Positions 1-37,589 of a DNA stretch of 37,589 bases are shown piece after piece. The translations under genes and the position numbers were made by a program. Numbering within the stretch: position 1 is the stretch's first letter; every line of letters begins with the position of its first letter. The notes below the pieces were generated by a model that did not search any database, had not been told where the DNA came from, and was given only the letters and a program-made list of their open reading frames with translations. Origin of the DNA: a virus; the IMG/VR virus record IMGVR_UViG_3300045988_046639, positions 1 through 37,589 of that record; one strand, written 5' to 3'.

Positions 1-55
1 AATCATTGTATCCTCTTTCTAGTCCTCTCATTGCTTCCGTTAAGAGGTCTAGATT
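1..55. repeat. Terminal 55-bp overlap identical to 37535..37589 (circular closure of the contig)
   Basis: Bases 1-55 recur exactly as the last 55 bases. A minus-strand ORF reads through the junction. Confidence 0.95.
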
Positions 56-76
56 TCTTTTTCTAACCTCTTGCAT
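1..76 (-). CDS. 5' end of a junction-spanning hypothetical gene (continues from 37534 downward)
   Basis: ATG at 76..74 follows AGGTG. It encodes MQEVRKRNLDLLTEA and then joins MRGLERGYND of ORF 37173..37565 once the overlap is collapsed. Confidence 0.6.
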   Translation of the reverse strand, partial: MQEVRKRNLDLLTEAMRGLERGYND

Positions 77-83
77 GATACAC

Positions 84-503
84 CTACGCTAATTTCTTAA
101 TGATGATATTTGCATTCTGAACAGATAAATCTAAGCCACTGTTATTTCCTAGCGTGATTGTATAAGAAGCTCCACAAGGTACTTGAATCAATGTCGCTCC
201 ACTTACATTTCCGTATGCACTTGCAGTAGCTACATTATATAAAGATTCTGTTCCTCCTACTGCTTCTCCATTCTGTTCTAATTCTAAAGAAGCAACTCCT
301 ACCGTTGCGCTTGTGATGTCTGCCGTATATTCTACTTCATAAATTCCTTGTTTCGTCAATGTAAATAGTCCACTTCCTACATCATGAGCAAGCCAACCTT
401 TACATGCACATTGACAAGATTTCGTCCTTACTCTGTCCGTTGGAAATAATACATTTTGTCCATTTGCTACTGTCTGTACTGCCGTTGCTATACTATTAAT
501 CAT
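84..503 (-). CDS. BclA C-terminal-domain-like / C1q-TNF-like jelly-roll protein (no collagen repeats)
   Basis: ATG lies 8 nt after AGGAGG. The beta-rich sequence ends in NANIIIKKLA, resembling the ...SASIIIEKVA end of the Bacillus BclA CTD as I recall it. Confidence 0.5.
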   Translation of the reverse strand: MINSIATAVQTVANGQNVLFPTDRVRTKSCQCACKGWLAHDVGSGLFTLTKQGIYEVEYTADITSATVGVASLELEQNGEAVGGTESLYNVATASAYGNVSGATLIQVPCGASYTITLGNNSGLDLSVQNANIIIKKLA

Positions 504-520
504 TTTCTTTTCCTCCTATA

Positions 521-550
521 TAAAATAAATGGGTAGCCTTTCGACTACCC
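521..550 (-). terminator. Hairpin GGGTAG/CTACCC followed by a T-rich run on the minus strand
   Basis: The stem is at 531-536 / 545-550. The minus-strand downstream sequence is ATTTATTTTAT. Confidence 0.4.
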
Positions 551-585
551 TATAATCCAAAGGCTATTGCCTAATCTCTTTCGAG

Positions 586-1197
586 CTAGATTTGGTTACA
601 TCCGCAACCTGTCATATTATACGCATAATAAGGTGAGCAAGTAAGATATGCAGGTTTTGGTGTTGGTTGCAATGTATTAATGATATTTGCAGATTGTGCC
701 TGTTGACTTAATTGGAAGTTTGCAGTCAATAAATCTCGGTCTCTGTCTGCTAATTTATCACGCAACTCTTGCATTGTGTTCGCATTAATCAATGCTCTTG
801 TTGCTTCGCCTTCTGAGTGAATTGCAGTGGTAATATCACACGTATTCTTAAAGCTCTGTGTATTTACTCCATCAATCGCTCTTTGCGTTGCACAACAACA
901 TTCTTGGTTCTGTTGACCTAGATTCTGCAAGCCTAATTGTGTTGTGTATCGGCTTTCTAAAATGTCTCTTGAGTTTTGGAAACCTTGGCTAGATACATTC
1001 TGATTTGTGTTGAACAAATCACGTTTAATAAATTCTTGATTCATTAATTCGTCATTTTGCAAGTTGCCATTGTTACCCCAATTTCCACCAAACAGTAAGA
1101 ATAAAAGGATAATCCAAATCCAATATCCTCCACCAAATTCATTGTTGTTTCTGTCTGCTAAATCGTACATTGGTTGAATACCATTCATGCTTTCCAT
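586..1197 (-). CDS. Cys-rich membrane-anchored protein; the N-terminus resembles YjcZ-type sporulation peptides
   Basis: ATG lies 8 nt after AGGAGG. It has one TM segment (GGGYWIWIILLFLLFGGNWG), a Q/N-rich body, and CCC and CGC cysteine clusters. Confidence 0.4.
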   Translation of the reverse strand: MESMNGIQPMYDLADRNNNEFGGGYWIWIILLFLLFGGNWGNNGNLQNDELMNQEFIKRDLFNTNQNVSSQGFQNSRDILESRYTTQLGLQNLGQQNQECCCATQRAIDGVNTQSFKNTCDITTAIHSEGEATRALINANTMQELRDKLADRDRDLLTANFQLSQQAQSANIINTLQPTPKPAYLTCSPYYAYNMTGCGCNQI

Positions 1198-1221
1198 TTA
1201 TATTTCCTCCTTTCAACGCAA

Positions 1222-1431
1222 TTAGCGTTTTAGCCCATATTGACTAGCCACGTTTTCAAATTGTTGCTTTTGTTGTGGCGTTAAATTCCCCATCATATTG
1301 CTTAGCAATACTTGGGGATTCTGCCCACTCTGCATTAATTGTTGTAATTGATTAAATGCTTGTGGGTTTCTTTGTTGCAACATCCCCATCAACATTTGTT
1401 GAGGGTTCATCATATTCATTAAAGGATTCAC
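1222..1431 (-). CDS. Small Q/M/N-rich protein, unknown function
   Basis: GTG start lies 8 nt after AAAGGAG and forms a GTGA overlap with the upstream stop. Confidence 0.5.
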   Translation of the reverse strand: MNPLMNMMNPQQMLMGMLQQRNPQAFNQLQQLMQSGQNPQVLLSNMMGNLTPQQKQQFENVASQYGLKR

Positions 1432-1853
1432 GCTTTAAGCTCCTTTCTAGGCGTTTCTTTCTCTGCCTTTATGTTTATATTACTTCCGCCTTTTAGACCT
1501 AATATCATAGCTTCTAGCTTGTCTAAGCGTTGTTCTATGTTATCTTTCTTTGGTTCTGTTTCTTCTTGGAATCTGTATTTCTTGAAACTGCCGTCTAATG
1601 ATTTCATATAGAATACTGAATCATTTCTATCTAGCATAATACTAGGCAAACCATTTACCATCATATTCCTTGCTTCTTGTTCATTATTAACCCATTTTCC
1701 GTTGAAATCATTCAATGCCATGTTAGGCGTGATTTGGTTGTTAATATTAATGGGTGGAATATTCGCTAGTTGTTGAATGTTTTGCAATTGTGATTCAATC
1801 ATCTGCTTTTGATTCATTAAACTGTTGATTCTGTCATTGATTGGATTATACAT
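1428..1853 (-). CDS. Hypothetical protein (Q/N-rich N-terminus)
   Basis: ATG at 1853 lies 6 nt after AGAGGTG. The ORF-track GTG at 1862 sits inside the SD. Confidence 0.6.
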   Translation of the reverse strand: MYNPINDRINSLMNQKQMIESQLQNIQQLANIPPININNQITPNMALNDFNGKWVNNEQEARNMMVNGLPSIMLDRNDSVFYMKSLDGSFKKYRFQEETEPKKDNIEQRLDKLEAMILGLKGGSNINIKAEKETPRKELKA

Positions 1854-1877
1854 TCTACTCACCTCTTTACACTCCTA

Positions 1878-1922
1878 ATTATATTCATGGGAAATCTCAC
1901 TTTGTTTCCACATTAATGTCAA
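1878..1922 (-). promoter_or_regulatory. Perfect TTGACA (1922..1917) and TATAAT (1883..1878) separated by a non-canonical 33 nt
   Basis: Read directly on the minus strand, between the terminator at 1930-1957 and the cargo genes. Confidence 0.3.
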
Positions 1923-1929
1923 ATAAATG

Positions 1930-1957
1930 CCAAAAAAAAGAGGTTTTTCAACCTCTT
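1930..1957 (-). terminator. Rho-independent terminator after the sigma-r4-like gene
   Basis: The minus strand reads AAGAGGT-tgaaaa-ACCTCTT followed by TTTTTTTT. It overlaps the stop codon at 1956-1958. Confidence 0.75.
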
Positions 1958-2222
1958 AATTCTCGTCTAGATACGTTTCTTTTTCACTGCTTTTTCTTGG
2001 TGGTAAAACTGCGCTATACTTCTCTACTTCATCATACTTGTTCTTAATCCTTTTAATAATTCTATTTACACTAGAAACACTCATATTCAATCGGTCGGCT
2101 TGTTCTCTAACTGTCCATCCGTATATTCTTGTTCTTAGAATCATTTCTTCATCTTTAGTTAATAAAGCTAGATTAATAAATTCTTCTAAAATAATCTTAT
2201 TCCAAGGTACTTGATTCGTCAT
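1956..2222 (-). CDS. Sigma-70 region-4-like HTH regulator (88 aa)
   Basis: The pattern LTKDEEMILRTRIYGWTVREQADRLNMSVSSVNRIIKRIKNK is typical of region-4/LuxR-type HTH domains. The ATG overlaps the holin 3' end by 26 nt. Confidence 0.55.
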   Translation of the reverse strand: MTNQVPWNKIILEEFINLALLTKDEEMILRTRIYGWTVREQADRLNMSVSSVNRIIKRIKNKYDEVEKYSAVLPPRKSSEKETYLDEN

Positions 2223-2697
2223 TGTCTTCGTTAACGATTTTATCCGCTACTTCCAAACCTTTAGTTAATACACTAGGTACGCTATATCCACATTGTACAA
2301 GATTCTCAATAATGCTACGCACTTCATTAATGCATAAAGAAGCTAACACAAACCAACCTAATAATGTAGTTACATGGAAATCAATTCCTAGCATTTTTCC
2401 AATCTCTACCAAGAATGCACTGAACGTGAACGCAACTACAATCATAATCCAATAGCCTAGCTTTTTAAGGACTCCAATCCATCCTTTATTGCTATTGATT
2501 TTGTGATTAATCGCCGACTTCATGCACCCTGTAATATAATCCACGACGTTCATAAATAAGAAGAACGCAAATAAATACCAATGCTCGCCTAATACGTATG
2601 TTAATACGGCTACGGCTACACCACCAATTGCATTCATCTTGTCTAGAAAATACATACTTCTTGTTATTTGTTTAAATCCTCCATTTTTCTTTTCTAT
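2197..2697 (-). CDS. Holin (phage_holin_4 / TcdE-like, multi-TM)
   Basis: TM-rich sequence with GGVAVAVLTYVLGEHWYLFAFFLFMNVVDYITG. The probable start is ATA at 2697, 8 nt after AAGGAG; the ORF-track GTG at 2706 lies inside the SD. Confidence 0.8.
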   Translation of the reverse strand: MEKKNGGFKQITRSMYFLDKMNAIGGVAVAVLTYVLGEHWYLFAFFLFMNVVDYITGCMKSAINHKINSNKGWIGVLKKLGYWIMIVVAFTFSAFLVEIGKMLGIDFHVTTLLGWFVLASLCINEVRSIIENLVQCGYSVPSVLTKGLEVADKIVNEDNDESSTLE

Positions 2698-2709
2698 TAA
2701 ATTCACTCC

Positions 2710-3723
2710 TTACATGATTTTTAAATTATCAACCTCTAATTCTAAGGTTCTATATCCACTTTTAATGACTTCAAATATATTTCTAATTCTCGCAGTCATT
2801 ACTAGTCCAATATCTGCTACTATAACATCAACTTTATCACCTAAATCAAAATCAACTTTGTATTCGTATGAATCAGTATTCAATCCGAAATTCACATTTT
2901 CTTGAATTTGACAATCTGCTAGTTTTTCAATTCCTTTCTGAATAAGTACCTTTTTATATTCATCAAGTGTCACATCGTCCCCCATACGCTCAGAACGTGC
3001 GTCTACGAACAATTTTTTAATTCTTTCATTCTTATCTATTCTAGCGTCATATTCAACGTATATACGCTCTTCTGATTGTCCTTCACCACAAATGATTGCA
3101 TAGTTCTTGTATTTACTTGAGTCAATCATAACGTCCGGTTCTTCAATGTTTCCAAACTCTGTAGAGAATGTGACAAAGTTGTTTCCATCTGCATTGTTTT
3201 GAGTTAAATCACGCCCTCGATACAACACGAATGTGAACGTACTTGATACATAGTCATATTCTATACGGAACGACAATTCTAACGGATATAACAACTCATA
3301 AAGCTTCTCGTCAAGGTTCGCTCCTGTTTCTTGAAAATCTACTCTATCGGTAATGGATTCATCATATCTATACCCCATTTTCCATGAGCAATACTTGTCT
3401 AATAGCTTTTTGACCACATCAACAATTTTTCCGCTACTTGAGAATGTAGGATAAATACAATCATCTGCTAGAATCTTTTCAAAGAAAGAACCTTTTAATA
3501 GCATTTGTTTCGTGTTGTTTGAAACGGAATAATGCGGTATTTCTACAATTCCTAACTCTTTATCCTCAGTTGAATAAATATATTTGATATCGCTCGAATA
3601 CTGCCCTATATCAATATAAATCTCGAAATCTCCTGTTTCATAATATCGCCGATTCCACTGCACGTTATAAGGTGCTAGATGTGTAACAATATTGAAATCT
3701 TTATCTAATCCAAAGTAAGACAT
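2710..3723 (-). CDS. Tail/baseplate protein (siphovirus Gp37-like, Tal position)
   Basis: Position immediately after Dit, and the N-terminal MSYFGLDKDFNIV... pattern. The family assignment is from memory only. Confidence 0.5.
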   Translation of the reverse strand: MSYFGLDKDFNIVTHLAPYNVQWNRRYYETGDFEIYIDIGQYSSDIKYIYSTEDKELGIVEIPHYSVSNNTKQMLLKGSFFEKILADDCIYPTFSSSGKIVDVVKKLLDKYCSWKMGYRYDESITDRVDFQETGANLDEKLYELLYPLELSFRIEYDYVSSTFTFVLYRGRDLTQNNADGNNFVTFSTEFGNIEEPDVMIDSSKYKNYAIICGEGQSEERIYVEYDARIDKNERIKKLFVDARSERMGDDVTLDEYKKVLIQKGIEKLADCQIQENVNFGLNTDSYEYKVDFDLGDKVDVIVADIGLVMTARIRNIFEVIKSGYRTLELEVDNLKIM

Positions 3724-3724
3724 A

Positions 3725-4594
3725 CTATAAACCTAAATACCTTTCATTATAGTAAACAGTGCAAGCTAGGTTGGTATCTCCGTTGTCTGCCGTATATCCT
3801 ATGATATTCTCACCTAAATTAATAGTCATATCATTGAATGATGATGTTCTATCAACTTTGCCGATACAATTCACACCATTTTTCTTTATCGAAATAGGTT
3901 CAGAAACTAAATCAATTTCTAATACATCACCATTGTGTAGCGTATCTAATACACGAATATATTTATCTTTGTTGAATAGTTTCGGATTTGTTACCTCTCC
4001 AAACGCTTCAATAACGGCTCTACAATATGTTTCTGTATCGCCTTGATTATCAATATAGATTTCTCTAGCGAATGTAAATGTTCCAAAGTTTACGCCTGTT
4101 TCCGGTATTTCAAAATTGAACGCTAAACCTTCACCAATTTCTGCTATATTCCTTGCGAAATCATCAAATGAAAGCAACAAAGGTTGCGTGCATAGAATTG
4201 TAAAGTTAAGCTCTAAATCTTTGTAGATGTTAACTGTAGGCAAGCTATATGCGTATAACCTTCCTCTGCAATACTTCTTTTCTCCCATGTACTCAACTAT
4301 AATGTCAAACACATGAGAATATTGGAAGAAGCGCCGTAGCTTCTCCCTTTCTTCTCTTTTTTCTTCTAGTGAACCTTTGAAGGTAGCTTTCACACTTCTT
4401 TCTTTTGTTGGAATACGTGAACCGATTAATCTAGCACCGTTTCCGAATGCGTTGTCTTGTGTTGTATATGAAGGTGCTACATAATCAAATCCATCTAAAC
4501 CATCACTAGATGGTATTCTCCATCTTTTGTTGTCGATTTCAAATTCTTTGCCATCATCCCTACGGACGATAACTCTTACTTTATTGATATCTAT
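3725..4594 (-). CDS. Distal tail protein (Dit)
   Basis: The frame is open to 4639 with no ATG/GTG/TTG upstream of 4393. ATA at 4594 lies 9 nt after GGAGG and overlaps the TMP stop (ATAG). The N-terminal extension is IDINKVRVIVRRDDGKEFEIDNKRW... Confidence 0.8.
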   Translation of the reverse strand: MDINKVRVIVRRDDGKEFEIDNKRWRIPSSDGLDGFDYVAPSYTTQDNAFGNGARLIGSRIPTKERSVKATFKGSLEEKREEREKLRRFFQYSHVFDIIVEYMGEKKYCRGRLYAYSLPTVNIYKDLELNFTILCTQPLLLSFDDFARNIAEIGEGLAFNFEIPETGVNFGTFTFAREIYIDNQGDTETYCRAVIEAFGEVTNPKLFNKDKYIRVLDTLHNGDVLEIDLVSEPISIKKNGVNCIGKVDRTSSFNDMTINLGENIIGYTADNGDTNLACTVYYNERYLGL

Positions 4595-7170
4595 TGAACA
4601 ACACCTCCATATCCATATCTTGCTTGCATACGTAACATTCTAGCAATTTCATCCGGACTTTGAACTTTATTGTAGAAGTTGATAGTCTGTCCATTGTTAT
4701 TTGTCGTTACGCTTGGCATGATTTGAGCCATATCTTTAGCTACGGCACGAATCCACGCTTTATTTTTTTCTAAAGGTACGACGGCTTCTGCACCATTACC
4801 TTCTAACAAGCCAATTTGACCACGTTTTAATACACCACCACGTTCTAATCTTGGAATCTTTCCAATGTGAACACCTGGAATCTTATTGATGATTCCGATT
4901 GCACCGTTAATGCCACCGATAACACCATTTACCATTCCTTTTACACTAGAGACTAATGAACCTACTGCTCCTTCAATTCCACTAAATACACCACTTACAA
5001 ATCCTTTTAAACCGCTCCATGAATTCTGTATTCCTTGTAGAACATTTGAAATTTTATTTCCTACATTGTCCATCACACCTTGAACTTTAGACCAAATGCC
5101 ATTAAATACATCAGAAACAGTACTCTTAACATTATTGAAATATTTATTAATATTATCAATAACACCTTGAACCTTGTCTCTTACCTTGTTCATGGAATCT
5201 TGAATTTTACTCCAAATTTTGTTTATGATATCCGAAACCGTCTTAAATAAATTGCTTACGAACCCAATAATCGCAGTAACTACTTCGCTAACCTTACTCC
5301 AAATATTCTGAGCAACCGTTAATATTACAGACCAAATATTCGCTACGATTGTAGCTACAATTTGAACAATAGGCATGATAAATCCTAGTATTGTTGCAAT
5401 TGCAGTTCCTACATACGTCACAACCATAGTTATAAATGAAATGATTCCACTTACCACACTTCCAACAACTTGAAGGATAGATGTTATTACAGGAATCATG
5501 CCGATAACTGTTTGAATAATCTTCTTAATGATTGCTAGAATTGGTGGTCCTACAACGCTAAGAATCTTTTGAGCTTGGTTAACAACATTTTGAATTGCGT
5601 TACCAATTTTACCTAAGATTTCTTTTGCGATAGGTTCAAGCGCAACTTTCATTTCATCAATAGCTTTTCTAACTTCATCAAACGCAGGAGCTAACACTTC
5701 GGAAACTTGATTTGTTAATTCTGTAATTCCACTTGTATCAATCTTACTTAATACGCTTGAAATTACATCACCAACTTTAGCAAATCCTTGTTGAATGCCT
5801 TGAATTGCTACTGTAATCAATCCTACAATGCCTGCAAGAATAGGGGTAATAAGTTCGCCTATTGGAGTAAATGAATCAAGAAATGCGCGTCCTAAGCCAC
5901 TTAAAGCGTTCTTTAAGCCACCATTTGCGATATCTTTAACTTTATCCATTGCCCCTTCTACATCTTTATATTTATTCCCTACTGTTGTTAAGGACTGAAT
6001 GAATCCGGCGTTGAAATCTTCTCCCATTGTACCGAATGCTTTAGCCATCTTTTGACGCTTTTCTTCTTCGTTAGTTGTAGTTCGTATATCTTCAACAATA
6101 GCGTTAATTACTTCTTTTTCTGTCGCTCCACCTTCTTGCCAAGCTTTAAACATATCCTGTGTCTTATCGTTAAACATATCTAGTGAATCGCTAACAGTTC
6201 CATCTGCAATTCGGTTTGTAACTTCGTTGATTGCGTCATTTACTTTATCAAGGTTATAAGCTCCACCGTCTAAACCATTTTGCATTAATTGGAAATATTC
6301 CTTTGCCGAATATCCTGCTTGCTTAAATTTACCGGAGTATTCCGAAATGTTGTCACCTAACTCATCTGATTTGTTTAAACCATTCTGAGCACCTGTAGCC
6401 ATAAGGTCGAAAGCTTCTTGAGAAGTGATTCCGAACTGCTTCATTAATTGTTGAGCGCCTCTAAGAGTTTCATTCTCATCCATATCGAATGTATCTCTTA
6501 AAGTTAATAAATCCTCGGTCACGTTCTTTAGGTCAACATCACTTATGCCTTGCATTTGTTGCTTGACTCTGCCCATCATATCGGCAACATCTGAAACATC
6601 TTCACCGAAATTATTAGACCAAACATCACGAGCAATGTTTTTAAATTTGCTCATTTCATTACTTGAAGCACCTGTCTGAGCTTGGAATTTAGCCATAGCG
6701 TCATCTAATTCAGTAGCTTGGTTAACACCTGTTTTAATCGCTAATGCCATTCCACCGATAGCTCCTGCTACGGCAGTAACGCCTACAACACCTCCAACTC
6801 CTAACCCTGTTAAAGTTTCAGTGATTGCAGTAGCTTCCGGACTAATATTCTGAATCTTTCCTAATAGTCCATCAAATCCACCTTGAATTGATTCTAAGGC
6901 ACTGTTTCCTACTTGTTTAAATACATCAAATTTAGAACCTGTTTCTTGCGTTTCTGTTTGTGTATTCTTTTGCTCTTCGTTTAATTCTTTAAGTTTATCT
7001 TTAATTTTTGGTGGTGCTTTTGAACCATCAGAACCTAGCTTGTCGATTGCTTTTGAAGTATCTTTGATAGCATTTGTTGCTTTACTTGATACCTTGCTAA
7101 CCGATTCAATACCATTTTCAAGACCACTTGTATCTAGCCTTGTATCGAACTTTAATGTTCCATCTGCTAT
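4591..7170 (-). CDS. Tape measure protein (about 860 aa)
   Basis: Long helical and TM-rich protein in the expected position. The frame is open to 7170 and the first canonical start is 140 codons in. ATA at 7170 follows the GGAGGTGG SD and gives (M)ADGTLKFDTRLDTSGLENG... Confidence 0.9.
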   Translation of the reverse strand: MADGTLKFDTRLDTSGLENGIESVSKVSSKATNAIKDTSKAIDKLGSDGSKAPPKIKDKLKELNEEQKNTQTETQETGSKFDVFKQVGNSALESIQGGFDGLLGKIQNISPEATAITETLTGLGVGGVVGVTAVAGAIGGMALAIKTGVNQATELDDAMAKFQAQTGASSNEMSKFKNIARDVWSNNFGEDVSDVADMMGRVKQQMQGISDVDLKNVTEDLLTLRDTFDMDENETLRGAQQLMKQFGITSQEAFDLMATGAQNGLNKSDELGDNISEYSGKFKQAGYSAKEYFQLMQNGLDGGAYNLDKVNDAINEVTNRIADGTVSDSLDMFNDKTQDMFKAWQEGGATEKEVINAIVEDIRTTTNEEEKRQKMAKAFGTMGEDFNAGFIQSLTTVGNKYKDVEGAMDKVKDIANGGLKNALSGLGRAFLDSFTPIGELITPILAGIVGLITVAIQGIQQGFAKVGDVISSVLSKIDTSGITELTNQVSEVLAPAFDEVRKAIDEMKVALEPIAKEILGKIGNAIQNVVNQAQKILSVVGPPILAIIKKIIQTVIGMIPVITSILQVVGSVVSGIISFITMVVTYVGTAIATILGFIMPIVQIVATIVANIWSVILTVAQNIWSKVSEVVTAIIGFVSNLFKTVSDIINKIWSKIQDSMNKVRDKVQGVIDNINKYFNNVKSTVSDVFNGIWSKVQGVMDNVGNKISNVLQGIQNSWSGLKGFVSGVFSGIEGAVGSLVSSVKGMVNGVIGGINGAIGIINKIPGVHIGKIPRLERGGVLKRGQIGLLEGNGAEAVVPLEKNKAWIRAVAKDMAQIMPSVTTNNNGQTINFYNKVQSPDEIARMLRMQARYGYGGVVQ

Positions 7171-7190
7171 TCAATGTGCCACCTCCTTTT

Positions 7191-7754
7191 CTAAACATCA
7201 AAATATGAATCGAATTCATCTTTCATTTCTTGTTCCTCTAATGTTAATTCGATTGGGAAAGACCACGCTTCTTTTGCTCGTTGGTACGCTTTATCTTGTG
7301 TATCATTCTTTGAAGGCTTTTCATACCCACGAACACTCTTTGCATATCCCCACAATGTAGAATCACTAACAACATTATTCGCTAGTGCTAAGAACTTGTG
7401 CCAATGCATATTGCACTCTGTTAAATCAATGCCGTAAAGTTGCATAAAAGCCGAATAAATATATTCCCCATCTTGTACATAGTCCAATGTTTTAACGCCT
7501 GTAGAATCACTTCTAGGTGTACTAGAAGGGTTATATAAGAATCGTTCTAGTTCATTTAAAATATGTTGGTCTATGATAGGTGGTTCATCTACGAACAAAT
7601 AAGAGCAATCTATTTCATCAATAACATGATTATTGAATCTTTCAAATTCTTCATAAAACCTTATCCACAATCGAAAATCTGTATTTAATAAAATAGGCTC
7701 GCCATCTAGCGACTGAATGCTATTTGGCAAGCCTTTTATGCGTAAATCAATCAT
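7191..7754 (-). CDS. Gp15-like tail assembly protein
   Basis: MIDLRIKGLPNSI...NTDFRLWIRF pattern, position just upstream of the TMP, and an ATGA overlap with the upstream gene. Confidence 0.6.
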   Translation of the reverse strand: MIDLRIKGLPNSIQSLDGEPILLNTDFRLWIRFYEEFERFNNHVIDEIDCSYLFVDEPPIIDQHILNELERFLYNPSSTPRSDSTGVKTLDYVQDGEYIYSAFMQLYGIDLTECNMHWHKFLALANNVVSDSTLWGYAKSVRGYEKPSKNDTQDKAYQRAKEAWSFPIELTLEEQEMKDEFDSYFDV

Positions 7755-8113
7755 TTCTTCGCCGAAATGTTAGAAACAGTTTTGCTTGCGTCAAGAAATT
7801 GCTTCATTCCATTTGTTCCGAATGTTGTTTTTAATTTCTTTTCTAACTGTTCAACCGTTTTCTTTGAATATTCATCATCAATCAAATTGACAATATACAA
7901 TACTTCCATCAAATCAACTTGTTCAAAGTCTGCACTTCCTAGCATGCTTTCAATTTGTTCATCTGTTAATACTGTTTTCAGATAGTCGAATTTTGCTCGA
8001 TATGCTTCTTCATGCGTTGAGTGAAATGCATTACAAGCGTCCTCTGCTTTTAAAACTTCAATTGTTTTTGGTGGGATTTCGTACTGTTTCCCTTCATACG
8101 TGATTCTATTCAT
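7751..8113 (-). CDS. Tail assembly chaperone-like protein
   Basis: Position between the major tail protein and Gp15-like/TMP genes. ATG lies 5 nt after GAAGAGGT. Confidence 0.45.
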   Translation of the reverse strand: MNRITYEGKQYEIPPKTIEVLKAEDACNAFHSTHEEAYRAKFDYLKTVLTDEQIESMLGSADFEQVDLMEVLYIVNLIDDEYSKKTVEQLEKKLKTTFGTNGMKQFLDASKTVSNISAKK

Positions 8114-8131
8114 GATTTACCTCTTCTTTCT

Positions 8132-8638
8132 TTATACTTCTGATGTGCCTTCTGTGAAGGTTACTGTTCCATCTGCTACCTTTGCAACACCGACACGAAT
8201 ATCGCTTGCAAAGTTAATATTGAAGTTGATTTTTGAATCGGCACCGCTTAATGTATCGAAAATCAATTTAGCGTCAACTTCCCACGCTTTATAGCCTTTA
8301 GTTTTGTCTCCGTCAAACATGAATACAAGTAAAGCTTTTGTATTTACTTCTTCATTGTTTGGTACGGATTTCATCATTTGTTCGTAAATATATTCAAAGT
8401 CATCTTCGCCTTTAATCATTGTTAAATCTTGCGAAATCTGAGGTGAATAACTCTTTAATGATTCGGTTGGGTTCTTATCTGCGATAAAGTCATACGTTTC
8501 AGTTTCACTGTTAAATGAAATATCTAAAGTTGTAGATTTCTTAATTCGCTTGTAACCTTCTCCCATTTGTAAGAACAATCCAATCATATACTTCTTGACT
8601 GTTTGCCCTGTATTTACTTCAGTTCCTTGAGTTGCTAT
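8132..8638 (-). CDS. Major tail protein
   Basis: Position and size. ATA at 8638 lies 8 nt after AAGGAG (TAATA overlap with the upstream stop). The internal ATG at 8587 has no SD. Confidence 0.65.
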   Translation of the reverse strand: MATQGTEVNTGQTVKKYMIGLFLQMGEGYKRIKKSTTLDISFNSETETYDFIADKNPTESLKSYSPQISQDLTMIKGEDDFEYIYEQMMKSVPNNEEVNTKALLVFMFDGDKTKGYKAWEVDAKLIFDTLSGADSKINFNINFASDIRVGVAKVADGTVTFTEGTSEV

Positions 8639-9057
8639 TAATTAAGCTCCTTTCTGTATTTAATTTGAATAGTCAACGCATATACTGCTTGATTATCCTC
8701 ATTTGTGTATAGATATAAACCACTTGAAACGGAAACATCATCACAATATCTGTTTCCGTCTAGTTGTGGTAATTCTCCGCTTAAATTCTTTTCGTCAATC
8801 CAATTTTCTAATTCTTCTAGAAAAACATTGTTATCTTGTCTTTCTGATTCAATTTGTGTATTCCTACGTGCTAAAAATGTATAGTATTCTGTACGCATTT
8901 GAGAGCCGTCAATGTATGTATCTACAATTGCGTTAGGCTCTTTATACAACGCATAAGATATAGCTTGTTGAGCTAATACATCCGTTTCAATACGTTCATC
9001 TATCTGTATGTTTCCATAGCCATAAAGCCACTGAATCAATGCTTTTGATACTGTCAT
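8638..9057 (-). CDS. Head-tail joining / tail completion protein (minor-capsid-3-like)
   Basis: Synteny with Sfi11-type head-tail genes. ATGA overlap with the upstream gene. Confidence 0.45.
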   Translation of the reverse strand: MTVSKALIQWLYGYGNIQIDERIETDVLAQQAISYALYKEPNAIVDTYIDGSQMRTEYYTFLARRNTQIESERQDNNVFLEELENWIDEKNLSGELPQLDGNRYCDDVSVSSGLYLYTNEDNQAVYALTIQIKYRKELN

Positions 9058-9416
9058 TCACTGTCTCCTATCATTTGTTGTGCTTTCTTTAAGATTGTTT
9101 CTGCTCCACCATTTCGCATAGCTTTATCAAACCAATGGTCTGTTTTACCTCCTACAAAATGGGCATTCTCTTTATTGTAATACCACCGTCTCGCATATGG
9201 TGCACTTGGTCCACCTTGCTTTACTAATCCACTACCGATTTGTGTCAATCGTGTAGCCGAGTTAATCAATGCTCCTGTATCTCTAGGCGTATAAGGGGTC
9301 ATAAGCCTAATAACTTCGGAGTCAATCATTTGTTGAACTCTGCCACGTTCTTCAAGTCCTCTTGATTGTTTAATTTTGGGGATTGATTCAACATCAAGTT
9401 TAACTTTGATACCTAT
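9054..9416 (-). CDS. HK97 gp10-like head-tail protein (minor-capsid-2-like)
   Basis: RLMTPYTPRDTGALINS motif. The likely start is ATA at 9416, overlapping the upstream TAG (ATAG). The ORF-track ATG at 9488 would overlap the upstream gene by 76 nt. Confidence 0.6.
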   Translation of the reverse strand: MGIKVKLDVESIPKIKQSRGLEERGRVQQMIDSEVIRLMTPYTPRDTGALINSATRLTQIGSGLVKQGGPSAPYARRWYYNKENAHFVGGKTDHWFDKAMRNGGAETILKKAQQMIGDSE

Positions 9417-9832
9417 TGACCGACCACTTCCCAATGCTTCAACATATCGACATTTGTACAATCTGTAACGCTTTGGATAGTTGTCCATTTATGTTTCTTT
9501 TTTGCTTCATTTATTCCTTTGATTGTAGATAAATCTTCTTCGACTTCTCCAAAGAATACGAAATCTGTTTTATCTGTATTTAATGTGAAGTGCTTTTGCT
9601 TTTCATCATTTGAAAGTTTGGCATATGCGTAAGGCTCAACATATCCTTCACGATATAGAATGGTAATATTTGTGGATGTGGCTATGCTCAGAATATTACC
9701 GTTCGCCGTTCTAACAGTTGATTGTCTCCACATACATTTATCAAGAATAGAAGCTTGAAATCTATCTTCTCTCGTTAACGTGTCATAGTAGTGATTTACA
9801 AGTGTAATTGAATCTTCGAAAAATCCTATCAT
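9413..9832 (-). CDS. Head closure / minor capsid-like protein
   Basis: ATG at 9832 forms an ATGA overlap with the upstream stop. Assigned by synteny. Confidence 0.45.
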   Translation of the reverse strand: MIGFFEDSITLVNHYYDTLTREDRFQASILDKCMWRQSTVRTANGNILSIATSTNITILYREGYVEPYAYAKLSNDEKQKHFTLNTDKTDFVFFGEVEEDLSTIKGINEAKKKHKWTTIQSVTDCTNVDMLKHWEVVGQ

Positions 9833-10176
9833 AATGCAATCCATCTTTCTTTCATTAAATCTGTATCTCCTAACCAAAAGGCTATGATATCCTCAAGCAT
9901 GTTCCTTTTATCCGAGTGTGTAGTGTTTATAAAGCTTTTGGAATATCCACCATTTGAGATACTTGATACACCATCAATTGAATCTTGAAAGATTACATTG
10001 TTTAATACATCGCAAATACAATCTTTTAAAGTGCTTTCGTTCTGTTCATTAATAGAATCAACATTCACATACTTTAACACCATTGCTTCGGCTTTGTAAG
10101 AATACTGATTGAATTGATTTTCATCAAATTTAGGAAAATGGGAATTGTAATATTCCCAATCTAAAATGTTGTTCAT
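9829..10176 (-). CDS. Head-tail connector (gp6-like)
   Basis: Position after the capsid gene and size of 115 aa. Confidence 0.45.
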   Translation of the reverse strand: MNNILDWEYYNSHFPKFDENQFNQYSYKAEAMVLKYVNVDSINEQNESTLKDCICDVLNNVIFQDSIDGVSSISNGGYSKSFINTTHSDKRNMLEDIIAFWLGDTDLMKERWIAL

Positions 10177-10196
10177 TTTACAACCCCCTTTTTATG

Positions 10197-10301
10197 CTAT
10201 TTTTCTTTTTGAGGTTTAGCTTCCTCTTTTTTTGTTTGAGGTTTACCTTTTTTAGGCTTTTCAACTTTAGAAGGATAACCCCATCCGATTTCTTTCGCCA
10301 T
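10197..10301 (-). CDS. Small Lys-rich peptide (34 aa)
   Basis: ATG overlaps the capsid gene stop (TAATG). Sequence is MAKEIGWGYPSKVEKPKKGKPQTKKEEAKPQKEK. It is below the ORF-track cutoff. Confidence 0.35.
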   Translation of the reverse strand: MAKEIGWGYPSKVEKPKKGKPQTKKEEAKPQKEK

Positions 10302-11170
10302 TACTTAGCACTAGCAGATAAGTAAATACCTGCTACCTTATTTTGATATACATCAACAATTCCATACTTACGATATTTCAATACATCTGAATCTGATTCA
10401 ATGTTATTGCTTGCAGGAATTACATTTGAAACGGTGTGTTTATCCCATTTCATAACGGCAGGTTTATGAACAATCAAGAAGTTGATTACGTGTCCATCTT
10501 CTGCCTTTTCGTATCCGCCCTCTAACTCTGTATCTTTTCCACTCAACAATTTGATTTTTGTATAGAAGCGACTAGCAGGTACAGGAACAACTTTTGCGAA
10601 TCCTTGTAAAGCTTCACGTGATTTGTAAGTGTCCAACGCCTTAACGCTATTTAATAATGTTGGTGTTGAATACAAGATACGTTGTTCGCTAGGAACTTCA
10701 TCCTCATCCATTTTAGTGATAGCCGTTAACAATGCGCTCAAGAACTCTTCTGCACCTGTATAATCTTCTGAAACCTTTGTGATTCCTGTTGTGCCGGCAA
10801 TCTTAGCGAATGTGTAAGCGTCTGCTTCCGGTGCAACCTTTGTACGCATTAATTCTGCTCCTGCCATGCCGAATGCAATATTCATTGATTCTGCGTTATC
10901 TTGTGTATCAACTGAGATTTTAGTTCCTCTATCATAGTCGAATGTAGCAGTTTTCCATTCTAACTTAACTGAGTTACCTGTATAACCACTGTTTCTATCG
11001 TAGTTTCCTAAACCTTTAACAGAAATTTGTGGATAAATGATTTCTTTTGCATTTGCTCCGGCTCGTACCATTGTAGCGTCTGCGTTTAAATCACCTGTAA
11101 CTGAAGCTAACTTATATACCTCATCCAAATTTGAGACATACGTTTTAGCTAATGTAATTTGATTTGGTAT
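10301..11170 (-). CDS. Major capsid protein
   Basis: Position after the scaffold gene. The frame opens right after a TAA. ATA at 11170 lies exactly 9 nt after AGGAGG and gives (M)PNQITLAKTYVSNLDEVYKLASVTGDLN, a capsid-family N-terminus. The ORF-track TTG at 11128 truncates it. Confidence 0.85.
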   Translation of the reverse strand: MPNQITLAKTYVSNLDEVYKLASVTGDLNADATMVRAGANAKEIIYPQISVKGLGNYDRNSGYTGNSVKLEWKTATFDYDRGTKISVDTQDNAESMNIAFGMAGAELMRTKVAPEADAYTFAKIAGTTGITKVSEDYTGAEEFLSALLTAITKMDEDEVPSEQRILYSTPTLLNSVKALDTYKSREALQGFAKVVPVPASRFYTKIKLLSGKDTELEGGYEKAEDGHVINFLIVHKPAVMKWDKHTVSNVIPASNNIESDSDVLKYRKYGIVDVYQNKVAGIYLSASAK

Positions 11171-11184
11171 TAATTAAATCCTCC

Positions 11185-11769
11185 TTATTTCTTTTCTGTA
11201 GTTAAGCCCATTGCCTGTCGTAGCAATAAATCTTCGGCGTTTGGGTTATCTCCTTGCCCACTGTTTCCAACGATATTTCCTTTGGCAACAGGTTCATTTT
11301 GTCTTTCTTCAAACAAGATTGGCTTATTCTCTTTCAAAGTTTTGAAAGCTTTGTCAATGTCATTTGTTTGGTCTTTTGAATTTAGTAAATCATCATAGTT
11401 GAATTGTGATTTTGCTAAATCAAAATCTTTACATCCGTATTCTTTAGCTTTTGCGCTTAATACAGAATCAAGATTCATTTTGCTAATCTGAGTTTCGTAT
11501 GTAGTTTTTTGAGTATCAATATCATTCGTCAATGTATTGATTTTTTTTCTCAATTCTTCTACATCAACTCCATCATAGCTTTTCTTGAAATCATCAAACT
11601 TTGTTTGAATTTCCTTTGCGTTATTCTCTGCTAAAGATAGCTTTTCTTTTTGCTTGTCGAACTCTGCAATCGTCTTATAGTTGTCATTTACTAGCTTTGT
11701 AATTGATTCCTCTTGTTCTTTGGTTAATTCAATGTTTGATTCTTTTAAAATTTCAATAATGTTTTTCAT
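11185..11769 (-). CDS. Scaffolding protein (GP20-like)
   Basis: Coiled-coil, acidic protein located before the capsid gene. ATG follows AGGAGGG. Confidence 0.7.
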   Translation of the reverse strand: MKNIIEILKESNIELTKEQEESITKLVNDNYKTIAEFDKQKEKLSLAENNAKEIQTKFDDFKKSYDGVDVEELRKKINTLTNDIDTQKTTYETQISKMNLDSVLSAKAKEYGCKDFDLAKSQFNYDDLLNSKDQTNDIDKAFKTLKENKPILFEERQNEPVAKGNIVGNSGQGDNPNAEDLLLRQAMGLTTEKK

Positions 11770-11847
11770 TTTGCCCTCCTAAAGTCTTTTATAAACCGAA
11801 TCTTCTCCGGTATGGTTTTGGCTAACTATATTTTAGCTTGAATAATA

Positions 11848-11864
11848 GCTCACATTGTGAGCGT
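11848..11864. repeat. Copy 2 of the hairpin 15-mer GCTCACATTGTGAGC
   Basis: The identical 15-mer also occurs at 20421-20435. This copy lies between the MuF-like and scaffold genes. Confidence 0.8.
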
Positions 11865-11865
11865 T

Positions 11866-13050
11866 TTAGCCGATTCTAAGCCTATCGTTGTGAACTCTAT
11901 CTCCCATTTCAGAACTAAAAGCTTTATACGTTGCATTTGCGTGTTTTAGCTTGATTTTGGCTTCTGTACTGCCTAACCCTTGATTGTCCAATAAGATTAT
12001 TTTCCTCTTTAATGCTCTGATATTTCTTTCTAGTTCTCTTTGATACTGCCTAGCTTCATATCCTTTATATTTTTTCCCTTGGAATGTGAAAGGTTTTGTA
12101 TCAATATTCTTTAACTGCTCTTTTGTGTAGGCATACGGCATATCAATATCCCATACAGGTTGAGCAAAGTGGCTACATCCATAGTCTTTTTCTTCTCCAT
12201 GCGTCAACTGAAACAAGCTAGGATATAGTTTCCCTTGTGTATCATATCGCTTCCCTTGCCACTTCTTATGAGTTGGTCTTGCATTTGCGTGAGCGTCAAA
12301 CTCAAATACAGTAACTCCCATATCTTTTGCACATTTATTGTTAATTTCTTGTGATGATTCTTTTTCTGCGTACTGCATTTGTTGTCTTACCCATACATCC
12401 ACATTTCTTTTAACGCCTGTATCATATTCAACAATCTTTACGCCACTGTCTGCTAGTTTAGAAATAGCTTTTCTACAAGAATCATCAATTGTGCATTTGC
12501 CACCTACTACATTTTTAACTTCTTCTTGAACTACCTTTGTAAAGAATACCGGTAGTTTATCTTTACCGATTGCATACGTGTTAGCACTTGTCTTGATATA
12601 TTTCTTCCAACGTTTTGCAGTTTCCTTTTGTGGATTCACATATGCAATATGTTTTGCAAGGCTTCCATCTATCTTTTTTTTAGTTGCTTCTTGAATTAAT
12701 TCTAATGTTCCATTCTTATTTTCTTCAAAATCCTTTTTTGATTCCTTGATTACATCTTTTTTTAGGCTTTTTGATTCTTTTTTTGTGAATTTACGCAAAT
12801 CCACGAGCGATTTTGCCAATATCTCATTAAATTTTGTGCTTTCTTCGGTGGCTTTTTCTAAAACTTCACGAATTTTATTAGACACGAATATCATCATTCC
12901 TAATTCAAACACACTAGCACGCTTTACACTTTTTCTTTCTCTTTCTTCAAGTTTTCTTCTTTTTTCAATCTGCTTTTGTAGGCGTTCTTGCTTCCTTTGC
13001 TCTTGCCGTTTTTTTCGTTCCTGTTCCCTTTGTTCTTCTTCACTTAACAT
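11866..13050 (-). CDS. Minor head / head morphogenesis protein (SPP1 gp7 / Mu F-like)
   Basis: C-terminal FEFDAHANARPTHKKWQGKRYD motif. ATG follows GGAGGG. Confidence 0.7.
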   Translation of the reverse strand: MLSEEEQREQERKKRQEQRKQERLQKQIEKRRKLEERERKSVKRASVFELGMMIFVSNKIREVLEKATEESTKFNEILAKSLVDLRKFTKKESKSLKKDVIKESKKDFEENKNGTLELIQEATKKKIDGSLAKHIAYVNPQKETAKRWKKYIKTSANTYAIGKDKLPVFFTKVVQEEVKNVVGGKCTIDDSCRKAISKLADSGVKIVEYDTGVKRNVDVWVRQQMQYAEKESSQEINNKCAKDMGVTVFEFDAHANARPTHKKWQGKRYDTQGKLYPSLFQLTHGEEKDYGCSHFAQPVWDIDMPYAYTKEQLKNIDTKPFTFQGKKYKGYEARQYQRELERNIRALKRKIILLDNQGLGSTEAKIKLKHANATYKAFSSEMGDRVHNDRLRIG

Positions 13051-13065
13051 TTATGTGCCCTCCTA

Positions 13066-13090
13066 TAGAAAAAGGGCATTTAAGCCCTTT
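13066..13090 (-). terminator. Rho-independent terminator after the xkdX-like gene
   Basis: The minus strand reads AAGGGC-ttaaat-GCCCTT followed by TTTTCT. It lies in the middle of the morphogenesis genes. Confidence 0.65.
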
Positions 13091-13106
13091 AAAACGCTTT
13101 TAAAGC

Positions 13107-13226
13107 CTATTTAATTAATTCTTTTCTCTGAGCTTCTGTAATCCATCCAATAGAAGCAAAGATTTCTAAATCATTCTTTGTAAATAAGCCTAATTCATAA
13201 TACGATTTGATTAATTCATAACTCAT
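13107..13226 (-). CDS. xkdX: XkdX-family small protein (39 aa)
   Basis: MSYELIKSYYELGLFTKNDLEIFASIGWITEAQRKELIK. It is below the ORF-track cutoff. The ATG lies immediately after the upstream TAG. Confidence 0.6.
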   Translation of the reverse strand: MSYELIKSYYELGLFTKNDLEIFASIGWITEAQRKELIK

Positions 13227-13227
13227 A

Positions 13228-13575
13228 CTACTTCACCCCATTCATCTGAGCTTTTAATTGAGCAATTTGTAGCATTAATTGTGCGTTAATCTTCTCTTGC
13301 TCAGTCGGTACTGCTTTTGGTTCTTCAATCGTTGGTTTATCTCCTTCTGCAACTTCAACCACTTTACCTTCTACAAATTTGTAGTTATATCTTCCGTGCT
13401 CATCAACTAATTCTTTTTCTAGATATTGACTTTGTGCATGTGCGTATTTATCGCCTTTCCCTTGGTCAATTTCTGTCATAGTCGACATTTCTTCTTGTGA
13501 TAAGAAAATATCTGAATTAATAGATGTGATGTATCCATCTTGTAAGGATACATATACTTTATATTCGTTTTCCAT
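13228..13575 (-). CDS. Fibre-module accessory protein, unknown function
   Basis: ATG lies 4 nt after AGGAGGAA. Position between the RBP-like and XkdX genes. Confidence 0.6.
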   Translation of the reverse strand: MENEYKVYVSLQDGYITSINSDIFLSQEEMSTMTEIDQGKGDKYAHAQSQYLEKELVDEHGRYNYKFVEGKVVEVAEGDKPTIEEPKAVPTEQEKINAQLMLQIAQLKAQMNGVK

Positions 13576-13583
13576 AGTTCCTC

Positions 13584-14465
13584 CTAATAGATTTCTGCGT
13601 CTAACTCAACGATTCCACCTGTATTACAGTTTCCAACCTTATTTGTTGTAGCAGTGGTAATGACTGTTAATCCACTGCTATTATTCACACTTGCCGAATA
13701 CTTTGATAGACCACTACTAGAGCTTTGTGAAAGGGTTACAGTAGGCTTTGTTCGCATACTTTGAACCACATGTGAAAATGAGTAATCAAAGTTCGATGTT
13801 GCTGAATAAAATACATGAAAGAAATAAATGTGGTTATAAAATTGCTTACATTTCATTAATTCCTCTGCCGAATTTGGAGCAACAAATTTTGTTGCTACTG
13901 AGCCTTGCTCTACTTTTGCATATTTCAAAGTCAGTGTTCCACTATTGACACGAATAACTAACTTTTCTATACCTTTACTAAACGTGAATGTGTTTAATCC
14001 ATTCTTCAAAGTTCCTATTTCTGTAGTTGAAGAACCATCAGATGGTCCTACAGATACTGTAGCAGTTCCACTTACACCAACGGCATAAACTTGAACGGTG
14101 ATATCTCCATCGACCGGAGTTTTTAACTGTTGAATCAAAGCTCCACCACTGTAAGTTGTTGGCGTGATAGTTACTGATTTATCTGAGTTAACTGTTAAAC
14201 TATGCCCATACAAATACCATCTATCAACTGAATATACTTTTTTTATTGTCTGAGCAACTGCACTAGTATAGCTAGTTTTCCCTCTTTGGTTGATATTGAA
14301 ATCCGGATTAATTAATAAATTCGGATTGCTAAATTTATTTCCTAGATAGTTTACTAATTGCGACAATAGCCCTTTTTTCAATCCTGCTCCGTTATGAACA
14401 GGCAATAGACTATTATCGGTAAAGCTAGGCAATGCATCTAATTCTGTTACTTGTTTTCCTGCCAT
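13584..14465 (-). CDS. Receptor-binding / tail-fibre-like protein
   Basis: ATG at 14465 lies 6 nt after AGGAGG. The N-terminus is MAGKQVTELDALPSFTDNSLLPV and the C-terminal half is beta-rich. Confidence 0.5.
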   Translation of the reverse strand: MAGKQVTELDALPSFTDNSLLPVHNGAGLKKGLLSQLVNYLGNKFSNPNLLINPDFNINQRGKTSYTSAVAQTIKKVYSVDRWYLYGHSLTVNSDKSVTITPTTYSGGALIQQLKTPVDGDITVQVYAVGVSGTATVSVGPSDGSSTTEIGTLKNGLNTFTFSKGIEKLVIRVNSGTLTLKYAKVEQGSVATKFVAPNSAEELMKCKQFYNHIYFFHVFYSATSNFDYSFSHVVQSMRTKPTVTLSQSSSSGLSKYSASVNNSSGLTVITTATTNKVGNCNTGGIVELDAEIY

Positions 14466-14466
14466 A

Positions 14467-14712
14467 TTATTCCTCCTTGATTTTATATTTCCAATCCGTG
14501 CCGACTTCTCCACTTGCTACTTCATAAGACCAATCGGCTAGAATTGTATTTCCTTTTTCATCTACTAATTCTTGTGCACTTGTAGCATTCAAATTTGTGG
14601 TAAAGTGGTTATTCATAACCATTTGATTTAAAGCATTATGTGATGTGGTTACAGACTTTATTTTCGAGACAAGCCACTGTATAGAAGCTTTGTCTTTGAA
14701 TACGAAGGACAT
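14467..14712 (-). CDS. Small fibre-module protein carrying the NHFTT...ILADW.YEV..GEVG.DW.YK module
   Basis: Its C-terminal ~47 aa are paralogous to the C-terminus of 15958..16767. Confidence 0.6.
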   Translation of the reverse strand: MSFVFKDKASIQWLVSKIKSVTTSHNALNQMVMNNHFTTNLNATSAQELVDEKGNTILADWSYEVASGEVGTDWKYKIKEE

Positions 14713-14715
14713 ATG

Positions 14716-15324
14716 CTAACCCCACATTGTGTTTAAATCGTTTGTTGTAATCGCCGTTAATTCTGATTTCTTAACATACGCCGATAAATCAATGTCTGTA
14801 TTACCAATCTTTTCATATGTCTTTGTCTCTGAAAGCCAAATATACTCATCATAAATATCTTGCGTGCCGTGTGAATGTGCTACCAAATAAATCACACCAT
14901 TTGAACCTGTAGCAGGTAAGCTAGTTACCTTTTCATATCTAATAGATGTAATATTACCTACTGCCGAATTAATCAACGATTGTACTTGTGATTGCGTTTG
15001 ATACCCTTTAGCCGTGATAATTGACTCAACGCTCGTCGCCGACTGATATCCATTGTCATTTGTTAATTGTGATGTCTTTGTAGGCACTGTAACATCCACG
15101 GCTTTTGAGCTTGGCGTTAATTTCGTACCATTTACCTTTACAGACTCAATCACATTCACTTGAGCACCACTTGCGATACCACTTAATTTTTGCTTTTCTG
15201 CGCTAGTATAGTCATTTGTCGATAAGCCTTTACCACTTACGACATCAACTTTCCCACCTAACGCCGATTTAATTTTGCTAATCAAGAGCGTTAGTCCACT
15301 CTTATCTAAATATTCAATAGCTAT
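14716..15324 (-). CDS. Fibre protein (GKGLSTNDYTSAEKQKL repeat type)
   Basis: ATA at 15324 lies 7 nt after GGAGG and gives (M)AIEYLDKSGLTLLISKIKSALGG. The ORF-track TTG at 15285 truncates this conserved-looking N-terminus. Confidence 0.65.
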   Translation of the reverse strand: MAIEYLDKSGLTLLISKIKSALGGKVDVVSGKGLSTNDYTSAEKQKLSGIASGAQVNVIESVKVNGTKLTPSSKAVDVTVPTKTSQLTNDNGYQSATSVESIITAKGYQTQSQVQSLINSAVGNITSIRYEKVTSLPATGSNGVIYLVAHSHGTQDIYDEYIWLSETKTYEKIGNTDIDLSAYVKKSELTAITTNDLNTMWG

Positions 15325-15335
15325 TCTTTTTCCTC

Positions 15336-15665
15336 CTATAGACTATTCCATAATTCATCTAGTTCGGTTGTTGATACAGATGTTACAGAACCTTCTGCCA
15401 TAGCTCCAATATCTTCCGGTGTATATACCGGTCTTGTTTCTGCTTTCGCCCACGTTGGAACTGTGGGGTCTATTTCTTCAACCTCTCCAATGATTTCATT
15501 ACCATTTAACTTAGGTTTGTTCTTTAGCTTGTTGTAATCACTTGTACCTTCAACAAACTTCTCATCTAAGCCTAAAGTTAATGTTTCTTTATCTTCATTG
15601 ATTTCAATTTGAAGCTTGTCTGATTCATCTTGTATATTCATTTGAATATCTTGCATTAGAATCAT
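15336..15665 (-). CDS. Fibre-module protein with an SDYNKLKNKPKLNG motif
   Basis: ATGA overlap with the upstream gene. The motif is common in phage fibre proteins. Confidence 0.55.
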   Translation of the reverse strand: MILMQDIQMNIQDESDKLQIEINEDKETLTLGLDEKFVEGTSDYNKLKNKPKLNGNEIIGEVEEIDPTVPTWAKAETRPVYTPEDIGAMAEGSVTSVSTTELDELWNSL

Positions 15666-15961
15666 GTAATCACTTCCTTATTCAATACTCTATATACCTT
15701 TGTTGTCTTGATAGGAGAAGCAATAGCAACTCCTCCTTTTGTAATCATTCTTAATTGAATGTTACAAGTTCCCTCTTTGAAATTGAGCGTTTCTTCTTGG
15801 CTTAACGATACTGAAATAGTATTTCCTTCAATGTCTAAATCACTTGATTCTTTTTTCAAGATATATCCGTTCTGTTCAAATACCACATAGATATTCTGCA
15901 TTTCATTTAAATCAATATCGTTTATTGTGATTTGAATTGTTGGCGTTGTTCCTTGTCTCAT
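15662..15961 (-). CDS. Small beta-rich structural protein
   Basis: ATG at 15961 forms an ATGA overlap with the upstream stop and follows AAGGTGA. Confidence 0.55.
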   Translation of the reverse strand: MRQGTTPTIQITINDIDLNEMQNIYVVFEQNGYILKKESSDLDIEGNTISVSLSQEETLNFKEGTCNIQLRMITKGGVAIASPIKTTKVYRVLNKEVIT

Positions 15962-16767
15962 GATTTCACCTTGTAAGTCCAATCTTTGCCTACTTCACCT
16001 TCATCAACTTCATACGCCCAATCTGCTAGAATCTCATGCCCATTCTCATCTACTAGTGTTCCATCTTCTGTTAATAAGATTGTAGTGAAATGGTTCTCCA
16101 TAATCATCTTTTCAATATTTGAAATTCTATTTGATAACTTTCCTGCCGTATTTGCGTCTAACGTATCTTTTACAGTTTCAAACCAATCATTGAACTCTGT
16201 TCTATTTGCGTTCATTTCAGATTCGTTCTGAGCCTTAATTTCTTTGAATAACTCAGTAACTTGAGTGAATAAATCCAACGATTGTACGCTCTTAATTGCA
16301 CTTGTAACTGCTCCACAACGTGTAGAATCTAATCTTGTATCAGTAATATCTGAGCCTTTAACTTCGCTTGCATTGCCTGTTATGGTGACCGTAGCTAATA
16401 CTAAATCGTAAATAGAATCACTTCTTGTGATTCCATCATTGATATCACTTGCTACTAAGGTAATGTTTCTGTATGCGTCATTATCATTCAATCTAAGAAT
16501 AATATTGTAGCTTTTAGTTGCGCTATTCTTTTCTAATGTGATGGTTTCGTCATCTTTCTGCCAATAGAACGCTCCGTTAATATTTGCTCGTCCTGCCTTA
16601 ACTGTAAGCGTTAAGCCTTGAGCTTTCTCAACTCTTAAATGGTCTGAACTAGAATCATCTACGAACACACCATTTGTAAAATAACTTGAGAACAATCTTC
16701 TGAAAGCGTCATATAATACTAATCTATCGCCATTTCTCGAAACGAATGGAAAATATGTAGTTGCTAT
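15958..16767 (-). CDS. Fibre/structural protein (YFPF...GDR N-terminal family)
   Basis: ATA at 16767 overlaps the portal stop (ATAG), 9 nt after GAGGGGGA. It gives (M)ATTYFPFVSRNGDRLVLYDAFRRLFSSYFTNGVF. Confidence 0.65.
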   Translation of the reverse strand: MATTYFPFVSRNGDRLVLYDAFRRLFSSYFTNGVFVDDSSSDHLRVEKAQGLTLTVKAGRANINGAFYWQKDDETITLEKNSATKSYNIILRLNDNDAYRNITLVASDINDGITRSDSIYDLVLATVTITGNASEVKGSDITDTRLDSTRCGAVTSAIKSVQSLDLFTQVTELFKEIKAQNESEMNANRTEFNDWFETVKDTLDANTAGKLSNRISNIEKMIMENHFTTILLTEDGTLVDENGHEILADWAYEVDEGEVGKDWTYKVKS

Positions 16768-18167
16768 TCTTCATCATCCCCCTCTCCATCATCTTGAATT
16801 TCTTCATTTAATAACTCCGTTGCTTCTTCTTCAGTAAATCCGTATTGCTTCATAAAGTACATAATCTTTAATCTTGGAATATCAAATGTTAGTGCGTCAT
16901 TTCTTAACGCTTGTGCAGTGCTTTGCTTATCCTCGATATATGTATCATCATAATCAATAGCAATGTCTAATGAATTGATATTAAGCTTTCTGCCTTGTGT
17001 TAATTCATAAAAGTATGCTATTGCTTGAATGATATCTTGAATATATGCAGTAGATTCTTTACGTTGTGAGTTAACTTCCTTCATTGCGTCTTGATTCTCA
17101 CCGATATATTCTGTAGCCGTCACAATTCTTCCACTTTCAAATGTGTATTTCTTTGTACCGAATCCAAACATCATTGATAATATGCTCAATGCAGTTTCTA
17201 ACGATTGGACAACTTCTTGTGTTCTTACTGTTGGATTGTACTCTTGCCATAAAGCTTTTTCTTCCGGTAGCTTATCCCTACCTAACTGAACAAAGATATT
17301 CTTTAATTGTGGGTTCTGTTTCACTTTTCCGTTCTTGTCTTTTTGCATTAATGCTTCATTTACAAGAACGATTTTATCTGACTTTAACAAATCACGATTC
17401 CACATTGTCATTGTCAAATCAATTGTTTTTAGTGGAGCGATTGCGCTCCAAATCTTTGGTAAGCCGTACCCTTGCATTTGTAAGTTGTTTACCTTTGCGT
17501 TTCTCATGATTGCAAACGGCTTAACCACATCTAATTGAACAATCTGAGCACGCTCTTTTATTTCTTCACCTGTGTCTTTGAAGTAATGTGTTTCTGCAAT
17601 ATATCTTTCGTCTTGCCCTTTTAAGAACATGACCATCACATATACTTTTTTTAGTTTCTCATAATTTACTCCAACAAAAGCTACCTCAACGATTTCATCA
17701 TTGATAACAGTCAATGGAAGGATATTCATTGAATCACAATAGTTGATTCTGATTTCTCCTCCACTGAATGTACCATCTTCATAAATCTCGGCATTCGATA
17801 CCGTTACATAAGCTCCTACCGTACCATTTGCAGACATTTGCTCAACTTGCTTCCTATACATAACATCAAATCTATTCTTCGTTAGAATGTCTGAAATAAT
17901 GTCATTTGTTGTACTGTCCTCAGTGGCGTTTATATCTAGGATTTCAATAAGGTTTGCGTCATCCTCGCATAAACGCTTTGCAAAGTCTGTCTTGTCTAAT
18001 GTGTATTCCTCGTTGTTCAAGGTATATGCCGTATGAAATTCTGTTTCGGTATTTGTATACCACTTATTACACAATTCAATAATCTCAATTGCGTTTGTAT
18101 CTACATAATACCCTCTTTCGTTTAGGTAATTCTGAAACCACGGTCTACGTGTGTTAGATGTTTCTAT
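16764..18167 (-). CDS. Portal protein
   Basis: Position after TerL, size, and acidic C-terminus. The frame opens after the TerL TAA, and ATA at 18167 lies 6 nt after AAGGAGG. The ORF-track TTG at 18074 is 31 codons in. Confidence 0.8.
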   Translation of the reverse strand: METSNTRRPWFQNYLNERGYYVDTNAIEIIELCNKWYTNTETEFHTAYTLNNEEYTLDKTDFAKRLCEDDANLIEILDINATEDSTTNDIISDILTKNRFDVMYRKQVEQMSANGTVGAYVTVSNAEIYEDGTFSGGEIRINYCDSMNILPLTVINDEIVEVAFVGVNYEKLKKVYVMVMFLKGQDERYIAETHYFKDTGEEIKERAQIVQLDVVKPFAIMRNAKVNNLQMQGYGLPKIWSAIAPLKTIDLTMTMWNRDLLKSDKIVLVNEALMQKDKNGKVKQNPQLKNIFVQLGRDKLPEEKALWQEYNPTVRTQEVVQSLETALSILSMMFGFGTKKYTFESGRIVTATEYIGENQDAMKEVNSQRKESTAYIQDIIQAIAYFYELTQGRKLNINSLDIAIDYDDTYIEDKQSTAQALRNDALTFDIPRLKIMYFMKQYGFTEEEATELLNEEIQDDGEGDDEE

Positions 18168-18170
18168 TTT

Positions 18171-19502
18171 TTACCTCCTTAAGTCAATATATCCACTATG
18201 GGTTATAAATGTATAGCAGAACGAATCCCAATCATCATTGATATTGTTTACGTTCTCATCTTTTGGAATGTCTTTCTTTTCATCCCATACAAGTTCGCTC
18301 AATGCGTTTATTAAATTCTTACAATGTTCTTCTATCTTTAGCCTACCTGTAACAAGTAAGCTATCAACTGTTATAGGACGGTCTGTAAGCTCATTCTTCT
18401 TTACCGGTGCAATTATACTTCCGTCTAATCCTTCTGCGTAAAAATAAGCTCTAAGCGTGTTTATCAACGTATTAGAAGCACTGTCCGGAAATATCCATTC
18501 AACATATCCGTAACATTCAATACAACGCTTATAGAATCTTACAAATGCTTTGCAAAACTTTGTTGCGTCTATTGCATTTGACTTTGCCATGTCCCCTTCA
18601 TCAAGTGCCCACATATAATCCCAATCGCTCGTGAATCCTGTTAAGTGCCATGAGTATTTCGAACCATTGTCTCCAAAGTCAACGCCTATGATTAAATGAC
18701 TGAACCTTTTTCCTGTTTCATTCATCTTTTCTTTTAGACTCTGATATTTAAATAGGTAAGGTTTGCAGTCATTAGCAAAATAAGGGAATACAAGTCCTTC
18801 GGCTTCTTCCCTCTGTCCTTTTATATCTCTTTTGTAGTAAACGCTATTCTTATCGTATGATTTTAAAACCGTTCTAATCTGCTCATCACTTAAAGAATAA
18901 TTGTCAACTAAGGTGGTATACCCATAGTTGTAACCATATGTAGAATCTTTATTCTGTTGCTCCTCATGATATTTCAAGAAATCTGTGTAATACCAATGAT
19001 TCTTGCCTTTGGGGTTTAAATCATGAAATATCTTTCGATTGCTTGACGCTATCGTTCTATCCATCACTTCTTGTAAAAATTCAATGCAACAAAGGTTTGC
19101 TTCTGTAACGTAAGCCATTCCGTAAGAATAACCATGTATTGCATTCTCTGAGCCTTTCTTAGCACCACCGGCAAAGAATACAACCTTTTCTCCAACTTTT
19201 GTATTGATGTAGTAGCAGTCTTTACCTTCATACTTCCCTACTTTGAATCTGTTAGCAAAATAGTTCTGTAATCCGTATCCGTTACAATCTCCAATATTTA
19301 CACGTGCAGATGATGTATCTGTTCCTGCTATCAAATGGAATTTATCCGGATGTGTTTCTAGTGCAATACAGAAAGCGTATGTGTTGAGTACGTTCTTTCC
19401 TCCACGCTTACCTTAACCTCCCTCAAGTACATTCAACCAACAATCAAATGTTTTCTTGAGGTAAGCCAACTGCTTTTGATTAAAAGGCGCAGGCTTATTC
19501 AT
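18171..19502 (-). CDS. terL: Terminase large subunit, interrupted by an in-frame TAA at 19413..19415 in the P-loop
   Basis: ATG at 19502 follows GGTGGTGG. The sequence reads MNKPAPFNQKQLAYLKKTFDCWLNVLEGG-TAA-GKRGGKNVLNTYAF... in one frame, continuing into ORF 18171..19334. Confidence 0.8.
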
Positions 19503-19520
19503 CAAACCACCACCTTTCTT

Positions 19521-19910
19521 TTATTCAAAATCTTCAATTCTTCTTTCTTTTGCTACATCTGTAATCATAGCCTTATTAATTGCATTTACTTCTGAAGCGT
19601 CAAAATGTGTTTCTACCTTATCTGCTTGACCTAGGAATTGTTTGCCTAAGAAAATAGCCATTGCAGGACTCTTTGAAGCTAGTTTAAATTGCACTCTTCG
19701 TAACGAAATTCTTCCTTGTGCGCCGAACCTTTTTAAACATTCGGAGAAATCAGTTCCATATGTACGTTTACACCATTTTGATAGTGTCTTATCTGTCGTG
19801 TTAAAAAAATAACATACTTCTGCTTGCGTGCATTGAATAGCTAACAATTTTTCAAATTCTTCTTTGTCGAAATCCTTGTTAGGTCTTCCAACTTTTCCAT
19901 TCGCTATTAT
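19521..19910 (-). CDS. terS: Terminase small subunit
   Basis: HTH-like N-terminus. The frame opens after a TAG. Tandem ATA ATA at 19910/19907 lie 4-7 nt after AAAGGGGA and give (M)ANGKVGRPNKDFDKEEFEKLLAIQCTQAEV. The first canonical start is TTG at 19847. Confidence 0.75.
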   Translation of the reverse strand: MIANGKVGRPNKDFDKEEFEKLLAIQCTQAEVCYFFNTTDKTLSKWCKRTYGTDFSECLKRFGAQGRISLRRVQFKLASKSPAMAIFLGKQFLGQADKVETHFDASEVNAINKAMITDVAKERRIEDFE

Positions 19911-19931
19911 TGCATCCCCTTTCTATATTTA

Positions 19932-20195
19932 TCACTCAATATTTTTGGTGTGCAGAGCGTCATTTACATTTATACAAGTATTTGTATTCTTTATGTATTC
20001 ATCAACGTATAATTCATTTTTATCGCCGTTATACGTTACCTCATAATAGTTATCTGTGCTTTGAGCACTAATCAATGCTTTATTGTTTTGAAGCACTTTA
20101 ACCATCCATACAACGAACATTTCACTGATTGCAATATTTGGATTCACTTGAAATACTGCATTCATTGCTAATTCTTGAAATTCTTTTGAACCCAT
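19932..20195 (-). CDS. Hypothetical protein conserved upstream of terminase genes
   Basis: ATG at 20195 lies 5 nt after AGGAGG. VWMVKVLQNNKALIS...YYEVTYNGDKNELYVDEY pattern. Confidence 0.65.
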   Translation of the reverse strand: MGSKEFQELAMNAVFQVNPNIAISEMFVVWMVKVLQNNKALISAQSTDNYYEVTYNGDKNELYVDEYIKNTNTCINVNDALHTKNIE

Positions 20196-20218
20196 ATTCT
20201 CCTCCTTATTATTAAAAG

Positions 20219-20240
20219 AACCGAGACAAACGCTCGGTAA
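20219..20240 (-). terminator. Hairpin ACCGAG/CTCGGT with a TCTTTT tail, between the tRNA-like gene and the late operon
   Basis: Read directly on the minus strand. The T-run is weak. Confidence 0.4.
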
Positions 20241-20320
20241 TATATCAAAGCCTAATAATATGCCATTGTTGGTATTTAACATCTAATTTGGGAAGGACTT
20301 ACTGATAGGCTTTGTAAACA

Positions 20321-20396
20321 TGGTTGCAGGAGAAGGAATTGCACCGTTCGACCTCTAGCTAATAAGACTAGTGAGCTACTACTGCTCTATCCTGCT
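20321..20396 (-). tRNA. tRNA-like gene with anticodon UAU (reads AUA) and initiator-like acceptor and D arms; non-canonical T arm
   Basis: Manual cloverleaf: AGCAGGA UA GAGC AGUAGUA GCUC A CUAGU CUUAUUA GCUAG AGGUC GAA(C)GG UGCAAUU CCUUC UCCUGCA ACCA. It shows U8, A14, G18, A21, U33, G53:C61 and an encoded CCA. Confidence 0.6.
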
Positions 20397-20411
20397 AAAA
20401 CAATTATTACA

Positions 20412-20436
20412 TGAAAAAATGCTCACATTGTGAGCA
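20412..20436 (-). terminator. Rho-independent terminator after the late regulator gene
   Basis: The minus strand reads TGCTCAC-aat-GTGAGCA followed by TTTTTT. It overlaps the stop codon at 20423. Confidence 0.7.
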
Positions 20437-20749
20437 CTTTCTTTAAGTTTTTATTTATTTTTCTTGGAATTTCTTCTCTTGCATAACCTACAATATTAGA
20501 TGTCTTTTCTGCACTGAATCCCTTTATATATCTATACTCAATCATTGTTCGAGTTGTATCATCAAGTTGGCTTAATTTTTCTTTTACATAGTTCATTCTT
20601 CTTGCATAATCTGCATGAGCCAAGAATAGCTCGGCTTTTAATGGATAAATTGCTTCATCCCTTTGTAGCTCGGCTATCTTTTGCTCATAGTATGTATAAG
20701 ATTGGCATTCACACAAGAAGTGTCTCTTAATATCTTCATATGTGCTCAT
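20423..20749 (-). CDS. Late-gene transcriptional activator (sigma-r4-like, ArpU/RinA-type position)
   Basis: DDTTRTMIEYRYIKGFSAEKTSNIVGYAREEIPRKINKNLKK is an HTH pattern. It is the last gene before the packaging module. Confidence 0.55.
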   Translation of the reverse strand: MSTYEDIKRHFLCECQSYTYYEQKIAELQRDEAIYPLKAELFLAHADYARRMNYVKEKLSQLDDTTRTMIEYRYIKGFSAEKTSNIVGYAREEIPRKINKNLKKVLTM

Positions 20750-20940
20750 GATGTATACATCCTTATTAATCTATCTTCTAATTCGCCAACTTTATTCTTT
20801 AATTTATTAATTTCATGTGTTTGATTATTAATTGTTTCATTTCTTTCTTTTAAAATCTGATTAAGCTTAATATTCGCCCTTCCAAGTCTATTGTTTTTTG
20901 AAATTAACTCTTTAATCCTTTCTTCATAATTCATTTCTAT
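20746..20940 (-). CDS. Coiled-coil small protein
   Basis: The start is ambiguous. ATA at 20940 lies 6 nt after GGAGGTG; ATG at 20934 lies 12 nt after it. Confidence 0.5.
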   Translation of the reverse strand: MEMNYEERIKELISKNNRLGRANIKLNQILKERNETINNQTHEINKLKNKVGELEDRLIRMYTS

Positions 20941-20956
20941 TAAAACCACCTCCGTA

Positions 20957-21544
20957 TTAATTTAATGATTTGATAAAATCACAATATCGTTTTATATAAC
21001 TCCATTTGTTTGAATATTTGTAATATTTGCTAGAATGCTCTCCTACGCTTATTTGACTTATTCCTATAACATCTTTACTAGGAATTACCAATACATCTAA
21101 AACCTGTTCATCATCACTAAGTATGTACAAGATATATATGTCACAAGTTGGATATGTTTTTTCTAAATTGAATGTGTAAAAGCTCCCATTCCTACCTCTG
21201 TATAAGGTGCTTGCTTTCACATCAACTTTTACACATTCATTCACTAAAATATCATACGGATGTTTTGTAGACATTTTAATAGCTTCATATCCTTTGCCCT
21301 CTATGTAATCCATAAATTTTAATTCATATTTTCTGCCGAAATTTGTTCTACTTGGTTTTGATTCCAAATGTAATTCTTTCGCTAAAGGAAACCATAAATT
21401 TCTTTTTGAAATTGCATTGCCTAATCTTGAATCACCATAATATTCTTCAACTTCTCTCCTTGTAGGCATTCTGTTTAATCCTGTATCAATAATCATTTCT
21501 TTGATTTGTGATTTTATCTTTTCTTCTGTCCAATGTTCTCTTAT
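20957..21544 (-). CDS. PD-(D/E)xK endonuclease (PDDEXK_5-like) with an N-terminal helical repeat
   Basis: GRKYELKFMDYIEGKGYEAIKMSTKHPYDILVNECVKVDVKAS core. ATA at 21544 lies 5 nt after GGAGGT. The internal ATG at 21496 has no SD. Confidence 0.55.
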   Translation of the reverse strand: MREHWTEEKIKSQIKEMIIDTGLNRMPTRREVEEYYGDSRLGNAISKRNLWFPLAKELHLESKPSRTNFGRKYELKFMDYIEGKGYEAIKMSTKHPYDILVNECVKVDVKASTLYRGRNGSFYTFNLEKTYPTCDIYILYILSDDEQVLDVLVIPSKDVIGISQISVGEHSSKYYKYSNKWSYIKRYCDFIKSLN

Positions 21545-21597
21545 TAGTTACCTCCATTTTTTGACAATTTTATTCTATAGTTCGTCAAGCTATAGAA

Positions 21598-22086
21598 TTA
21601 CTTAAAAGGTAAATCATCTGAAGCAATATCTAAATCACTTCCATCATTATATTCTTGTTGCGCAATTTGTTGTGTTAAGCTAGGTTGCGTATATGTGTTT
21701 TGAACGCCGTAAGTGTTGTTATTTACTTGATTCTGTTGTTGGCATGTATTTACATTAGGATTGTAATTCTGCCCATTAGAAGCGCTTTTAGGTGGTAACT
21801 GCACGTTACTAGCTACTATTTCAGTGATATAAACTTTTTGCCCTTGTTGGTTCTCATAATTTCTAACACTGATTCTTCCTTCAACTGTAACTAAATCACC
21901 TTTCTTGCAATACATATTCACAATATCTGCTAATTTATTCCATGCCACACAATTAATAAAATCTGTAGTATCATTGTATCCATTTACTGCTACTGTAAAC
22001 TTTGCTACGCTATTTCCATTTTGTGTTTTTGATAACTCAACATCTTTAGTTAAGTGTCCACAAATAATTGCTACATTTATACTCAT
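21598..22086 (-). CDS. ssb: Single-stranded DNA-binding protein
   Basis: OB-fold N-terminus (INVAIICGHLTKDVEL...TDFINCVAW), Q/N-rich linker and acidic tail DDLPF. Confidence 0.9.
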   Translation of the reverse strand: MSINVAIICGHLTKDVELSKTQNGNSVAKFTVAVNGYNDTTDFINCVAWNKLADIVNMYCKKGDLVTVEGRISVRNYENQQGQKVYITEIVASNVQLPPKSASNGQNYNPNVNTCQQQNQVNNNTYGVQNTYTQPSLTQQIAQQEYNDGSDLDIASDDLPFK

Positions 22087-22364
22087 TCTTTTTCTCCTCC
22101 TAATTTACTAATAGCCAAATACTCAACATTTTGTTGACCTTCATACCAATCGTCTAACCAATTTAAACATTCTTCGCAACAATCTATTGATACGCATTGA
22201 ACCGAATAATCCCATTCTTTTTCAAAGTCATATTTATATCTCAGATAAACTAAATAATTACAATAATCATCATCTTCTTCTACCATGTAATTATATAATT
22301 CGTTTTCTGTTATTCCTTTTTTTAATCGAACAAATTCAATTGAAGGTATTTTAATGTCATTCAT
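22083..22364 (-). CDS. Acidic Cys-containing small protein
   Basis: ORF with an ATGA-type overlap with the upstream gene. Confidence 0.5.
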   Translation of the reverse strand: MNDIKIPSIEFVRLKKGITENELYNYMVEEDDDYCNYLVYLRYKYDFEKEWDYSVQCVSIDCCEECLNWLDDWYEGQQNVEYLAISKLGGEKE

Positions 22365-22671
22365 CTTTATCTTCCTCCATTAACTTCTGCCCACAGAATG
22401 GACAACGAGGGTAATATTTGTTTCCATGATATGTTGGAATAGGAACAACTCCATGCTCGCAAGTTGGACAACATAACATCAAATCACCACATGGACCAAA
22501 CTCAACATCTATAGGTTTCTTTGGTGTTTCTTTGCTCACTAATTTTTTTAGTGAATCGAAAGCATTATATAAATTGTCTGTATCTGATTCATACTCTCCA
22601 ACTGTTTCTTCTCCATAACACAAAAGAATTTCATTGTTTATTGTTTCAAACGCTTCTTCATATTCATTCAT
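22357..22671 (-). CDS. Zinc-ribbon protein
   Basis: CCPTCEHG...RCPFCGQ paired CxxC motifs. Confidence 0.55.
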   Translation of the reverse strand: MNEYEEAFETINNEILLCYGEETVGEYESDTDNLYNAFDSLKKLVSKETPKKPIDVEFGPCGDLMLCCPTCEHGVVPIPTYHGNKYYPRCPFCGQKLMEEDKDE

Positions 22672-22675
22672 TTAT

Positions 22676-22834
22676 TTATTTCTCCTTCGATTTTTCTTTA
22701 TTAACTAACTCTCTAAGTGTAGCCATTGCTTCATATATTTCATTATCACTAGGTAATAATTCTAAATCTTTACGCACCATGTAATAAGTAAGCGTATCAG
22801 AAATTGTATTTAATGCTTCTTGATATTTATTCAT
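22676..22834 (-). CDS. Small hypothetical protein (52 aa)
   Basis: ATG at 22834. MNKYQEALNTISDTL... It fills the gap between flanking genes and is below the ORF-track cutoff. Confidence 0.45.
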   Translation of the reverse strand: MNKYQEALNTISDTLTYYMVRKDLELLPSDNEIYEAMATLRELVNKEKSKEK

Positions 22835-23063
22835 TTTCATCTACCTCTAACTCGCTAAATTCTGATTCTATTAAATCTTCATAATCTTCATAAGGTTCAC
22901 TACTTTCTTTTTTGTAATAAATCTCTGCACATCCTGCTTTATCATCACTTTCCAATCTAGAAAACAAATCATATAAACCACCGCCATAATTATCTATTTC
23001 TTCATCCAAATCATCTTCGCAGTAGATAAGTCCATCATATTCATACATTTTATTCATATTCAT
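22827..23063 (-). CDS. Very acidic small protein
   Basis: Rich in D/E/Y throughout (…EDYEDLIESEFSELEVDENE). Confidence 0.5.
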   Translation of the reverse strand: MNMNKMYEYDGLIYCEDDLDEEIDNYGGGLYDLFSRLESDDKAGCAEIYYKKESSEPYEDYEDLIESEFSELEVDENE

Positions 23064-23298
23064 TTATCTCCTTTTTTATCAATTTCAATTCATTTATAAA
23101 ATATTCCATTCTATGAATTTCTTTTTCACGATAATCTATTTTTTTAGCTAAATCAGTGTATTTATCTTCTATACTGACTAATGAATCTTTTAAGATTTTA
23201 GCTTTCAATTCCTCAAGCTCTTCATCTCTGAATTTATTTTCCATTCTAATTCTTTCTTGATAGACGATGATTAATTCATCAATTCTTTTTTCAATCAT
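23050..23298 (-). CDS. Coiled-coil small protein
   Basis: ORF with an overlapping start. Confidence 0.5.
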   Translation of the reverse strand: MIEKRIDELIIVYQERIRMENKFRDEELEELKAKILKDSLVSIEDKYTDLAKKIDYREKEIHRMEYFINELKLIKKEINEYE

Positions 23299-23662
23299 CT
23301 GTATTTTCTTCTTTCTCTTTTAAATATTCCTCATATTTATCGGCTATAAATCCATCCATTTCTTGTTTTGTGAACCCTAAATTTAATAGTTCATCTTTAT
23401 AATTCATTCCGTAATTAAATGAATCTATATCTAAATAGTGCTCTAATGAATAGTTCTCAACATCTAACAATCTACAACAATATTCTAGAATGTGTTGCTT
23501 ATACTGGTCTATTTTTTCGGCTAAATCATTTATTTCTTTTTTTGCTTGTGCAACATCTTCGCTATGTGATTCTTGTTCCTCTTTTAGCCTTCTTTTTAAA
23601 TACTCGTTATTACTTTTTAACAAATCATATGTTTCTAGTGGCATTTGAACAAACGCTTCCAT
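23291..23662 (-). CDS. Hypothetical protein
   Basis: TAATG overlap with the upstream gene. Confidence 0.5.
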   Translation of the reverse strand: MEAFVQMPLETYDLLKSNNEYLKRRLKEEQESHSEDVAQAKKEINDLAEKIDQYKQHILEYCCRLLDVENYSLEHYLDIDSFNYGMNYKDELLNLGFTKQEMDGFIADKYEEYLKEKEENTDD

Positions 23663-23832
23663 TAAAAATCATCCTCCTCATCTGAATCATCATTAATAAT
23701 TGCGTTGTATAAGTATTCAATACGTTCTCTGTATTCCTCTTTTGTGATTTCTGATAAAGGCTTTTTGAATGATGTAGGCAACAATTTAAATCCGAATTCT
23801 TTTCCAAATTCATCTAAATCTTTTTCTGTCAT
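23662..23832 (-). CDS. Small acidic-tailed protein (56 aa)
   Basis: ATGA overlap with the upstream stop and TAATG overlap with the downstream start. It replaces ORF-track 23625..23813, which is in another frame. Confidence 0.5.
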   Translation of the reverse strand: MTEKDLDEFGKEFGFKLLPTSFKKPLSEITKEEYRERIEYLYNAIINDDSDEEDDF

Positions 23833-24065
23833 ACTTCCACCTCATCATCTGCAGGCATATAGAATGTTAATCCACACTGATTCGCAATAAGTTCTTCAAT
23901 TCTATCTAGAACCTTTAGAGCTTTTTCTTCTGTTGAATAAACACCCAATTCGTAATCACATCCATCAGTTGTTGCACCACATATCAAACAGAAATTGCCG
24001 TCATTAATAACACGCATAAAATTAATATTTACTAAAGCGTTTTTTGTCTGACTCCTAATCCACAT
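23829..24065 (-). CDS. Hypothetical protein
   Basis: ATG follows GAGGG. Confidence 0.5.
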   Translation of the reverse strand: MWIRSQTKNALVNINFMRVINDGNFCLICGATTDGCDYELGVYSTEEKALKVLDRIEELIANQCGLTFYMPADDEVEV

Positions 24066-24066
24066 A

Positions 24067-24648
24067 TTAATAACCCTCTTTCAATCGTTGATAGTTGATT
24101 TTATTCTTTTCACAATAAGCTTGATATACATCTTCGATTGTGAATCCTAAAAATAAACTAATGAAGATAAGTTTTATAATTCTAAAATTTTTGCACTTTA
24201 TCAAGCTAACTAATTTATCGGCAAATCCTGTTCGCATTACTTCACTACAACAAACTTTTATTTGGTCGTTAATTCTAGACATTTGTTTTTCATAAATGTA
24301 GTCTTTTTTCACAAAATGGTTGCTATGGCTTAATACAAAATGCCAAATATCAACTAATTCTTCTAGAACTTTTTCTTTATCAACCGGTGCTTGTGTATTC
24401 TTCCACCAACACCACTTACCTTTTAATTCATGTGTTAATTCACCAATTTCATCGAGTATTGCTATATTCAAGAAATCTTCATTAATTTCTGAGATGTTAT
24501 GTTCTTTTAAAATTTGCTCATCTAACTTTTCTTGCATTTGTAGCATTATTTTTATCAATTCAACATCATGCTTATTTATGCGGTACATTTCTTTTCGCTC
24601 TTTAATACTCATTTCTTTTAATCTTTCTTTGTAATCTTTACTTGTCAT
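24067..24648 (-). CDS. Dimeric dUTPase / MazG-like all-alpha NTP pyrophosphohydrolase
   Basis: LDEIGELTHELKGKWCWWKN...EELVDIWHFVLS motif pattern. Confidence 0.6.
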   Translation of the reverse strand: MTSKDYKERLKEMSIKERKEMYRINKHDVELIKIMLQMQEKLDEQILKEHNISEINEDFLNIAILDEIGELTHELKGKWCWWKNTQAPVDKEKVLEELVDIWHFVLSHSNHFVKKDYIYEKQMSRINDQIKVCCSEVMRTGFADKLVSLIKCKNFRIIKLIFISLFLGFTIEDVYQAYCEKNKINYQRLKEGY

Positions 24649-24672
24649 GTCTTTTAATCTCTCTTTCTATAC

Positions 24673-25284
24673 CTATGCGTATCTAACACCTAAGCTATTC
24701 TTTACGATTCCACGCAACATAATTGATATTGCAGTAGGTGTATATCCTGTATTCCTTGCACATTGTGCAATTGATTCATATTCAACTCCATTCAATACCA
24801 CTTTCTTTTGACATACCTTGCCACCGTCAACACCATTGTTCACAAGATATAAGTTTTTAACGTGTTTCTTTCCTTTTAAGCGAACTTTGTAACTTCTGCT
24901 CAAATCACCGATAAATGCTTTATATGCTAATCTGTATAGTTGATACATCTTCCCATTTATACAAACTCTGTAAGCTCCTTTATCAAATGAAGGATGAATC
25001 TTGCTTTTAACTCCATCTTTGCTAACCGAAATTACATTTAAACGATTTGAAATGTACCATCTTCTTCCTGTCTTTGATGTCGCAATTAATTCGTACTTTT
25101 CTGTGTCACTTGCTTTCTTTTCATCTGCTTCATCTTCAATCAATACACATCCTTTATATAACCGTTGATACATAACGTGTGCGTCAAATTGTGATTTCGT
25201 TAACCCTAACTCATCCATAACCTTTTCGTCGCTTACAAACCCTTTAAATTCATTTGTATAAGGTTCTAACATCATGTAATCCAT
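24673..25284 (-). CDS. NUMOD4/HNH_3-like homing-endonuclease-related DNA-binding protein (catalytic His apparently replaced)
   Basis: WYISNRLNVISVSKDG...GAYRVCINGKMYQLYRLAYKAFIG resembles the NUMOD4 plus HNH_3 layout, but has Tyr where the HRL His is expected. There is a C-terminal HTH-like IAQCARNTGYTPTAIS segment. Confidence 0.4.
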   Translation of the reverse strand: MDYMMLEPYTNEFKGFVSDEKVMDELGLTKSQFDAHVMYQRLYKGCVLIEDEADEKKASDTEKYELIATSKTGRRWYISNRLNVISVSKDGVKSKIHPSFDKGAYRVCINGKMYQLYRLAYKAFIGDLSRSYKVRLKGKKHVKNLYLVNNGVDGGKVCQKKVVLNGVEYESIAQCARNTGYTPTAISIMLRGIVKNSLGVRYA

Positions 25285-25542
25285 TTATTTCACCTCATCA
25301 AAATCCGAATAATATTCAACGCTTACGACTTCATCGTGCTTTGTTTGCAGTTCTATGATTCGTTTCTCTAGCTCTTTGTTTTGATACTCTAATGTTCTGA
25401 TTCTTCTTCTGTATTCTTCGTATTTAAAAATACATTTCGTAGCTTTATCTTGTTCTTCTTGAATCCTTTTTCCTACCATTATGCTATATAGAAGAAGTGT
25501 TGCACCACTTCCACATATAGCTCCACAAATCCAATTAATCAT
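25285..25542 (-). CDS. Membrane-anchored coiled-coil protein
   Basis: N-terminal TM segment. ATG follows GAGGTG. Confidence 0.5.
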   Translation of the reverse strand: MINWICGAICGSGATLLLYSIMVGKRIQEEQDKATKCIFKYEEYRRRIRTLEYQNKELEKRIIELQTKHDEVVSVEYYSDFDEVK

Positions 25543-25551
25543 TTATTCACC

Positions 25552-26541
25552 TCAAAATAATCTGTTTCCTTTATTACTAATATCAGTTTGATTAAGTATT
25601 ATCTTTCGGAATATACTTTCAAAGATTGGAACAGGTATTGAATTACCAGCTTGCTTATACAACGCACCATTCATACATCCTTCTTTTCCTGGATTTGCTC
25701 TTTTTGCATTGTCAAAGTCCTCATCTGTATATCCCTGTAATCTCCAACACTCTCGCTCTGTTAAATATCTCCATTCCCCATTTGCCCTTTTTACAATCCC
25801 ACTGTTAGGGCTTCTGTTTTGTTTCGTTGTAATCGTCATTGCATAGTTTTTGATTACCGACAATTTTTTCAATGGTGCATTATCGAAGTTTGTTGGGTCA
25901 ATCTTTTCAAGCATTGAAGGTGCTTTGATTGTGTATATGTCAGAAACATCTTTATCGTCTTGTATGTAATCCCAAACACTTCTCATAGGAGTTTTTATAA
26001 GGTCATCAAAATCAAACATTTCATTACCTAATATAGATATTGTGAATACTCTTTTTCTGTTTTGTGGTAAGCCAAAATCTCTAGCGTCTAGAATTTCAAA
26101 GCTACTTGTATATCCCATTTTGTGCATTTCATGAATGTATCTATTGTGGTTATGCACCATATACTTGCTTCTTACATTCTTCACATTTTCCCAAATCACA
26201 TATCTAGGCTTCCATACACCCATCTGTTGAATGATGTGTATTGTCTCCCACATCAACGAGCTTCTTGTTTCTGACCCTTCATCTGCACCTTTCTGATGCC
26301 CTGCTATTGAGAAGTCTTGGCATGGAGAACCATGAATCAAAATGTCTGGTCTTAAATTCCAACCAACAACTGATTGAGTTTTATATGGCAGTTCACTCTC
26401 AAACATAGCGTTATAAGACCTAACTGCTTTTTCATCTATTTCTACATAATCGATAGCTTTAACCGGAACTCCAATATTTCTTAACGCACATCTTGGAGAA
26501 CCGATACCACCAAACAGTTCTAAAATCTGTATTTTTTCCAT
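25552..26541 (-). CDS. DNA (cytosine-5)-methyltransferase
   Basis: Motifs ELFGGIGS (I), PCQDFS (IV), ENV (VI), QNRKR (VIII) and GNS (X), in order. Confidence 0.9.
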   Translation of the reverse strand: MEKIQILELFGGIGSPRCALRNIGVPVKAIDYVEIDEKAVRSYNAMFESELPYKTQSVVGWNLRPDILIHGSPCQDFSIAGHQKGADEGSETRSSLMWETIHIIQQMGVWKPRYVIWENVKNVRSKYMVHNHNRYIHEMHKMGYTSSFEILDARDFGLPQNRKRVFTISILGNEMFDFDDLIKTPMRSVWDYIQDDKDVSDIYTIKAPSMLEKIDPTNFDNAPLKKLSVIKNYAMTITTKQNRSPNSGIVKRANGEWRYLTERECWRLQGYTDEDFDNAKRANPGKEGCMNGALYKQAGNSIPVPIFESIFRKIILNQTDISNKGNRLF

Positions 26542-26555
26542 TTATTCACCCCCTT

Positions 26556-27290
26556 TTATGCACCAAACAGTTGTGCTCTAAGCCTATTAAATTCATCTTG
26601 TACTTCTTTATCCGTCTTTGTGCTCTGCTCTATATAAAACTTTGAATCAAGCGTGATAGGCTTATCTTTATTTCTTTTCATCCATTCATCATGAACCCAC
26701 TTCTGAATCACGAGTGAATGATTTTTATACTTCTTTCCACTCGTTTCAATGTACTCATCCAAAATCTTTATATGCTCATCTAATGAATCACCATATAAAT
26801 CTAATAGGTGTGTGTGTTCTTTATCTGTTAAAAGAACGTGTTGATATTCTCCGTATTTGTGTTTACTTACTTTTAATTTATTATTAATTTTAGTATTAAT
26901 AGCTTTATTATTATCTGTATACATTTCTACACTAGGGGTAGTATAAAAATTTACACTAGGGTCATGTACGTTTTTATATGGGGTAGTATAAAAATTTACA
27001 CTAGGGTTGATATATAATTTTCGTTGCAATACTTGTTTTGTTCCTTCTTTATAAATCAACTCTAAACTGATATACCCTTTTTTAACTAATGCACTAATCC
27101 ATTTTTTTACCGCAGATACTGAACAATGATACAAATCTGCGAAATATTGATTTGTTGCCCAACAATATCCTTTTTCATTACACAATGATGTAATTTCTCC
27201 ATACAATAGTTTTGCGTTTGGTGACAATTCTTCATCATATCGAACTTCTGCAGGTATTATTGCGTAATACGATTTCTTTAGTTCTGCTAT
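26556..27290 (-). CDS. Replication initiator / replisome organiser (HTH, DnaD-like)
   Basis: LSPNAKLLYGEITSLCNEKGYCWATNQYFADLYHCSVSAVKKWISALVKKGYI, with iterons inside the gene. The likely start is ATA at 27290, 6 nt after GGTGGAGGTG; the TTG/GTG options lie inside the SD. Confidence 0.7.
   Translation of the reverse strand: MAELKKSYYAIIPAEVRYDEELSPNAKLLYGEITSLCNEKGYCWATNQYFADLYHCSVSAVKKWISALVKKGYISLELIYKEGTKQVLQRKLYINPSVNFYTTPYKNVHDPSVNFYTTPSVEMYTDNNKAINTKINNKLKVSKHKYGEYQHVLLTDKEHTHLLDLYGDSLDEHIKILDEYIETSGKKYKNHSLVIQKWVHDEWMKRNKDKPITLDSKFYIEQSTKTDKEVQDEFNRLRAQLFGA
26935..27006. repeat. Origin-like iterons: 27-bp direct repeat GGGGTAGTATAAAAATTTACACTAGGG x2 plus a third TACACTAGGG
   Basis: Copies at 26935-26961 and 26980-27006, with an extra TACACTAGGG at 26928-26937. 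They encode the repeated PSVNFYTTP in the initiator. Confidence 0.75.
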
Positions 27291-27291
27291 T

Positions 27292-27642
27292 CTAATCACC
27301 TCCACCAAGCACTACGTCTTGCTTTAGGATTTCATCAATGATTTTTTCGATATATTCTAGATAGCAATCTATCTTAATATCGTTATAAGGTGCATCAAGC
27401 TTGTACAATGCTTTATATATTGCTTTAACTCCTACCCTATACAATCCCTCTTTTGTGTAGTCATAACATCCATCTAACATATATATAAATTCTTCGGTGA
27501 TGTCATGAATTGTACACGCTTCATTAAATACATCCTTTGAATTTGTATCTCCTATGCTTCTTTCTGCAATTTGATAAAACAAGTTGAATTCATCAAAGTA
27601 AATTTGCTTTGCTACGTTTACTGCCATTTCTTGCTCTCTCAT
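27292..27642 (-). CDS. Hypothetical protein
   Basis: ATGA overlap with the rusA stop. Confidence 0.55.
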   Translation of the reverse strand: MREQEMAVNVAKQIYFDEFNLFYQIAERSIGDTNSKDVFNEACTIHDITEEFIYMLDGCYDYTKEGLYRVGVKAIYKALYKLDAPYNDIKIDCYLEYIEKIIDEILKQDVVLGGGD

Positions 27643-28007
27643 ATGATTTCTACCTCTATTCTTGGATTCTCCTTATCTGTAAATACTGAATGATTCACTT
27701 GATTAATGTACTTCCTTGAATCATCTTCTAATATTCCTGTTCTAACTAATGAATCTTGAATGAATTTAGTAGCGAATGTGATATTATCAATATCTCTTCT
27801 GTTGTCTTGCTCATACCAATTAATATTTAATTTGATAGGATAGTTCTTAACCTCGTATACTTCACCGAAATTTACTGCCTGTAAGATATAAGCCATTACA
27901 AGACGCTCGTTCTTTTTTACCATTTCTGCTCCCTTGTAACGATTGGCTCGGCAAGCTCTAATATATTCATTCAATCCATCTAGCTTTCCTTTTATTACAA
28001 ACTTTAT
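27639..28007 (-). CDS. rusA: RusA-family Holliday junction resolvase
   Basis: GKLDGLNEYIRACRANRYKGA...DIDNI...KFIQDSLV pattern. ATA at 28007 overlaps the upstream TAA (ATAA), 6 nt after GGGGGA, and gives (M)KFVIKGKLDGLNEY. Confidence 0.75.
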   Translation of the reverse strand: MKFVIKGKLDGLNEYIRACRANRYKGAEMVKKNERLVMAYILQAVNFGEVYEVKNYPIKLNINWYEQDNRRDIDNITFATKFIQDSLVRTGILEDDSRKYINQVNHSVFTDKENPRIEVEII

Positions 28008-28543
28008 TTTTCTTCCCCCTTGATTCCTTTATCTAAATAATATTGAGTGTTGATTCCTAATTGTTCTGCATAATCTAATATGCAATCAATTAACACTCCC
28101 ATTTGTTTTGTGTCCATTTGTGATGAGCCTAGAAACAATCTACAATTTACAAATTCGTTTCCATTGTCTCTAACCTCAGTACCCAATATTTGGACTGCTC
28201 TAACTCCATGTGCTTGAGCCAACGAATCAACACCATCTTTCAACACTGAAACATATGTATATAAAGCTTTTGCCATTCTCAAGAATTCGCAATACATATC
28301 CCATGTATCGTTATAACTAGCATTTTCGTTTTCACTTATCTCCTTGATTAATGCCCACATAAGCCGATTCTGATTATTCGTACGTAAATGTTTAACCGAA
28401 TCTATAATCACGCTATATGCCCCTTTTTCGAGTGTCTGAGCGTATGATTCGTATATTGGCTCAGTTAATTCAAATGTTATTTCTAGGTTTCCATCTTCAT
28501 TTCTTGATTTTCGGATGAAATTACCTATCAATTTTGTTTTCAA
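28004..28543 (-). CDS. NinB/Orf-like recombination mediator
   Basis: RTNNQNRLMWALIKEIS and GSSQMDTKQMGVLIDCILDYAEQLGI resemble lambda NinB segments as I recall them. TTGA overlap start. Confidence 0.5.
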   Translation of the reverse strand: MKTKLIGNFIRKSRNEDGNLEITFELTEPIYESYAQTLEKGAYSVIIDSVKHLRTNNQNRLMWALIKEISENENASYNDTWDMYCEFLRMAKALYTYVSVLKDGVDSLAQAHGVRAVQILGTEVRDNGNEFVNCRLFLGSSQMDTKQMGVLIDCILDYAEQLGINTQYYLDKGIKGEEK

Positions 28544-28770
28544 AATCTCATTCGCTCCATTTCTTCAAATTTTTGAATTCTGAAAAGCTCCATTTGTTCT
28601 TCTGTTATTCCCAATTCTTCCATTTTTTTTACATCCGTCCATGAATCTTGGTACGGATTAAAATTCTCGTCCATGATGTAGTTTTCTAAATCCTCAATCC
28701 TTTTAGCTTGCGAAAAATATATTTCTCTAGGATATGTTTCTTGATTCGTGATAACATTGTATGAATGCAT
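28540..28770 (-). CDS. Hypothetical protein
   Basis: ATG follows AGGAGGT. Confidence 0.55.
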   Translation of the reverse strand: MHSYNVITNQETYPREIYFSQAKRIEDLENYIMDENFNPYQDSWTDVKKMEELGITEEQMELFRIQKFEEMERMRF

Positions 28771-28779
28771 ATTTACCTC

Positions 28780-29076
28780 CTATAGATAGTTTTTATGAAA
28801 TATCTTCATAAATTCATTTCTTGTGTGTTCTTTCTCAAATGCCTGTTGGCATTCCTTTTTAAGCTTCATGTCTAATTTATGATTGAAATGTACTCCTTCA
28901 CTGCTCATGTTATGGTGCTTTGCACACAATCTTACATAACACCCATGCTCAATTGATTTCTTTCTGTTAGCAGTCCCGAAATAAATTTCATGTGTATGTA
29001 AATTTAAAGTTGAACCACATACATAACATTTAGACATATCTTTTTGTAAGATTGACTTATCTCGTTTTATTTCCAA
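28780..29076 (-). CDS. Zinc-binding (Cys/His-rich) phage protein
   Basis: CYVCGS...HTHEIYFG...RLCAKHHN pattern. The start is ambiguous: TTG at 29076 or ATA at 29070, which overlaps the upstream TAA. Confidence 0.5.
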   Translation of the reverse strand: MEIKRDKSILQKDMSKCYVCGSTLNLHTHEIYFGTANRKKSIEHGCYVRLCAKHHNMSSEGVHFNHKLDMKLKKECQQAFEKEHTRNEFMKIFHKNYL

Positions 29077-29372
29077 GTTACCCTTACGCTTCCTTTGACC
29101 GGTGTTTCCTTAGATAATTGATGTGTTAGTCCTAATTCTTCTACTAGCTTTGTATCAATTACAGTACGTGTAGAAGGTGCAGTATATGTGATTTTAACCA
29201 CGTCATTTTCAAATTGTTTGATTCCGTTTTCTTCCATAGCGGTTAGGATGTTCTTTTTAACTTCCTTTTCCAATTTGTCCATCTCTTTTTTGTACTCATT
29301 GAATGATTTCAATTTGTTCAGTGCTTCTTTTTGAATTTCAATTTGTCCATTTGTTACGTTTACTAATTCCAT
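29067..29372 (-). CDS. Hypothetical recombination-module protein
   Basis: ATG at 29372 follows AAGGAGGAA. Confidence 0.55.
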   Translation of the reverse strand: MELVNVTNGQIEIQKEALNKLKSFNEYKKEMDKLEKEVKKNILTAMEENGIKQFENDVVKITYTAPSTRTVIDTKLVEELGLTHQLSKETPVKGSVRVTWK

Positions 29373-29385
29373 TTTTCTTTCCTCC

Positions 29386-30051
29386 TTATGCTTTCGCATT
29401 TTCTTTGTAAATAGCTCCGTATGCTTTAATTAATGCCACTAGACCGTTTCCATTTAGATTAGGAATATCTTGTGAACTGATTTTATATTCGGCTTTTAAA
29501 TGTTCACAAAACGCTTCTGAATGCGTATCAATTCCTAGCTTCTGTAATTCATTTTGTGCTTTAAAACAACGCATACGAATTTCATCTAACTTGTCATTGT
29601 TTTCGGCTTTCTGTTGTTTTGTCTGTGCATTTTGAATTGCTTCATGTTGTTCATCTGTATCTGCGTCTTTTGTATCATCTAAGTTAAATAAACCGTTTAA
29701 CGCATATTTTCTAGCATATGAACTGCATGAACCTGTTACTTGTGAAGCGTCCATACCTTTTTTATTTTCTTCTTCTCTAGCCATCGCTTTTACTTGAATT
29801 GATTCATTTGAATCCCAATCGTTTAAAATTGCATTTGCTACGACATAATATCTATCTTTAATAACTTCAATTTCATCTGTAAGAATCAAAGTTGCTCTAT
29901 ACTTAACACAAATCTTTTTTGCTTCTGCTAAGATATCCTCTGCCGACCTATAACTATATTTACCAAACTTGTTATATTGATTCTTACCTACTTTCATTTC
30001 GTTTTGTATATGAGATAGCTTTTCATATACATTCATTTTCTTTTCTTCCAT
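29386..30051 (-). CDS. ERF-family single-strand annealing protein
   Basis: NVYEKLSHIQNEMKVGKNQYNKFGKYSYRSAEDILAEAKKI N-terminal pattern. Confidence 0.7.
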   Translation of the reverse strand: MEEKKMNVYEKLSHIQNEMKVGKNQYNKFGKYSYRSAEDILAEAKKICVKYRATLILTDEIEVIKDRYYVVANAILNDWDSNESIQVKAMAREEENKKGMDASQVTGSCSSYARKYALNGLFNLDDTKDADTDEQHEAIQNAQTKQQKAENNDKLDEIRMRCFKAQNELQKLGIDTHSEAFCEHLKAEYKISSQDIPNLNGNGLVALIKAYGAIYKENAKA

Positions 30052-30069
30052 TCTTCCGTTTCTCCTTTT

Positions 30070-30243
30070 TTATTCTGATAATTGATTTATAATTTGCTTT
30101 ATTTCTTCTTTCTTTTTGTCTGTAAGTTCTTTTCTTAAACTTTTAATGAAAGTAGATTCTGAAACATTCAATTCCATTGCAATTTCATACAAATAAACTC
30201 CATGCTTTTTAGCTAATTCTCTAATATCATTATTTTTTTTCAT
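30070..30243 (-). CDS. Small HTH protein (57 aa)
   Basis: MKKNNDIRELAKKHGVYLYEIAMELNVSESTFIKSLRKEL. It is below the ORF-track cutoff and shares its RBS context with the ERF gene. Confidence 0.55.
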   Translation of the reverse strand: MKKNNDIRELAKKHGVYLYEIAMELNVSESTFIKSLRKELTDKKKEEIKQIINQLSE

Positions 30244-30280
30244 TCTTCCGTTTCTCCTTCTTTTCTGCTATAATGTATGT

Positions 30281-30297
30281 GTTCTTAATTTAAGAAC
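30281..30297. promoter_or_regulatory. 17-bp perfect palindrome GTTCTTAAtTTAAGAAC (operator-like)
   Basis: Read directly. It lies just upstream of the small HTH gene, next to a GC-rich island at 30305-30330. Confidence 0.45.
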
Positions 30298-30342
30298 GTC
30301 ATTTCTTGTGCGTGCGTGCTTTGTCGGGTGCGCACCTCTTTT

Positions 30343-30573
30343 TTATAGAAATAACATTGCATACGACTTACCTAAACAAGCTATTGAAATAAGTAGAATC
30401 ACGATTGTTGTAATAAGAATTACATTTACGCAATTTGTGATTCTTTTTTGATATCTTTTTTCTCTTAGAAGTTCTTTTTCTTCCTTGCTTAAATGTATTC
30501 GTTTTGGATTAAACGGATAAATGCTCAACTCCATCTCATCCTCCTGTATTGCATTCATTCTTATATCTTGCAT
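30343..30573 (-). CDS. Small membrane protein
   Basis: C-terminal TM segment VNVILITTIVILLISIACL. ATG follows GGAG. Confidence 0.5.
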   Translation of the reverse strand: MQDIRMNAIQEDEMELSIYPFNPKRIHLSKEEKELLREKRYQKRITNCVNVILITTIVILLISIACLGKSYAMLFL

Positions 30574-30575
30574 AA

Positions 30576-30830
30576 CTAACTCCTTTTAAATGATTTTCTA
30601 GCTTCGGGGCAACACTTCAAGAAATATTCTGTTGGGATTACATTCTGATTCACATTTCTATATACAAATGTATCTTCCCAAGCAGTACCTGTTTCTTCTT
30701 TATAGAACTTTCTAACTGATTTCATAATCTTGCTAGATTGGGCTCTTTGTCGGTCTTTTGACAATTCGGTCATATCAAACACCTTTACCAAATCGTCTTT
30801 GTTTAAATACGCTTTGTAATTAATAATCAC
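30576..30830 (-). CDS. Hypothetical protein (DUF771-like by eye)
   Basis: GTG at 30830 lies 7 nt after GGAGGTG. Confidence 0.45.
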   Translation of the reverse strand: MIINYKAYLNKDDLVKVFDMTELSKDRQRAQSSKIMKSVRKFYKEETGTAWEDTFVYRNVNQNVIPTEYFLKCCPEARKSFKRS

Positions 30831-30999
30831 TTTCGTACACCTCCATTCTAGATTCACAAGTATTGATTTCGTTTACCTCTTGTAAATCTCTAAGATTTAA
30901 CCGATTCGCAATCTCTTTTGCTTCTTCACTGTCATGTGCTTCAACCTCGAACGTAACATTTGCAGTTACGTCGAAGGTTACGAAATATGTTCTAGTCAT
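30820..30999 (-). CDS. Small hypothetical protein
   Basis: ATG at 30999 lies 5 nt after AAGAGGTGA. Confidence 0.5.
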   Translation of the reverse strand: MTRTYFVTFDVTANVTFEVEAHDSEEAKEIANRLNLRDLQEVNEINTCESRMEVYESDY

Positions 31000-31120
31000 C
31001 TTTCTCACCTCTTTTCGATTCATCTAAGATACAAGCGATATATCCTTGATAAAACTCTGAAAGCTCATAGCCTTTCTTTTGTAGCTCGCCTAAGGCTTCA
31101 AAAATTCTCTTGTCTAGTAT
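30992..31120 (-). CDS. Small ORF (42 aa) with an ATA start
   Basis: ATA at 31120 lies 5 nt after GGAGGTG. There is no canonical start anywhere in the frame. The stop overlaps the next ATG. Sequence is (M)LDKRIFEALGELQKKGYELSEFYQGYIACILDESKRGEKDD. Confidence 0.4.
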   Translation of the reverse strand: MLDKRIFEALGELQKKGYELSEFYQGYIACILDESKRGEKDD

Positions 31121-31185
31121 TGTTTCACCTCCATGACCTGTCTCATCAGTGCTAGTAGGTCATCTCTAGCAGACTAGCCTAGTGG

Positions 31186-31359
31186 CTAGTTTCGACATAC
31201 TTTGACATCTATTCGCTTGTCTGTTTCTTTTAAACTCACATCATATTTCAATGGGATTGCTATGATTCTCCCATCAACATGTAAATAAAGTAATAAAGCG
31301 TCTGTTTCCCATTTGTAACAATTACCTTTGTAACTATCATTTATATATAAAGATTTCAT
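31186..31359 (-). CDS. Small hypothetical protein (57 aa)
   Basis: ATG follows AAGGAGGA. It is below the ORF-track cutoff. Confidence 0.45.
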   Translation of the reverse strand: MKSLYINDSYKGNCYKWETDALLLYLHVDGRIIAIPLKYDVSLKETDKRIDVKVCRN

Positions 31360-31376
31360 TTCTTGTGTCCTCCTTA

Positions 31377-31628
31377 TTAATCTTCTTTTAAGTTATTTCT
31401 TAATAGACTTAATGTATTTTTTGATTCTTTAACAATCGTGTCTAATCTGTTCAAACAATAGTTGTAATGACCGATTTTATTGAATTGATTGTTGTTAATT
31501 GCTTCAATTAATTCTTGCTTCAATTCTTCAATTTCATTTTCTGCTTGTTTGATTTTTGTTTCGTGCACCCAAATGAAATTATCAATTCCTTTTTCTGTTG
31601 GTTTTGTATTGTAATCAATTTTGTTCAT
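31377..31628 (-). CDS. Coiled-coil hypothetical protein
   Basis: ATG follows AAGGAGGAA. Confidence 0.55.
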   Translation of the reverse strand: MNKIDYNTKPTEKGIDNFIWVHETKIKQAENEIEELKQELIEAINNNQFNKIGHYNYCLNRLDTIVKESKNTLSLLRNNLKED

Positions 31629-31641
31629 TTTTTGTTCCTCC

Positions 31642-31794
31642 TTATTGATTAGCTTTTAATCTTTCTATTTCTTCTCTAAGCATTTGATTTTGCTTTTGAA
31701 GTATGATTTTTCTTGTAAACTCATTACTGAATTTATTGAACATTTTGTCTTTATATTCTTGTTGTCTTTTTCTAATTTCTTCTTGTGTTCTCAT
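31642..31794 (-). CDS. Small basic coiled-coil protein (50 aa)
   Basis: TAATG overlap with the upstream stop. It is below the ORF-track cutoff. Confidence 0.45.
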   Translation of the reverse strand: MRTQEEIRKRQQEYKDKMFNKFSNEFTRKIILQKQNQMLREEIERLKANQ

Positions 31795-32030
31795 TATTTG
31801 TTACCTCCAATTCTTTCCATTCTTTTGATTTCTCTAAGTTCTTCAATTGTTCCATTTGTTGTATCAAGCCATTTGAAATAAGTAGCTCTTTCTTCAACAA
31901 CTCCTCTATATGGATGATAGCCATTTGCATATAGCTCATTAATAAACGCTTTCTTTGTAGGGTATTCCATTTCAATGAATACCTTTCTACCTGTATTCTT
32001 TTCAACTGCTAATGTTACGTATGTTTTCAT
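31794..32030 (-). CDS. First gene of the early leftward operon, unknown function
   Basis: ATG follows CGGAGGAA. Confidence 0.55.
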   Translation of the reverse strand: MKTYVTLAVEKNTGRKVFIEMEYPTKKAFINELYANGYHPYRGVVEERATYFKWLDTTNGTIEELREIKRMERIGGNK

Positions 32031-32186
32031 TTCTTGTTCCTCCGTGTTTTGTGTTGTTTTGTGTTGTTTTGTAACTTACATATACATTATAGTAAATTAG
32101 CTCTACTTTGTAAAGTGTTTTTTGTAACTTTGATATACATTTTTTATTTTCGCGTGATATTATGTATATGAAGGAGGTTTTGTACT
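32031..32186. promoter_or_regulatory. Divergent switch region with repeated operator-like sites
   Basis: TTTGTAACTTnnATATACAT occurs at 32068-32087 and 32121-32140, with a third TTTGTAAA at 32107-32114. A tandem 10-mer GTTGTTTTGT occurs at about 32044-32072. Confidence 0.6.
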
Positions 32187-32564
32187 TTGACAATCGGAGA
32201 AAGAATATATGCGATTAGGTCTAACTTGAACCTAAGCATGGAGAAATTCGGAAAGAAGATTGGTATAACTCGAAGCAGTGTTAACCACCTTGAAAAAGGT
32301 GTAAACAATCCTAGTGACCAAACTATCAAATTAATTTGTAAAGAATATAATGTTGATTACTTTTGGTTAACTGAGGGTAAAGGCAATATGTTTCTAGAAT
32401 TGCCGGATAACACTATTGATGAATTAATTGATGAATACCAAATCAACCCAAATCAAAAGCCACTTATAAAGGCTTATCTAAAATCAAGTGAAGAAACAAA
32501 GGAAAGGTTATTAGATTTCATTTATGGAATTATTAAGGAATTAGACAATGCGGAACAAAACTAA
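32187..32564 (+). CDS. XRE/cI-type repressor
   Basis: HTH SMEKFGKKIGITRSSVNHLEKGVNNPS. TTG lies 8 nt after AAGGAGG. It is divergent from the early genes. Confidence 0.8.
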   Translation: MTIGERIYAIRSNLNLSMEKFGKKIGITRSSVNHLEKGVNNPSDQTIKLICKEYNVDYFWLTEGKGNMFLELPDNTIDELIDEYQINPNQKPLIKAYLKSSEETKERLLDFIYGIIKELDNAEQN

Positions 32565-33192
32565 AACACCACCTATTCAAAAAGGTGGAAGTAAGAAGAA
32601 AAAGATATTATTATGGTGTGCAATTATTATTGCCGTTTTTTATGCGATTATTGCTATAGCTCCTAGTGAGCCACAAAAAAAGCTTACATACACTGAAGAA
32701 ATTGCAGAAAATTGGGAAGTACCGGAAAAAGAAGTAAAATCTATTGTATCTGTTGCTAAAGAATTAGGAATTAAAAAATCAAAACTTCATATCACTCATT
32801 TAAATGAGGATTCTTGCACAATTAAATATATAGACACTGATATTACCTTTAATATTAAAGACGATACTGTAAGCACTGTTAAAAAGGATGAAACAGTATT
32901 CTACGAAAATGGTTCAGTTACTAGAATGCCTAGAACTGTTATTATGACGCAAGCAGAAAAAAAGGCTTTATATGATTGGGTAAAAATGGCAATTGGATTA
33001 CATTCAGATTTCAATATATCTGAATTAGATAAAATCTCAAATTTTGATTGGATTAAACAAGATAATTCATATGCAGTAAAAGGATACGCATATGTCGACG
33101 ATAAGAAACCGGGCTTTGTCATCACTTGTGATTGGACAGGGAACACTGATGATGTACCAACATTTAAAGAAATTCAATGGTTTCCAAACTAA
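32548..33192 (+). CDS. Membrane-anchored prophage protein (possible superinfection exclusion)
   Basis: Basic N-terminus plus a TM segment (ILLWCAIIIAVFYAIIAIA). It appears co-transcribed with the repressor. Confidence 0.45.
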   Translation: MRNKTKTPPIQKGGSKKKKILLWCAIIIAVFYAIIAIAPSEPQKKLTYTEEIAENWEVPEKEVKSIVSVAKELGIKKSKLHITHLNEDSCTIKYIDTDITFNIKDDTVSTVKKDETVFYENGSVTRMPRTVIMTQAEKKALYDWVKMAIGLHSDFNISELDKISNFDWIKQDNSYAVKGYAYVDDKKPGFVITCDWTGNTDDVPTFKEIQWFPN

Positions 33193-33219
33193 AAAAGAGC
33201 GAAATTAATCGCTCTTTTC
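33191..33219. terminator. Bidirectional hairpin terminator
   Basis: AAAAAA-AGAGCGA-aattaa-TCGCTCT-TTTC, lying between convergent genes. Confidence 0.7.
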
Positions 33220-33333
33220 ATCTGTGGAATTTATCCAAATTCGTTGAGTATACTCATAAACTCTTGCCACTTCTTTTTCTTCTAATTCTTCTAACATTCT
33301 ATTGATTAATACATACATTTCGTACTTCGTCAT
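33205..33333 (-). CDS. Small ORF downstream of the integrase (42 aa)
   Basis: ATG lies 7 nt after AAAGGAGG. MTKYEMYVLINRMLEELEEKEVARVYEY... Confidence 0.4.
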   Translation of the reverse strand: MTKYEMYVLINRMLEELEEKEVARVYEYTQRIWINSTDEKSD

Positions 33334-33413
33334 GTGGCTTCCTCCTTTCCTTTTAAAAATTTAACTCTTACGTTATACCTTTAAAGGAAATATTACAAGG
33401 GTAATTTTTAGTA

Positions 33414-34511
33414 CTATAATTTGTCTTTCTCCATAAATTTTACAATGCCTTTATCTGCTTGAGGTAACCAATGAGCGTATACTGAAAGCACTGTATCAAG
33501 GTTGTCACCTAACCTTTTAGCTATATCGTATACTGAGAAATTCACTGTTCCATCTGTTACCATATTATTAATCATGTAGCTTGCACATGAGTGCCTTAAA
33601 TCGTGTATTCTGATAATAGGTATTTGCTCATTTCGTGGTAGCTTGATATTTGTTTTCTTAATAGTCTCATTCAGTTCTCTTCTAACTGAGCTACGATAAA
33701 AAGGTACTGTCATACCAAATATATAATCATTATCGTTTGCGTTCATATTCTCTTTAAAAGCTTTATATTCATCAGATAGAAATTGTGGCATTGTGATTAA
33801 TCTATAACTGTTATTTGTTTTAGGCGTTGTAGCTTTTCTTAGCATGTCTGCCCATGTTTTATGTATGTTGATGATATTATTGGTTAAATCAATATCTTTC
33901 CATTGTAAAGCCAATGTCTCACCTATTCTCATGCCCATGTAGAATTGATTCATAAACAATAAATGATATACCGGTTTATTTTCATTTGCTATAAATTTAT
34001 TGAACTGCTCCACCGTCCAATACATCATGTCTTTCTTTTTTTCGTTGGGGTCTTTCTTTAAATCAATATTATCGCACGGATTCGTTTGAATATAGCCTTG
34101 TCTTACTGCGTAATTCAATACTGCTTTAAATTTCGTATAATAGTTAAGTACTGAATTAAATGACATTGATTGCATTAATTTATTAATGAACTGTTCTATA
34201 TTGTTAGATGTAAGCTTTTTAACCTCGCATTCACCTAGTTCATCTTCCCAATATTTTAAAATCGCTTTCTGCGTCAAGTATGAGCTTTCTTTAATTCTCT
34301 TTTCCGAGTATACTTGATATTGATAAGATAACTCTTTAAATGTGATGGTTGCGTTTGGTTCTTTTAAATTTTCTTTGAATAGAATCTCGGCTTTTATAGC
34401 ATCCTTCTTTTTTTCAAACCCACGCTTCTTATATTGCTTGGTCTTTCCATTCAATTTATATGAACCGTAATACATCCATTTGCCTGTTGCTTCATCTTTC
34501 TTGACTGCCAT
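33414..34511 (-). CDS. int: Tyrosine integrase
   Basis: RIGETLALQW, HDLRHSCAS and LSVYAHW catalytic-region motifs. ATG at 34511 follows AGAGGTG. Confidence 0.9.
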   Translation of the reverse strand: MAVKKDEATGKWMYYGSYKLNGKTKQYKKRGFEKKKDAIKAEILFKENLKEPNATITFKELSYQYQVYSEKRIKESSYLTQKAILKYWEDELGECEVKKLTSNNIEQFINKLMQSMSFNSVLNYYTKFKAVLNYAVRQGYIQTNPCDNIDLKKDPNEKKKDMMYWTVEQFNKFIANENKPVYHLLFMNQFYMGMRIGETLALQWKDIDLTNNIINIHKTWADMLRKATTPKTNNSYRLITMPQFLSDEYKAFKENMNANDNDYIFGMTVPFYRSSVRRELNETIKKTNIKLPRNEQIPIIRIHDLRHSCASYMINNMVTDGTVNFSVYDIAKRLGDNLDTVLSVYAHWLPQADKGIVKFMEKDKL

Positions 34512-34580
34512 TTCTCGCACCTCTTTTTTTATCATCATACACAAGAAAAAGGATAAAAAAAAGGCATAATTCATGTAAGA

Positions 34581-34751
34581 ATATGCCAAAAATATGCCAA
34601 TGTTTCTATATATGCTTTATATATAGGATTTTATTTAATATACACAGTTTAAAGAATAATGTTTCCATGTGTTGTTGTGTATTATCTCGTGTCGCTACAT
34701 GCCTTTTTATGATGATATTTTTCATTTAAAATATGCCAAAAAATATGCCAA
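34581..34751. repeat. Two pairs of ATATGCCAA direct repeats (putative attP arm-type sites)
   Basis: Copies at 34581-34589 and 34592-34600, and at 34731-34739 and 34743-34751. Confidence 0.55.
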
Positions 34752-34779
34752 TAAAAAAGCGTACTTCATTTGTACGCTT
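34751..34779 (-). terminator. Rho-independent terminator
   Basis: The minus strand reads AAGCGTAC-aaatgaa-GTACGCTT followed by TTTTAT. Confidence 0.7.
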
Positions 34780-34957
34780 ATTTCATTCTTGTTAACAATT
34801 CTTTTTTTACCATTTTCAATTCTGCTTCGTTTAGTTCTGTGGGATTTGTAATACTTTTACGATTTAACCCACTGTGAATGATTACTATCTCTTTATTGCC
34901 CGTTTTCTTAATATTTCTTTCAAAGTTTTTTAATTTTTCCATTTCTTGTTTTGTCAT
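34778..34957 (-). CDS. Small hypothetical protein (59 aa)
   Basis: ATG follows AGGAGGAAAC. It is driven by promoter copy P1. Confidence 0.5.
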   Translation of the reverse strand: MTKQEMEKLKNFERNIKKTGNKEIVIIHSGLNRKSITNPTELNEAELKMVKKELLTRMK

Positions 34958-34993
34958 TTCTTGTTTCCTCCTGTGTACCTTAAGTACATATAT

Positions 34994-35022
34994 AGTATAG
35001 CATACATGTATATACGTGTAAA
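34994..35022 (-). promoter_or_regulatory. Promoter P1: TTTACA, 17-nt spacer, TATACT
   Basis: The -35 element is at 35022..35017 and the -10 at 34999..34994. It sits inside a 45-bp repeat shared with 36133-36177. Confidence 0.6.
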
Positions 35023-35042
35023 GAACTTTTAAAGAAAACAGA

Positions 35043-35225
35043 CTATTTTTTTTTAGTCTGCAAATCTTTTCTGATTAATTCTTTGATATATCCCATTTTA
35101 GAATCAACTTCATCCAATTTCTTTATGATGTCTGCGTCCGTGTTGAAACTTAACCGAACGCAAATCGTCTTTGTATTAAGCTTATTTGATTTGTTGTTAG
35201 CTCTAATCTTTGCTTCAGAAGCCAC
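35043..35225 (-). CDS. Ribbon-helix-helix (Arc/CopG-like) protein
   Basis: KTICVRLSFNTDADIIKKLDEVDSKMGYIKELIRKDL pattern. GTG follows GGAGGG. Confidence 0.5.
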   Translation of the reverse strand: MASEAKIRANNKSNKLNTKTICVRLSFNTDADIIKKLDEVDSKMGYIKELIRKDLQTKKK

Positions 35226-35237
35226 TTACAATCCCTC

Positions 35238-35531
35238 CTAATACCACTCATCATCATCGTCAAATTCATTTGTAAATTCAAATATATGCCCATTATCTTC
35301 AAATGTTGCATATTCATACTGCCCAACATATAGCTTATCAAGCTTCCAATTTCGTACAAATCTAAGCTCGCAACTATTTCGATACGTGTCAACTAATTCA
35401 GAAATATTGAATATTTCATATCCACAATCAATAGCTTTCTGTTCATCTTCCATGTCCTCGATTATGTAAATCTTATGACATCCATCATATGCAAATTTAT
35501 TCCCAACTACCTCAACATTATTAATTTTCAT
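35238..35531 (-). CDS. Hypothetical protein with an acidic tail (DDDDEWY)
   Basis: ATG at 35531 follows AGGAGGA. Confidence 0.55.
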   Translation of the reverse strand: MKINNVEVVGNKFAYDGCHKIYIIEDMEDEQKAIDCGYEIFNISELVDTYRNSCELRFVRNWKLDKLYVGQYEYATFEDNGHIFEFTNEFDDDDEWY

Positions 35532-35544
35532 TTCTTGCGTCCTC

Positions 35545-35748
35545 CTATTCGCTATACATAAATGCGAAACTATCACTAATCTTTTCTTTTCTTTCAATGT
35601 AACCAATTAAGAAATCCCATTGCCTGCAAGATATTACATCATCCTTGTAATATCTTCCTACAATTTCTTTTAGTTCTTCTTCGCTAACTGTATCCATCTT
35701 TTCATTTACTTCTTTACATACGTTTTGCAATTGTTTTAAATTTGTCAT
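35545..35748 (-). CDS. Hypothetical protein
   Basis: ATG follows AGGAGGAA. Confidence 0.55.
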   Translation of the reverse strand: MTNLKQLQNVCKEVNEKMDTVSEEELKEIVGRYYKDDVISCRQWDFLIGYIERKEKISDSFAFMYSE

Positions 35749-35834
35749 CTTGTGTTCCTCCTAAATTATTCAATTGTGATTTTCTTTCCAAAAATATCGT
35801 TGTATCTGTTACTACTAGAATACCACTTAATATA

Positions 35835-35924
35835 TTACTTAACAAACCATACAATCAATATCGCAATTAATAATACAATAATAATTGTGTCTAAAATCAT
35901 TTTAATTTTTTGCAGTCTTTCCAT
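35835..35924 (-). CDS. 29-aa hydrophobic peptide
   Basis: ATG follows AAAGGAGAA. MERLQKIKMILDTIIIVLLIAILIVWFVK. Confidence 0.45.
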   Translation of the reverse strand: MERLQKIKMILDTIIIVLLIAILIVWFVK

Positions 35925-35970
35925 TTTTTATTTCTCCTTTTGTATGATACAATCAAGGTGAGCTAGGGAA

Positions 35971-36091
35971 TCAATTCCCTAAGCTCTTAATGAATGTTAT
36001 TATTAGCACTATAATCTCAATAACATTCTTAGCAATCTCTAAGTAGATGTTTACCCGTTCTGCTTTGTGATTGCTTTTTTTGTGGCTCATT
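35971..36091 (-). CDS. Small hydrophobic peptide gene split by a frame change at an A7 run
   Basis: ATG at 36091 follows AGGAGG and gives MSHKK..., which stops after 20 codons. The +1 frame after AAAAAAA continues AITKQERVNIYLEIAKNVIEIIVLIITFIKSLGN to the TGA at 35971. Confidence 0.35.
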
Positions 36092-36140
36092 GACCATCCT
36101 CCTTTCCTTTAATTCCTTGCCTTTATCTGACCACATATAT

Positions 36141-36169
36141 AGTATAACATACACGTATATACTTGTAAA
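36141..36169 (-). promoter_or_regulatory. Promoter P2: TTTACA, 17-nt spacer, TATACT
   Basis: The -35 element is at 36169..36164 and the -10 at 36146..36141. It is a near-identical copy of P1. Confidence 0.6.
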
Positions 36170-36182
36170 GAACTTTTTTAGG

Positions 36183-36212
36183 AAAATAAAAAAAGCCCTG
36201 TATAAACAGAGC
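36183..36212 (-). terminator. Rho-independent terminator
   Basis: The minus strand reads GCTCTG-tttata-CAGGGC followed by TTTTTTTATTTT. Confidence 0.7.
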
Positions 36213-36258
36213 TACCATAAATTAATATCAAAATGAATATTAACCTCAAAGCCATATA

Positions 36259-36276
36259 AATTATAGCACATAAAAG
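36259..36276. repeat. 18-bp repeat AATTATAGCACATAAAAG (copy downstream of the endolysin gene)
   Basis: An identical copy lies at 37145-37162. On the minus strand it reads as an extended -10 element, TGcTATAAT. Confidence 0.8.
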
Positions 36277-36303
36277 CAAAGACCGTACAGAATCATACGG
36301 TCT
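36270..36303 (-). terminator. Terminator after the endolysin gene
   Basis: The minus strand reads AGACCGTA-tgattctg-TACGGTCT followed by TTGCTTTTAT. Confidence 0.6.
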
Positions 36304-36340
36304 AATATACGAAAAAATAGTTGAAGGTTTTATATGTAAT

Positions 36341-37120
36341 TTATGCAACTTCAATTAAAGGTCCACAATTTACCCAAATTCCACCGATTTTTGCAAGGTT
36401 CTTTTGCACATTGACTTCATCAACACGAATTCTTGTAACATAGACAACGGCATTTGTTGTATGCAATACGTTATCATTATATCCATCAGAATAGCGAACT
36501 TTGTCAACCATACGAATTGGAAACCAACCACCTAATTGTGCAAGGTATGCGCATAAATCGCCATTGATTTGTTTCAATCCTTGATTGCCAATCTTCATTT
36601 GTACGGATGTTACGTAGCTTCCTGCGTGCAAGATTTGGTCAATTGCTTCTTTTGACTGAGGTTTAGGCTTAACAGTTTGCACTGGTTTAGCATTTGCAAG
36701 ACATTTAGGTCTAAAAGCAGTATCGAATGTGGCACTGTATGGTAATTTGCATAAAGTAAATGCTCCATTTCTTCCGCCTTGATTCTGTCCTAAGAACCAT
36801 CCGAATTTACCATCAATATCTGAATCGAAAATTGCGATATGTGAGTATGGAGTCCATCCTGCTACTTCTTTAAATACCGCAATGTCTCCAGGTTGCATTA
36901 CTGTAACTTCGTTGCAATAGTTTAAAATTCCGTTTGTCTTACGATTGTTCCAAATGTCTTTTACATAACCGGTTGTTGTGCAATGAATAGCCTTATAGCC
37001 TAGATAAATCAACCACTTCATACCACCGTCCCAACACTGCGCACCATATGCATGGTCAAGGTCAAACGCTTTGCCCAATACGGCATTTTTAAATTCTTGA
37101 TAAATTTCTTGATAATTTAT
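36341..37120 (-). CDS. CHAP-domain endolysin with a C-terminal cell-wall-binding domain
   Basis: HAYGAQCWD (Cys) and YSHIAIF (His) CHAP motifs. ATA at 37120 lies exactly 9 nt after AGGAGG and gives (M)NYQEIYQEFKNAVLGKAFDLD. The ORF-track TTG is at 37078. Confidence 0.85.
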   Translation of the reverse strand: MNYQEIYQEFKNAVLGKAFDLDHAYGAQCWDGGMKWLIYLGYKAIHCTTTGYVKDIWNNRKTNGILNYCNEVTVMQPGDIAVFKEVAGWTPYSHIAIFDSDIDGKFGWFLGQNQGGRNGAFTLCKLPYSATFDTAFRPKCLANAKPVQTVKPKPQSKEAIDQILHAGSYVTSVQMKIGNQGLKQINGDLCAYLAQLGGWFPIRMVDKVRYSDGYNDNVLHTTNAVVYVTRIRVDEVNVQKNLAKIGGIWVNCGPLIEVA

Positions 37121-37144
37121 TAAAAAAATCCTCCTTTATATGCC

Positions 37145-37162
37145 AATTATAGCACATAAAAG
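37145..37162 (-). promoter_or_regulatory. Extended -10 promoter-like element upstream of the endolysin gene (18-bp repeat copy)
   Basis: The minus strand reads CTTTTATGTGCTATAATT, i.e. TGcTATAAT. Confidence 0.5.
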
Positions 37163-37172
37163 AGGTTTTTTA

Positions 37173-37589
37173 TCACTGATATACAGAGAACATTTCTCTT
37201 AATTTATCTCTGACCATTTCTCTTTCTTCTTGAAAGTCGCTAGACGTTTTCATTTCCTCTAAGATTCCATACATAGCATTCAAAAAAGCTTCTAACTCAC
37301 GAATAGAATTTCGCTTATCTATTTCATTGTTATCTTTTCGATATTCTTTTTTTGCTTCTATATATTTTCTGAAATGGCTATTCATCAATGCGATATTGTC
37401 ATCAATTTCTGTTCCTTCAATATTTGTATCATTTGTTCTTAATGCATTTATAGCCGTTCTTCCATCACTCATAGCTAGTATTGTATCAATGTCTTTGATA
37501 TTATCTAAAGCTTGGCTCATGACTTTAAAATCTAAATCATTGTATCCTCTTTCTAGTCCTCTCATTGCTTCCGTTAAGAGGTCTAGATT
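37173..37589 (-). CDS. Hypothetical helical protein (about 145 aa after circularisation)
   Basis: The ORF runs off the window end. The true ATG is at 76..74 on the other side of the 55-bp overlap. Confidence 0.6.
   Translation of the reverse strand, partial: NLDLLTEAMRGLERGYNDLDFKVMSQALDNIKDIDTILAMSDGRTAINALRTNDTNIEGTEIDDNIALMNSHFRKYIEAKKEYRKDNNEIDKRNSIRELEAFLNAMYGILEEMKTSSDFQEEREMVRDKLREMFSVYQ

Follow-up and report, generated by a model that had tools for sequence, protein, structure and literature searches.

We found that 16 minus-strand genes of a circular 37.5-kb temperate gut siphophage truly start at ATA, located 5–11 nt past a strong SD, and that the phage carries a tRNA gene with initiator hallmarks whose anticodon matches the non-canonical start codon across phage lineages. 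We consider it likely that ATA serves as a phage-private start codon by virtue of an initiator tRNA that the phage encodes and whose anticodon has been reassigned; there are no experimental data, and this function is inferred. The window, that is, the whole stretch of DNA analyzed, comprises 37,589 nucleotides, and its relevant features are collected in Table 1.

About a quarter of the phage genes start at ATA

In a 68-gene model of the minus strand, the start codons were 46 ATG, 16 ATA, 4 TTG, and 2 GTG. The ATA starts make up about a quarter of genes, including capsid, portal, tail, and lysis genes, and were found in 11/30 late genes and 5/33 early genes. An initial annotation had listed genes with an ATA start 4–11 nt downstream of a GGAGG-type SD, at a spacing of exactly 9 nt for the capsid, Dit, and endolysin genes. 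All of these ATA codons were present on the minus strand at the positions in Table 1, and both spacing claims held, the first for every listed gene. It had also claimed that no canonical start occurs in the open frame upstream of each ATA. This was correct for 12 genes (ATA at 37120, 28007, 21544, 19910/19907, 18167, 16767, 15324, 11170, 8638, 7170, 4594, and 31120), which have zero ATG, GTG, or TTG codons between the in-frame upstream stop and the ATA. At 2697, 27290, and 20940, the sole upstream GTG/TTG codons sit within the SD itself, and at the remaining gene (9416) an ATG lies upstream but lacks an SD. For this gene, relatives have GGGAGGT followed 9 nt later by ATA with no upstream canonical start, so ATA is the only option. 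Two cases had been called ambiguous: ATA is supported at 20940, and 29070 remains ambiguous, with a TTG two codons upstream and a weak SD. At the tandem codons of the small terminase gene, the spacing makes 19907 the likelier start. The labels "PD-(D/E)xK nuclease" (21544) and "gp10-like" (9416) have no Pfam or PHROGs support.

Table 1. Features on the minus strand that bear on ATA initiation. Fractions give the orthologues with ATA.
Feature	Coordinates	Strand	Start or identifying features	ATA in orthologues	Further evidence
Endolysin	36341..37120	-	ATA 37120, SD AAGGAGG, 9 nt spacer, -1 A		Residue 6-7 onward aligns to PHROG profile position 5-9
42-codon ORF	30992..31120	-	ATA 31120 after GGAGGTGA	5/5	No canonical start anywhere in ORF; ATA directly 3' of hammerhead ribozyme
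RusA-like resolvase	27639..28007	-	ATA 28007	8/8	phrog_1682 alignment begins at residue 2
HTH_36 replication-initiator-like gene	26556..27290	-	ATA 27290, SD dG -13.6	5/5	Upstream TTG/GTG codons within SD GGTGGAGGTGA
195-aa gene, phrog_28936, function unknown	20957..21544	-	ATA 21544, one codon past stop	4/4	
64-aa coiled-coil gene	20746..20940	-	ATA 20940, SD GGAGGTG	25/25	ATG two codons downstream has poorer spacing
tRNA gene, 76 nt with encoded CCA	20321..20396	-	Anticodon UAU		Rfam RF00005, 48 bits, E 2e-7
Small terminase (TerS)	19521..19907	-	ATA 19907 or 19910, tandem ATA ATA after AAAGGGGA	The 3 close orthologues	
Portal	16764..18167	-	ATA 18167, one codon past TAA, SD AAGGAGG	13/13	
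Head-fibre or virion structural protein, phrog_1220	15958..16767	-	ATA 16767	12/12	Profile alignment from residue 3
Structural or fibre-like gene, phrog_24103	14716..15324	-	ATA 15324	3 ATA, 2 ATG at same position	Residue 4 on profile position 4
Major capsid	10301..11170	-	ATA 11170, SD AAGGAGG, 9 nt spacer		phrog_422 profile 3-294 of 297 aligned to residues 3-288
120-aa head-tail gene	9054..9416	-	ATA 9416, overlaps upstream stop as ATAG	3/3	Upstream ATG (9488) without SD
Putative major tail gene, phrog_3099	8132..8638	-	ATA 8638, one codon past stop		
Tape measure (TMP)	4591..7170	-	ATA 7170, first codon past TGA, SD AAAGGAGGTGG, dG -16.3	Kept in L002 and L003	First ATG 140 codons downstream
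Distal tail protein (Dit)	3725..4594	-	ATA 4594, 9-nt SD spacing		First canonical codon 67 codons downstream; phrog_33 alignment from residue 20
Holin, Phage_holin_4_1	2197..2697	-	ATA 2697	2/2	GTG at 2706 within SD AAGGAGTGA

Scoring of ORFs by SD energy returned 15 with ATA as the first SD-backed candidate and none that needed an ATT, ATC, or CTG start. The further claims, that the usage is specific to ATA and far beyond normal practice, also held. Leaky near-cognate initiation is expected to be rare, spread over several codons, and confined to low-output genes. That pattern was not met here, because 16/68 genes use ATA, ATT/ATC/CTG are not needed, and the affected genes are the most highly expressed virion genes. 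Furthermore, the base at -1 was A at 16/16 ATA starts, versus 26/45 ATG starts and 72 of the 174 internal ATA (Ile) codons (Fisher p = 8e-4), an invariance that had previously been missed. The base at +4 was G at 11/16 ATA starts.

ATA falls on the N-terminal methionine of homologous proteins

In every family tested, homologue and profile alignments put the ATA at Met1. For the capsid, the endolysin, and both fibre/head proteins in their ATA-extended form, PHROG alignments started at profile positions 3-8, and capsid homologues (~70% identity) open with M-[PA]-N-x-I-x-L-A-K directly over I-P-N-Q-I-T-L-A-K of the phage. The refuting conditions named in the initial annotation were not borne out. 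The same position in related phages was mostly ATA and occasionally ATG: ATA was kept in orthologues from about 30 to >35 independent contigs, and it therefore does not reflect sequencing errors or a G-to-A artefact. ATA together with the -1 A was conserved in ~96/100 orthologue comparisons, and ATG and ATA exchanged at the same position in both directions. Capsid genes at ≥92% identity had ATA in 35/35 contigs, and those at 46–56% identity had ATG in 44/44. With the SD context, these alignments and the conservation among orthologues bear out the initial annotation in its central claim that the listed genes start at ATA.

A phage tRNA gene combines a UAU anticodon with initiator hallmarks

The initial annotation gave no mechanism and missed a UAU tRNA gene within its own coordinate range (Table 1). 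ARAGORN detected nothing at this locus, and the single-sequence fold was no stabler than those of shuffled sequences (z = -0.8). The acceptor has an A1xA72 mismatch followed by G2:C71 and C3:G70, with A73; the anticodon loop is CUUAUUA, with U at position 37. The D arm has A11:U24 and a D loop of AGUAGUA, and the anticodon-stem pairs 29:41/30:40/31:39 are A:U/G:C/U.G. The T arm is unusual, with one bulged base in the stem, a T loop of UGCAAUU, and G55. We found the UAU tRNA in 35 IMG/VR contigs, with three different compensated anticodon stems.

Several tests for an initiator were met. The phage tRNA has no Watson-Crick 1:72 pair (A1xA72 in all 35 UAU-clade copies), and it has the formyltransferase determinants G2:C71 and C3:G70, alongside A73; Fmt depends chiefly on the 1:72 mismatch in combination with the 2:71 and 3:70 pairs (PMC5389676). 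It also has purine11:pyrimidine24 (A11:U24; A:U in 14/19 family members), which is an initiator trait. Two tests were not met. A CAU anticodon with methionine identity is missing, and strictly the molecule is no tRNAfMet. The three consecutive G:C pairs 29:41, 30:40, and 31:39 are absent, which counts against the initiator reading; only the middle G30:C40 is kept, and six UAU-clade members have G:C/G:C/U.G. In E. coli, the middle G30:C40 pair suffices for 3GC function (PMC5389676).

When judged as an elongator tRNA-Ile(UAU), the phage tRNA met the test of a UAU anticodon with discriminator A73. It met neither that of a fully paired 7-bp acceptor stem (A1xA72) nor that of a purine at position 37 (t6A37 for ANN codons) with pyrimidine11:purine24 (U37, A11:U24).

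Anticodon and start codon match across phage lineages

We aligned 19 distinct homologous phage tRNAs. The cloverleaf was 95% paired, with compensatory change at 15 pairs; the covariation score and percent paired were exceeded by 0/500 shuffles, and the 15-pair count was reached by 8/500. Positions 1:72 were unpaired in 17/19 distinct family members, with varying bases, and the other acceptor pairs all covaried.

Related prophages carry homologous 1x72-mismatched tRNAs, and in those with a CCU anticodon the portal, tape-measure, and capsid genes start at AGG. The portal did so in 9/10 CCU-tRNA prophages, and the AGG of the capsid gene lined up with homologue Met1 in L030 and L047. We counted the codon that follows strict orphan-SD sites. 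In the UAU clade, ATA followed at 40/54 sites and AGG at 0/54, versus 1/40 and 23/40 in CCU-tRNA prophages. At CAU-tRNA loci, both counts were 0/9, and loci without a family tRNA gave 6/81 for ATA and 12/81 for AGG. The codon-reassignment test, that the anticodon matches the start codon across lineages, was met: UAU with ATA, CCU with AGG, and CAU with canonical starts. Co-occurrence is not proven for every contig, since the stored sequence of some close relatives does not reach the tRNA.

CAU family members L023 and L269-L274 have full 3GC pairs together with the 1x72 mismatch, and the phages that host the closest CAU sister tRNA (L315, L323) use canonical starts only. These members point to an origin of the phage tRNA family from ordinary initiators. 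By score, the nearest CAU relatives are L033, L034, and L037, in which positions 1 and 72 form a U1:A72 pair and are not mismatched. With U37 tRNAs, the -1 base was A at 15/19 AGG starts, and with C37 tRNAs it was G at 2/3; numbers for this covariation are small outside the UAU clade.

A proposed mechanism and its closest known systems

We propose that an initiator-type phage tRNA, its anticodon changed from CAU to UAU, would enter the ribosomal P site at initiation and pair with AUA. U37 would probably give a fourth pair with the invariant -1 A (mRNA 5'-AAUA-3' with tRNA 3'-UUAU-5'). Both the P-site use and the -1:37 pairing are inferred. SD-ATA sites would thereby become efficient starts for 16 phage genes. 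Translation of the capsid, portal, tail, terminase, holin, endolysin, and some replication genes is inferred to depend on the phage tRNA, because host tRNAfMet reads AUA at only about 0.1–1% of the AUG level, as measured for native tRNAfMet in E. coli (PMC11744186). Such a mechanism is feasible, because engineered anticodon-mutant initiators start at cognate non-AUG codons at >60% of the AUG level (PMC11744186). The amino acid carried is probably isoleucine, possibly formylated, with charging and formylation both inferred; aminoacylation is uncertain because U37 removes the t6A37 used by E. coli IleRS. A regulatory purpose of the private start codon is likewise an inference.

The phage tRNA resembles bacterial initiator tRNAfMet in its 1:72 mismatch, G2:C71, C3:G70, A73, A11:U24, D arm (GAGCAG...AGCUC), and middle G30:C40 (PMC5389676), and CAU members of its family resemble it further in their full 3GC motif. 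Its AGGUC variable loop and GCAACCA 3' end are those of E. coli tRNAfMet. Unlike tRNAfMet, it has UAU rather than CAU, so that recognition by MetRS is not expected, one of the three G:C pairs, U37 rather than A37, an altered D-loop/T-loop contact (A18/G55), and a bulged T stem.

Engineered orthogonal initiators (the amber initiator tRNA-CUA; anticodon-mutant tRNAini, PMC11744186; i-tRNA-AAC preprints) similarly join an initiator body to a changed anticodon and use a cognate non-AUG start behind a normal SD; the amino acid that they carry follows the new anticodon. Those are laboratory constructs; the phage tRNA occurs naturally in a viral genome, has co-evolved with 16 start codons, and is present in at least two anticodon versions (UAU, CCU). 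crAss-like and Lak phages recode stop codons with phage-encoded suppressor tRNAs. As there, a phage tRNA would give new meaning to a codon that clusters in late, structural, and lysis genes and tie their translation to the phage's own tRNA; however, here the start signal would be changed, rather than stop codons during elongation, with no release-factor interplay. Animal mitochondria initiate at AUA through an f5C34-modified tRNAMet. As proposed for the phage, AUA is a regular start read via a dedicated change at anticodon position 34, but there one tRNA with a base modification serves AUG and AUA in initiation and elongation, whereas the phage has a separate tRNA gene with a genomic U34. Lastly, extended pairing of tRNAfMet A37 with U at -1 has reportedly been proposed (Esposito et al. 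2003 EMBO J). The base 5' of the phage start codon is similarly complementary to tRNA position 37; in contrast to the mild preference in that proposal, A(-1):U37 appears obligatory (16/16 and all conserved ATA orthologues).

Alternative explanations

An unlikely alternative takes the phage tRNA for an ordinary elongator tRNA-Ile(UAU) that helps an AT-rich phage decode AUA, while the host initiator reads ATA starts through host or strong-SD tolerance. Phages often carry elongator tRNAs for rare codons, and prophage L060 has a real tRNA-Ile(UAU); the phage has internal ATA codons to decode (174), and its tRNA lacks the full 3GC motif. However, the 1x72 mismatch persists in 17/19 family members while other acceptor pairs covary, and such a mismatch distinguishes bacterial initiators (PMC5389676). 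Elongators do not typically have A11:U24 or U37, and the L060 tRNA, although phage-borne with the same UAU anticodon and A73, has the normal pattern: a paired A1-U72, C11:G24, A37, and standard D and T loops, none of which occur in the phage UAU tRNA. The parallel CCU/AGG system is also hard to explain; near-cognate reading of AGG by tRNAfMet is unlikely because AGG mismatches CAU at the middle position. Moreover, the capsid and tail proteins must be made in large amounts, yet in E. coli native tRNAfMet reads AUA at only 0.1–1%. Host-wide tolerance for AUA starts remains possible and is not directly excluded, as the host is unknown.

We regard it as very unlikely that AUA is made AUG-equivalent in RNA (e.g., by A-to-I editing of the third base) or read by a C34-modified host initiator, with the phage tRNA uninvolved. 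The invariant -1 A and the frequent +4 G could be read as a recognition motif, and a C34-modified mitochondrial tRNAMet does read AUA. However, the phage proteins that we scanned yielded neither an editing enzyme nor a tRNA-modification gene, and both the matching UAU tRNA and the AGG use in CCU-tRNA sister lineages would be left unexplained.

There is similarly very little to recommend the view that the true starts are the downstream ATG/TTG/GTG codons of gene callers, the ATA-bearing open upstream frames being untranslated leaders. Automatic calls in three assemblies do give a capsid of 275 aa, TMP of 719 aa, Dit of 222 aa, and portal of 436 aa. However, the residues upstream show protein-level conservation and match the N-termini of both homologues and PHROG profiles, the strong SD precedes the ATA and not the downstream codon, TMP would lose 140 residues and Dit 67, and the ORF at 31120 would have no start at all.

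A systematic G-to-A sequencing or assembly error in a genome that really has ATG is all but excluded: the three assemblies with the exact contig all come from one sample, but ATA occurs at the same sites with diverged flanks in Logan ERR10754278, SRR31708049, and several IMG/VR source datasets, 1224 sequences belong to the truncated-capsid cluster P0001, and context-dependent conversion is ruled out by the 413 AATG sites on the coding strand.

We therefore return to the phage-encoded initiator tRNA as the likely explanation. We found no description of a natural private start-codon system of this kind in the literature searched. If the proposal is true, ATA would be a natural phage-private start codon, and expression of the virion and lysis genes would be tied to the phage's own tRNA.

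Sixteen genes start at ATA behind a strong SD

The initial annotation had proposed that about 15 genes of the window, including most core structural and lysis genes, start at ATA. Every ATA that it listed is present at its coordinate; the observation was confirmed and its interpretation supported. A strong SD precedes each listed ATA, with anti-SD duplex energies of -8 to -16 kcal/mol, and in most of the genes the frame from the preceding in-frame stop to the ATA holds no ATG, GTG or TTG. In the tape measure (TMP) gene, a TGA stands directly before the ATA, and the nearest downstream ATG is 140 codons away. The claim that usage is specific to ATA also held: when each open reading frame was scanned for SD sites, its first start candidate backed by one was ATG or ATA, occasionally GTG or TTG, and never ATT, ATC or CTG alone. 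Our model of 68 minus-strand genes has 46 ATG, 16 ATA, 4 TTG and 2 GTG starts. ATA opens 11 of the 30 late and 5 of the 33 early genes; the integrase and repressor genes start at ATG.

The homologue alignments and orthologue comparisons that the initial annotation proposed as checks were both run. Conservation reaches the ATA-extended N-termini, and the first few positions of PHROG profiles match the first few residues of the extended proteins. Capsid residues 3-288 align with positions 3-294 of the 297 in phrog_422, while residue 6 of the endolysin, residue 3 of the head-fibre protein and residue 4 of the phrog_24103 gene product fall on profile positions 5, 8 and 4, respectively. Capsid homologues (~70% identity) are 289-290 aa long and begin M-[PA]-N-x-I-x-L-A-K, on which I-P-N-Q-I-T-L-A-K of the window capsid superimposes exactly. 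The three closest capsid protein clusters are all truncated calls of 275 or 256 aa, and one has 1224 members, indicating that gene callers fail at this start in many assemblies. Gene calls in the window fall short by 14 residues for the capsid, 140 for TMP and 67 for Dit. Across thousands of metagenome assemblies, standard gene callers cut such genes short or overlook them.

In two independent Logan contigs (L002 and L003), whose flanking sequence has diverged, ATA persists as the start of the capsid, TMP, portal, major tail, Dit and head-fibre genes and of the gene type found at 9416 in the window. Across 30 contigs of the window's own clade, here called the UAU clade after its tRNA anticodon, ATA is kept in ~96 of 100 orthologue comparisons, always with A at position -1, and ATG control genes remain ATG. 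One fibre gene has ATG exactly where the window has ATA, and one window ATG gene is ATA in a relative. Among 79 contigs retrieved from IMG/VR by capsid similarity, the capsid starts at ATA in 35/35 with capsid identity of ≥92% and at ATG in 44/44 with identity of 46-56%. Context-dependent G-to-A conversion was considered separately and rejected, AATG being frequent on the coding strand.

A tRNA with a UAU anticodon and initiator features

Rfam identified a tRNA gene in the window, correcting a false negative from ARAGORN, which reported zero tRNAs, probably because of the unusual D and T loops and bulged T stem. On one side lie packaging genes and on the other a small gene whose product resembles sigma-70 region 4 only faintly, scoring under Pfam's cut-off; this gene might encode a late regulator. 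The stretch just upstream of the tRNA contains a hairpin with a T-run after it; a promoter scan around the tRNA was uninformative.

The tRNA reads AGCAGGA UA GAGC AGUAGUA GCUC A CUAGU CUUAUUA GCUAG AGGUC GAAcGG UGCAAUU CCUUC UCCUGCA ACCA, and its anticodon, UAU, reads AUA. Positions 1 and 72 form an A + A mismatch, accompanied by G2:C71, C3:G70, A73 and A11:U24; the main formyltransferase determinant is a 1:72 mismatch plus pairs 2:71 and 3:70 (PMC5389676). E. coli tRNAfMet has the same D arm (GAGCAG..AGCUC), variable loop (AGGUC) and 3' end (GCAACCA). Position 37 is U, and U37 is very unusual in any tRNA. Among the three anticodon-stem G:C pairs, the middle G30:C40 is enough, and natural au/GC/gu variants are known (PMC5389676). 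The window stem is au/GC/ug and that of six clade members GC/GC/ug; the canonical 3GC initiator hallmark is only partly present in the window tRNA. Its D loop, AGUAGUA, has A at the usual G18 and its T loop, UGCAAUU, has G at the usual psi55, and A18/G55 may be a compensated tertiary pair. The single bulged base of the T stem is C, U or A/G among clade members.

Folded as a single sequence, the window tRNA was no more stable than shuffled sequences, and support for its structure rests instead on covariation. A covariance model built from it found homologues within related prophages, and 35 IMG/VR contigs carry the window-type tRNA, all with the loop CUUAUUA and with three different anticodon stems among them, pairing being kept in each. 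In an alignment of 19 distinct members of this tRNA family, 95% of helix cells are paired and 15 pairs have changed on both sides, a count reached by 8/500 shuffles; 0/500 shuffles reached the observed covariation score or percentage paired. Positions 1 and 72 are unpaired in 17/19 members, with varying bases (AxA, AxG, GxG, GxA, CxA, UxU). We infer from sequence, with no expression, charging or P-site data, that the gene for the window-type tRNA is conserved and functional and descends from initiators.

Among the CAU members of the family are standard initiators (L023 from [Clostridium] asparagiforme, and L269-L274), which have a full GGG/CCC anticodon stem and the 1x72 mismatch. The closest CAU sisters of the window tRNA (L315 and L323) share its body, with G1xA72 and A37; their phages use only canonical starts, are unrelated to the window phage and serve as controls only. 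A phage elongator tRNA-Ile(UAU) in an Anaerotignum prophage (L060), with paired A1-U72, C11:G24 and A37, is unlike the window tRNA.

CAU initiator-type tRNAs were also common in a sample of IMG/VR contigs with the GAGCAG..AGCUC D arm (L115-L194; for example L140, L123 and L183), with a 1x72 mismatch or U1:A72, often full 3GC and, in several, U37. One contig, L179, has an initiator-like tRNA with UAU but A37; the 8.5 kb available there held zero orphan-SD sites (an SD without a canonical start codon behind it), so that this contig speaks neither for nor against.

Start codons track the tRNA anticodon across lineages

At 13 related prophage loci (L007, L008, L019, L020, L025, L029, L030, L044, L047, L053, L059, L063 and L065, with L008 being Roseburia lenta NSJ-9), the family tRNA has the anticodon CCU and a 1x72 mismatch, and ARAGORN calls it tRNA-Arg. 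Here AGG comes after SD sites that lack a canonical start.

Codon following strict orphan-SD sites, by family tRNA
Loci	ATA next	AGG next
UAU clade	40/54	0/54
CCU tRNA	1/40	23/40
CAU tRNA	0/9	0/9
No family tRNA	6/81	12/81

The capsid N-terminus in L030 and L047 reads AGG-[ST/A]-N-T-I, matching Met1 of homologues, and the L030 AGG immediately follows a TAA. For the portal gene, AGG is the first SD-backed start in 9 of 10 CCU loci, versus ATG in most loci without the tRNA; TMP and some other genes of the CCU prophages also start at AGG behind a normal SD. The special codon falls on the same gene families (portal, TMP, capsid and Dit) in the UAU and CCU lineages. We regard the CCU/AGG prophages as a second case of start-codon reassignment, parallel to UAU/ATA.

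The base at -1 is A at 16/16 window ATA starts, compared with 26/45 ATG starts (Fisher one-sided p = 8e-4), and at 72/174 internal ATA codons; it is also A at all conserved ATA orthologues. U37, beside U36, could give the tRNA four-base pairing with AAUA, a possibility that we infer. AGG starts in loci with a U37 CCU tRNA have A at -1 in 15/19 cases, and those in two loci with a C37 tRNA have G in 2/3; this match between position 37 and -1 is suggestive, though it rests on small numbers. Since the -1 base is free only at initiation, -1:37 pairing would be possible only then, which argues for P-site use.

Genome, relatives and other features

The exact direct repeat shared by the window ends is a 55-nt assembler k-mer overlap, and the window is therefore a circular assembly of a ~37.5 kb genome (about 37,534 bp); its sequence is a rotated copy of ENA metagenome contig OBRE15-1_SAMN03283272 scaffold_507. 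The minus strand carries almost every gene, and the gene layout is that of a temperate siphophage: integrase, repressor and Cro-like; ERF, SSB, RusA, C5-methylase and dUTPase; terminase, portal, scaffold, capsid, tail, TMP and Dit; and holin and endolysin. Near and distant searches of GenBank phage DNA gave no match, and the nearest phage isolates in a protein search share ≤52% capsid identity; the phage therefore has no cultured close relative. A scan of GTDB representatives for a host returned only capsids of ≤66% identity, from Lachnospiraceae and other Clostridia, and a search for identical copies of the repressor protein yielded nothing but re-assemblies of the window's own sample, without host flank. 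Pfam and PHROG scans of the phage proteins found no translation factor, formyltransferase, aminoacyl-tRNA synthetase or tRNA-modification enzyme.

Coordinates of features in the window and in compared loci
Sequence	Feature	Coordinates	Strand	Identification
Window	Direct repeat	1-55 and 37535-37589
Window	tRNA gene (UAU)	20396-20321	-	Rfam, 48 bits
Window	Large terminase gene	19502-18171	-	ATG start 19502; in-frame TAA at 19415-19413
Window	C5 cytosine methyltransferase	26541-25552		PF00145
Window	Type II hammerhead ribozyme	31132-31197	-	RF02276, 39.4 bits, above gathering score
Window	42-codon ORF	31120	-	ATA start
L002	QueT-family gene	819-1238		PF06177
L030	CCU tRNA	6367-6440
L030	Capsid start	7081		AGG
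L031	547-codon ORF	~4230
L038	547-codon ORF	~170
L060	Elongator tRNA-Ile(UAU)	4975-5050

The window contains no GATC (110 expected) or GGCC (21 expected), CAGC and GCTG once each (82 and 39 expected), and few CCAG and CTGG; we infer extreme avoidance of restriction sites. In L002, a close relative, a QueT-family gene (queuosine-precursor transporter) adjoins the small terminase; unlike L002, the window lacks it.

The large terminase reads GAG GGA GGT TAA GGT AAG where relatives have GGT AAG, a 6-nt insertion. At this site L084 and L254 instead have 5 extra nucleotides, TAGGC, and 19 other relatives have no insertion. Both insertions place a stop between two Gly codons, GGT for take-off and GGT or GGC for landing, with an SD-like GGGAGG ahead of them; if ribosomes made a short hop, the wild-type EGGKRGGKN would thus be regained. 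Programmed bypassing and a defective gene are both possible. The hammerhead ribozyme has intact CUGAUGA and GAAAC cores, and only 3 nt separate its 3' end from the SD of the 42-codon ORF that starts at ATA. In two rabbit-gut Clostridia prophages (L031 and L038), a 547-codon ORF directly after a stop reads GAGGTGGTGA, then CCC CTG, with no canonical start in reach; it might start at CTG.

Mechanism and alternative explanations

In bacteria and their viruses, initiation at AUG, GUG or UUG with an initiator tRNA whose anticodon is CAU is regarded as a nearly universal rule. Most likely, the ATA starts arose because the phage encodes an initiator tRNA whose anticodon has been reassigned, its expression, charging and P-site use being inferred; AUA would be read by an initiator tRNA of the phage's own making. 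Native E. coli tRNAfMet works on AUA at ~0.1-1% of the AUG level, and engineered initiators with changed anticodons perform well at cognate codons (PMC11744186); SD-ATA genes would therefore be almost shut off in the absence of the phage tRNA and switched on in its presence. Formylation is plausible from the acceptor-stem determinants, again by inference. The amino acid would probably be Ile, although U37 makes this uncertain; B. subtilis IleRS reportedly accepts a UAU anticodon.

Of the alternatives, leaky initiation by the host together with a phage elongator tRNA is unlikely: the conserved 1x72 mismatch, U37 and A11:U24 speak against it, and the AGG/CCU parallel does so most strongly. That the proteins begin at downstream canonical codons is very unlikely, as this conflicts with the homology evidence. 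RNA editing or a modified host initiator is also very unlikely, leaving the matching phage tRNAs and the AGG lineage unexplained. A sequencing or assembly artefact is all but excluded by independent contigs with the same ATA.

A bolder reading, which we hold to be more likely than not, is that a family of gut Clostridia/Lachnospiraceae siphophages has reassigned initiator anticodons to UAU or CCU, switched virion, packaging and lysis starts to ATA or AGG, and adopted four-base -1:37 reading. The question is directly testable because cultured Roseburia lenta NSJ-9 carries the AGG/CCU version. In open-access papers and preprints, our search turned up no naturally occurring phage initiator tRNA whose anticodon differs from CAU, and absence there is not proof. 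If the proposed mechanism holds, a viral initiator with a different anticodon would be, as far as that literature shows, the first natural start-codon reassignment, a counterpart of phage stop-codon recoding in which the start codon is reassigned instead, and would offer synthetic biology ready-made, evolution-tested parts for orthogonal initiation.

For the phages, the benefits that we infer may include strict control over the holin, endolysin and virion genes while the phage is in a lysogen, no reliance on the host initiator tRNA, and a guard against exploitation by other elements. Reassigned initiation may also evade host defences or shut-off mechanisms that target tRNAfMet. On the bolder reading, the family would possess a natural orthogonal initiation channel that gates lytic-cycle protein synthesis on a phage RNA, its proteins would carry (formyl-)Ile or Arg in place of N-terminal Met, and its gene expression would not need the host initiator tRNA. 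Start-codon reassignment would, if true, be a new layer of control over the lysis-lysogeny decision and late gene expression.

What the first reader, a model, noticed from the sequence alone, without database searches (positions are those of the whole stretch)
19404..19426. In-frame TAA inside the TerL P-loop, flanked by identical GGT codons (stop-hop configuration or pseudogene)
TerL starts at ATG 19502 (MNKPAPFNQKQLAYLKKTFDCWLNVLEGG). It then meets a TAA at 19415..19413 and continues in the same frame as GKRGGKNVLNTYAF... into the long ORF 18171..19334. Neither shifted frame gives a P-loop.

The local sequence is GAG GGA GGT TAA GGT AAG CGT GGA GGA AAG. Skipping one GGT plus the TAA (6 nt) gives LEGGKRGGKN. 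That has the spacing of a Walker A motif (G-x4-GK) and the same length as the LEGSVRSGKT-type motif I recall in related terminases.

Identical codons flanking a stop, preceded by an SD-like GGGAGG, is the classical context for peptidyl-tRNA hopping over a stop codon. The alternatives are a 6-bp insertion that inactivates the gene (a defective prophage), stop read-through, or an assembly error.

The motif ends in GKN rather than GKT/S, and the presumed Walker B reads YVTEA rather than a D-E pair. The gene may therefore be decaying.
Basis: partly seen in the sequence, partly recalled or inferred. Interest (0 to 1): 0.65.

Follow-up and report, generated by a model that had tools for sequence, protein, structure and literature searches.

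The report
Ribosome hop inside phage terminase gene
An essential phage DNA-packaging gene is broken by a stop codon plus a few extra bases that ribosomes most likely hop over, and the break travels with a selfish homing-endonuclease gene, an alliance described so far only for phage T4 gene 60.

Summary
TerL (minus strand, ATG 19502) meets an in-frame TAA at 19415-19413 inside its Walker A motif, in the context GGA GGT TAA GGT AAG.

It is not an assembly error or a pseudogene.
- At least 11 contigs of the same phage clade and 10 contigs of clades with only 41-53% TerL identity are interrupted at the same codon 29/30.
- The extra bases number 5, 6, 7 or 8, so all three frame relationships occur, and the stop is TAA, TAG or TGA.
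- Take-off is always GGY + stop. A Gly codon directly precedes the resume Lys codon in 8 of 9 allele types.
- Removing the gap always restores the uninterrupted homologues' GG|KRGGKN and a 441-444-codon ORF in the lineages with a complete 5' end.
- dN/dS within the interrupted lineage is 0.02-0.05, the same as in intact relatives.

The interruption is the 3' edge of a mobile cassette: an I-HmuI-like NUMOD4/HNH homing endonuclease inserted between TerS and TerL, plus 29 cassette-borne TerL codons. The window keeps only an 18-nt scar of that endonuclease gene.

Best reading: a programmed short stop-hop that lets a homing-endonuclease immunity insert sit in an essential motif. This parallels T4 gene 60/MobA. 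It is inferred from comparative data and has not been tested experimentally.

The parts
19521..19847 (-). TerS (small terminase), 108 aa, ending in TAA at 19523-19521.
   Evidence: PHROG 606, terminase small subunit, E=3.5e-8. ORF.
19503..19520 (-). Deletion scar of a homing endonuclease gene. aAGAAAGGTGGTGGTTTGa is identical to the 3' end of the 179-aa NUMOD4/HNH_3 gene present at this exact position in L025, L026 and L027. It now serves as the SD (AAAGGTGGTGG) for TerL.
   Evidence: This segment is absent from all 15 uninterrupted relatives. In those, the TerL TTG start overlaps the TerS stop.
19416..19502 (-). TerL segment 1: ATG plus 28 codons (MNKPAPFNQKQLAYLKKTFDCWLNVLEGG). This is the cassette-borne N-terminus. 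It carries fixed, mostly synonymous differences from the uninterrupted lineage.
19421..19461 (-). Predicted 5' stem-loop, specific to this lineage: CCUCAAG-(aaa)-ACAUUUGAUU-guu-GGUUGAAUGU-a-CUUGAGG. Its 3' end lies 2 nt before the take-off codon.
   Evidence: - MFE z=-3.46, against z=-0.84 in the uninterrupted L004.
- dG is -15 to -16 kcal/mol in all 6 interrupted alleles, against -1.7 to -4.5 in 15 uninterrupted ones. Of the 11 differences, 8 lie in the stem and stabilise it.
- Synonymous-recoding null gives p=0.0015. The stem uses the rare Leu codon CTC.
- The hairpin is not found in the other clades.
19416..19424 (-). SD-like GAGGGAGGT, overlapping the E- and P-site codons at take-off. After the hop, GGAGG lies 4 nt 5' of the landing codon.
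   Evidence: Read from the sequence. All interrupted alleles have GAGGGNGGY or GAAGGAGGC. Uninterrupted relatives mostly have GAAGGTGGN.
19416..19418 (-). Take-off codon GGT (Gly29).
   Evidence: Take-off is GGY in all 9 allele types. The same codon is GGN (7 of 15 GGY) in uninterrupted relatives.
19413..19415 (-). In-frame stop TAA, which occupies the A site at take-off.
   Evidence: A stop (TAA, TAG or TGA) immediately follows the take-off codon in every interrupted allele.
19410..19412 (-). Landing codon GGT. Together with the TAA it forms the 6-nt coding gap (19410-19415) that is absent from intact homologues.
   Evidence: The landing triplet is GGT or GGC in 7 of 9 allele types, GGA in one and AGC in one.
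18171..19409 (-). TerL segment 2: resumes at AAG (19409-19407) and runs for 412 codons plus the stop (KRGGKNVLNTY...IDLRR*). It holds the rest of Walker A, the ATPase domain and the nuclease domain.
   Evidence: dN/dS is 0.022-0.050 among interrupted alleles.

Best explanation
The TAA is part of a 6-nt coding gap that ribosomes bypass by a short programmed stop-hop.

Proposed steps:
1. Peptidyl-tRNA-Gly (GCC anticodon) sits in the P site on GGU (19418-19416), with UAA in the A site.
2. The anticodon unpairs and the mRNA slides 6 nt.
3. The same tRNA re-pairs with the next GGU (19412-19410).
4. Decoding resumes at AAG, producing the normal 441-aa TerL with an intact Walker A (LEGG-KRGGKN).

Likely helpers are the slow-to-decode stop, the SD-like GGAGGU (which ends up 3-4 nt 5' of the landing codon and can pair with the anti-SD) and, in this lineage, a 17-bp stem-loop that can re-zip behind the ribosome.

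The gap exists because it is the 3' end of a mobile cassette: an I-HmuI-like HNH homing endonuclease gene inserted between TerS and TerL, plus a cassette-borne copy of TerL codons 1-29. The insert most likely destroys the endonuclease's target in the conserved Walker A coding sequence, protecting carrier genomes. It is retained after the endonuclease gene is deleted, as in the window.

Shown here: the anatomy, the allelic series, purifying selection and the linkage to the endonuclease gene. Inferred: the hop itself, its efficiency, the role of the helpers, and the cleavage site and immunity.
For: 1. **The interruption recurs in independent assemblies.**
- Window clade: window, L024, L001, L002, L020-L023, L025-L027.
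- Five or more deep lineages with 41-59% pairwise TerL identity: L098-L106 and L143.

2. **The allelic series makes the outcome independent of frame.** Steps are +5, +6, +7 and +8. Within the window clade, TAAGGT and TAGGT differ by one base. Only removal of the gap gives a common product, and that product equals the uninterrupted homologues' GGKRGGKN.

3. **The site has constant features.** Take-off is GGY in 9 of 9 allele types, and a stop (TAA, TAG or TGA) follows immediately in 9 of 9. A Gly codon lies directly before the resume AAR in 8 of 9. The take-off/landing pairs GGT/GGT, GGT/GGC and GGC/GGC can all be read by one tRNA. Gene 60 homologues show the same wobble logic.

4. **The gene is under purifying selection.** dS is 0.32-0.45 and dN/dS is 0.022-0.050 among interrupted alleles, against a mean of 0.034 in intact ones. 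The region downstream of the gap is open for 412-429 codons in every lineage except L098. Spliced TerL is 441-444 codons where the 5' end is complete.

5. **The window is a complete phage genome.** It is circular (55-nt terminal overlap) and encodes a full temperate siphovirus gene set.

6. **A homing endonuclease gene is linked to the interruption.**
- The gene is NUMOD4 (1.4e-13) plus HNH_3 (7.7e-10) and matches PDB 1u3e, an HNH homing endonuclease, at E=3.4e-17.
- It lies directly upstream, with its stop overlapping the TerL ATG, in L025-27, L098, L099, L102-L105.
- Remnants or scars of it are present in the window, L022, L101 and L143; L100 keeps only a residual copy of the TerL 5' end.
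- None of 15 (window clade) or 81 (other clades) uninterrupted loci has it.
- L143 keeps 17 codons of the recipient TerL before the remnant, so the cassette carries its own N-terminus.

7. **There are lineage-specific signals.** A hairpin is built by synonymous changes, and the cassette brings a new SD plus ATG in place of a TTG start overlapping the TerS stop.

8. **There is precedent.**
- MobA/gene 60 form a mobile cassette in which the bypass insert blocks self-nicking, and the endonuclease is often lost while the bypass is kept.
- Synthetic +5/+6 stop-hops are documented.
- In Hau3 terminase the bypass takes off on Gly and resumes at AAG, shown by MS in E. coli.
Against: - There is no protein-level evidence. 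The hop is inferred from sequence only.
- Two allele types lack a fully cognate landing triplet: L101 has GGT to GGA, and L106 has GGC to AGC.
- The strong 5' hairpin is confined to the window's lineage. The other clades give z between -1.8 and +0.3, so it is not a general requirement.
- SD-likeness is partly forced by the encoded E-G-G. My wider DNA patterns also required GAGGG or GAAGG, so they are biased.
- The Gly codon before AAR could be conserved for protein reasons if the gap were translated.
- The N-terminal cassette is much less diverged than the TerL body. Part of the dN/dS signal could therefore have accumulated in intact genes and been brought in by recombination.
- Synthetic stop-hops in E. 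coli are described as low-level, so sufficiency for an essential gene is assumed.
- The host, and therefore its tRNA-Gly and release-factor background, is unknown.
Confidence: 0.7

Rival explanations
1. The gap is translated rather than skipped. The window allele would use UAA read-through, the +5 and +8 alleles a -1 frameshift, and the +7 alleles a +1 frameshift. The resulting TerL would carry 2-3 extra residues inside Walker A and still work.
For: - Each allele can in principle be rescued by one read-through or one +/-1 shift (frames).
- The residue before K would still be Gly, or Ser in L106. Ser is what the solved TerL 5oea has at that position.
- A stop in the A site and an upstream SD also stimulate +1 frameshifting, as in prfB (own knowledge; discussed).
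Against: - It needs three different mechanisms at one site. TAAGGT and TAGGT differ by one base within one clade, so a single indel would have to switch mechanism without loss of function.
- There are no canonical slippery heptamers.
- The inserted residues would differ in every lineage (XG, RL, WL, RLT, KG, NG), in a motif where roughly 100 uninterrupted relatives examined here show no length variation.
- In the Hau3 terminase, MS showed bypass and not frameshift.
Confidence: 0.13
2. The interrupted TerL is a null allele. It would be kept in the population by homing-endonuclease drive, by lysogeny, or by complementation from co-infecting intact relatives, and repeatedly refreshed by recombination.
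For: - The cassette is selfish, and its flanks recombine freely with intact lineages.
- The phage is temperate, with an integrase at 33414-34589.
- No protein data exist.
Against: - The interruption persists across TerL lineages only 41-59% identical, with an intact ORF on both sides every time. The one exception, L098, has a separate endonuclease insertion.
- dN/dS is 0.02-0.05.
- The stop, take-off and landing features are conserved while the gap length changes.
- The interruption is retained after at least two independent losses of the endonuclease gene, when drive is gone.
- Complete circular genomes were assembled.
Confidence: 0.07
3. Function is restored at the DNA level. Slipped-strand deletion between the short direct repeats (AGGT..AGGT) would regenerate an intact TerL in a subpopulation, as a kind of phase variation.
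For: Short direct repeats flank the gap in alleles A and B (AGGTTAAGGT, AGGTTAGGT).
Against: - Repeats of 3-4 nt give very low deletion rates.
- Revertants would sweep, yet no uninterrupted allele with the cassette haplotype (GAGGGAGGT AAGCGTGG) exists in IMG/VR.
- The L105 and L106 gaps have no such repeats.
Confidence: 0.03
4. The TAA is an assembly or sequencing artefact, or it is decoded as sense through a reassigned genetic code or a suppressor tRNA.
For: A single window taken alone cannot exclude this.
Against: - The same and related interruptions occur in at least 21 contigs from many projects.
- Most alleles are out of frame, so reading the stop as sense cannot rescue them.
- There is no tRNA gene in the window.
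- The window's ORFs close normally under the standard bacterial code.
Confidence: 0.01

Closest known systems
Phage T4 gene 60 translational bypass with the MobA HNH homing endonuclease (mobile bypass cassette)
   Same: - An HNH-family homing endonuclease gene lies immediately upstream of an interrupted essential gene.
- The cassette supplies its own N-terminal coding segment, and the non-coding insert comes right after it.
- Take-off is on a Gly codon followed by a stop. The landing codon can be read by the same tRNA (GGU/GGC pairs occur in gene 60 homologues).
- An SD-like element lies 5' of the landing site, and there is a 5' stem-loop about 9-10 nt before take-off.
- The endonuclease is often lost while the bypass is retained. 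In T4 the insert blocks self-nicking.
   Different: - The gap is 5-8 nt instead of 50 nt, and there is no take-off stem-loop inside the gap.
- The target is the TerL Walker A, not topoisomerase.
- The endonuclease is intergenic (between TerS and TerL) and does not split the gene in two.
- It is I-HmuI-like (NUMOD4 + HNH_3), so I treat it as an independent origin. I did not compare it with MobA directly.
- The hosts appear to be gut Firmicutes-type bacteria rather than gamma-proteobacteria.
- Bypass and immunity are untested here.
Streptomyces phage Hau3 (and prophage) large terminase candidate bypass (Smith et al. 2013; PMC10732093)
   Same: - The gene is a large terminase.
- The frame-disrupting inserts are short (10 or 7 nt) and absent from relatives.
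- Take-off is on Gly (GWG) and decoding resumes at AAG.
- A 5' stem-loop plus an internal SD are proposed as signals.
- MS of a UAA-substituted cassette in E. coli showed bypass.
   Different: - The Hau3 trigger is the rare sense codon UUA, proposed as a sensor of host tRNA state. Here the trigger is a natural stop codon.
- No homing endonuclease link is reported in the Hau3 text I read.
- Hau3 has two sites and only 3 known genes. The TerL family and host phylum are different.
Synthetic stop-hops (+5/+6 hops; Weiss, Dunn, Atkins, Gesteland 1987; O'Connor 1989)
   Same: [quoted passage not shown]
   Different: Those were engineered constructs in E. coli, with low efficiency and no stimulators. 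The 2016 review states that no natural occurrences are known. Here the configuration is natural, conserved, and sits in an essential gene.
prfB (RF2) programmed +1 frameshift
   Same: A stop codon in the A site plus an upstream SD-like sequence close to the P-site codon (own knowledge).
   Different: The prfB shift is to an overlapping codon (CUU U). It cannot explain steps of +5, +6 and +8. It is autoregulatory and not linked to a mobile element.
Mitochondrial byp elements of Magnusiomyces
   Same: Short inserts in essential genes that are skipped during translation.
   Different: Those are 27-55 nt GC-rich mobile inserts in a mitochondrial system, with no endonuclease partner and no stop-hop geometry (own knowledge).

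Membership tests
Programmed translational bypassing (gene 60 type / stop-hop) | A non-coding insert that is absent from close homologues and whose removal restores the conserved protein. | tested here: met
   P0001-P0006 and L003-L019 read LEGGKRGGKN without the 5-8 nt. Spliced ORFs are 441-444 codons where the 5' end is complete.
Programmed translational bypassing (gene 60 type / stop-hop) | Take-off and landing codons can be read by the same peptidyl-tRNA. | tested here: inconclusive
   This holds in 7 of 9 allele types (GGT/GGT, GGT/GGC, GGC/GGC). L101 has GGT/GGA and L106 has GGC/AGC. The host tRNA-Gly set is unknown.
Programmed translational bypassing (gene 60 type / stop-hop) | A slow-to-decode codon (a stop) immediately 3' of the take-off codon. 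| tested here: met
   TAA, TAG or TGA follows the take-off codon in every interrupted allele.
Programmed translational bypassing (gene 60 type / stop-hop) | The outcome does not depend on the reading-frame relation between the two ORFs. | tested here: met
   Steps of +5, +6, +7 and +8 all occur at the same codon junction.
Programmed translational bypassing (gene 60 type / stop-hop) | Stimulatory signals: a 5' stem-loop, an SD-like element and a nascent peptide. | tested here: inconclusive
   An SD-like GAGGGNGG or GGAGG is present in all alleles, but it is partly dictated by the encoded E-G-G. The hairpin is significant only in the window clade. The nascent peptide was not tested.
Programmed translational bypassing (gene 60 type / stop-hop) | A single polypeptide spanning both ORFs without gap-encoded residues. 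| not testable with these tools
   This needs MS or reporters. The expected tryptic junction peptide is TFDCWLNVLEGGK.
Free-standing HNH homing endonuclease cassette | An HNH nuclease with a homing-type DNA-binding module. | tested here: met
   NUMOD4 at 1.4e-13 and HNH_3 at 7.7e-10. PDB 1u3e, an HNH homing endonuclease, at E=3.4e-17. PHROG 59, 959 and 1492, HNH endonuclease.
Free-standing HNH homing endonuclease cassette | Presence/absence polymorphism at one site among near-identical genomes, with sharp boundaries and co-inherited flanking markers. | tested here: met
   Three states occur in the window clade: endonuclease gene present (L025-27), two different deletion scars, or clean absence. 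The 115-nt haplotype between the insertion site and the gap is fixed, while the flanks recombine. The pattern is replicated in two other clades.
Free-standing HNH homing endonuclease cassette | The enzyme cleaves the allele that lacks the cassette and is blocked by the carrier allele (immunity). | not testable with these tools
   Inferred from the position of the gap at the 3' edge of the co-inherited tract and from the MobA precedent.
Pseudogene / decaying prophage | Relaxed selection and additional lesions. | tested here: not met
   dN/dS is 0.022-0.050. There are no further stops or frameshifts in TerL. The genome is complete, circular and gene-dense.
Stop-codon read-through or reassigned code | The downstream ORF is in frame with the stop in all members, or a suppressor tRNA is present. 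| tested here: not met
   Only the window-type allele is in frame. The +5, +7 and +8 alleles are not. ARAGORN found no tRNA.
Packaging-associated HNH (HK97 gp74 type) | An HNH gene next to the terminase that is conserved and required in all members of the phage group. | tested here: not met
   It is absent from the window, from all uninterrupted relatives in the window clade and from 81 uninterrupted relatives in the other clades. Its domain architecture is that of I-HmuI-type homing enzymes.

The most novel reading that the evidence does not exclude
A widespread, old family of mobile cassettes in phages of gut and other anaerobe-type communities pairs an I-HmuI-like homing endonuclease with a 5-8 nt immunity insert in the Walker A coding sequence of TerL. 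The cassettes depend on ribosomes hopping over a stop from one Gly codon to the next. If so, this would be the first natural stop-hop. It would also be the second, independently evolved, homing-endonuclease/translational-bypass alliance after T4 gene 60/MobA. It comes with a ready-made natural series of gap lengths (+5 to +8), all three stop codons and several landing codons.
Probability: 0.62. Interest if true: 0.88.

Novelty: new variant of a known kind. Interest (0 to 1): 0.8.

Why it matters
Programmed bypassing has one well-established model, T4 gene 60 and its homologues. The 2022 survey still calls that cassette unique. The 2016 recoding review says stop-hops are known only from synthetic constructs.

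A second, unrelated cassette with the same logic would have several consequences:
- It would show that coupling a homing endonuclease to ribosomal bypass is a recurrent evolutionary solution for putting an immunity insert into an essential, length-intolerant motif.
- It would provide a minimal (5-8 nt) natural system, with natural variants, for dissecting take-off, sliding and landing.
- It would show that gene callers mis-annotate an essential gene as truncated. Such truncated members (387 and 366 aa) are already visible in the 827-member protein cluster.
- It would make homing-endonuclease target immunity in terminase genes directly testable.

Tried and rejected
- **Phage GenBank blastn of TerL:** no match.
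- **Host identification:** a DNA pattern scan and a protein scan of 185k species genomes both found nothing, so the host and its tRNA-Gly set remain unknown.
- **Suppressor tRNA:** none in the window.
- **Covariation in the hairpin within the interrupted clade:** the sequences are too similar, with 0 compensatory pairs. I used a synonymous-recoding null instead.
- **Hairpin as a general signal:** rejected. It is not significant in the other clades.
- **Re-initiation after the stop:** rejected. No ATG, GTG or TTG lies in the downstream frame before the Walker A. The first is TTG at 19334, which would delete the P-loop.
- **Packaging-type HNH:** rejected because of the presence/absence polymorphism.
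- **A crude regex for the endonuclease gene:** it failed and was replaced by tblastn.
- **Literature searches for a prior description:** searching terminase together with bypass, homing endonuclease or recoding found only Hau3, the gene 60 papers and reviews. Smith et al. 2013 is not held in the library.
- **Metagenome scan:** used once, with a pattern that required AATGTNYTN upstream. It would have missed the divergent clades, so their prevalence in metagenomes is unknown.
Full report
**1. The observation**

On the minus strand, TerL starts at ATG 19502 and runs 29 sense codons (MNKPAPFNQKQLAYLKKTFDCWLNVLEGG). It then meets TAA at 19415-19413 and continues in the same frame to the stop at 18171. 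The local sequence is CTT GAG GGA GGT TAA GGT AAG CGT GGA GGA AAG AAC.

The gene is a large terminase (PHROG 2, E=1e-31; Pfam Terminase_3 and Terminase_6N). TerS lies upstream and portal downstream. A solved TerL (5oea) aligns GG|KRGGKN with its Walker A GS|IRAGKT, so the interruption is inside the P-loop. ARAGORN found no tRNA gene in the window.

**2. Homologues show that six bases are extra**

A search of the protein collection gave P0001 (98% identity, 444 aa, representative of an 827-member cluster) and many others that read LEGGKRGGKN without a break. GKN and YVTEA are conserved in all of them, so they are clade traits and not decay. Fourteen IMG/VR relatives and one Logan contig read TTA GAA GGT GGN AAR with no insert.

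**3. The interruption recurs, in different forms**

Pattern scans found other interrupted contigs from unrelated projects. L001, L002, L020, L021 and L022 read GGT TAG GC AAG. L023 reads GGT TAG GT AAG. The window's own TAAGGT allele is also present in a Logan assembly, L024.

The gaps are therefore 5 or 6 nt long and differ by a single base. The downstream ORF is in frame 0 in one allele and in frame -1 in the others. Removing the gap gives an open 441-codon ORF in all seven alleles tested.

Pairwise Nei-Gojobori estimates among the interrupted alleles give dS 0.32-0.45 and dN/dS 0.022-0.050. That is indistinguishable from the uninterrupted set, whose mean is 0.034.

The window itself is a complete circular assembly with a 55-nt terminal overlap. 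It encodes integrase, replication genes, Erf, SSB, methyltransferase, TerS, TerL, portal, major head protein, tape measure, tail proteins and endolysin. Assembly error and pseudogene are thereby excluded. Read-through cannot be the common mechanism.

**4. The interruption is the edge of a cassette**

Alignment of 22 loci shows that interrupted alleles share a haplotype of about 115 nt:
- a 26-nt insert after the TerS stop, which creates an SD (aaaggtggtgg) and an ATG;
- about a dozen fixed, mostly synonymous, substitutions in codons 1-29, including CTT GAG GGA GGT in place of TTA GAA GGT GGN;
- the gap itself.

Upstream and downstream of this tract, the haplotypes are shared with uninterrupted phages.

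The P0001 cluster contains truncated members of 387 and 366 aa. Their contigs L025, L026 and L027 carry a 179-aa gene exactly between TerS and TerL, and its TGA overlaps the TerL ATG. The gene has NUMOD4 and HNH_3 domains and matches the HNH homing endonuclease of PDB 1u3e at E=3.4e-17. To my knowledge 1u3e is I-HmuI.

The window's "26-nt insert" ends with 18 nt identical to the 3' end of this gene, so it is a deletion scar. L022 has a different scar, a deletion between GAAAG repeats. The endonuclease gene was therefore lost at least twice while the TerL gap was kept.

**5. The arrangement is old and widespread**

Endonuclease relatives of 47-57% identity lie directly upstream of TerL genes of 41-53% identity, and those TerLs are interrupted at the same codon 29/30. 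Wider patterns and two clade surveys added more.

| Loci | Take-off | Stop | Gap | Landing | Step | Resume |
|---|---|---|---|---|---|---|
| window, L024 | GGT | TAA | TAAGGT | GGT | +6 | AAG |
| L023, L025-27 | GGT | TAG | TAGGT | GGT | +5 | AAG |
| L001, L002, L020-22 | GGT | TAG | TAGGC | GGC | +5 | AAG |
| L103, L098, L143 | GGT | TAG | TAGGT | GGT | +5 | AAA |
| L099, L102, L104 | GGT | TAG | TAGGC | GGC | +5 | AAG |
| L100 | GGT | TAA | TAAGGGT | GGT | +7 | AAA |
| L101 | GGT | TAA | TAACGGA | GGA | +7 | AAA |
| L105 | GGC | TGA | TGACGGGC | GGC | +8 | AAG |
| L106 | GGC | TGA | TGAGC | AGC | +5 | AAA |

- **Intactness.** The region downstream of the gap is open for 412-429 codons, except in L098, where a second HNH-like gene is inserted further into TerL.
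- **Association with the endonuclease gene.** Among 94 newly surveyed loci whose site could be parsed, 8 are interrupted. Six of those have the endonuclease gene adjacent, and two have a C-terminal remnant of it. None of the 81 uninterrupted loci with enough upstream sequence has an adjacent endonuclease gene.
- **The cassette carries its own N-terminus.** L143 retains 17 codons of the recipient's own TerL, then the remnant NGKYYGYHFKRGW*, then a second TerL N-terminus that ends in the gap.

**6. Signals**

All interrupted alleles have an SD-like GAGGGNGGY or GAAGGAGGC. After the hop, the GGAGG/GGTGG core lies 3-6 nt 5' of the landing codon.

In the window clade a 17-bp stem-loop (19461-19421) ends 2 nt before the take-off codon:
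- z is -3.46, against -0.84 in an uninterrupted relative.
- dG is -15 to -16 kcal/mol, against about -4.
- Of the 11 lineage differences, 8 stabilise the stem, and reverting any one costs 2.2-5.4 kcal/mol.
- Only 0.15% of synonymous recodings are as stable, and the stem uses the rare codon CTC.

Its apical helix ends 10 nt before the take-off codon, close to the 9 nt of the gene 60 5' stem-loop. Its basal 7 bp could re-zip as about 6 nt of mRNA leave the ribosome. This is my inference. The hairpin is not significant in the other clades, so I regard it as a lineage-specific enhancer at most.

**7. Mechanism proposed**

With GGY in the P site and a stop in the A site, peptidyl-tRNA-Gly unpairs. 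The mRNA slides 5-8 nt, the tRNA re-pairs at the next Gly codon, and decoding resumes at Lys. The product is a normal Walker A.

This one mechanism explains every allele. The alternative, translation of the gap, needs read-through, -1 frameshifting and +1 frameshifting at the same site. It would also put different 2-3-residue insertions into a motif that shows no length variation in about 100 uninterrupted relatives. The two imperfect landings (GGA and AGC) and the absence of any protein data keep my confidence near 0.7.

**8. Why the gap is there**

By analogy with MobA/gene 60, the gap most likely destroys the endonuclease's target in the conserved Walker A coding DNA. In T4 the bypass insert, rather than nearby polymorphisms, blocks self-nicking, and the endonuclease is often lost while the bypass stays. 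The gap's position at the sharp 3' edge of the co-inherited tract fits a cleavage and co-conversion boundary. Cleavage and immunity are untested.

**9. Comparison with what is known**

- The geometry is that of the synthetic +5/+6 stop-hops. The 2016 review says no natural occurrence of those is known.
- The closest natural parallel in the same kind of gene is the Hau3 terminase. There the take-off is on Gly and decoding resumes at AAG, the gap is 7-10 nt, and a 5' stem-loop plus an SD are proposed as signals. The trigger is the rare UUA codon, and no endonuclease is reported in the Hau3 text I read.
- The closest system-level parallel is T4 gene 60/MobA.
- I found no description of the present cassette.

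I therefore class it as a new variant of a known kind (programmed bypassing linked to a homing endonuclease), of high interest but awaiting experimental proof.

Noticed in passing
window 1-55 and 37535-37589: There is a perfect 55-nt terminal direct repeat. The window is a whole contig that closes into a 37,534-bp circle, so it is a complete temperate siphovirus genome (integrase at 33414-34589).
   Followed up: partly
L098 (reverse strand) about 7048-7838; also L034 809-1324: A second HNH-like gene is inserted inside TerL. In L098 it lies between residues about 341 and 331, with an overlap of about 11 aa between the two TerL pieces. In L034 it lies between residues about 122 and 124. These could be introns, inteins or split genes. 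TerL looks like a hotspot for homing elements.
   Followed up: no
L149 about 663-800: A single extra C lies between the two Walker A Gly codons (GAA GGA C GGG AAA AGA), with no adjacent stop. It could be a sequencing error, a +1 frameshift site or another kind of immunity indel at almost the same place. Whether an endonuclease gene is adjacent was not evaluated.
   Followed up: no
P0007-P0120 (for example P0007, P0030) compared with window 18171-18800: Many TerL proteins share a nearly identical C-terminal nuclease half with the window but have an unrelated N-terminal ATPase half with a canonical Walker A (AEGAVRSGKT). This is a mosaic junction near residue 235 (EAEGLVFPYF).
   Followed up: no
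window 19386-19409 (Walker A) and 19095-19109 (YVTEA): The whole clade has a deviant Walker A that ends in GKN rather than GKT/S, and a Walker B-like YVTEA or YITEA. Both are conserved in hundreds of sequences, so they are presumably functional.
   Followed up: partly
L022 (reverse strand), TerS/TerL junction: The alternative endonuclease-deletion scar fuses the endonuclease ATG-AAA-G to GT-GGT-GGT-TTG-ATG in frame with TerL. That could add MKGGGL to the TerL N-terminus.
   Followed up: no
window 11821-11867 and 20394-20440: A 47-nt element occurs twice and contains the palindrome GCTCACATTGTGAGC. One copy is just upstream of the 20423-20749 regulator-like gene and the other is upstream of the head gene block. 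It may be an operator or a terminator.
   Followed up: no
window 34986-35038 and 36133-36185; 34570-34601 and 34721-34752: Direct repeats lie near the integrase and lysis region (53 nt at 89% identity; 32 nt with the TATGCCAA motif). They may be att- or regulation-related.
   Followed up: no
window 6750-7190: A stretch of about 440 nt between the tape-measure gene and the upstream tail genes has no long minus-strand ORF. It may be the frameshifted extension of a tail assembly chaperone.
   Followed up: no
window 20957-21496: A 179-aa ORF of unknown function (PHROG 28936, E=3.5e-49) lies upstream of the packaging module. It is not the homing endonuclease.
   Followed up: partly

What the first reader, a model, noticed from the sequence alone, without database searches (positions are those of the whole stretch)
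20321..20396. Phage-encoded tRNA-like gene with an AUA-reading UAU anticodon on an initiator-like body
On the minus strand, 76 nt fold by hand into a cloverleaf. It has U8, A14, G18, A21, U33, a 5-nt variable loop AGGUC, G53:C61, T54/C56/A58 and an encoded CCA. The 7-nt anticodon loop CUUAUUA places UAU at positions 34-36, which reads AUA.

The acceptor and D arms carry the combination that, in bacteria, distinguishes initiator tRNA-fMet from elongator tRNAs and specifies formylation: an unpaired 1:72 (A opposite A), G2:C71, C3:G70, discriminator A73 and A11:U24. As far as I recall, the D stem GAGC/GCUC, the variable loop and the 3' end GCAACCA match E. coli tRNA-fMet.

There are departures from a canonical tRNA. 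It has no run of three G:C pairs in the anticodon stem, U at 37, G at 55, and a bulged C in the T stem. It may therefore be a degenerate or specialised tRNA.

The gene sits between two hairpin terminators, directly upstream of the packaging and late genes. Taken together with the many ATA start codons in this genome, it suggests a phage-supplied initiator for AUA. I am not aware of any described system of this kind.
Basis: partly seen in the sequence, partly recalled or inferred. Interest (0 to 1): 0.92.

Follow-up and report, generated by a model that had tools for sequence, protein, structure and literature searches.

The report
Phage initiator tRNA for AUA starts
A gut phage carries a tRNA built like the bacterial start (initiator) tRNA but with an anticodon for AUA, about a fifth of its genes, including capsid, portal, tail and lysis genes, start with ATA instead of ATG, and sister phages with AAG- or AGG-reading versions start their genes with AAG or AGG, so these viruses appear to bring their own private start codon.

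Summary
Minus strand 20396..20321 is a real, conserved tRNA gene: Rfam tRNA scores 48 bits, there are 9 sequence variants plus a sister lineage, and 6 pairs show compensatory changes.

Its body is initiator-type. It has A1xA72, G2:C71, C3:G70, A11:U24, A73 and an invariant G30:C40. It is 65-76% identical to E. coli metZ but only 47-53% identical to elongator Met and Ile2. The anticodon is UAU and position 37 is U.

The phage is a complete circular 37.5-kb temperate genome. Twelve to fifteen of its 62 genes have a Shine-Dalgarno-preceded ATA as the only plausible start. Homologues and profiles put their N-termini exactly there.

Relatives without the tRNA have none or one such start. Related phages whose homologous tRNA carries CUU or CCU start TerS, portal and capsid genes with AAG or AGG. 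The mRNA base at -1 complements tRNA position 37, which fits quadruplet pairing. Internal ATA codons behave as Ile.

The best reading is a phage-supplied initiator tRNA that creates a private start codon. I found no natural precedent in the literature I could search. Expression, charging and formylation are untested, and the host is unknown.

The parts
20321..20396 (-). Initiator-type tRNA gene with anticodon UAU (34-36), U37 and an encoded CCA. Features: A1xA72, G2:C71, C3:G70, A11:U24, A73, G30:C40, U31.G39, a bulged base in the T stem, T loop UGCAAUU.
   Evidence: Sequence. Rfam tRNA 48 bits. Cloverleaf minimum-free-energy fold. 9 variants plus a sister lineage, 99.5% of cells paired, 6 pairs with changes on both sides, 0/500 shuffles. 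65-76% identity to E. coli metZ against 47-53% to metT and ileX.
20414..20436 (-). Intrinsic terminator ending the upstream (early or regulatory) transcription unit: stem TGCTCAC/GTGAGCA, loop AAT, then TTTTTT.
   Evidence: Read. The same hairpin is listed.
20403..20411 (-). Possible extended -10 element TGTAATAAT, ending 6 nt before tRNA position 1. This is an inference only.
   Evidence: Read directly. The consensus scan did not report it. Not tested.
20220..20238 (-). Intrinsic terminator just downstream of the tRNA.
   Evidence: 6 pairs, T-rich tail.
19521..19910 (-). Terminase small subunit. Start codon ATA at 19910..19908, Shine-Dalgarno AAGGGG, A at -1.
16764..18167 (-). Portal protein. 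Start codon ATA at 18167..18165, Shine-Dalgarno AAGGAGG, A at -1.
   Evidence: ATA in 27/27 distinct relatives. The public gene call is truncated to 436 aa.
15958..16767 (-). Head protein (phrog_1220). Start codon ATA at 16767..16765.
   Evidence: protein 3-224 = profile 8-248. ATA 26/26.
14716..15324 (-). phrog_24103 protein. Start codon ATA at 15324..15322.
   Evidence: 4-200 = profile 4-195/197. Relatives have ATA 11, ATG 4.
10301..11170 (-). Major head protein. Start codon ATA at 11170..11168, Shine-Dalgarno AAGGAGG, A at -1.
   Evidence: Profile 3-294/297 matches residues 3-288. The ATA aligns with the annotated ATG of PMBT5, RG-TP1, MT835795, MT835475 and PQ006095. ATA 20/20.
8132..8638 (-). 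phrog_3099 protein (probably a tail protein). Start codon ATA at 8638..8636.
   Evidence: Relatives have ATA 21, ATG 1.
4591..7170 (-). Tape measure protein. Start codon ATA at 7170..7168 with the strongest Shine-Dalgarno in the genome. The first ATG is 140 codons downstream.
   Evidence: The public gene call leaves a 440-nt gap.
3725..4594 (-). Distal tail protein Dit. Start codon ATA at 4594..4592.
36341..37120 (-). Endolysin (CHAP domain). Start codon ATA at 37120..37118.
   Evidence: (6-83 = profile 5-87).
27639..28007 (-). RusA-like resolvase. Start codon ATA at 28007..28005.
26556..27290 (-). Replication initiation protein. Start codon ATA at 27290..27288.
   Evidence: 6-139 = profile 1-133. 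ATA 20/20.
20957..21544 (-). phrog_28936 protein. Start codon ATA at 21544..21542.
20423..20749 (-). Small sigma-70 region-4-like or transcriptional-regulator-like gene directly upstream of the tRNA. It is a candidate late-gene activator and marks the early/late boundary.
   Evidence: Weak matches only. This is an inference.

Best explanation
The gene encodes a phage-supplied initiator tRNA. It descends from tRNA-fMet, but its anticodon is UAU.

Proposed mechanism:
- After transcription it is charged. Isoleucine by IleRS is most likely and methionine is less likely (inferred).
- It is formylated, because it keeps the acceptor-stem and D-stem determinants for the formyltransferase (inferred).
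- It binds the 30S P site, helped by the one anticodon-stem pair shown to be essential in E. coli, G30:C40.
- There it decodes AUA start codons that follow a normal Shine-Dalgarno sequence. U37 additionally pairs with an A at mRNA position -1, so the real start signal is A-AUA read by 5'-UAUU-3'.

About one fifth of the phage's genes depend on this start codon. They include the replication initiator, RusA, TerS, portal, head proteins, major capsid, tail, tape measure, Dit and the endolysin. Efficient production of virions and lysis would therefore be tied to the phage's own tRNA. Internal AUA codons remain isoleucine.

Shown here: the gene, its conservation and structure, its initiator-type body, the ATA starts, and the covariation of start codon with anticodon and of the -1 base with position 37.

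Inferred: expression, charging, formylation, P-site use and the biological purpose (a translational licence or timer for lytic genes).
For: (1) It is a real, selected tRNA. Rfam scores 48 bits. It is present in all 32 TerL-related IMG/VR loci with enough upstream flank, across TerL identities of 41-99%, and in 26 metagenome contigs. There are 6 compensatory pairs and an invariant anticodon loop.

(2) The body is initiator-type. It has a 1:72 mismatch (A-A; C-A in the sister lineage), G2:C71, C3:G70, A11:U24 and A73. The D stem, V loop and 3' end are identical to E. coli metZ. Identity to metZ is 65-76%, against 47-53% to elongator Met and Ile2. The GC-stem variant has the arm G-UCGGU-CUUAUUA-GCCGA against E. 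coli G-UCGGG-CUCAUAA-CCCGA. G30:C40 is invariant, and it is the only one of the 3 GC pairs needed in E. coli (PMC5389676).

(3) ATA starts. In 12 ORFs the only Shine-Dalgarno-preceded start near the 5' end is ATA; the next most frequent codon reaches 4 and is the neighbouring codon. PHROG profiles begin at those ATA codons. The capsid ATA aligns with the annotated ATG in five other phages. Public gene calls for this contig truncate exactly these genes.

(4) Conservation. ATA is kept in 20-27 distinct sequence variants per gene. The only alternative seen at these start sites is ATG, apart from gapped alignment columns. Internal ATA codons exchange with ATT and ATC, not with ATG.

(5) Co-occurrence. 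The window has 12 of 54 ORFs against 4 of 189 in five related phages lacking the tRNA (p=4e-6). The sister lineage L075/L103 has a canonical C1xA72 tRNA(UAU) and ATA starts for TerS, portal and capsid.

(6) Anticodon and start codon covary. Homologous tRNAs sit in the same position upstream of TerS.
- The CUU version goes with AAG starts for TerS, portal, capsid and tape measure in L283/L284.
- The CCU version goes with AGG starts for capsid and portal in L176 and L278-L280.

(7) Position 37 and the -1 base covary.
- U37 goes with A(-1) in 46 of 51 ATA-start clusters, against 95 of 180 for ATG starts (p=3e-7).
- It also goes with A(-1) in 5 of 5 AAG starts.
- A37 in the CCU tRNA goes with T(-1) in 4 of 5 AGG starts.
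- Pairing between position 37 and -1 was shown experimentally for E. coli tRNA-fMet (PMC10018350).

(8) Precedent for charging. B. subtilis IleRS charges a UAU-anticodon tRNA-Ile well (PMC3919564). From my own knowledge, Pallanck and Schulman 1991 reported that initiator tRNAs with an Ile anticodon initiate with Ile in E. coli; only the title was verified.
Against: There is no experimental evidence of any kind.

Structural concerns:
- The three consecutive G:C pairs are absent. The window is au/GC/ug and the third pair is U31.G39, the reverse orientation of natural variants.
- The elbow is non-canonical (A18, G55) and the T stem has a bulge.
- ARAGORN rejects the window's copy, and folding energy alone is not significant.
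- U37 removes the t6A37 site, and several E. coli IleRS determinants are missing, so the charged amino acid is uncertain.

Concerns about the link to ATA starts:
- Single, apparently genuine ATA starts occur in related phages that have no such tRNA: RG-TP1 at 14681 and PQ006095 at 11648. AUA can therefore be used at some level without a dedicated tRNA.
- Several unrelated contigs with an initiator-like tRNA(UAU) show no clear ATA starts (L068, L097, L144). One is a chromosomal locus that may simply be a mutated host gene (L083).
- The host is unknown, so a host-encoded equivalent cannot be excluded.
Confidence: 0.85

Rival explanations
1. It is an ordinary elongator tRNA-Ile(UAU). It supplements decoding of internal AUA codons in an AT-rich phage, and the ATA starts are read by the host initiator.
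For: ARAGORN labels the relatives tRNA-Ile(tat). The phage has 168 internal ATA codons, 21% of its Ile codons. Isolated ATA starts exist in phages without the tRNA.
Against: The tRNA has a 1:72 mismatch, A11:U24 and U37 rather than A37. It is 65-76% identical to an initiator against about 50% to elongator Met and Ile tRNAs. This reading does not explain why start codons switch to AAG or AGG where the homologous tRNA has CUU or CCU. It also does not explain the complementarity between the -1 base and position 37.
Confidence: 0.05
2. It is primarily an anti-defence replacement initiator. Its anticodon loop and stem are changed to escape host nucleases that cleave tRNA-fMet (VapC-type). The ATA starts are a secondary adaptation that lets key genes be translated when the host initiator is destroyed.
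For: Phage tRNAs often carry anticodon-loop changes predicted to evade tRNases, and VapC enzymes target tRNA-fMet (PMC10264068). The changes cluster at positions 34, 37 and 31:39, around the known cleavage region. This is compatible with everything in the best explanation.
Against: No nuclease or defence context is known for the unknown host. Most phage genes (44 of 62) still use ATG, so the phage still needs the host initiator, unless U34 also reads AUG. The diversity of anticodons (UAU, CUU, CCU) is not needed for escape.
Confidence: 0.07
3. It is a decaying or non-functional tRNA-like remnant, for example a former att-site or captured host tRNA-fMet gene with a C34U mutation. The ATA starts are weak starts unrelated to it.
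For: It has a non-canonical T loop, a T-stem bulge and a weak anticodon stem, and ARAGORN does not detect it. Partial initiator remnants with UAU do occur in metagenome-assembled genomes (L079, L085, L087, L088).
Against: It is full length and lies 13 kb from the integrase. It is conserved in every relative over TerL identities of 41-99%, with compensatory substitutions and an invariant loop. ATA at start sites is itself conserved in 20-27 variants per gene.
Confidence: 0.02
4. It reflects a genome-wide code change in which AUA means methionine, as in mitochondria, with this tRNA acting as a general tRNA-Met.
For: AUA is read as Met at initiation and elongation in animal mitochondria (PMC2655697, listed).
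Against: Between clades, internal ATA codons exchange with ATT (31) and ATC (12), and with Val and Thr codons. ATG does not appear among their ten commonest counterparts. Internal ATG exchanges with ATA in 2 of 151 cases.
Confidence: 0.01

Closest known systems
Bacterial initiator tRNA-fMet (E. coli metZ/W/V/Y)
   Same: It shares the 1:72 mismatch, G2:C71, C3:G70, A11:U24 and A73. The D stem GAGC/GCUC, V loop AGGUC and 3' end GCAACCA are identical, and G30:C40 is present. Overall identity is 65-76%.
   Different: The anticodon is UAU, not CAU. Position 37 is U, not A. The anticodon stem is au/GC/ug or GC/GC/ug instead of three G:C pairs. In the window's lineage there are A18/G55 and a T-stem bulge. 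It is encoded by a temperate phage and paired with ATA start codons.
Engineered orthogonal initiator tRNAs. Examples are the amber initiator tRNA(CUA), i-tRNA(AAC), and the phiX174 biocontainment system with TAG start codons.
   Same: An initiator body with a changed anticodon initiates at the complementary non-AUG codon. Essential phage genes are made dependent on that tRNA (bioRxiv 10.1101/2024.07.29.605542; 10.1101/2021.05.25.445580, listed).
   Different: Those systems are man-made, and the tRNA is supplied by the host strain. Here the system is natural, the phage carries the tRNA, and sense codons (AUA, AAG, AGG) are used.
Phage-encoded suppressor tRNAs with stop-codon recoding of late genes in crAss-like and Lak phages (from my own knowledge; not checked here)
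   Same: A phage-encoded tRNA changes how a codon is read, so a subset of mostly late phage genes can only be expressed properly when the phage tRNA is present.
   Different: That system acts at elongation on stop codons. This one acts at initiation on a sense codon and does not change the meaning of internal codons.
Elongator tRNA-Ile(UAU) (Mycoplasma mobile, Bifidobacterium; the B. subtilis tilS-suppressor tRNA1-Ile U34)
   Same: It has the UAU anticodon reading AUA. A Firmicute IleRS accepts UAU anticodons (PMC3919564).
   Different: Those are elongators with a paired 1:72 and a tRNA-Ile body. This tRNA has an initiator body.
Quadruplet pairing of initiator tRNA position 37 with mRNA position -1
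   Same: Complementarity between position 37 and the base before the start codon raises initiation in E. coli, including for an A37U initiator variant (PMC10018350). Here U37 goes with A(-1) and A37 goes with U(-1).
   Different: In E. coli the effect is a modest modulation with the native A37. Here the tRNA has naturally switched to U37 and nearly all its start sites carry the matching A.
Mitochondrial tRNA-Met(f5CAU), which initiates at AUA
   Same: AUA is used as a start codon.
   Different: That tRNA keeps a CAU anticodon with a modified C34, reads AUA as Met everywhere, and is the organelle's only tRNA-Met.

Membership tests
tRNA (Rfam RF00005) | Cloverleaf scoring above the family's gathering threshold | tested here: met
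   48 bits against a gathering score of 29, full-length match. Covariation supports all four helices.
Bacterial initiator tRNA-fMet | Unpaired 1:72 | tested here: met
   A1 opposite A72 in the window. C1 opposite A72 in L075/L103, L283 and L176. This assumes the 5' end is at 20396, which has not been mapped.
Bacterial initiator tRNA-fMet | Formylation determinants G2:C71 and C3:G70 (plus G4:C69) and A73 | tested here: met
   G2:C71, C3:G70 and A73 are invariant in all variants. The 4:69 pair is A:U, not G:C.
Bacterial initiator tRNA-fMet | Purine 11 : pyrimidine 24 (A11:U24) | tested here: met
   The D stem GAGC/GCUC is identical to E. coli metZ. Elongators metT and ileX have GCUC/GAGC.
Bacterial initiator tRNA-fMet | Three consecutive G:C pairs 29:41, 30:40 and 31:39 | tested here: not met
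   The window has A:U / G:C / U.G. The variant has G:C / G:C / U.G.
Bacterial initiator tRNA-fMet | G30:C40, the pair shown to be sufficient and essential in E. coli | tested here: met
   G:C in 10 of 10 variants. Its requirement comes from PMC5389676.
Bacterial initiator tRNA-fMet | CAU anticodon (Met identity, AUG reading) | tested here: not met
   UAU in every copy. It is therefore not filed as tRNA-fMet, only as initiator-type.
Bacterial initiator tRNA-fMet | Formylation by Fmt, IF2 and P-site binding, exclusion from EF-Tu | not testable with these tools
   Needs biochemistry.
Elongator tRNA-Ile(UAU) | UAU anticodon | tested here: met
Elongator tRNA-Ile(UAU) | Paired 1:72, Y11:R24, purine 37, tRNA-Ile-like body | tested here: not met
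   It has an A-A mismatch, A11:U24 and U37. Identity to E. coli ileX is 53% against 65% to metZ.
Private start codon system (initiator tRNA with a matched non-AUG start codon; defined here by analogy to engineered orthogonal initiators) | Genes whose only plausible start is the codon complementary to the tRNA's anticodon | tested here: met
   12-15 ATA starts, with N-termini confirmed by profiles and homologues.
Private start codon system | The start codon changes when the anticodon changes | tested here: met
   CUU goes with AAG (L283/L284) and CCU goes with AGG (L176, L278-L280).
Private start codon system | Absence of the codon as a frequent start where the tRNA is absent | tested here: met
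   0, 0, 0, 2 and 2 flagged ATA-start candidates in MT835795, PMBT5, MT835475, RG-TP1 and PQ006095; one each in RG-TP1 and PQ006095 is backed by a profile.
Quadruplet initiator-mRNA pairing | The mRNA -1 base is complementary to tRNA position 37 | tested here: met
   A(-1) in 46 of 51 clusters against 95 of 180 (p=3e-7) for U37. T(-1) in 4 of 5 for the A37 CCU tRNA. This is statistical only.
Phage suppressor tRNA / stop-codon recoding | Anticodon complementary to a stop codon | tested here: not met
   The anticodon is UAU. Stop-to-stop ORFs are intact with the standard code.

The most novel reading that the evidence does not exclude
A lineage of temperate gut Firmicute phages carries a fast-evolving initiator tRNA whose anticodon has switched among UAU, CUU and CCU, and possibly others. 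Each phage has rewritten the start codons of its replication, packaging, virion and lysis genes to the matching sense codon (A-AUA, A-AAG, U-AGG), which is read as a quadruplet with position 37.

This would be a natural orthogonal translation-initiation system. Proteins would begin with a formylated non-methionine residue such as fIle, fLys or fArg. Lytic-gene expression would be licensed only when the phage's own tRNA is made, keeping those genes silent in lysogens or in the wrong cell.
Probability: 0.5. Interest if true: 0.97.

Novelty: new variant of a known kind. Interest (0 to 1): 0.92.

Why it matters
As far as I know, every natural initiator tRNA described carries a CAU anticodon. Non-AUG starts are read by that same tRNA through mismatches.

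A virus-encoded initiator tRNA with a different anticodon, matched by the start codons of its key genes, would be a natural counterpart of the orthogonal initiation systems that synthetic biologists have built. It adds a new layer at which phages control, or insulate, their gene expression.

It has immediate practical consequences. Gene callers truncate or miss about 20% of the genes in these phages, and pipelines label the tRNA as an ordinary tRNA-Ile.

It gives a natural test bed for three questions: what makes a tRNA an initiator (G30:C40 alone, no 3 GC run), quadruplet pairing between position 37 and -1, and initiation with non-methionine amino acids.

Tried and rejected
Searches that gave nothing:
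- ARAGORN on the window found no tRNA.
- Megablast of the locus against INPHARED found nothing. blastn found only weak hits to tRNA-Met of Mycobacterium phage Phabba.
- blastn of the tRNA against the E. coli genomes found nothing at that database size. I therefore fetched metZ, metT/U and ileX by coordinates instead.

Host identification failed:
- The one genome-contig scan found no copy of this family.
- The contig is circular (55-bp terminal repeat), so there is no host flank.
- The endolysin and integrase only point loosely to Firmicutes: streptococcal CHAP lysins and a [Clostridium] innocuum phage integrase.

Other initiator-like tRNA(UAU) hits were examined as possible independent replicates and set aside:
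- L068/L074, L084/L099, L097/L152, L095/L148, L124/L144 and L128 use little or no Shine-Dalgarno sequence or are GC-rich, and show no clear ATA starts.
- L083 is a chromosomal locus next to elongator tRNA-Met and thiI.
- L079, L085, L087 and L088 are 3' fragments.

Initiator-like tRNAs with CGU, CAC and CAG anticodons (L282, L287/L289, L290/L291), and CCU with U37 on a fragment lacking structural genes (L281), gave no matching start-codon signal.

Pfam and PHROG searches of the genes next to the tRNA found no tRNA-modifying enzyme, synthetase or formyltransferase.

The AUA=Met code-change idea was rejected from codon substitution patterns.

The text of Pallanck and Schulman 1991 was not available.
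Full report
**What is there.** The minus strand 20396..20321 reads AGCAGGAUAGAGCAGUAGUAGCUCACUAGUCUUAUUAGCUAGAGGUCGAACGGUGCAAUUCCUUCUCCUGCAACCA. Rfam's tRNA model matches it from end to end at 48 bits (gathering score 29, E=2e-7). The thermodynamic minimum-free-energy fold is the cloverleaf, although the energy by itself is not exceptional (z=-0.8). ARAGORN does not call it. It does call the stronger-stemmed variant and the sister lineage, as tRNA-Ile(tat). One refinement: when aligned to relatives, the 7-nt D loop reads A18 G19.

**The genome.** The window is a whole circular phage genome with a 55-bp terminal repeat. It is the contig ENA ERZ28619677 scaffold_507. It is about 33% GC and nearly all genes are on the minus strand. 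It has an integrase, a CI-like repressor, a replication module, then TerS, TerL, portal, head, tail and lysis genes.

**Position of the tRNA.** The tRNA sits at the early/late boundary. Upstream lies a small sigma-r4-like regulator gene and a hairpin followed by T6 (20436..20414). Downstream lie a second terminator (20238..20220), a DUF6275 gene, and then TerS. TGTAATAAT, ending 6 nt before position 1, could be an extended -10 element. That is read from the sequence and untested.

**It is a selected gene, not a relic.**
- A TerL search found 39 related IMG/VR loci in clades of about 98%, 70% and 41% identity.
- All 32 loci with enough upstream flank carry the tRNA. For four of the other seven, it lies elsewhere on the same contig.
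- Another 26 metagenome contigs carry it, some of them labelled human gut.
- Nine sequence variants exist.
- With the sister-lineage tRNA (L075/L103) added, 99.5% of cells pair and six pairs change on both sides. No shuffle (0 of 500) and no slid register does as well.
- The anticodon loop CUUAUUA never varies.
- The T-stem bulge (C, U or A) and the T loop UGCAA(A/U)U are kept within the family.

**The body is an initiator body.** I fetched E. coli metZ (initiator), metT/U (elongator Met) and ileX (Ile2).
- The window's tRNA is 65% identical to metZ, against 50% to metT and 53% to ileX.
- The variant with the arm G-UCGGU-CUUAUUA-GCCGA is 76% identical to metZ, against 47% and 52%.
- The sister lineage is 77% identical to metZ.
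- The tRNA has the 1:72 mismatch (A-A here; C-A, as in E. coli, in L075/L103), G2:C71, C3:G70, A73 and A11:U24. It has the same D stem, V loop and GCAACCA end as metZ. The elongators have the opposite D-stem orientation.
- The three-G:C rule is not met: the window is au/GC/ug and the variant is GC/GC/ug. However, G30:C40 is invariant. Shetty et al. showed that this middle pair alone suffices and is essential in E. coli, and that au/GC/gu initiators occur naturally in mycoplasmas (PMC5389676).
- Because CAU and the 3-GC run are not met, I do not file it as tRNA-fMet. I call it an initiator-type tRNA.

**ATA really is a start codon here.**
- In a scan of Shine-Dalgarno pairing energy, 12 ORFs of at least 90 codons lack any Shine-Dalgarno-preceded ATG, GTG or TTG near their 5' end. 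Each has a Shine-Dalgarno-preceded ATA within a few codons of the upstream in-frame stop. The next most frequent codon scores 4 and is the codon next to the ATA.
- With three ambiguous cases the tally for 62 minus-strand genes is 44 ATG, 12-15 ATA and 3 GTG.
- The ATA genes are the endolysin, RusA, replication initiator, phrog_28936, TerS, portal, a head protein, phrog_24103, the major capsid protein, a tail protein, the tape measure protein and Dit.
- PHROG profiles start at these ATA codons. For example, capsid residues 3-288 match profile positions 3-294 of 297, and phrog_24103 residues 4-200 match 4-195 of 197.
- The capsid ATA aligns codon for codon with the annotated ATG of Eggerthella phage PMBT5 and Ruminococcus phage RG-TP1, and with the ATG of MT835795, MT835475 and PQ006095. 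Each has a Shine-Dalgarno sequence at the same distance.
- The public gene calls for this very contig truncate exactly these genes. The portal is 436 instead of 467 aa and the tape measure protein 719 instead of 859 aa, leaving a 440-nt gap.

**Conservation pattern.**
- Among distinct sequence variants in relatives, the start is ATA in 27 of 27 (portal), 26 of 26 (head protein), 20 of 20 (capsid) and 20 of 20 (replication initiator).
- The only alternative codon seen at these start sites is ATG, apart from gapped alignment columns (phrog_24103 11 ATA and 4 ATG; tail protein 21 and 1). ATG-start control genes stay ATG wherever the start aligned; the TerL control was queried one base out of register and is uninformative.
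- Internal ATA codons behave differently. Between clades they exchange with ATT (31), ATC (12) and Val or Thr codons, and essentially not with ATG.
- So AUA remains isoleucine inside genes, and a mitochondrion-like AUA=Met code is excluded.

**Co-occurrence with the tRNA.**

| Group | tRNA(UAU) | ATA starts |
|---|---|---|
| Window | present | 12 of 54 ORFs |
| Family members | present | 6-8 per 21 kb (2 in the short, divergent L039/L071 loci) |
| Sister lineage L075/L103 (C1xA72, normal D and T loops, same CUUAUUA loop) | present | 5 of 15 ORFs, incl. TerS, portal, capsid |
| MT835795 | absent | 0 |
| PMBT5 (complete) | absent | 0 |
| MT835475 | absent | 0 |
| RG-TP1 (complete; only a tRNA-Asn) | absent | 2 |
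| PQ006095 (complete) | absent | 2 |

The five relatives by capsid similarity that lack the tRNA total 4 of 189 ORFs, against 12 of 54 in the window (Fisher p=4e-6).

One ATA in RG-TP1 (14681) and one in PQ006095 (11648) look genuine by profile alignment. An occasional AUA start is therefore possible without a dedicated tRNA. What is special here is the number of such starts and their use for the most abundant proteins.

**The strongest test: the start codon follows the anticodon.** I scanned IMG/VR for the initiator-type arm with other anticodons. Most phage-borne copies have CAU. A homologous tRNA was found in roughly 30% GC phages, again just upstream of TerS. It shares the CGCAGGG...CCCUGCAACCA acceptor stem and the same U31.G39 pair.
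- With anticodon CUU (L283/L284), AAG is the top Shine-Dalgarno-preceded non-canonical codon. It starts TerS, portal, capsid, a 147-aa protein and the tape measure protein. Profiles align from residues 1-6 of TerS and portal, and the capsid ORF has no ATG, GTG or TTG for 126 codons.
- With anticodon CCU (L176, L278-L280), AGG precedes the capsid (residues 2-362 match profile 3-380 of 385), the portal and the gene after the tRNA.
- Three anticodons therefore go with three matching start codons in related phages.

**Position 37 and the base before the start codon.** U37 is odd for any tRNA.
- All 12 robust ATA starts in the window have A at -1.
- Across 96 family loci, 46 of 51 ATA-start clusters have A(-1), against 95 of 180 ATG-start clusters (p=3e-7). 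T(-1) is depleted (p=2e-4).
- The CUU tRNA also has U37, and its five AAG starts all have A(-1).
- The CCU tRNA of L176 has A37, and four of its five AGG starts have T(-1).
- Höllerer and Jeschek showed in E. coli that position 37 of tRNA-fMet pairs with mRNA -1, and that an A37U initiator favours the complementary base (PMC10018350).
- The start signal is therefore best described as A-AUA read by 5'-UAUU-3'. The extra pair plausibly compensates for an all-A/U codon-anticodon helix. This is a statistical inference. The clusters are not phylogenetically independent.

**Which amino acid.** This cannot be decided here.
- C34 is the key MetRS determinant (established knowledge).
- B. subtilis IleRS charges a UAU-anticodon tRNA-Ile well (PMC3919564).
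- From my own knowledge, initiator tRNAs given an Ile anticodon are charged with Ile and initiate in E. coli (Pallanck and Schulman 1991). Only the title could be verified.
- I therefore favour formyl-Ile, but U37 and several missing IleRS determinants make this uncertain.

**Purpose (inferred).** The ATA set covers the replication initiator, the packaging, virion and lysis genes. Their efficient translation would therefore need the phage's own tRNA. That amounts to a translational licence or timer for the lytic programme, and possibly a safeguard against leaky expression in lysogens. An anti-defence reading, escape from nucleases that cut tRNA-fMet (PMC10264068), is compatible and cannot be separated from this one with sequence data.

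**Known or new.** Ten full-text searches found no natural phage or cellular initiator tRNA with a non-CAU anticodon. They found only engineered ones, including a phage biocontainment design that is the mirror image of this system. The library does not cover most subscription journals, so absence there is not proof. I rate it a new variant of a known kind: an initiator-type tRNA, and a phage tRNA that changes decoding. Its natural occurrence is, to my knowledge, undescribed.

**Limits.** There are no expression, charging, formylation or proteomic data. The host is unknown. Start-site inference relies on Shine-Dalgarno strength and homology. The CUU and CCU systems rest on few contigs.

Noticed in passing
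window 31132-31197 (-): A type II hammerhead ribozyme (Rfam RF02276, 39.4 bits against a gathering score of 37). It is followed immediately by GGAGGTGAAACA-ATA, a possible small ATA-start ORF beginning at 31120. Hammerhead_II also occurs in the distantly related fecal phage contigs MT835795 (two copies, 60-63 bits, plus a RAGATH-28 RNA) and MT835475.
   Followed up: partly
window 19413-19415 (-), within TerL 19502..18171: TerL starts at ATG 19502 but has an in-frame TAA inside the Walker-A region (..NVLEGG*GKRGGKN..). Fourteen close relatives read ..NVLEGGKRGGKN.., so the window has a 6-nt insertion. L002 and L014 have a frameshift at the same spot. This could be a defective copy, an assembly variant or recoding.
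   Followed up: partly
window 1-55 and 37535-37589: A 55-bp identical terminal direct repeat. The contig is a circular, complete phage genome of about 37.5 kb.
   Followed up: yes
L283/L284 (IMGVR 3300006133_000426, 3300006217_000297); L176, L278-L280 (IMGVR 3300029100_000181 and three 3300045988 contigs): Homologous initiator-type tRNAs with anticodon CUU (U37) or CCU (A37) sit upstream of TerS. TerS, portal, capsid and tape measure genes start with AAG in the CUU phages. Capsid, portal and the gene just downstream of the tRNA start with AGG in the CCU phages. AAG and AGG are not known natural start codons.
   Followed up: partly
L282, L287/L289, L290/L291, L281/L285; three CAU loci: Further phage contigs carry initiator-type tRNAs with anticodons CGU, CAC (which would read GUG), CAG (CUG), CCU with U37, and CAU with U37. 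No matching start-codon enrichment was detectable in the fragments available.
   Followed up: partly
L093 (Ruminococcus phage RG-TP1) 14681; L158 (PQ006095) 11648: These are apparently genuine single ATA starts in phages that lack the tRNA. One is a minor head protein, annotated from 14858 with a 177-nt gap. The other is a tape measure protein, annotated from 11720. Profiles align from residue 2 of the ATA-started proteins. The public annotations are probably truncated.
   Followed up: partly
L075 minus strand ~2205-2155 (same in L103), about 80 nt upstream of the tRNA: A tRNA-like minihelix: an 8-bp acceptor-like stem plus a T-arm with loop UUCGAUU, and no D or anticodon arms. It folds at -15 kcal/mol, z=-3.8. 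It could be a tRNA remnant or a processing element.
   Followed up: partly
L144 9388-9543 (95.8-kb gut contig ERZ779669 NODE-22): An initiator-like tRNA(UAU) with three G:C pairs lies next to a tRNA that ARAGORN reads with a 4-base anticodon (tgaa). Many long ORFs on this contig have no ATG, GTG or TTG for 100 codons, which suggests a recoded phage.
   Followed up: no
L083 6266-6469 (Gemmatimonadales MAG JAUVMT010000002); L079, L085, L087, L088: L083 is a chromosomal locus with an otherwise canonical initiator tRNA (three G:C pairs) carrying UAU, in tandem with elongator tRNA-Met and thiI. Several metagenome-assembled genomes hold 3'-half initiator fragments with UAU, repeated in a Lentimicrobiaceae MAG. 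These may be att-site remnants or mutated copies.
   Followed up: partly
window, all ATA-start genes; L156: The public gene calls for this contig use only ATG, GTG and TTG. They therefore shorten or misplace every ATA-start gene. ARAGORN labels the relatives' tRNA as tRNA-Ile. Standard pipelines hide this system.
   Followed up: yes
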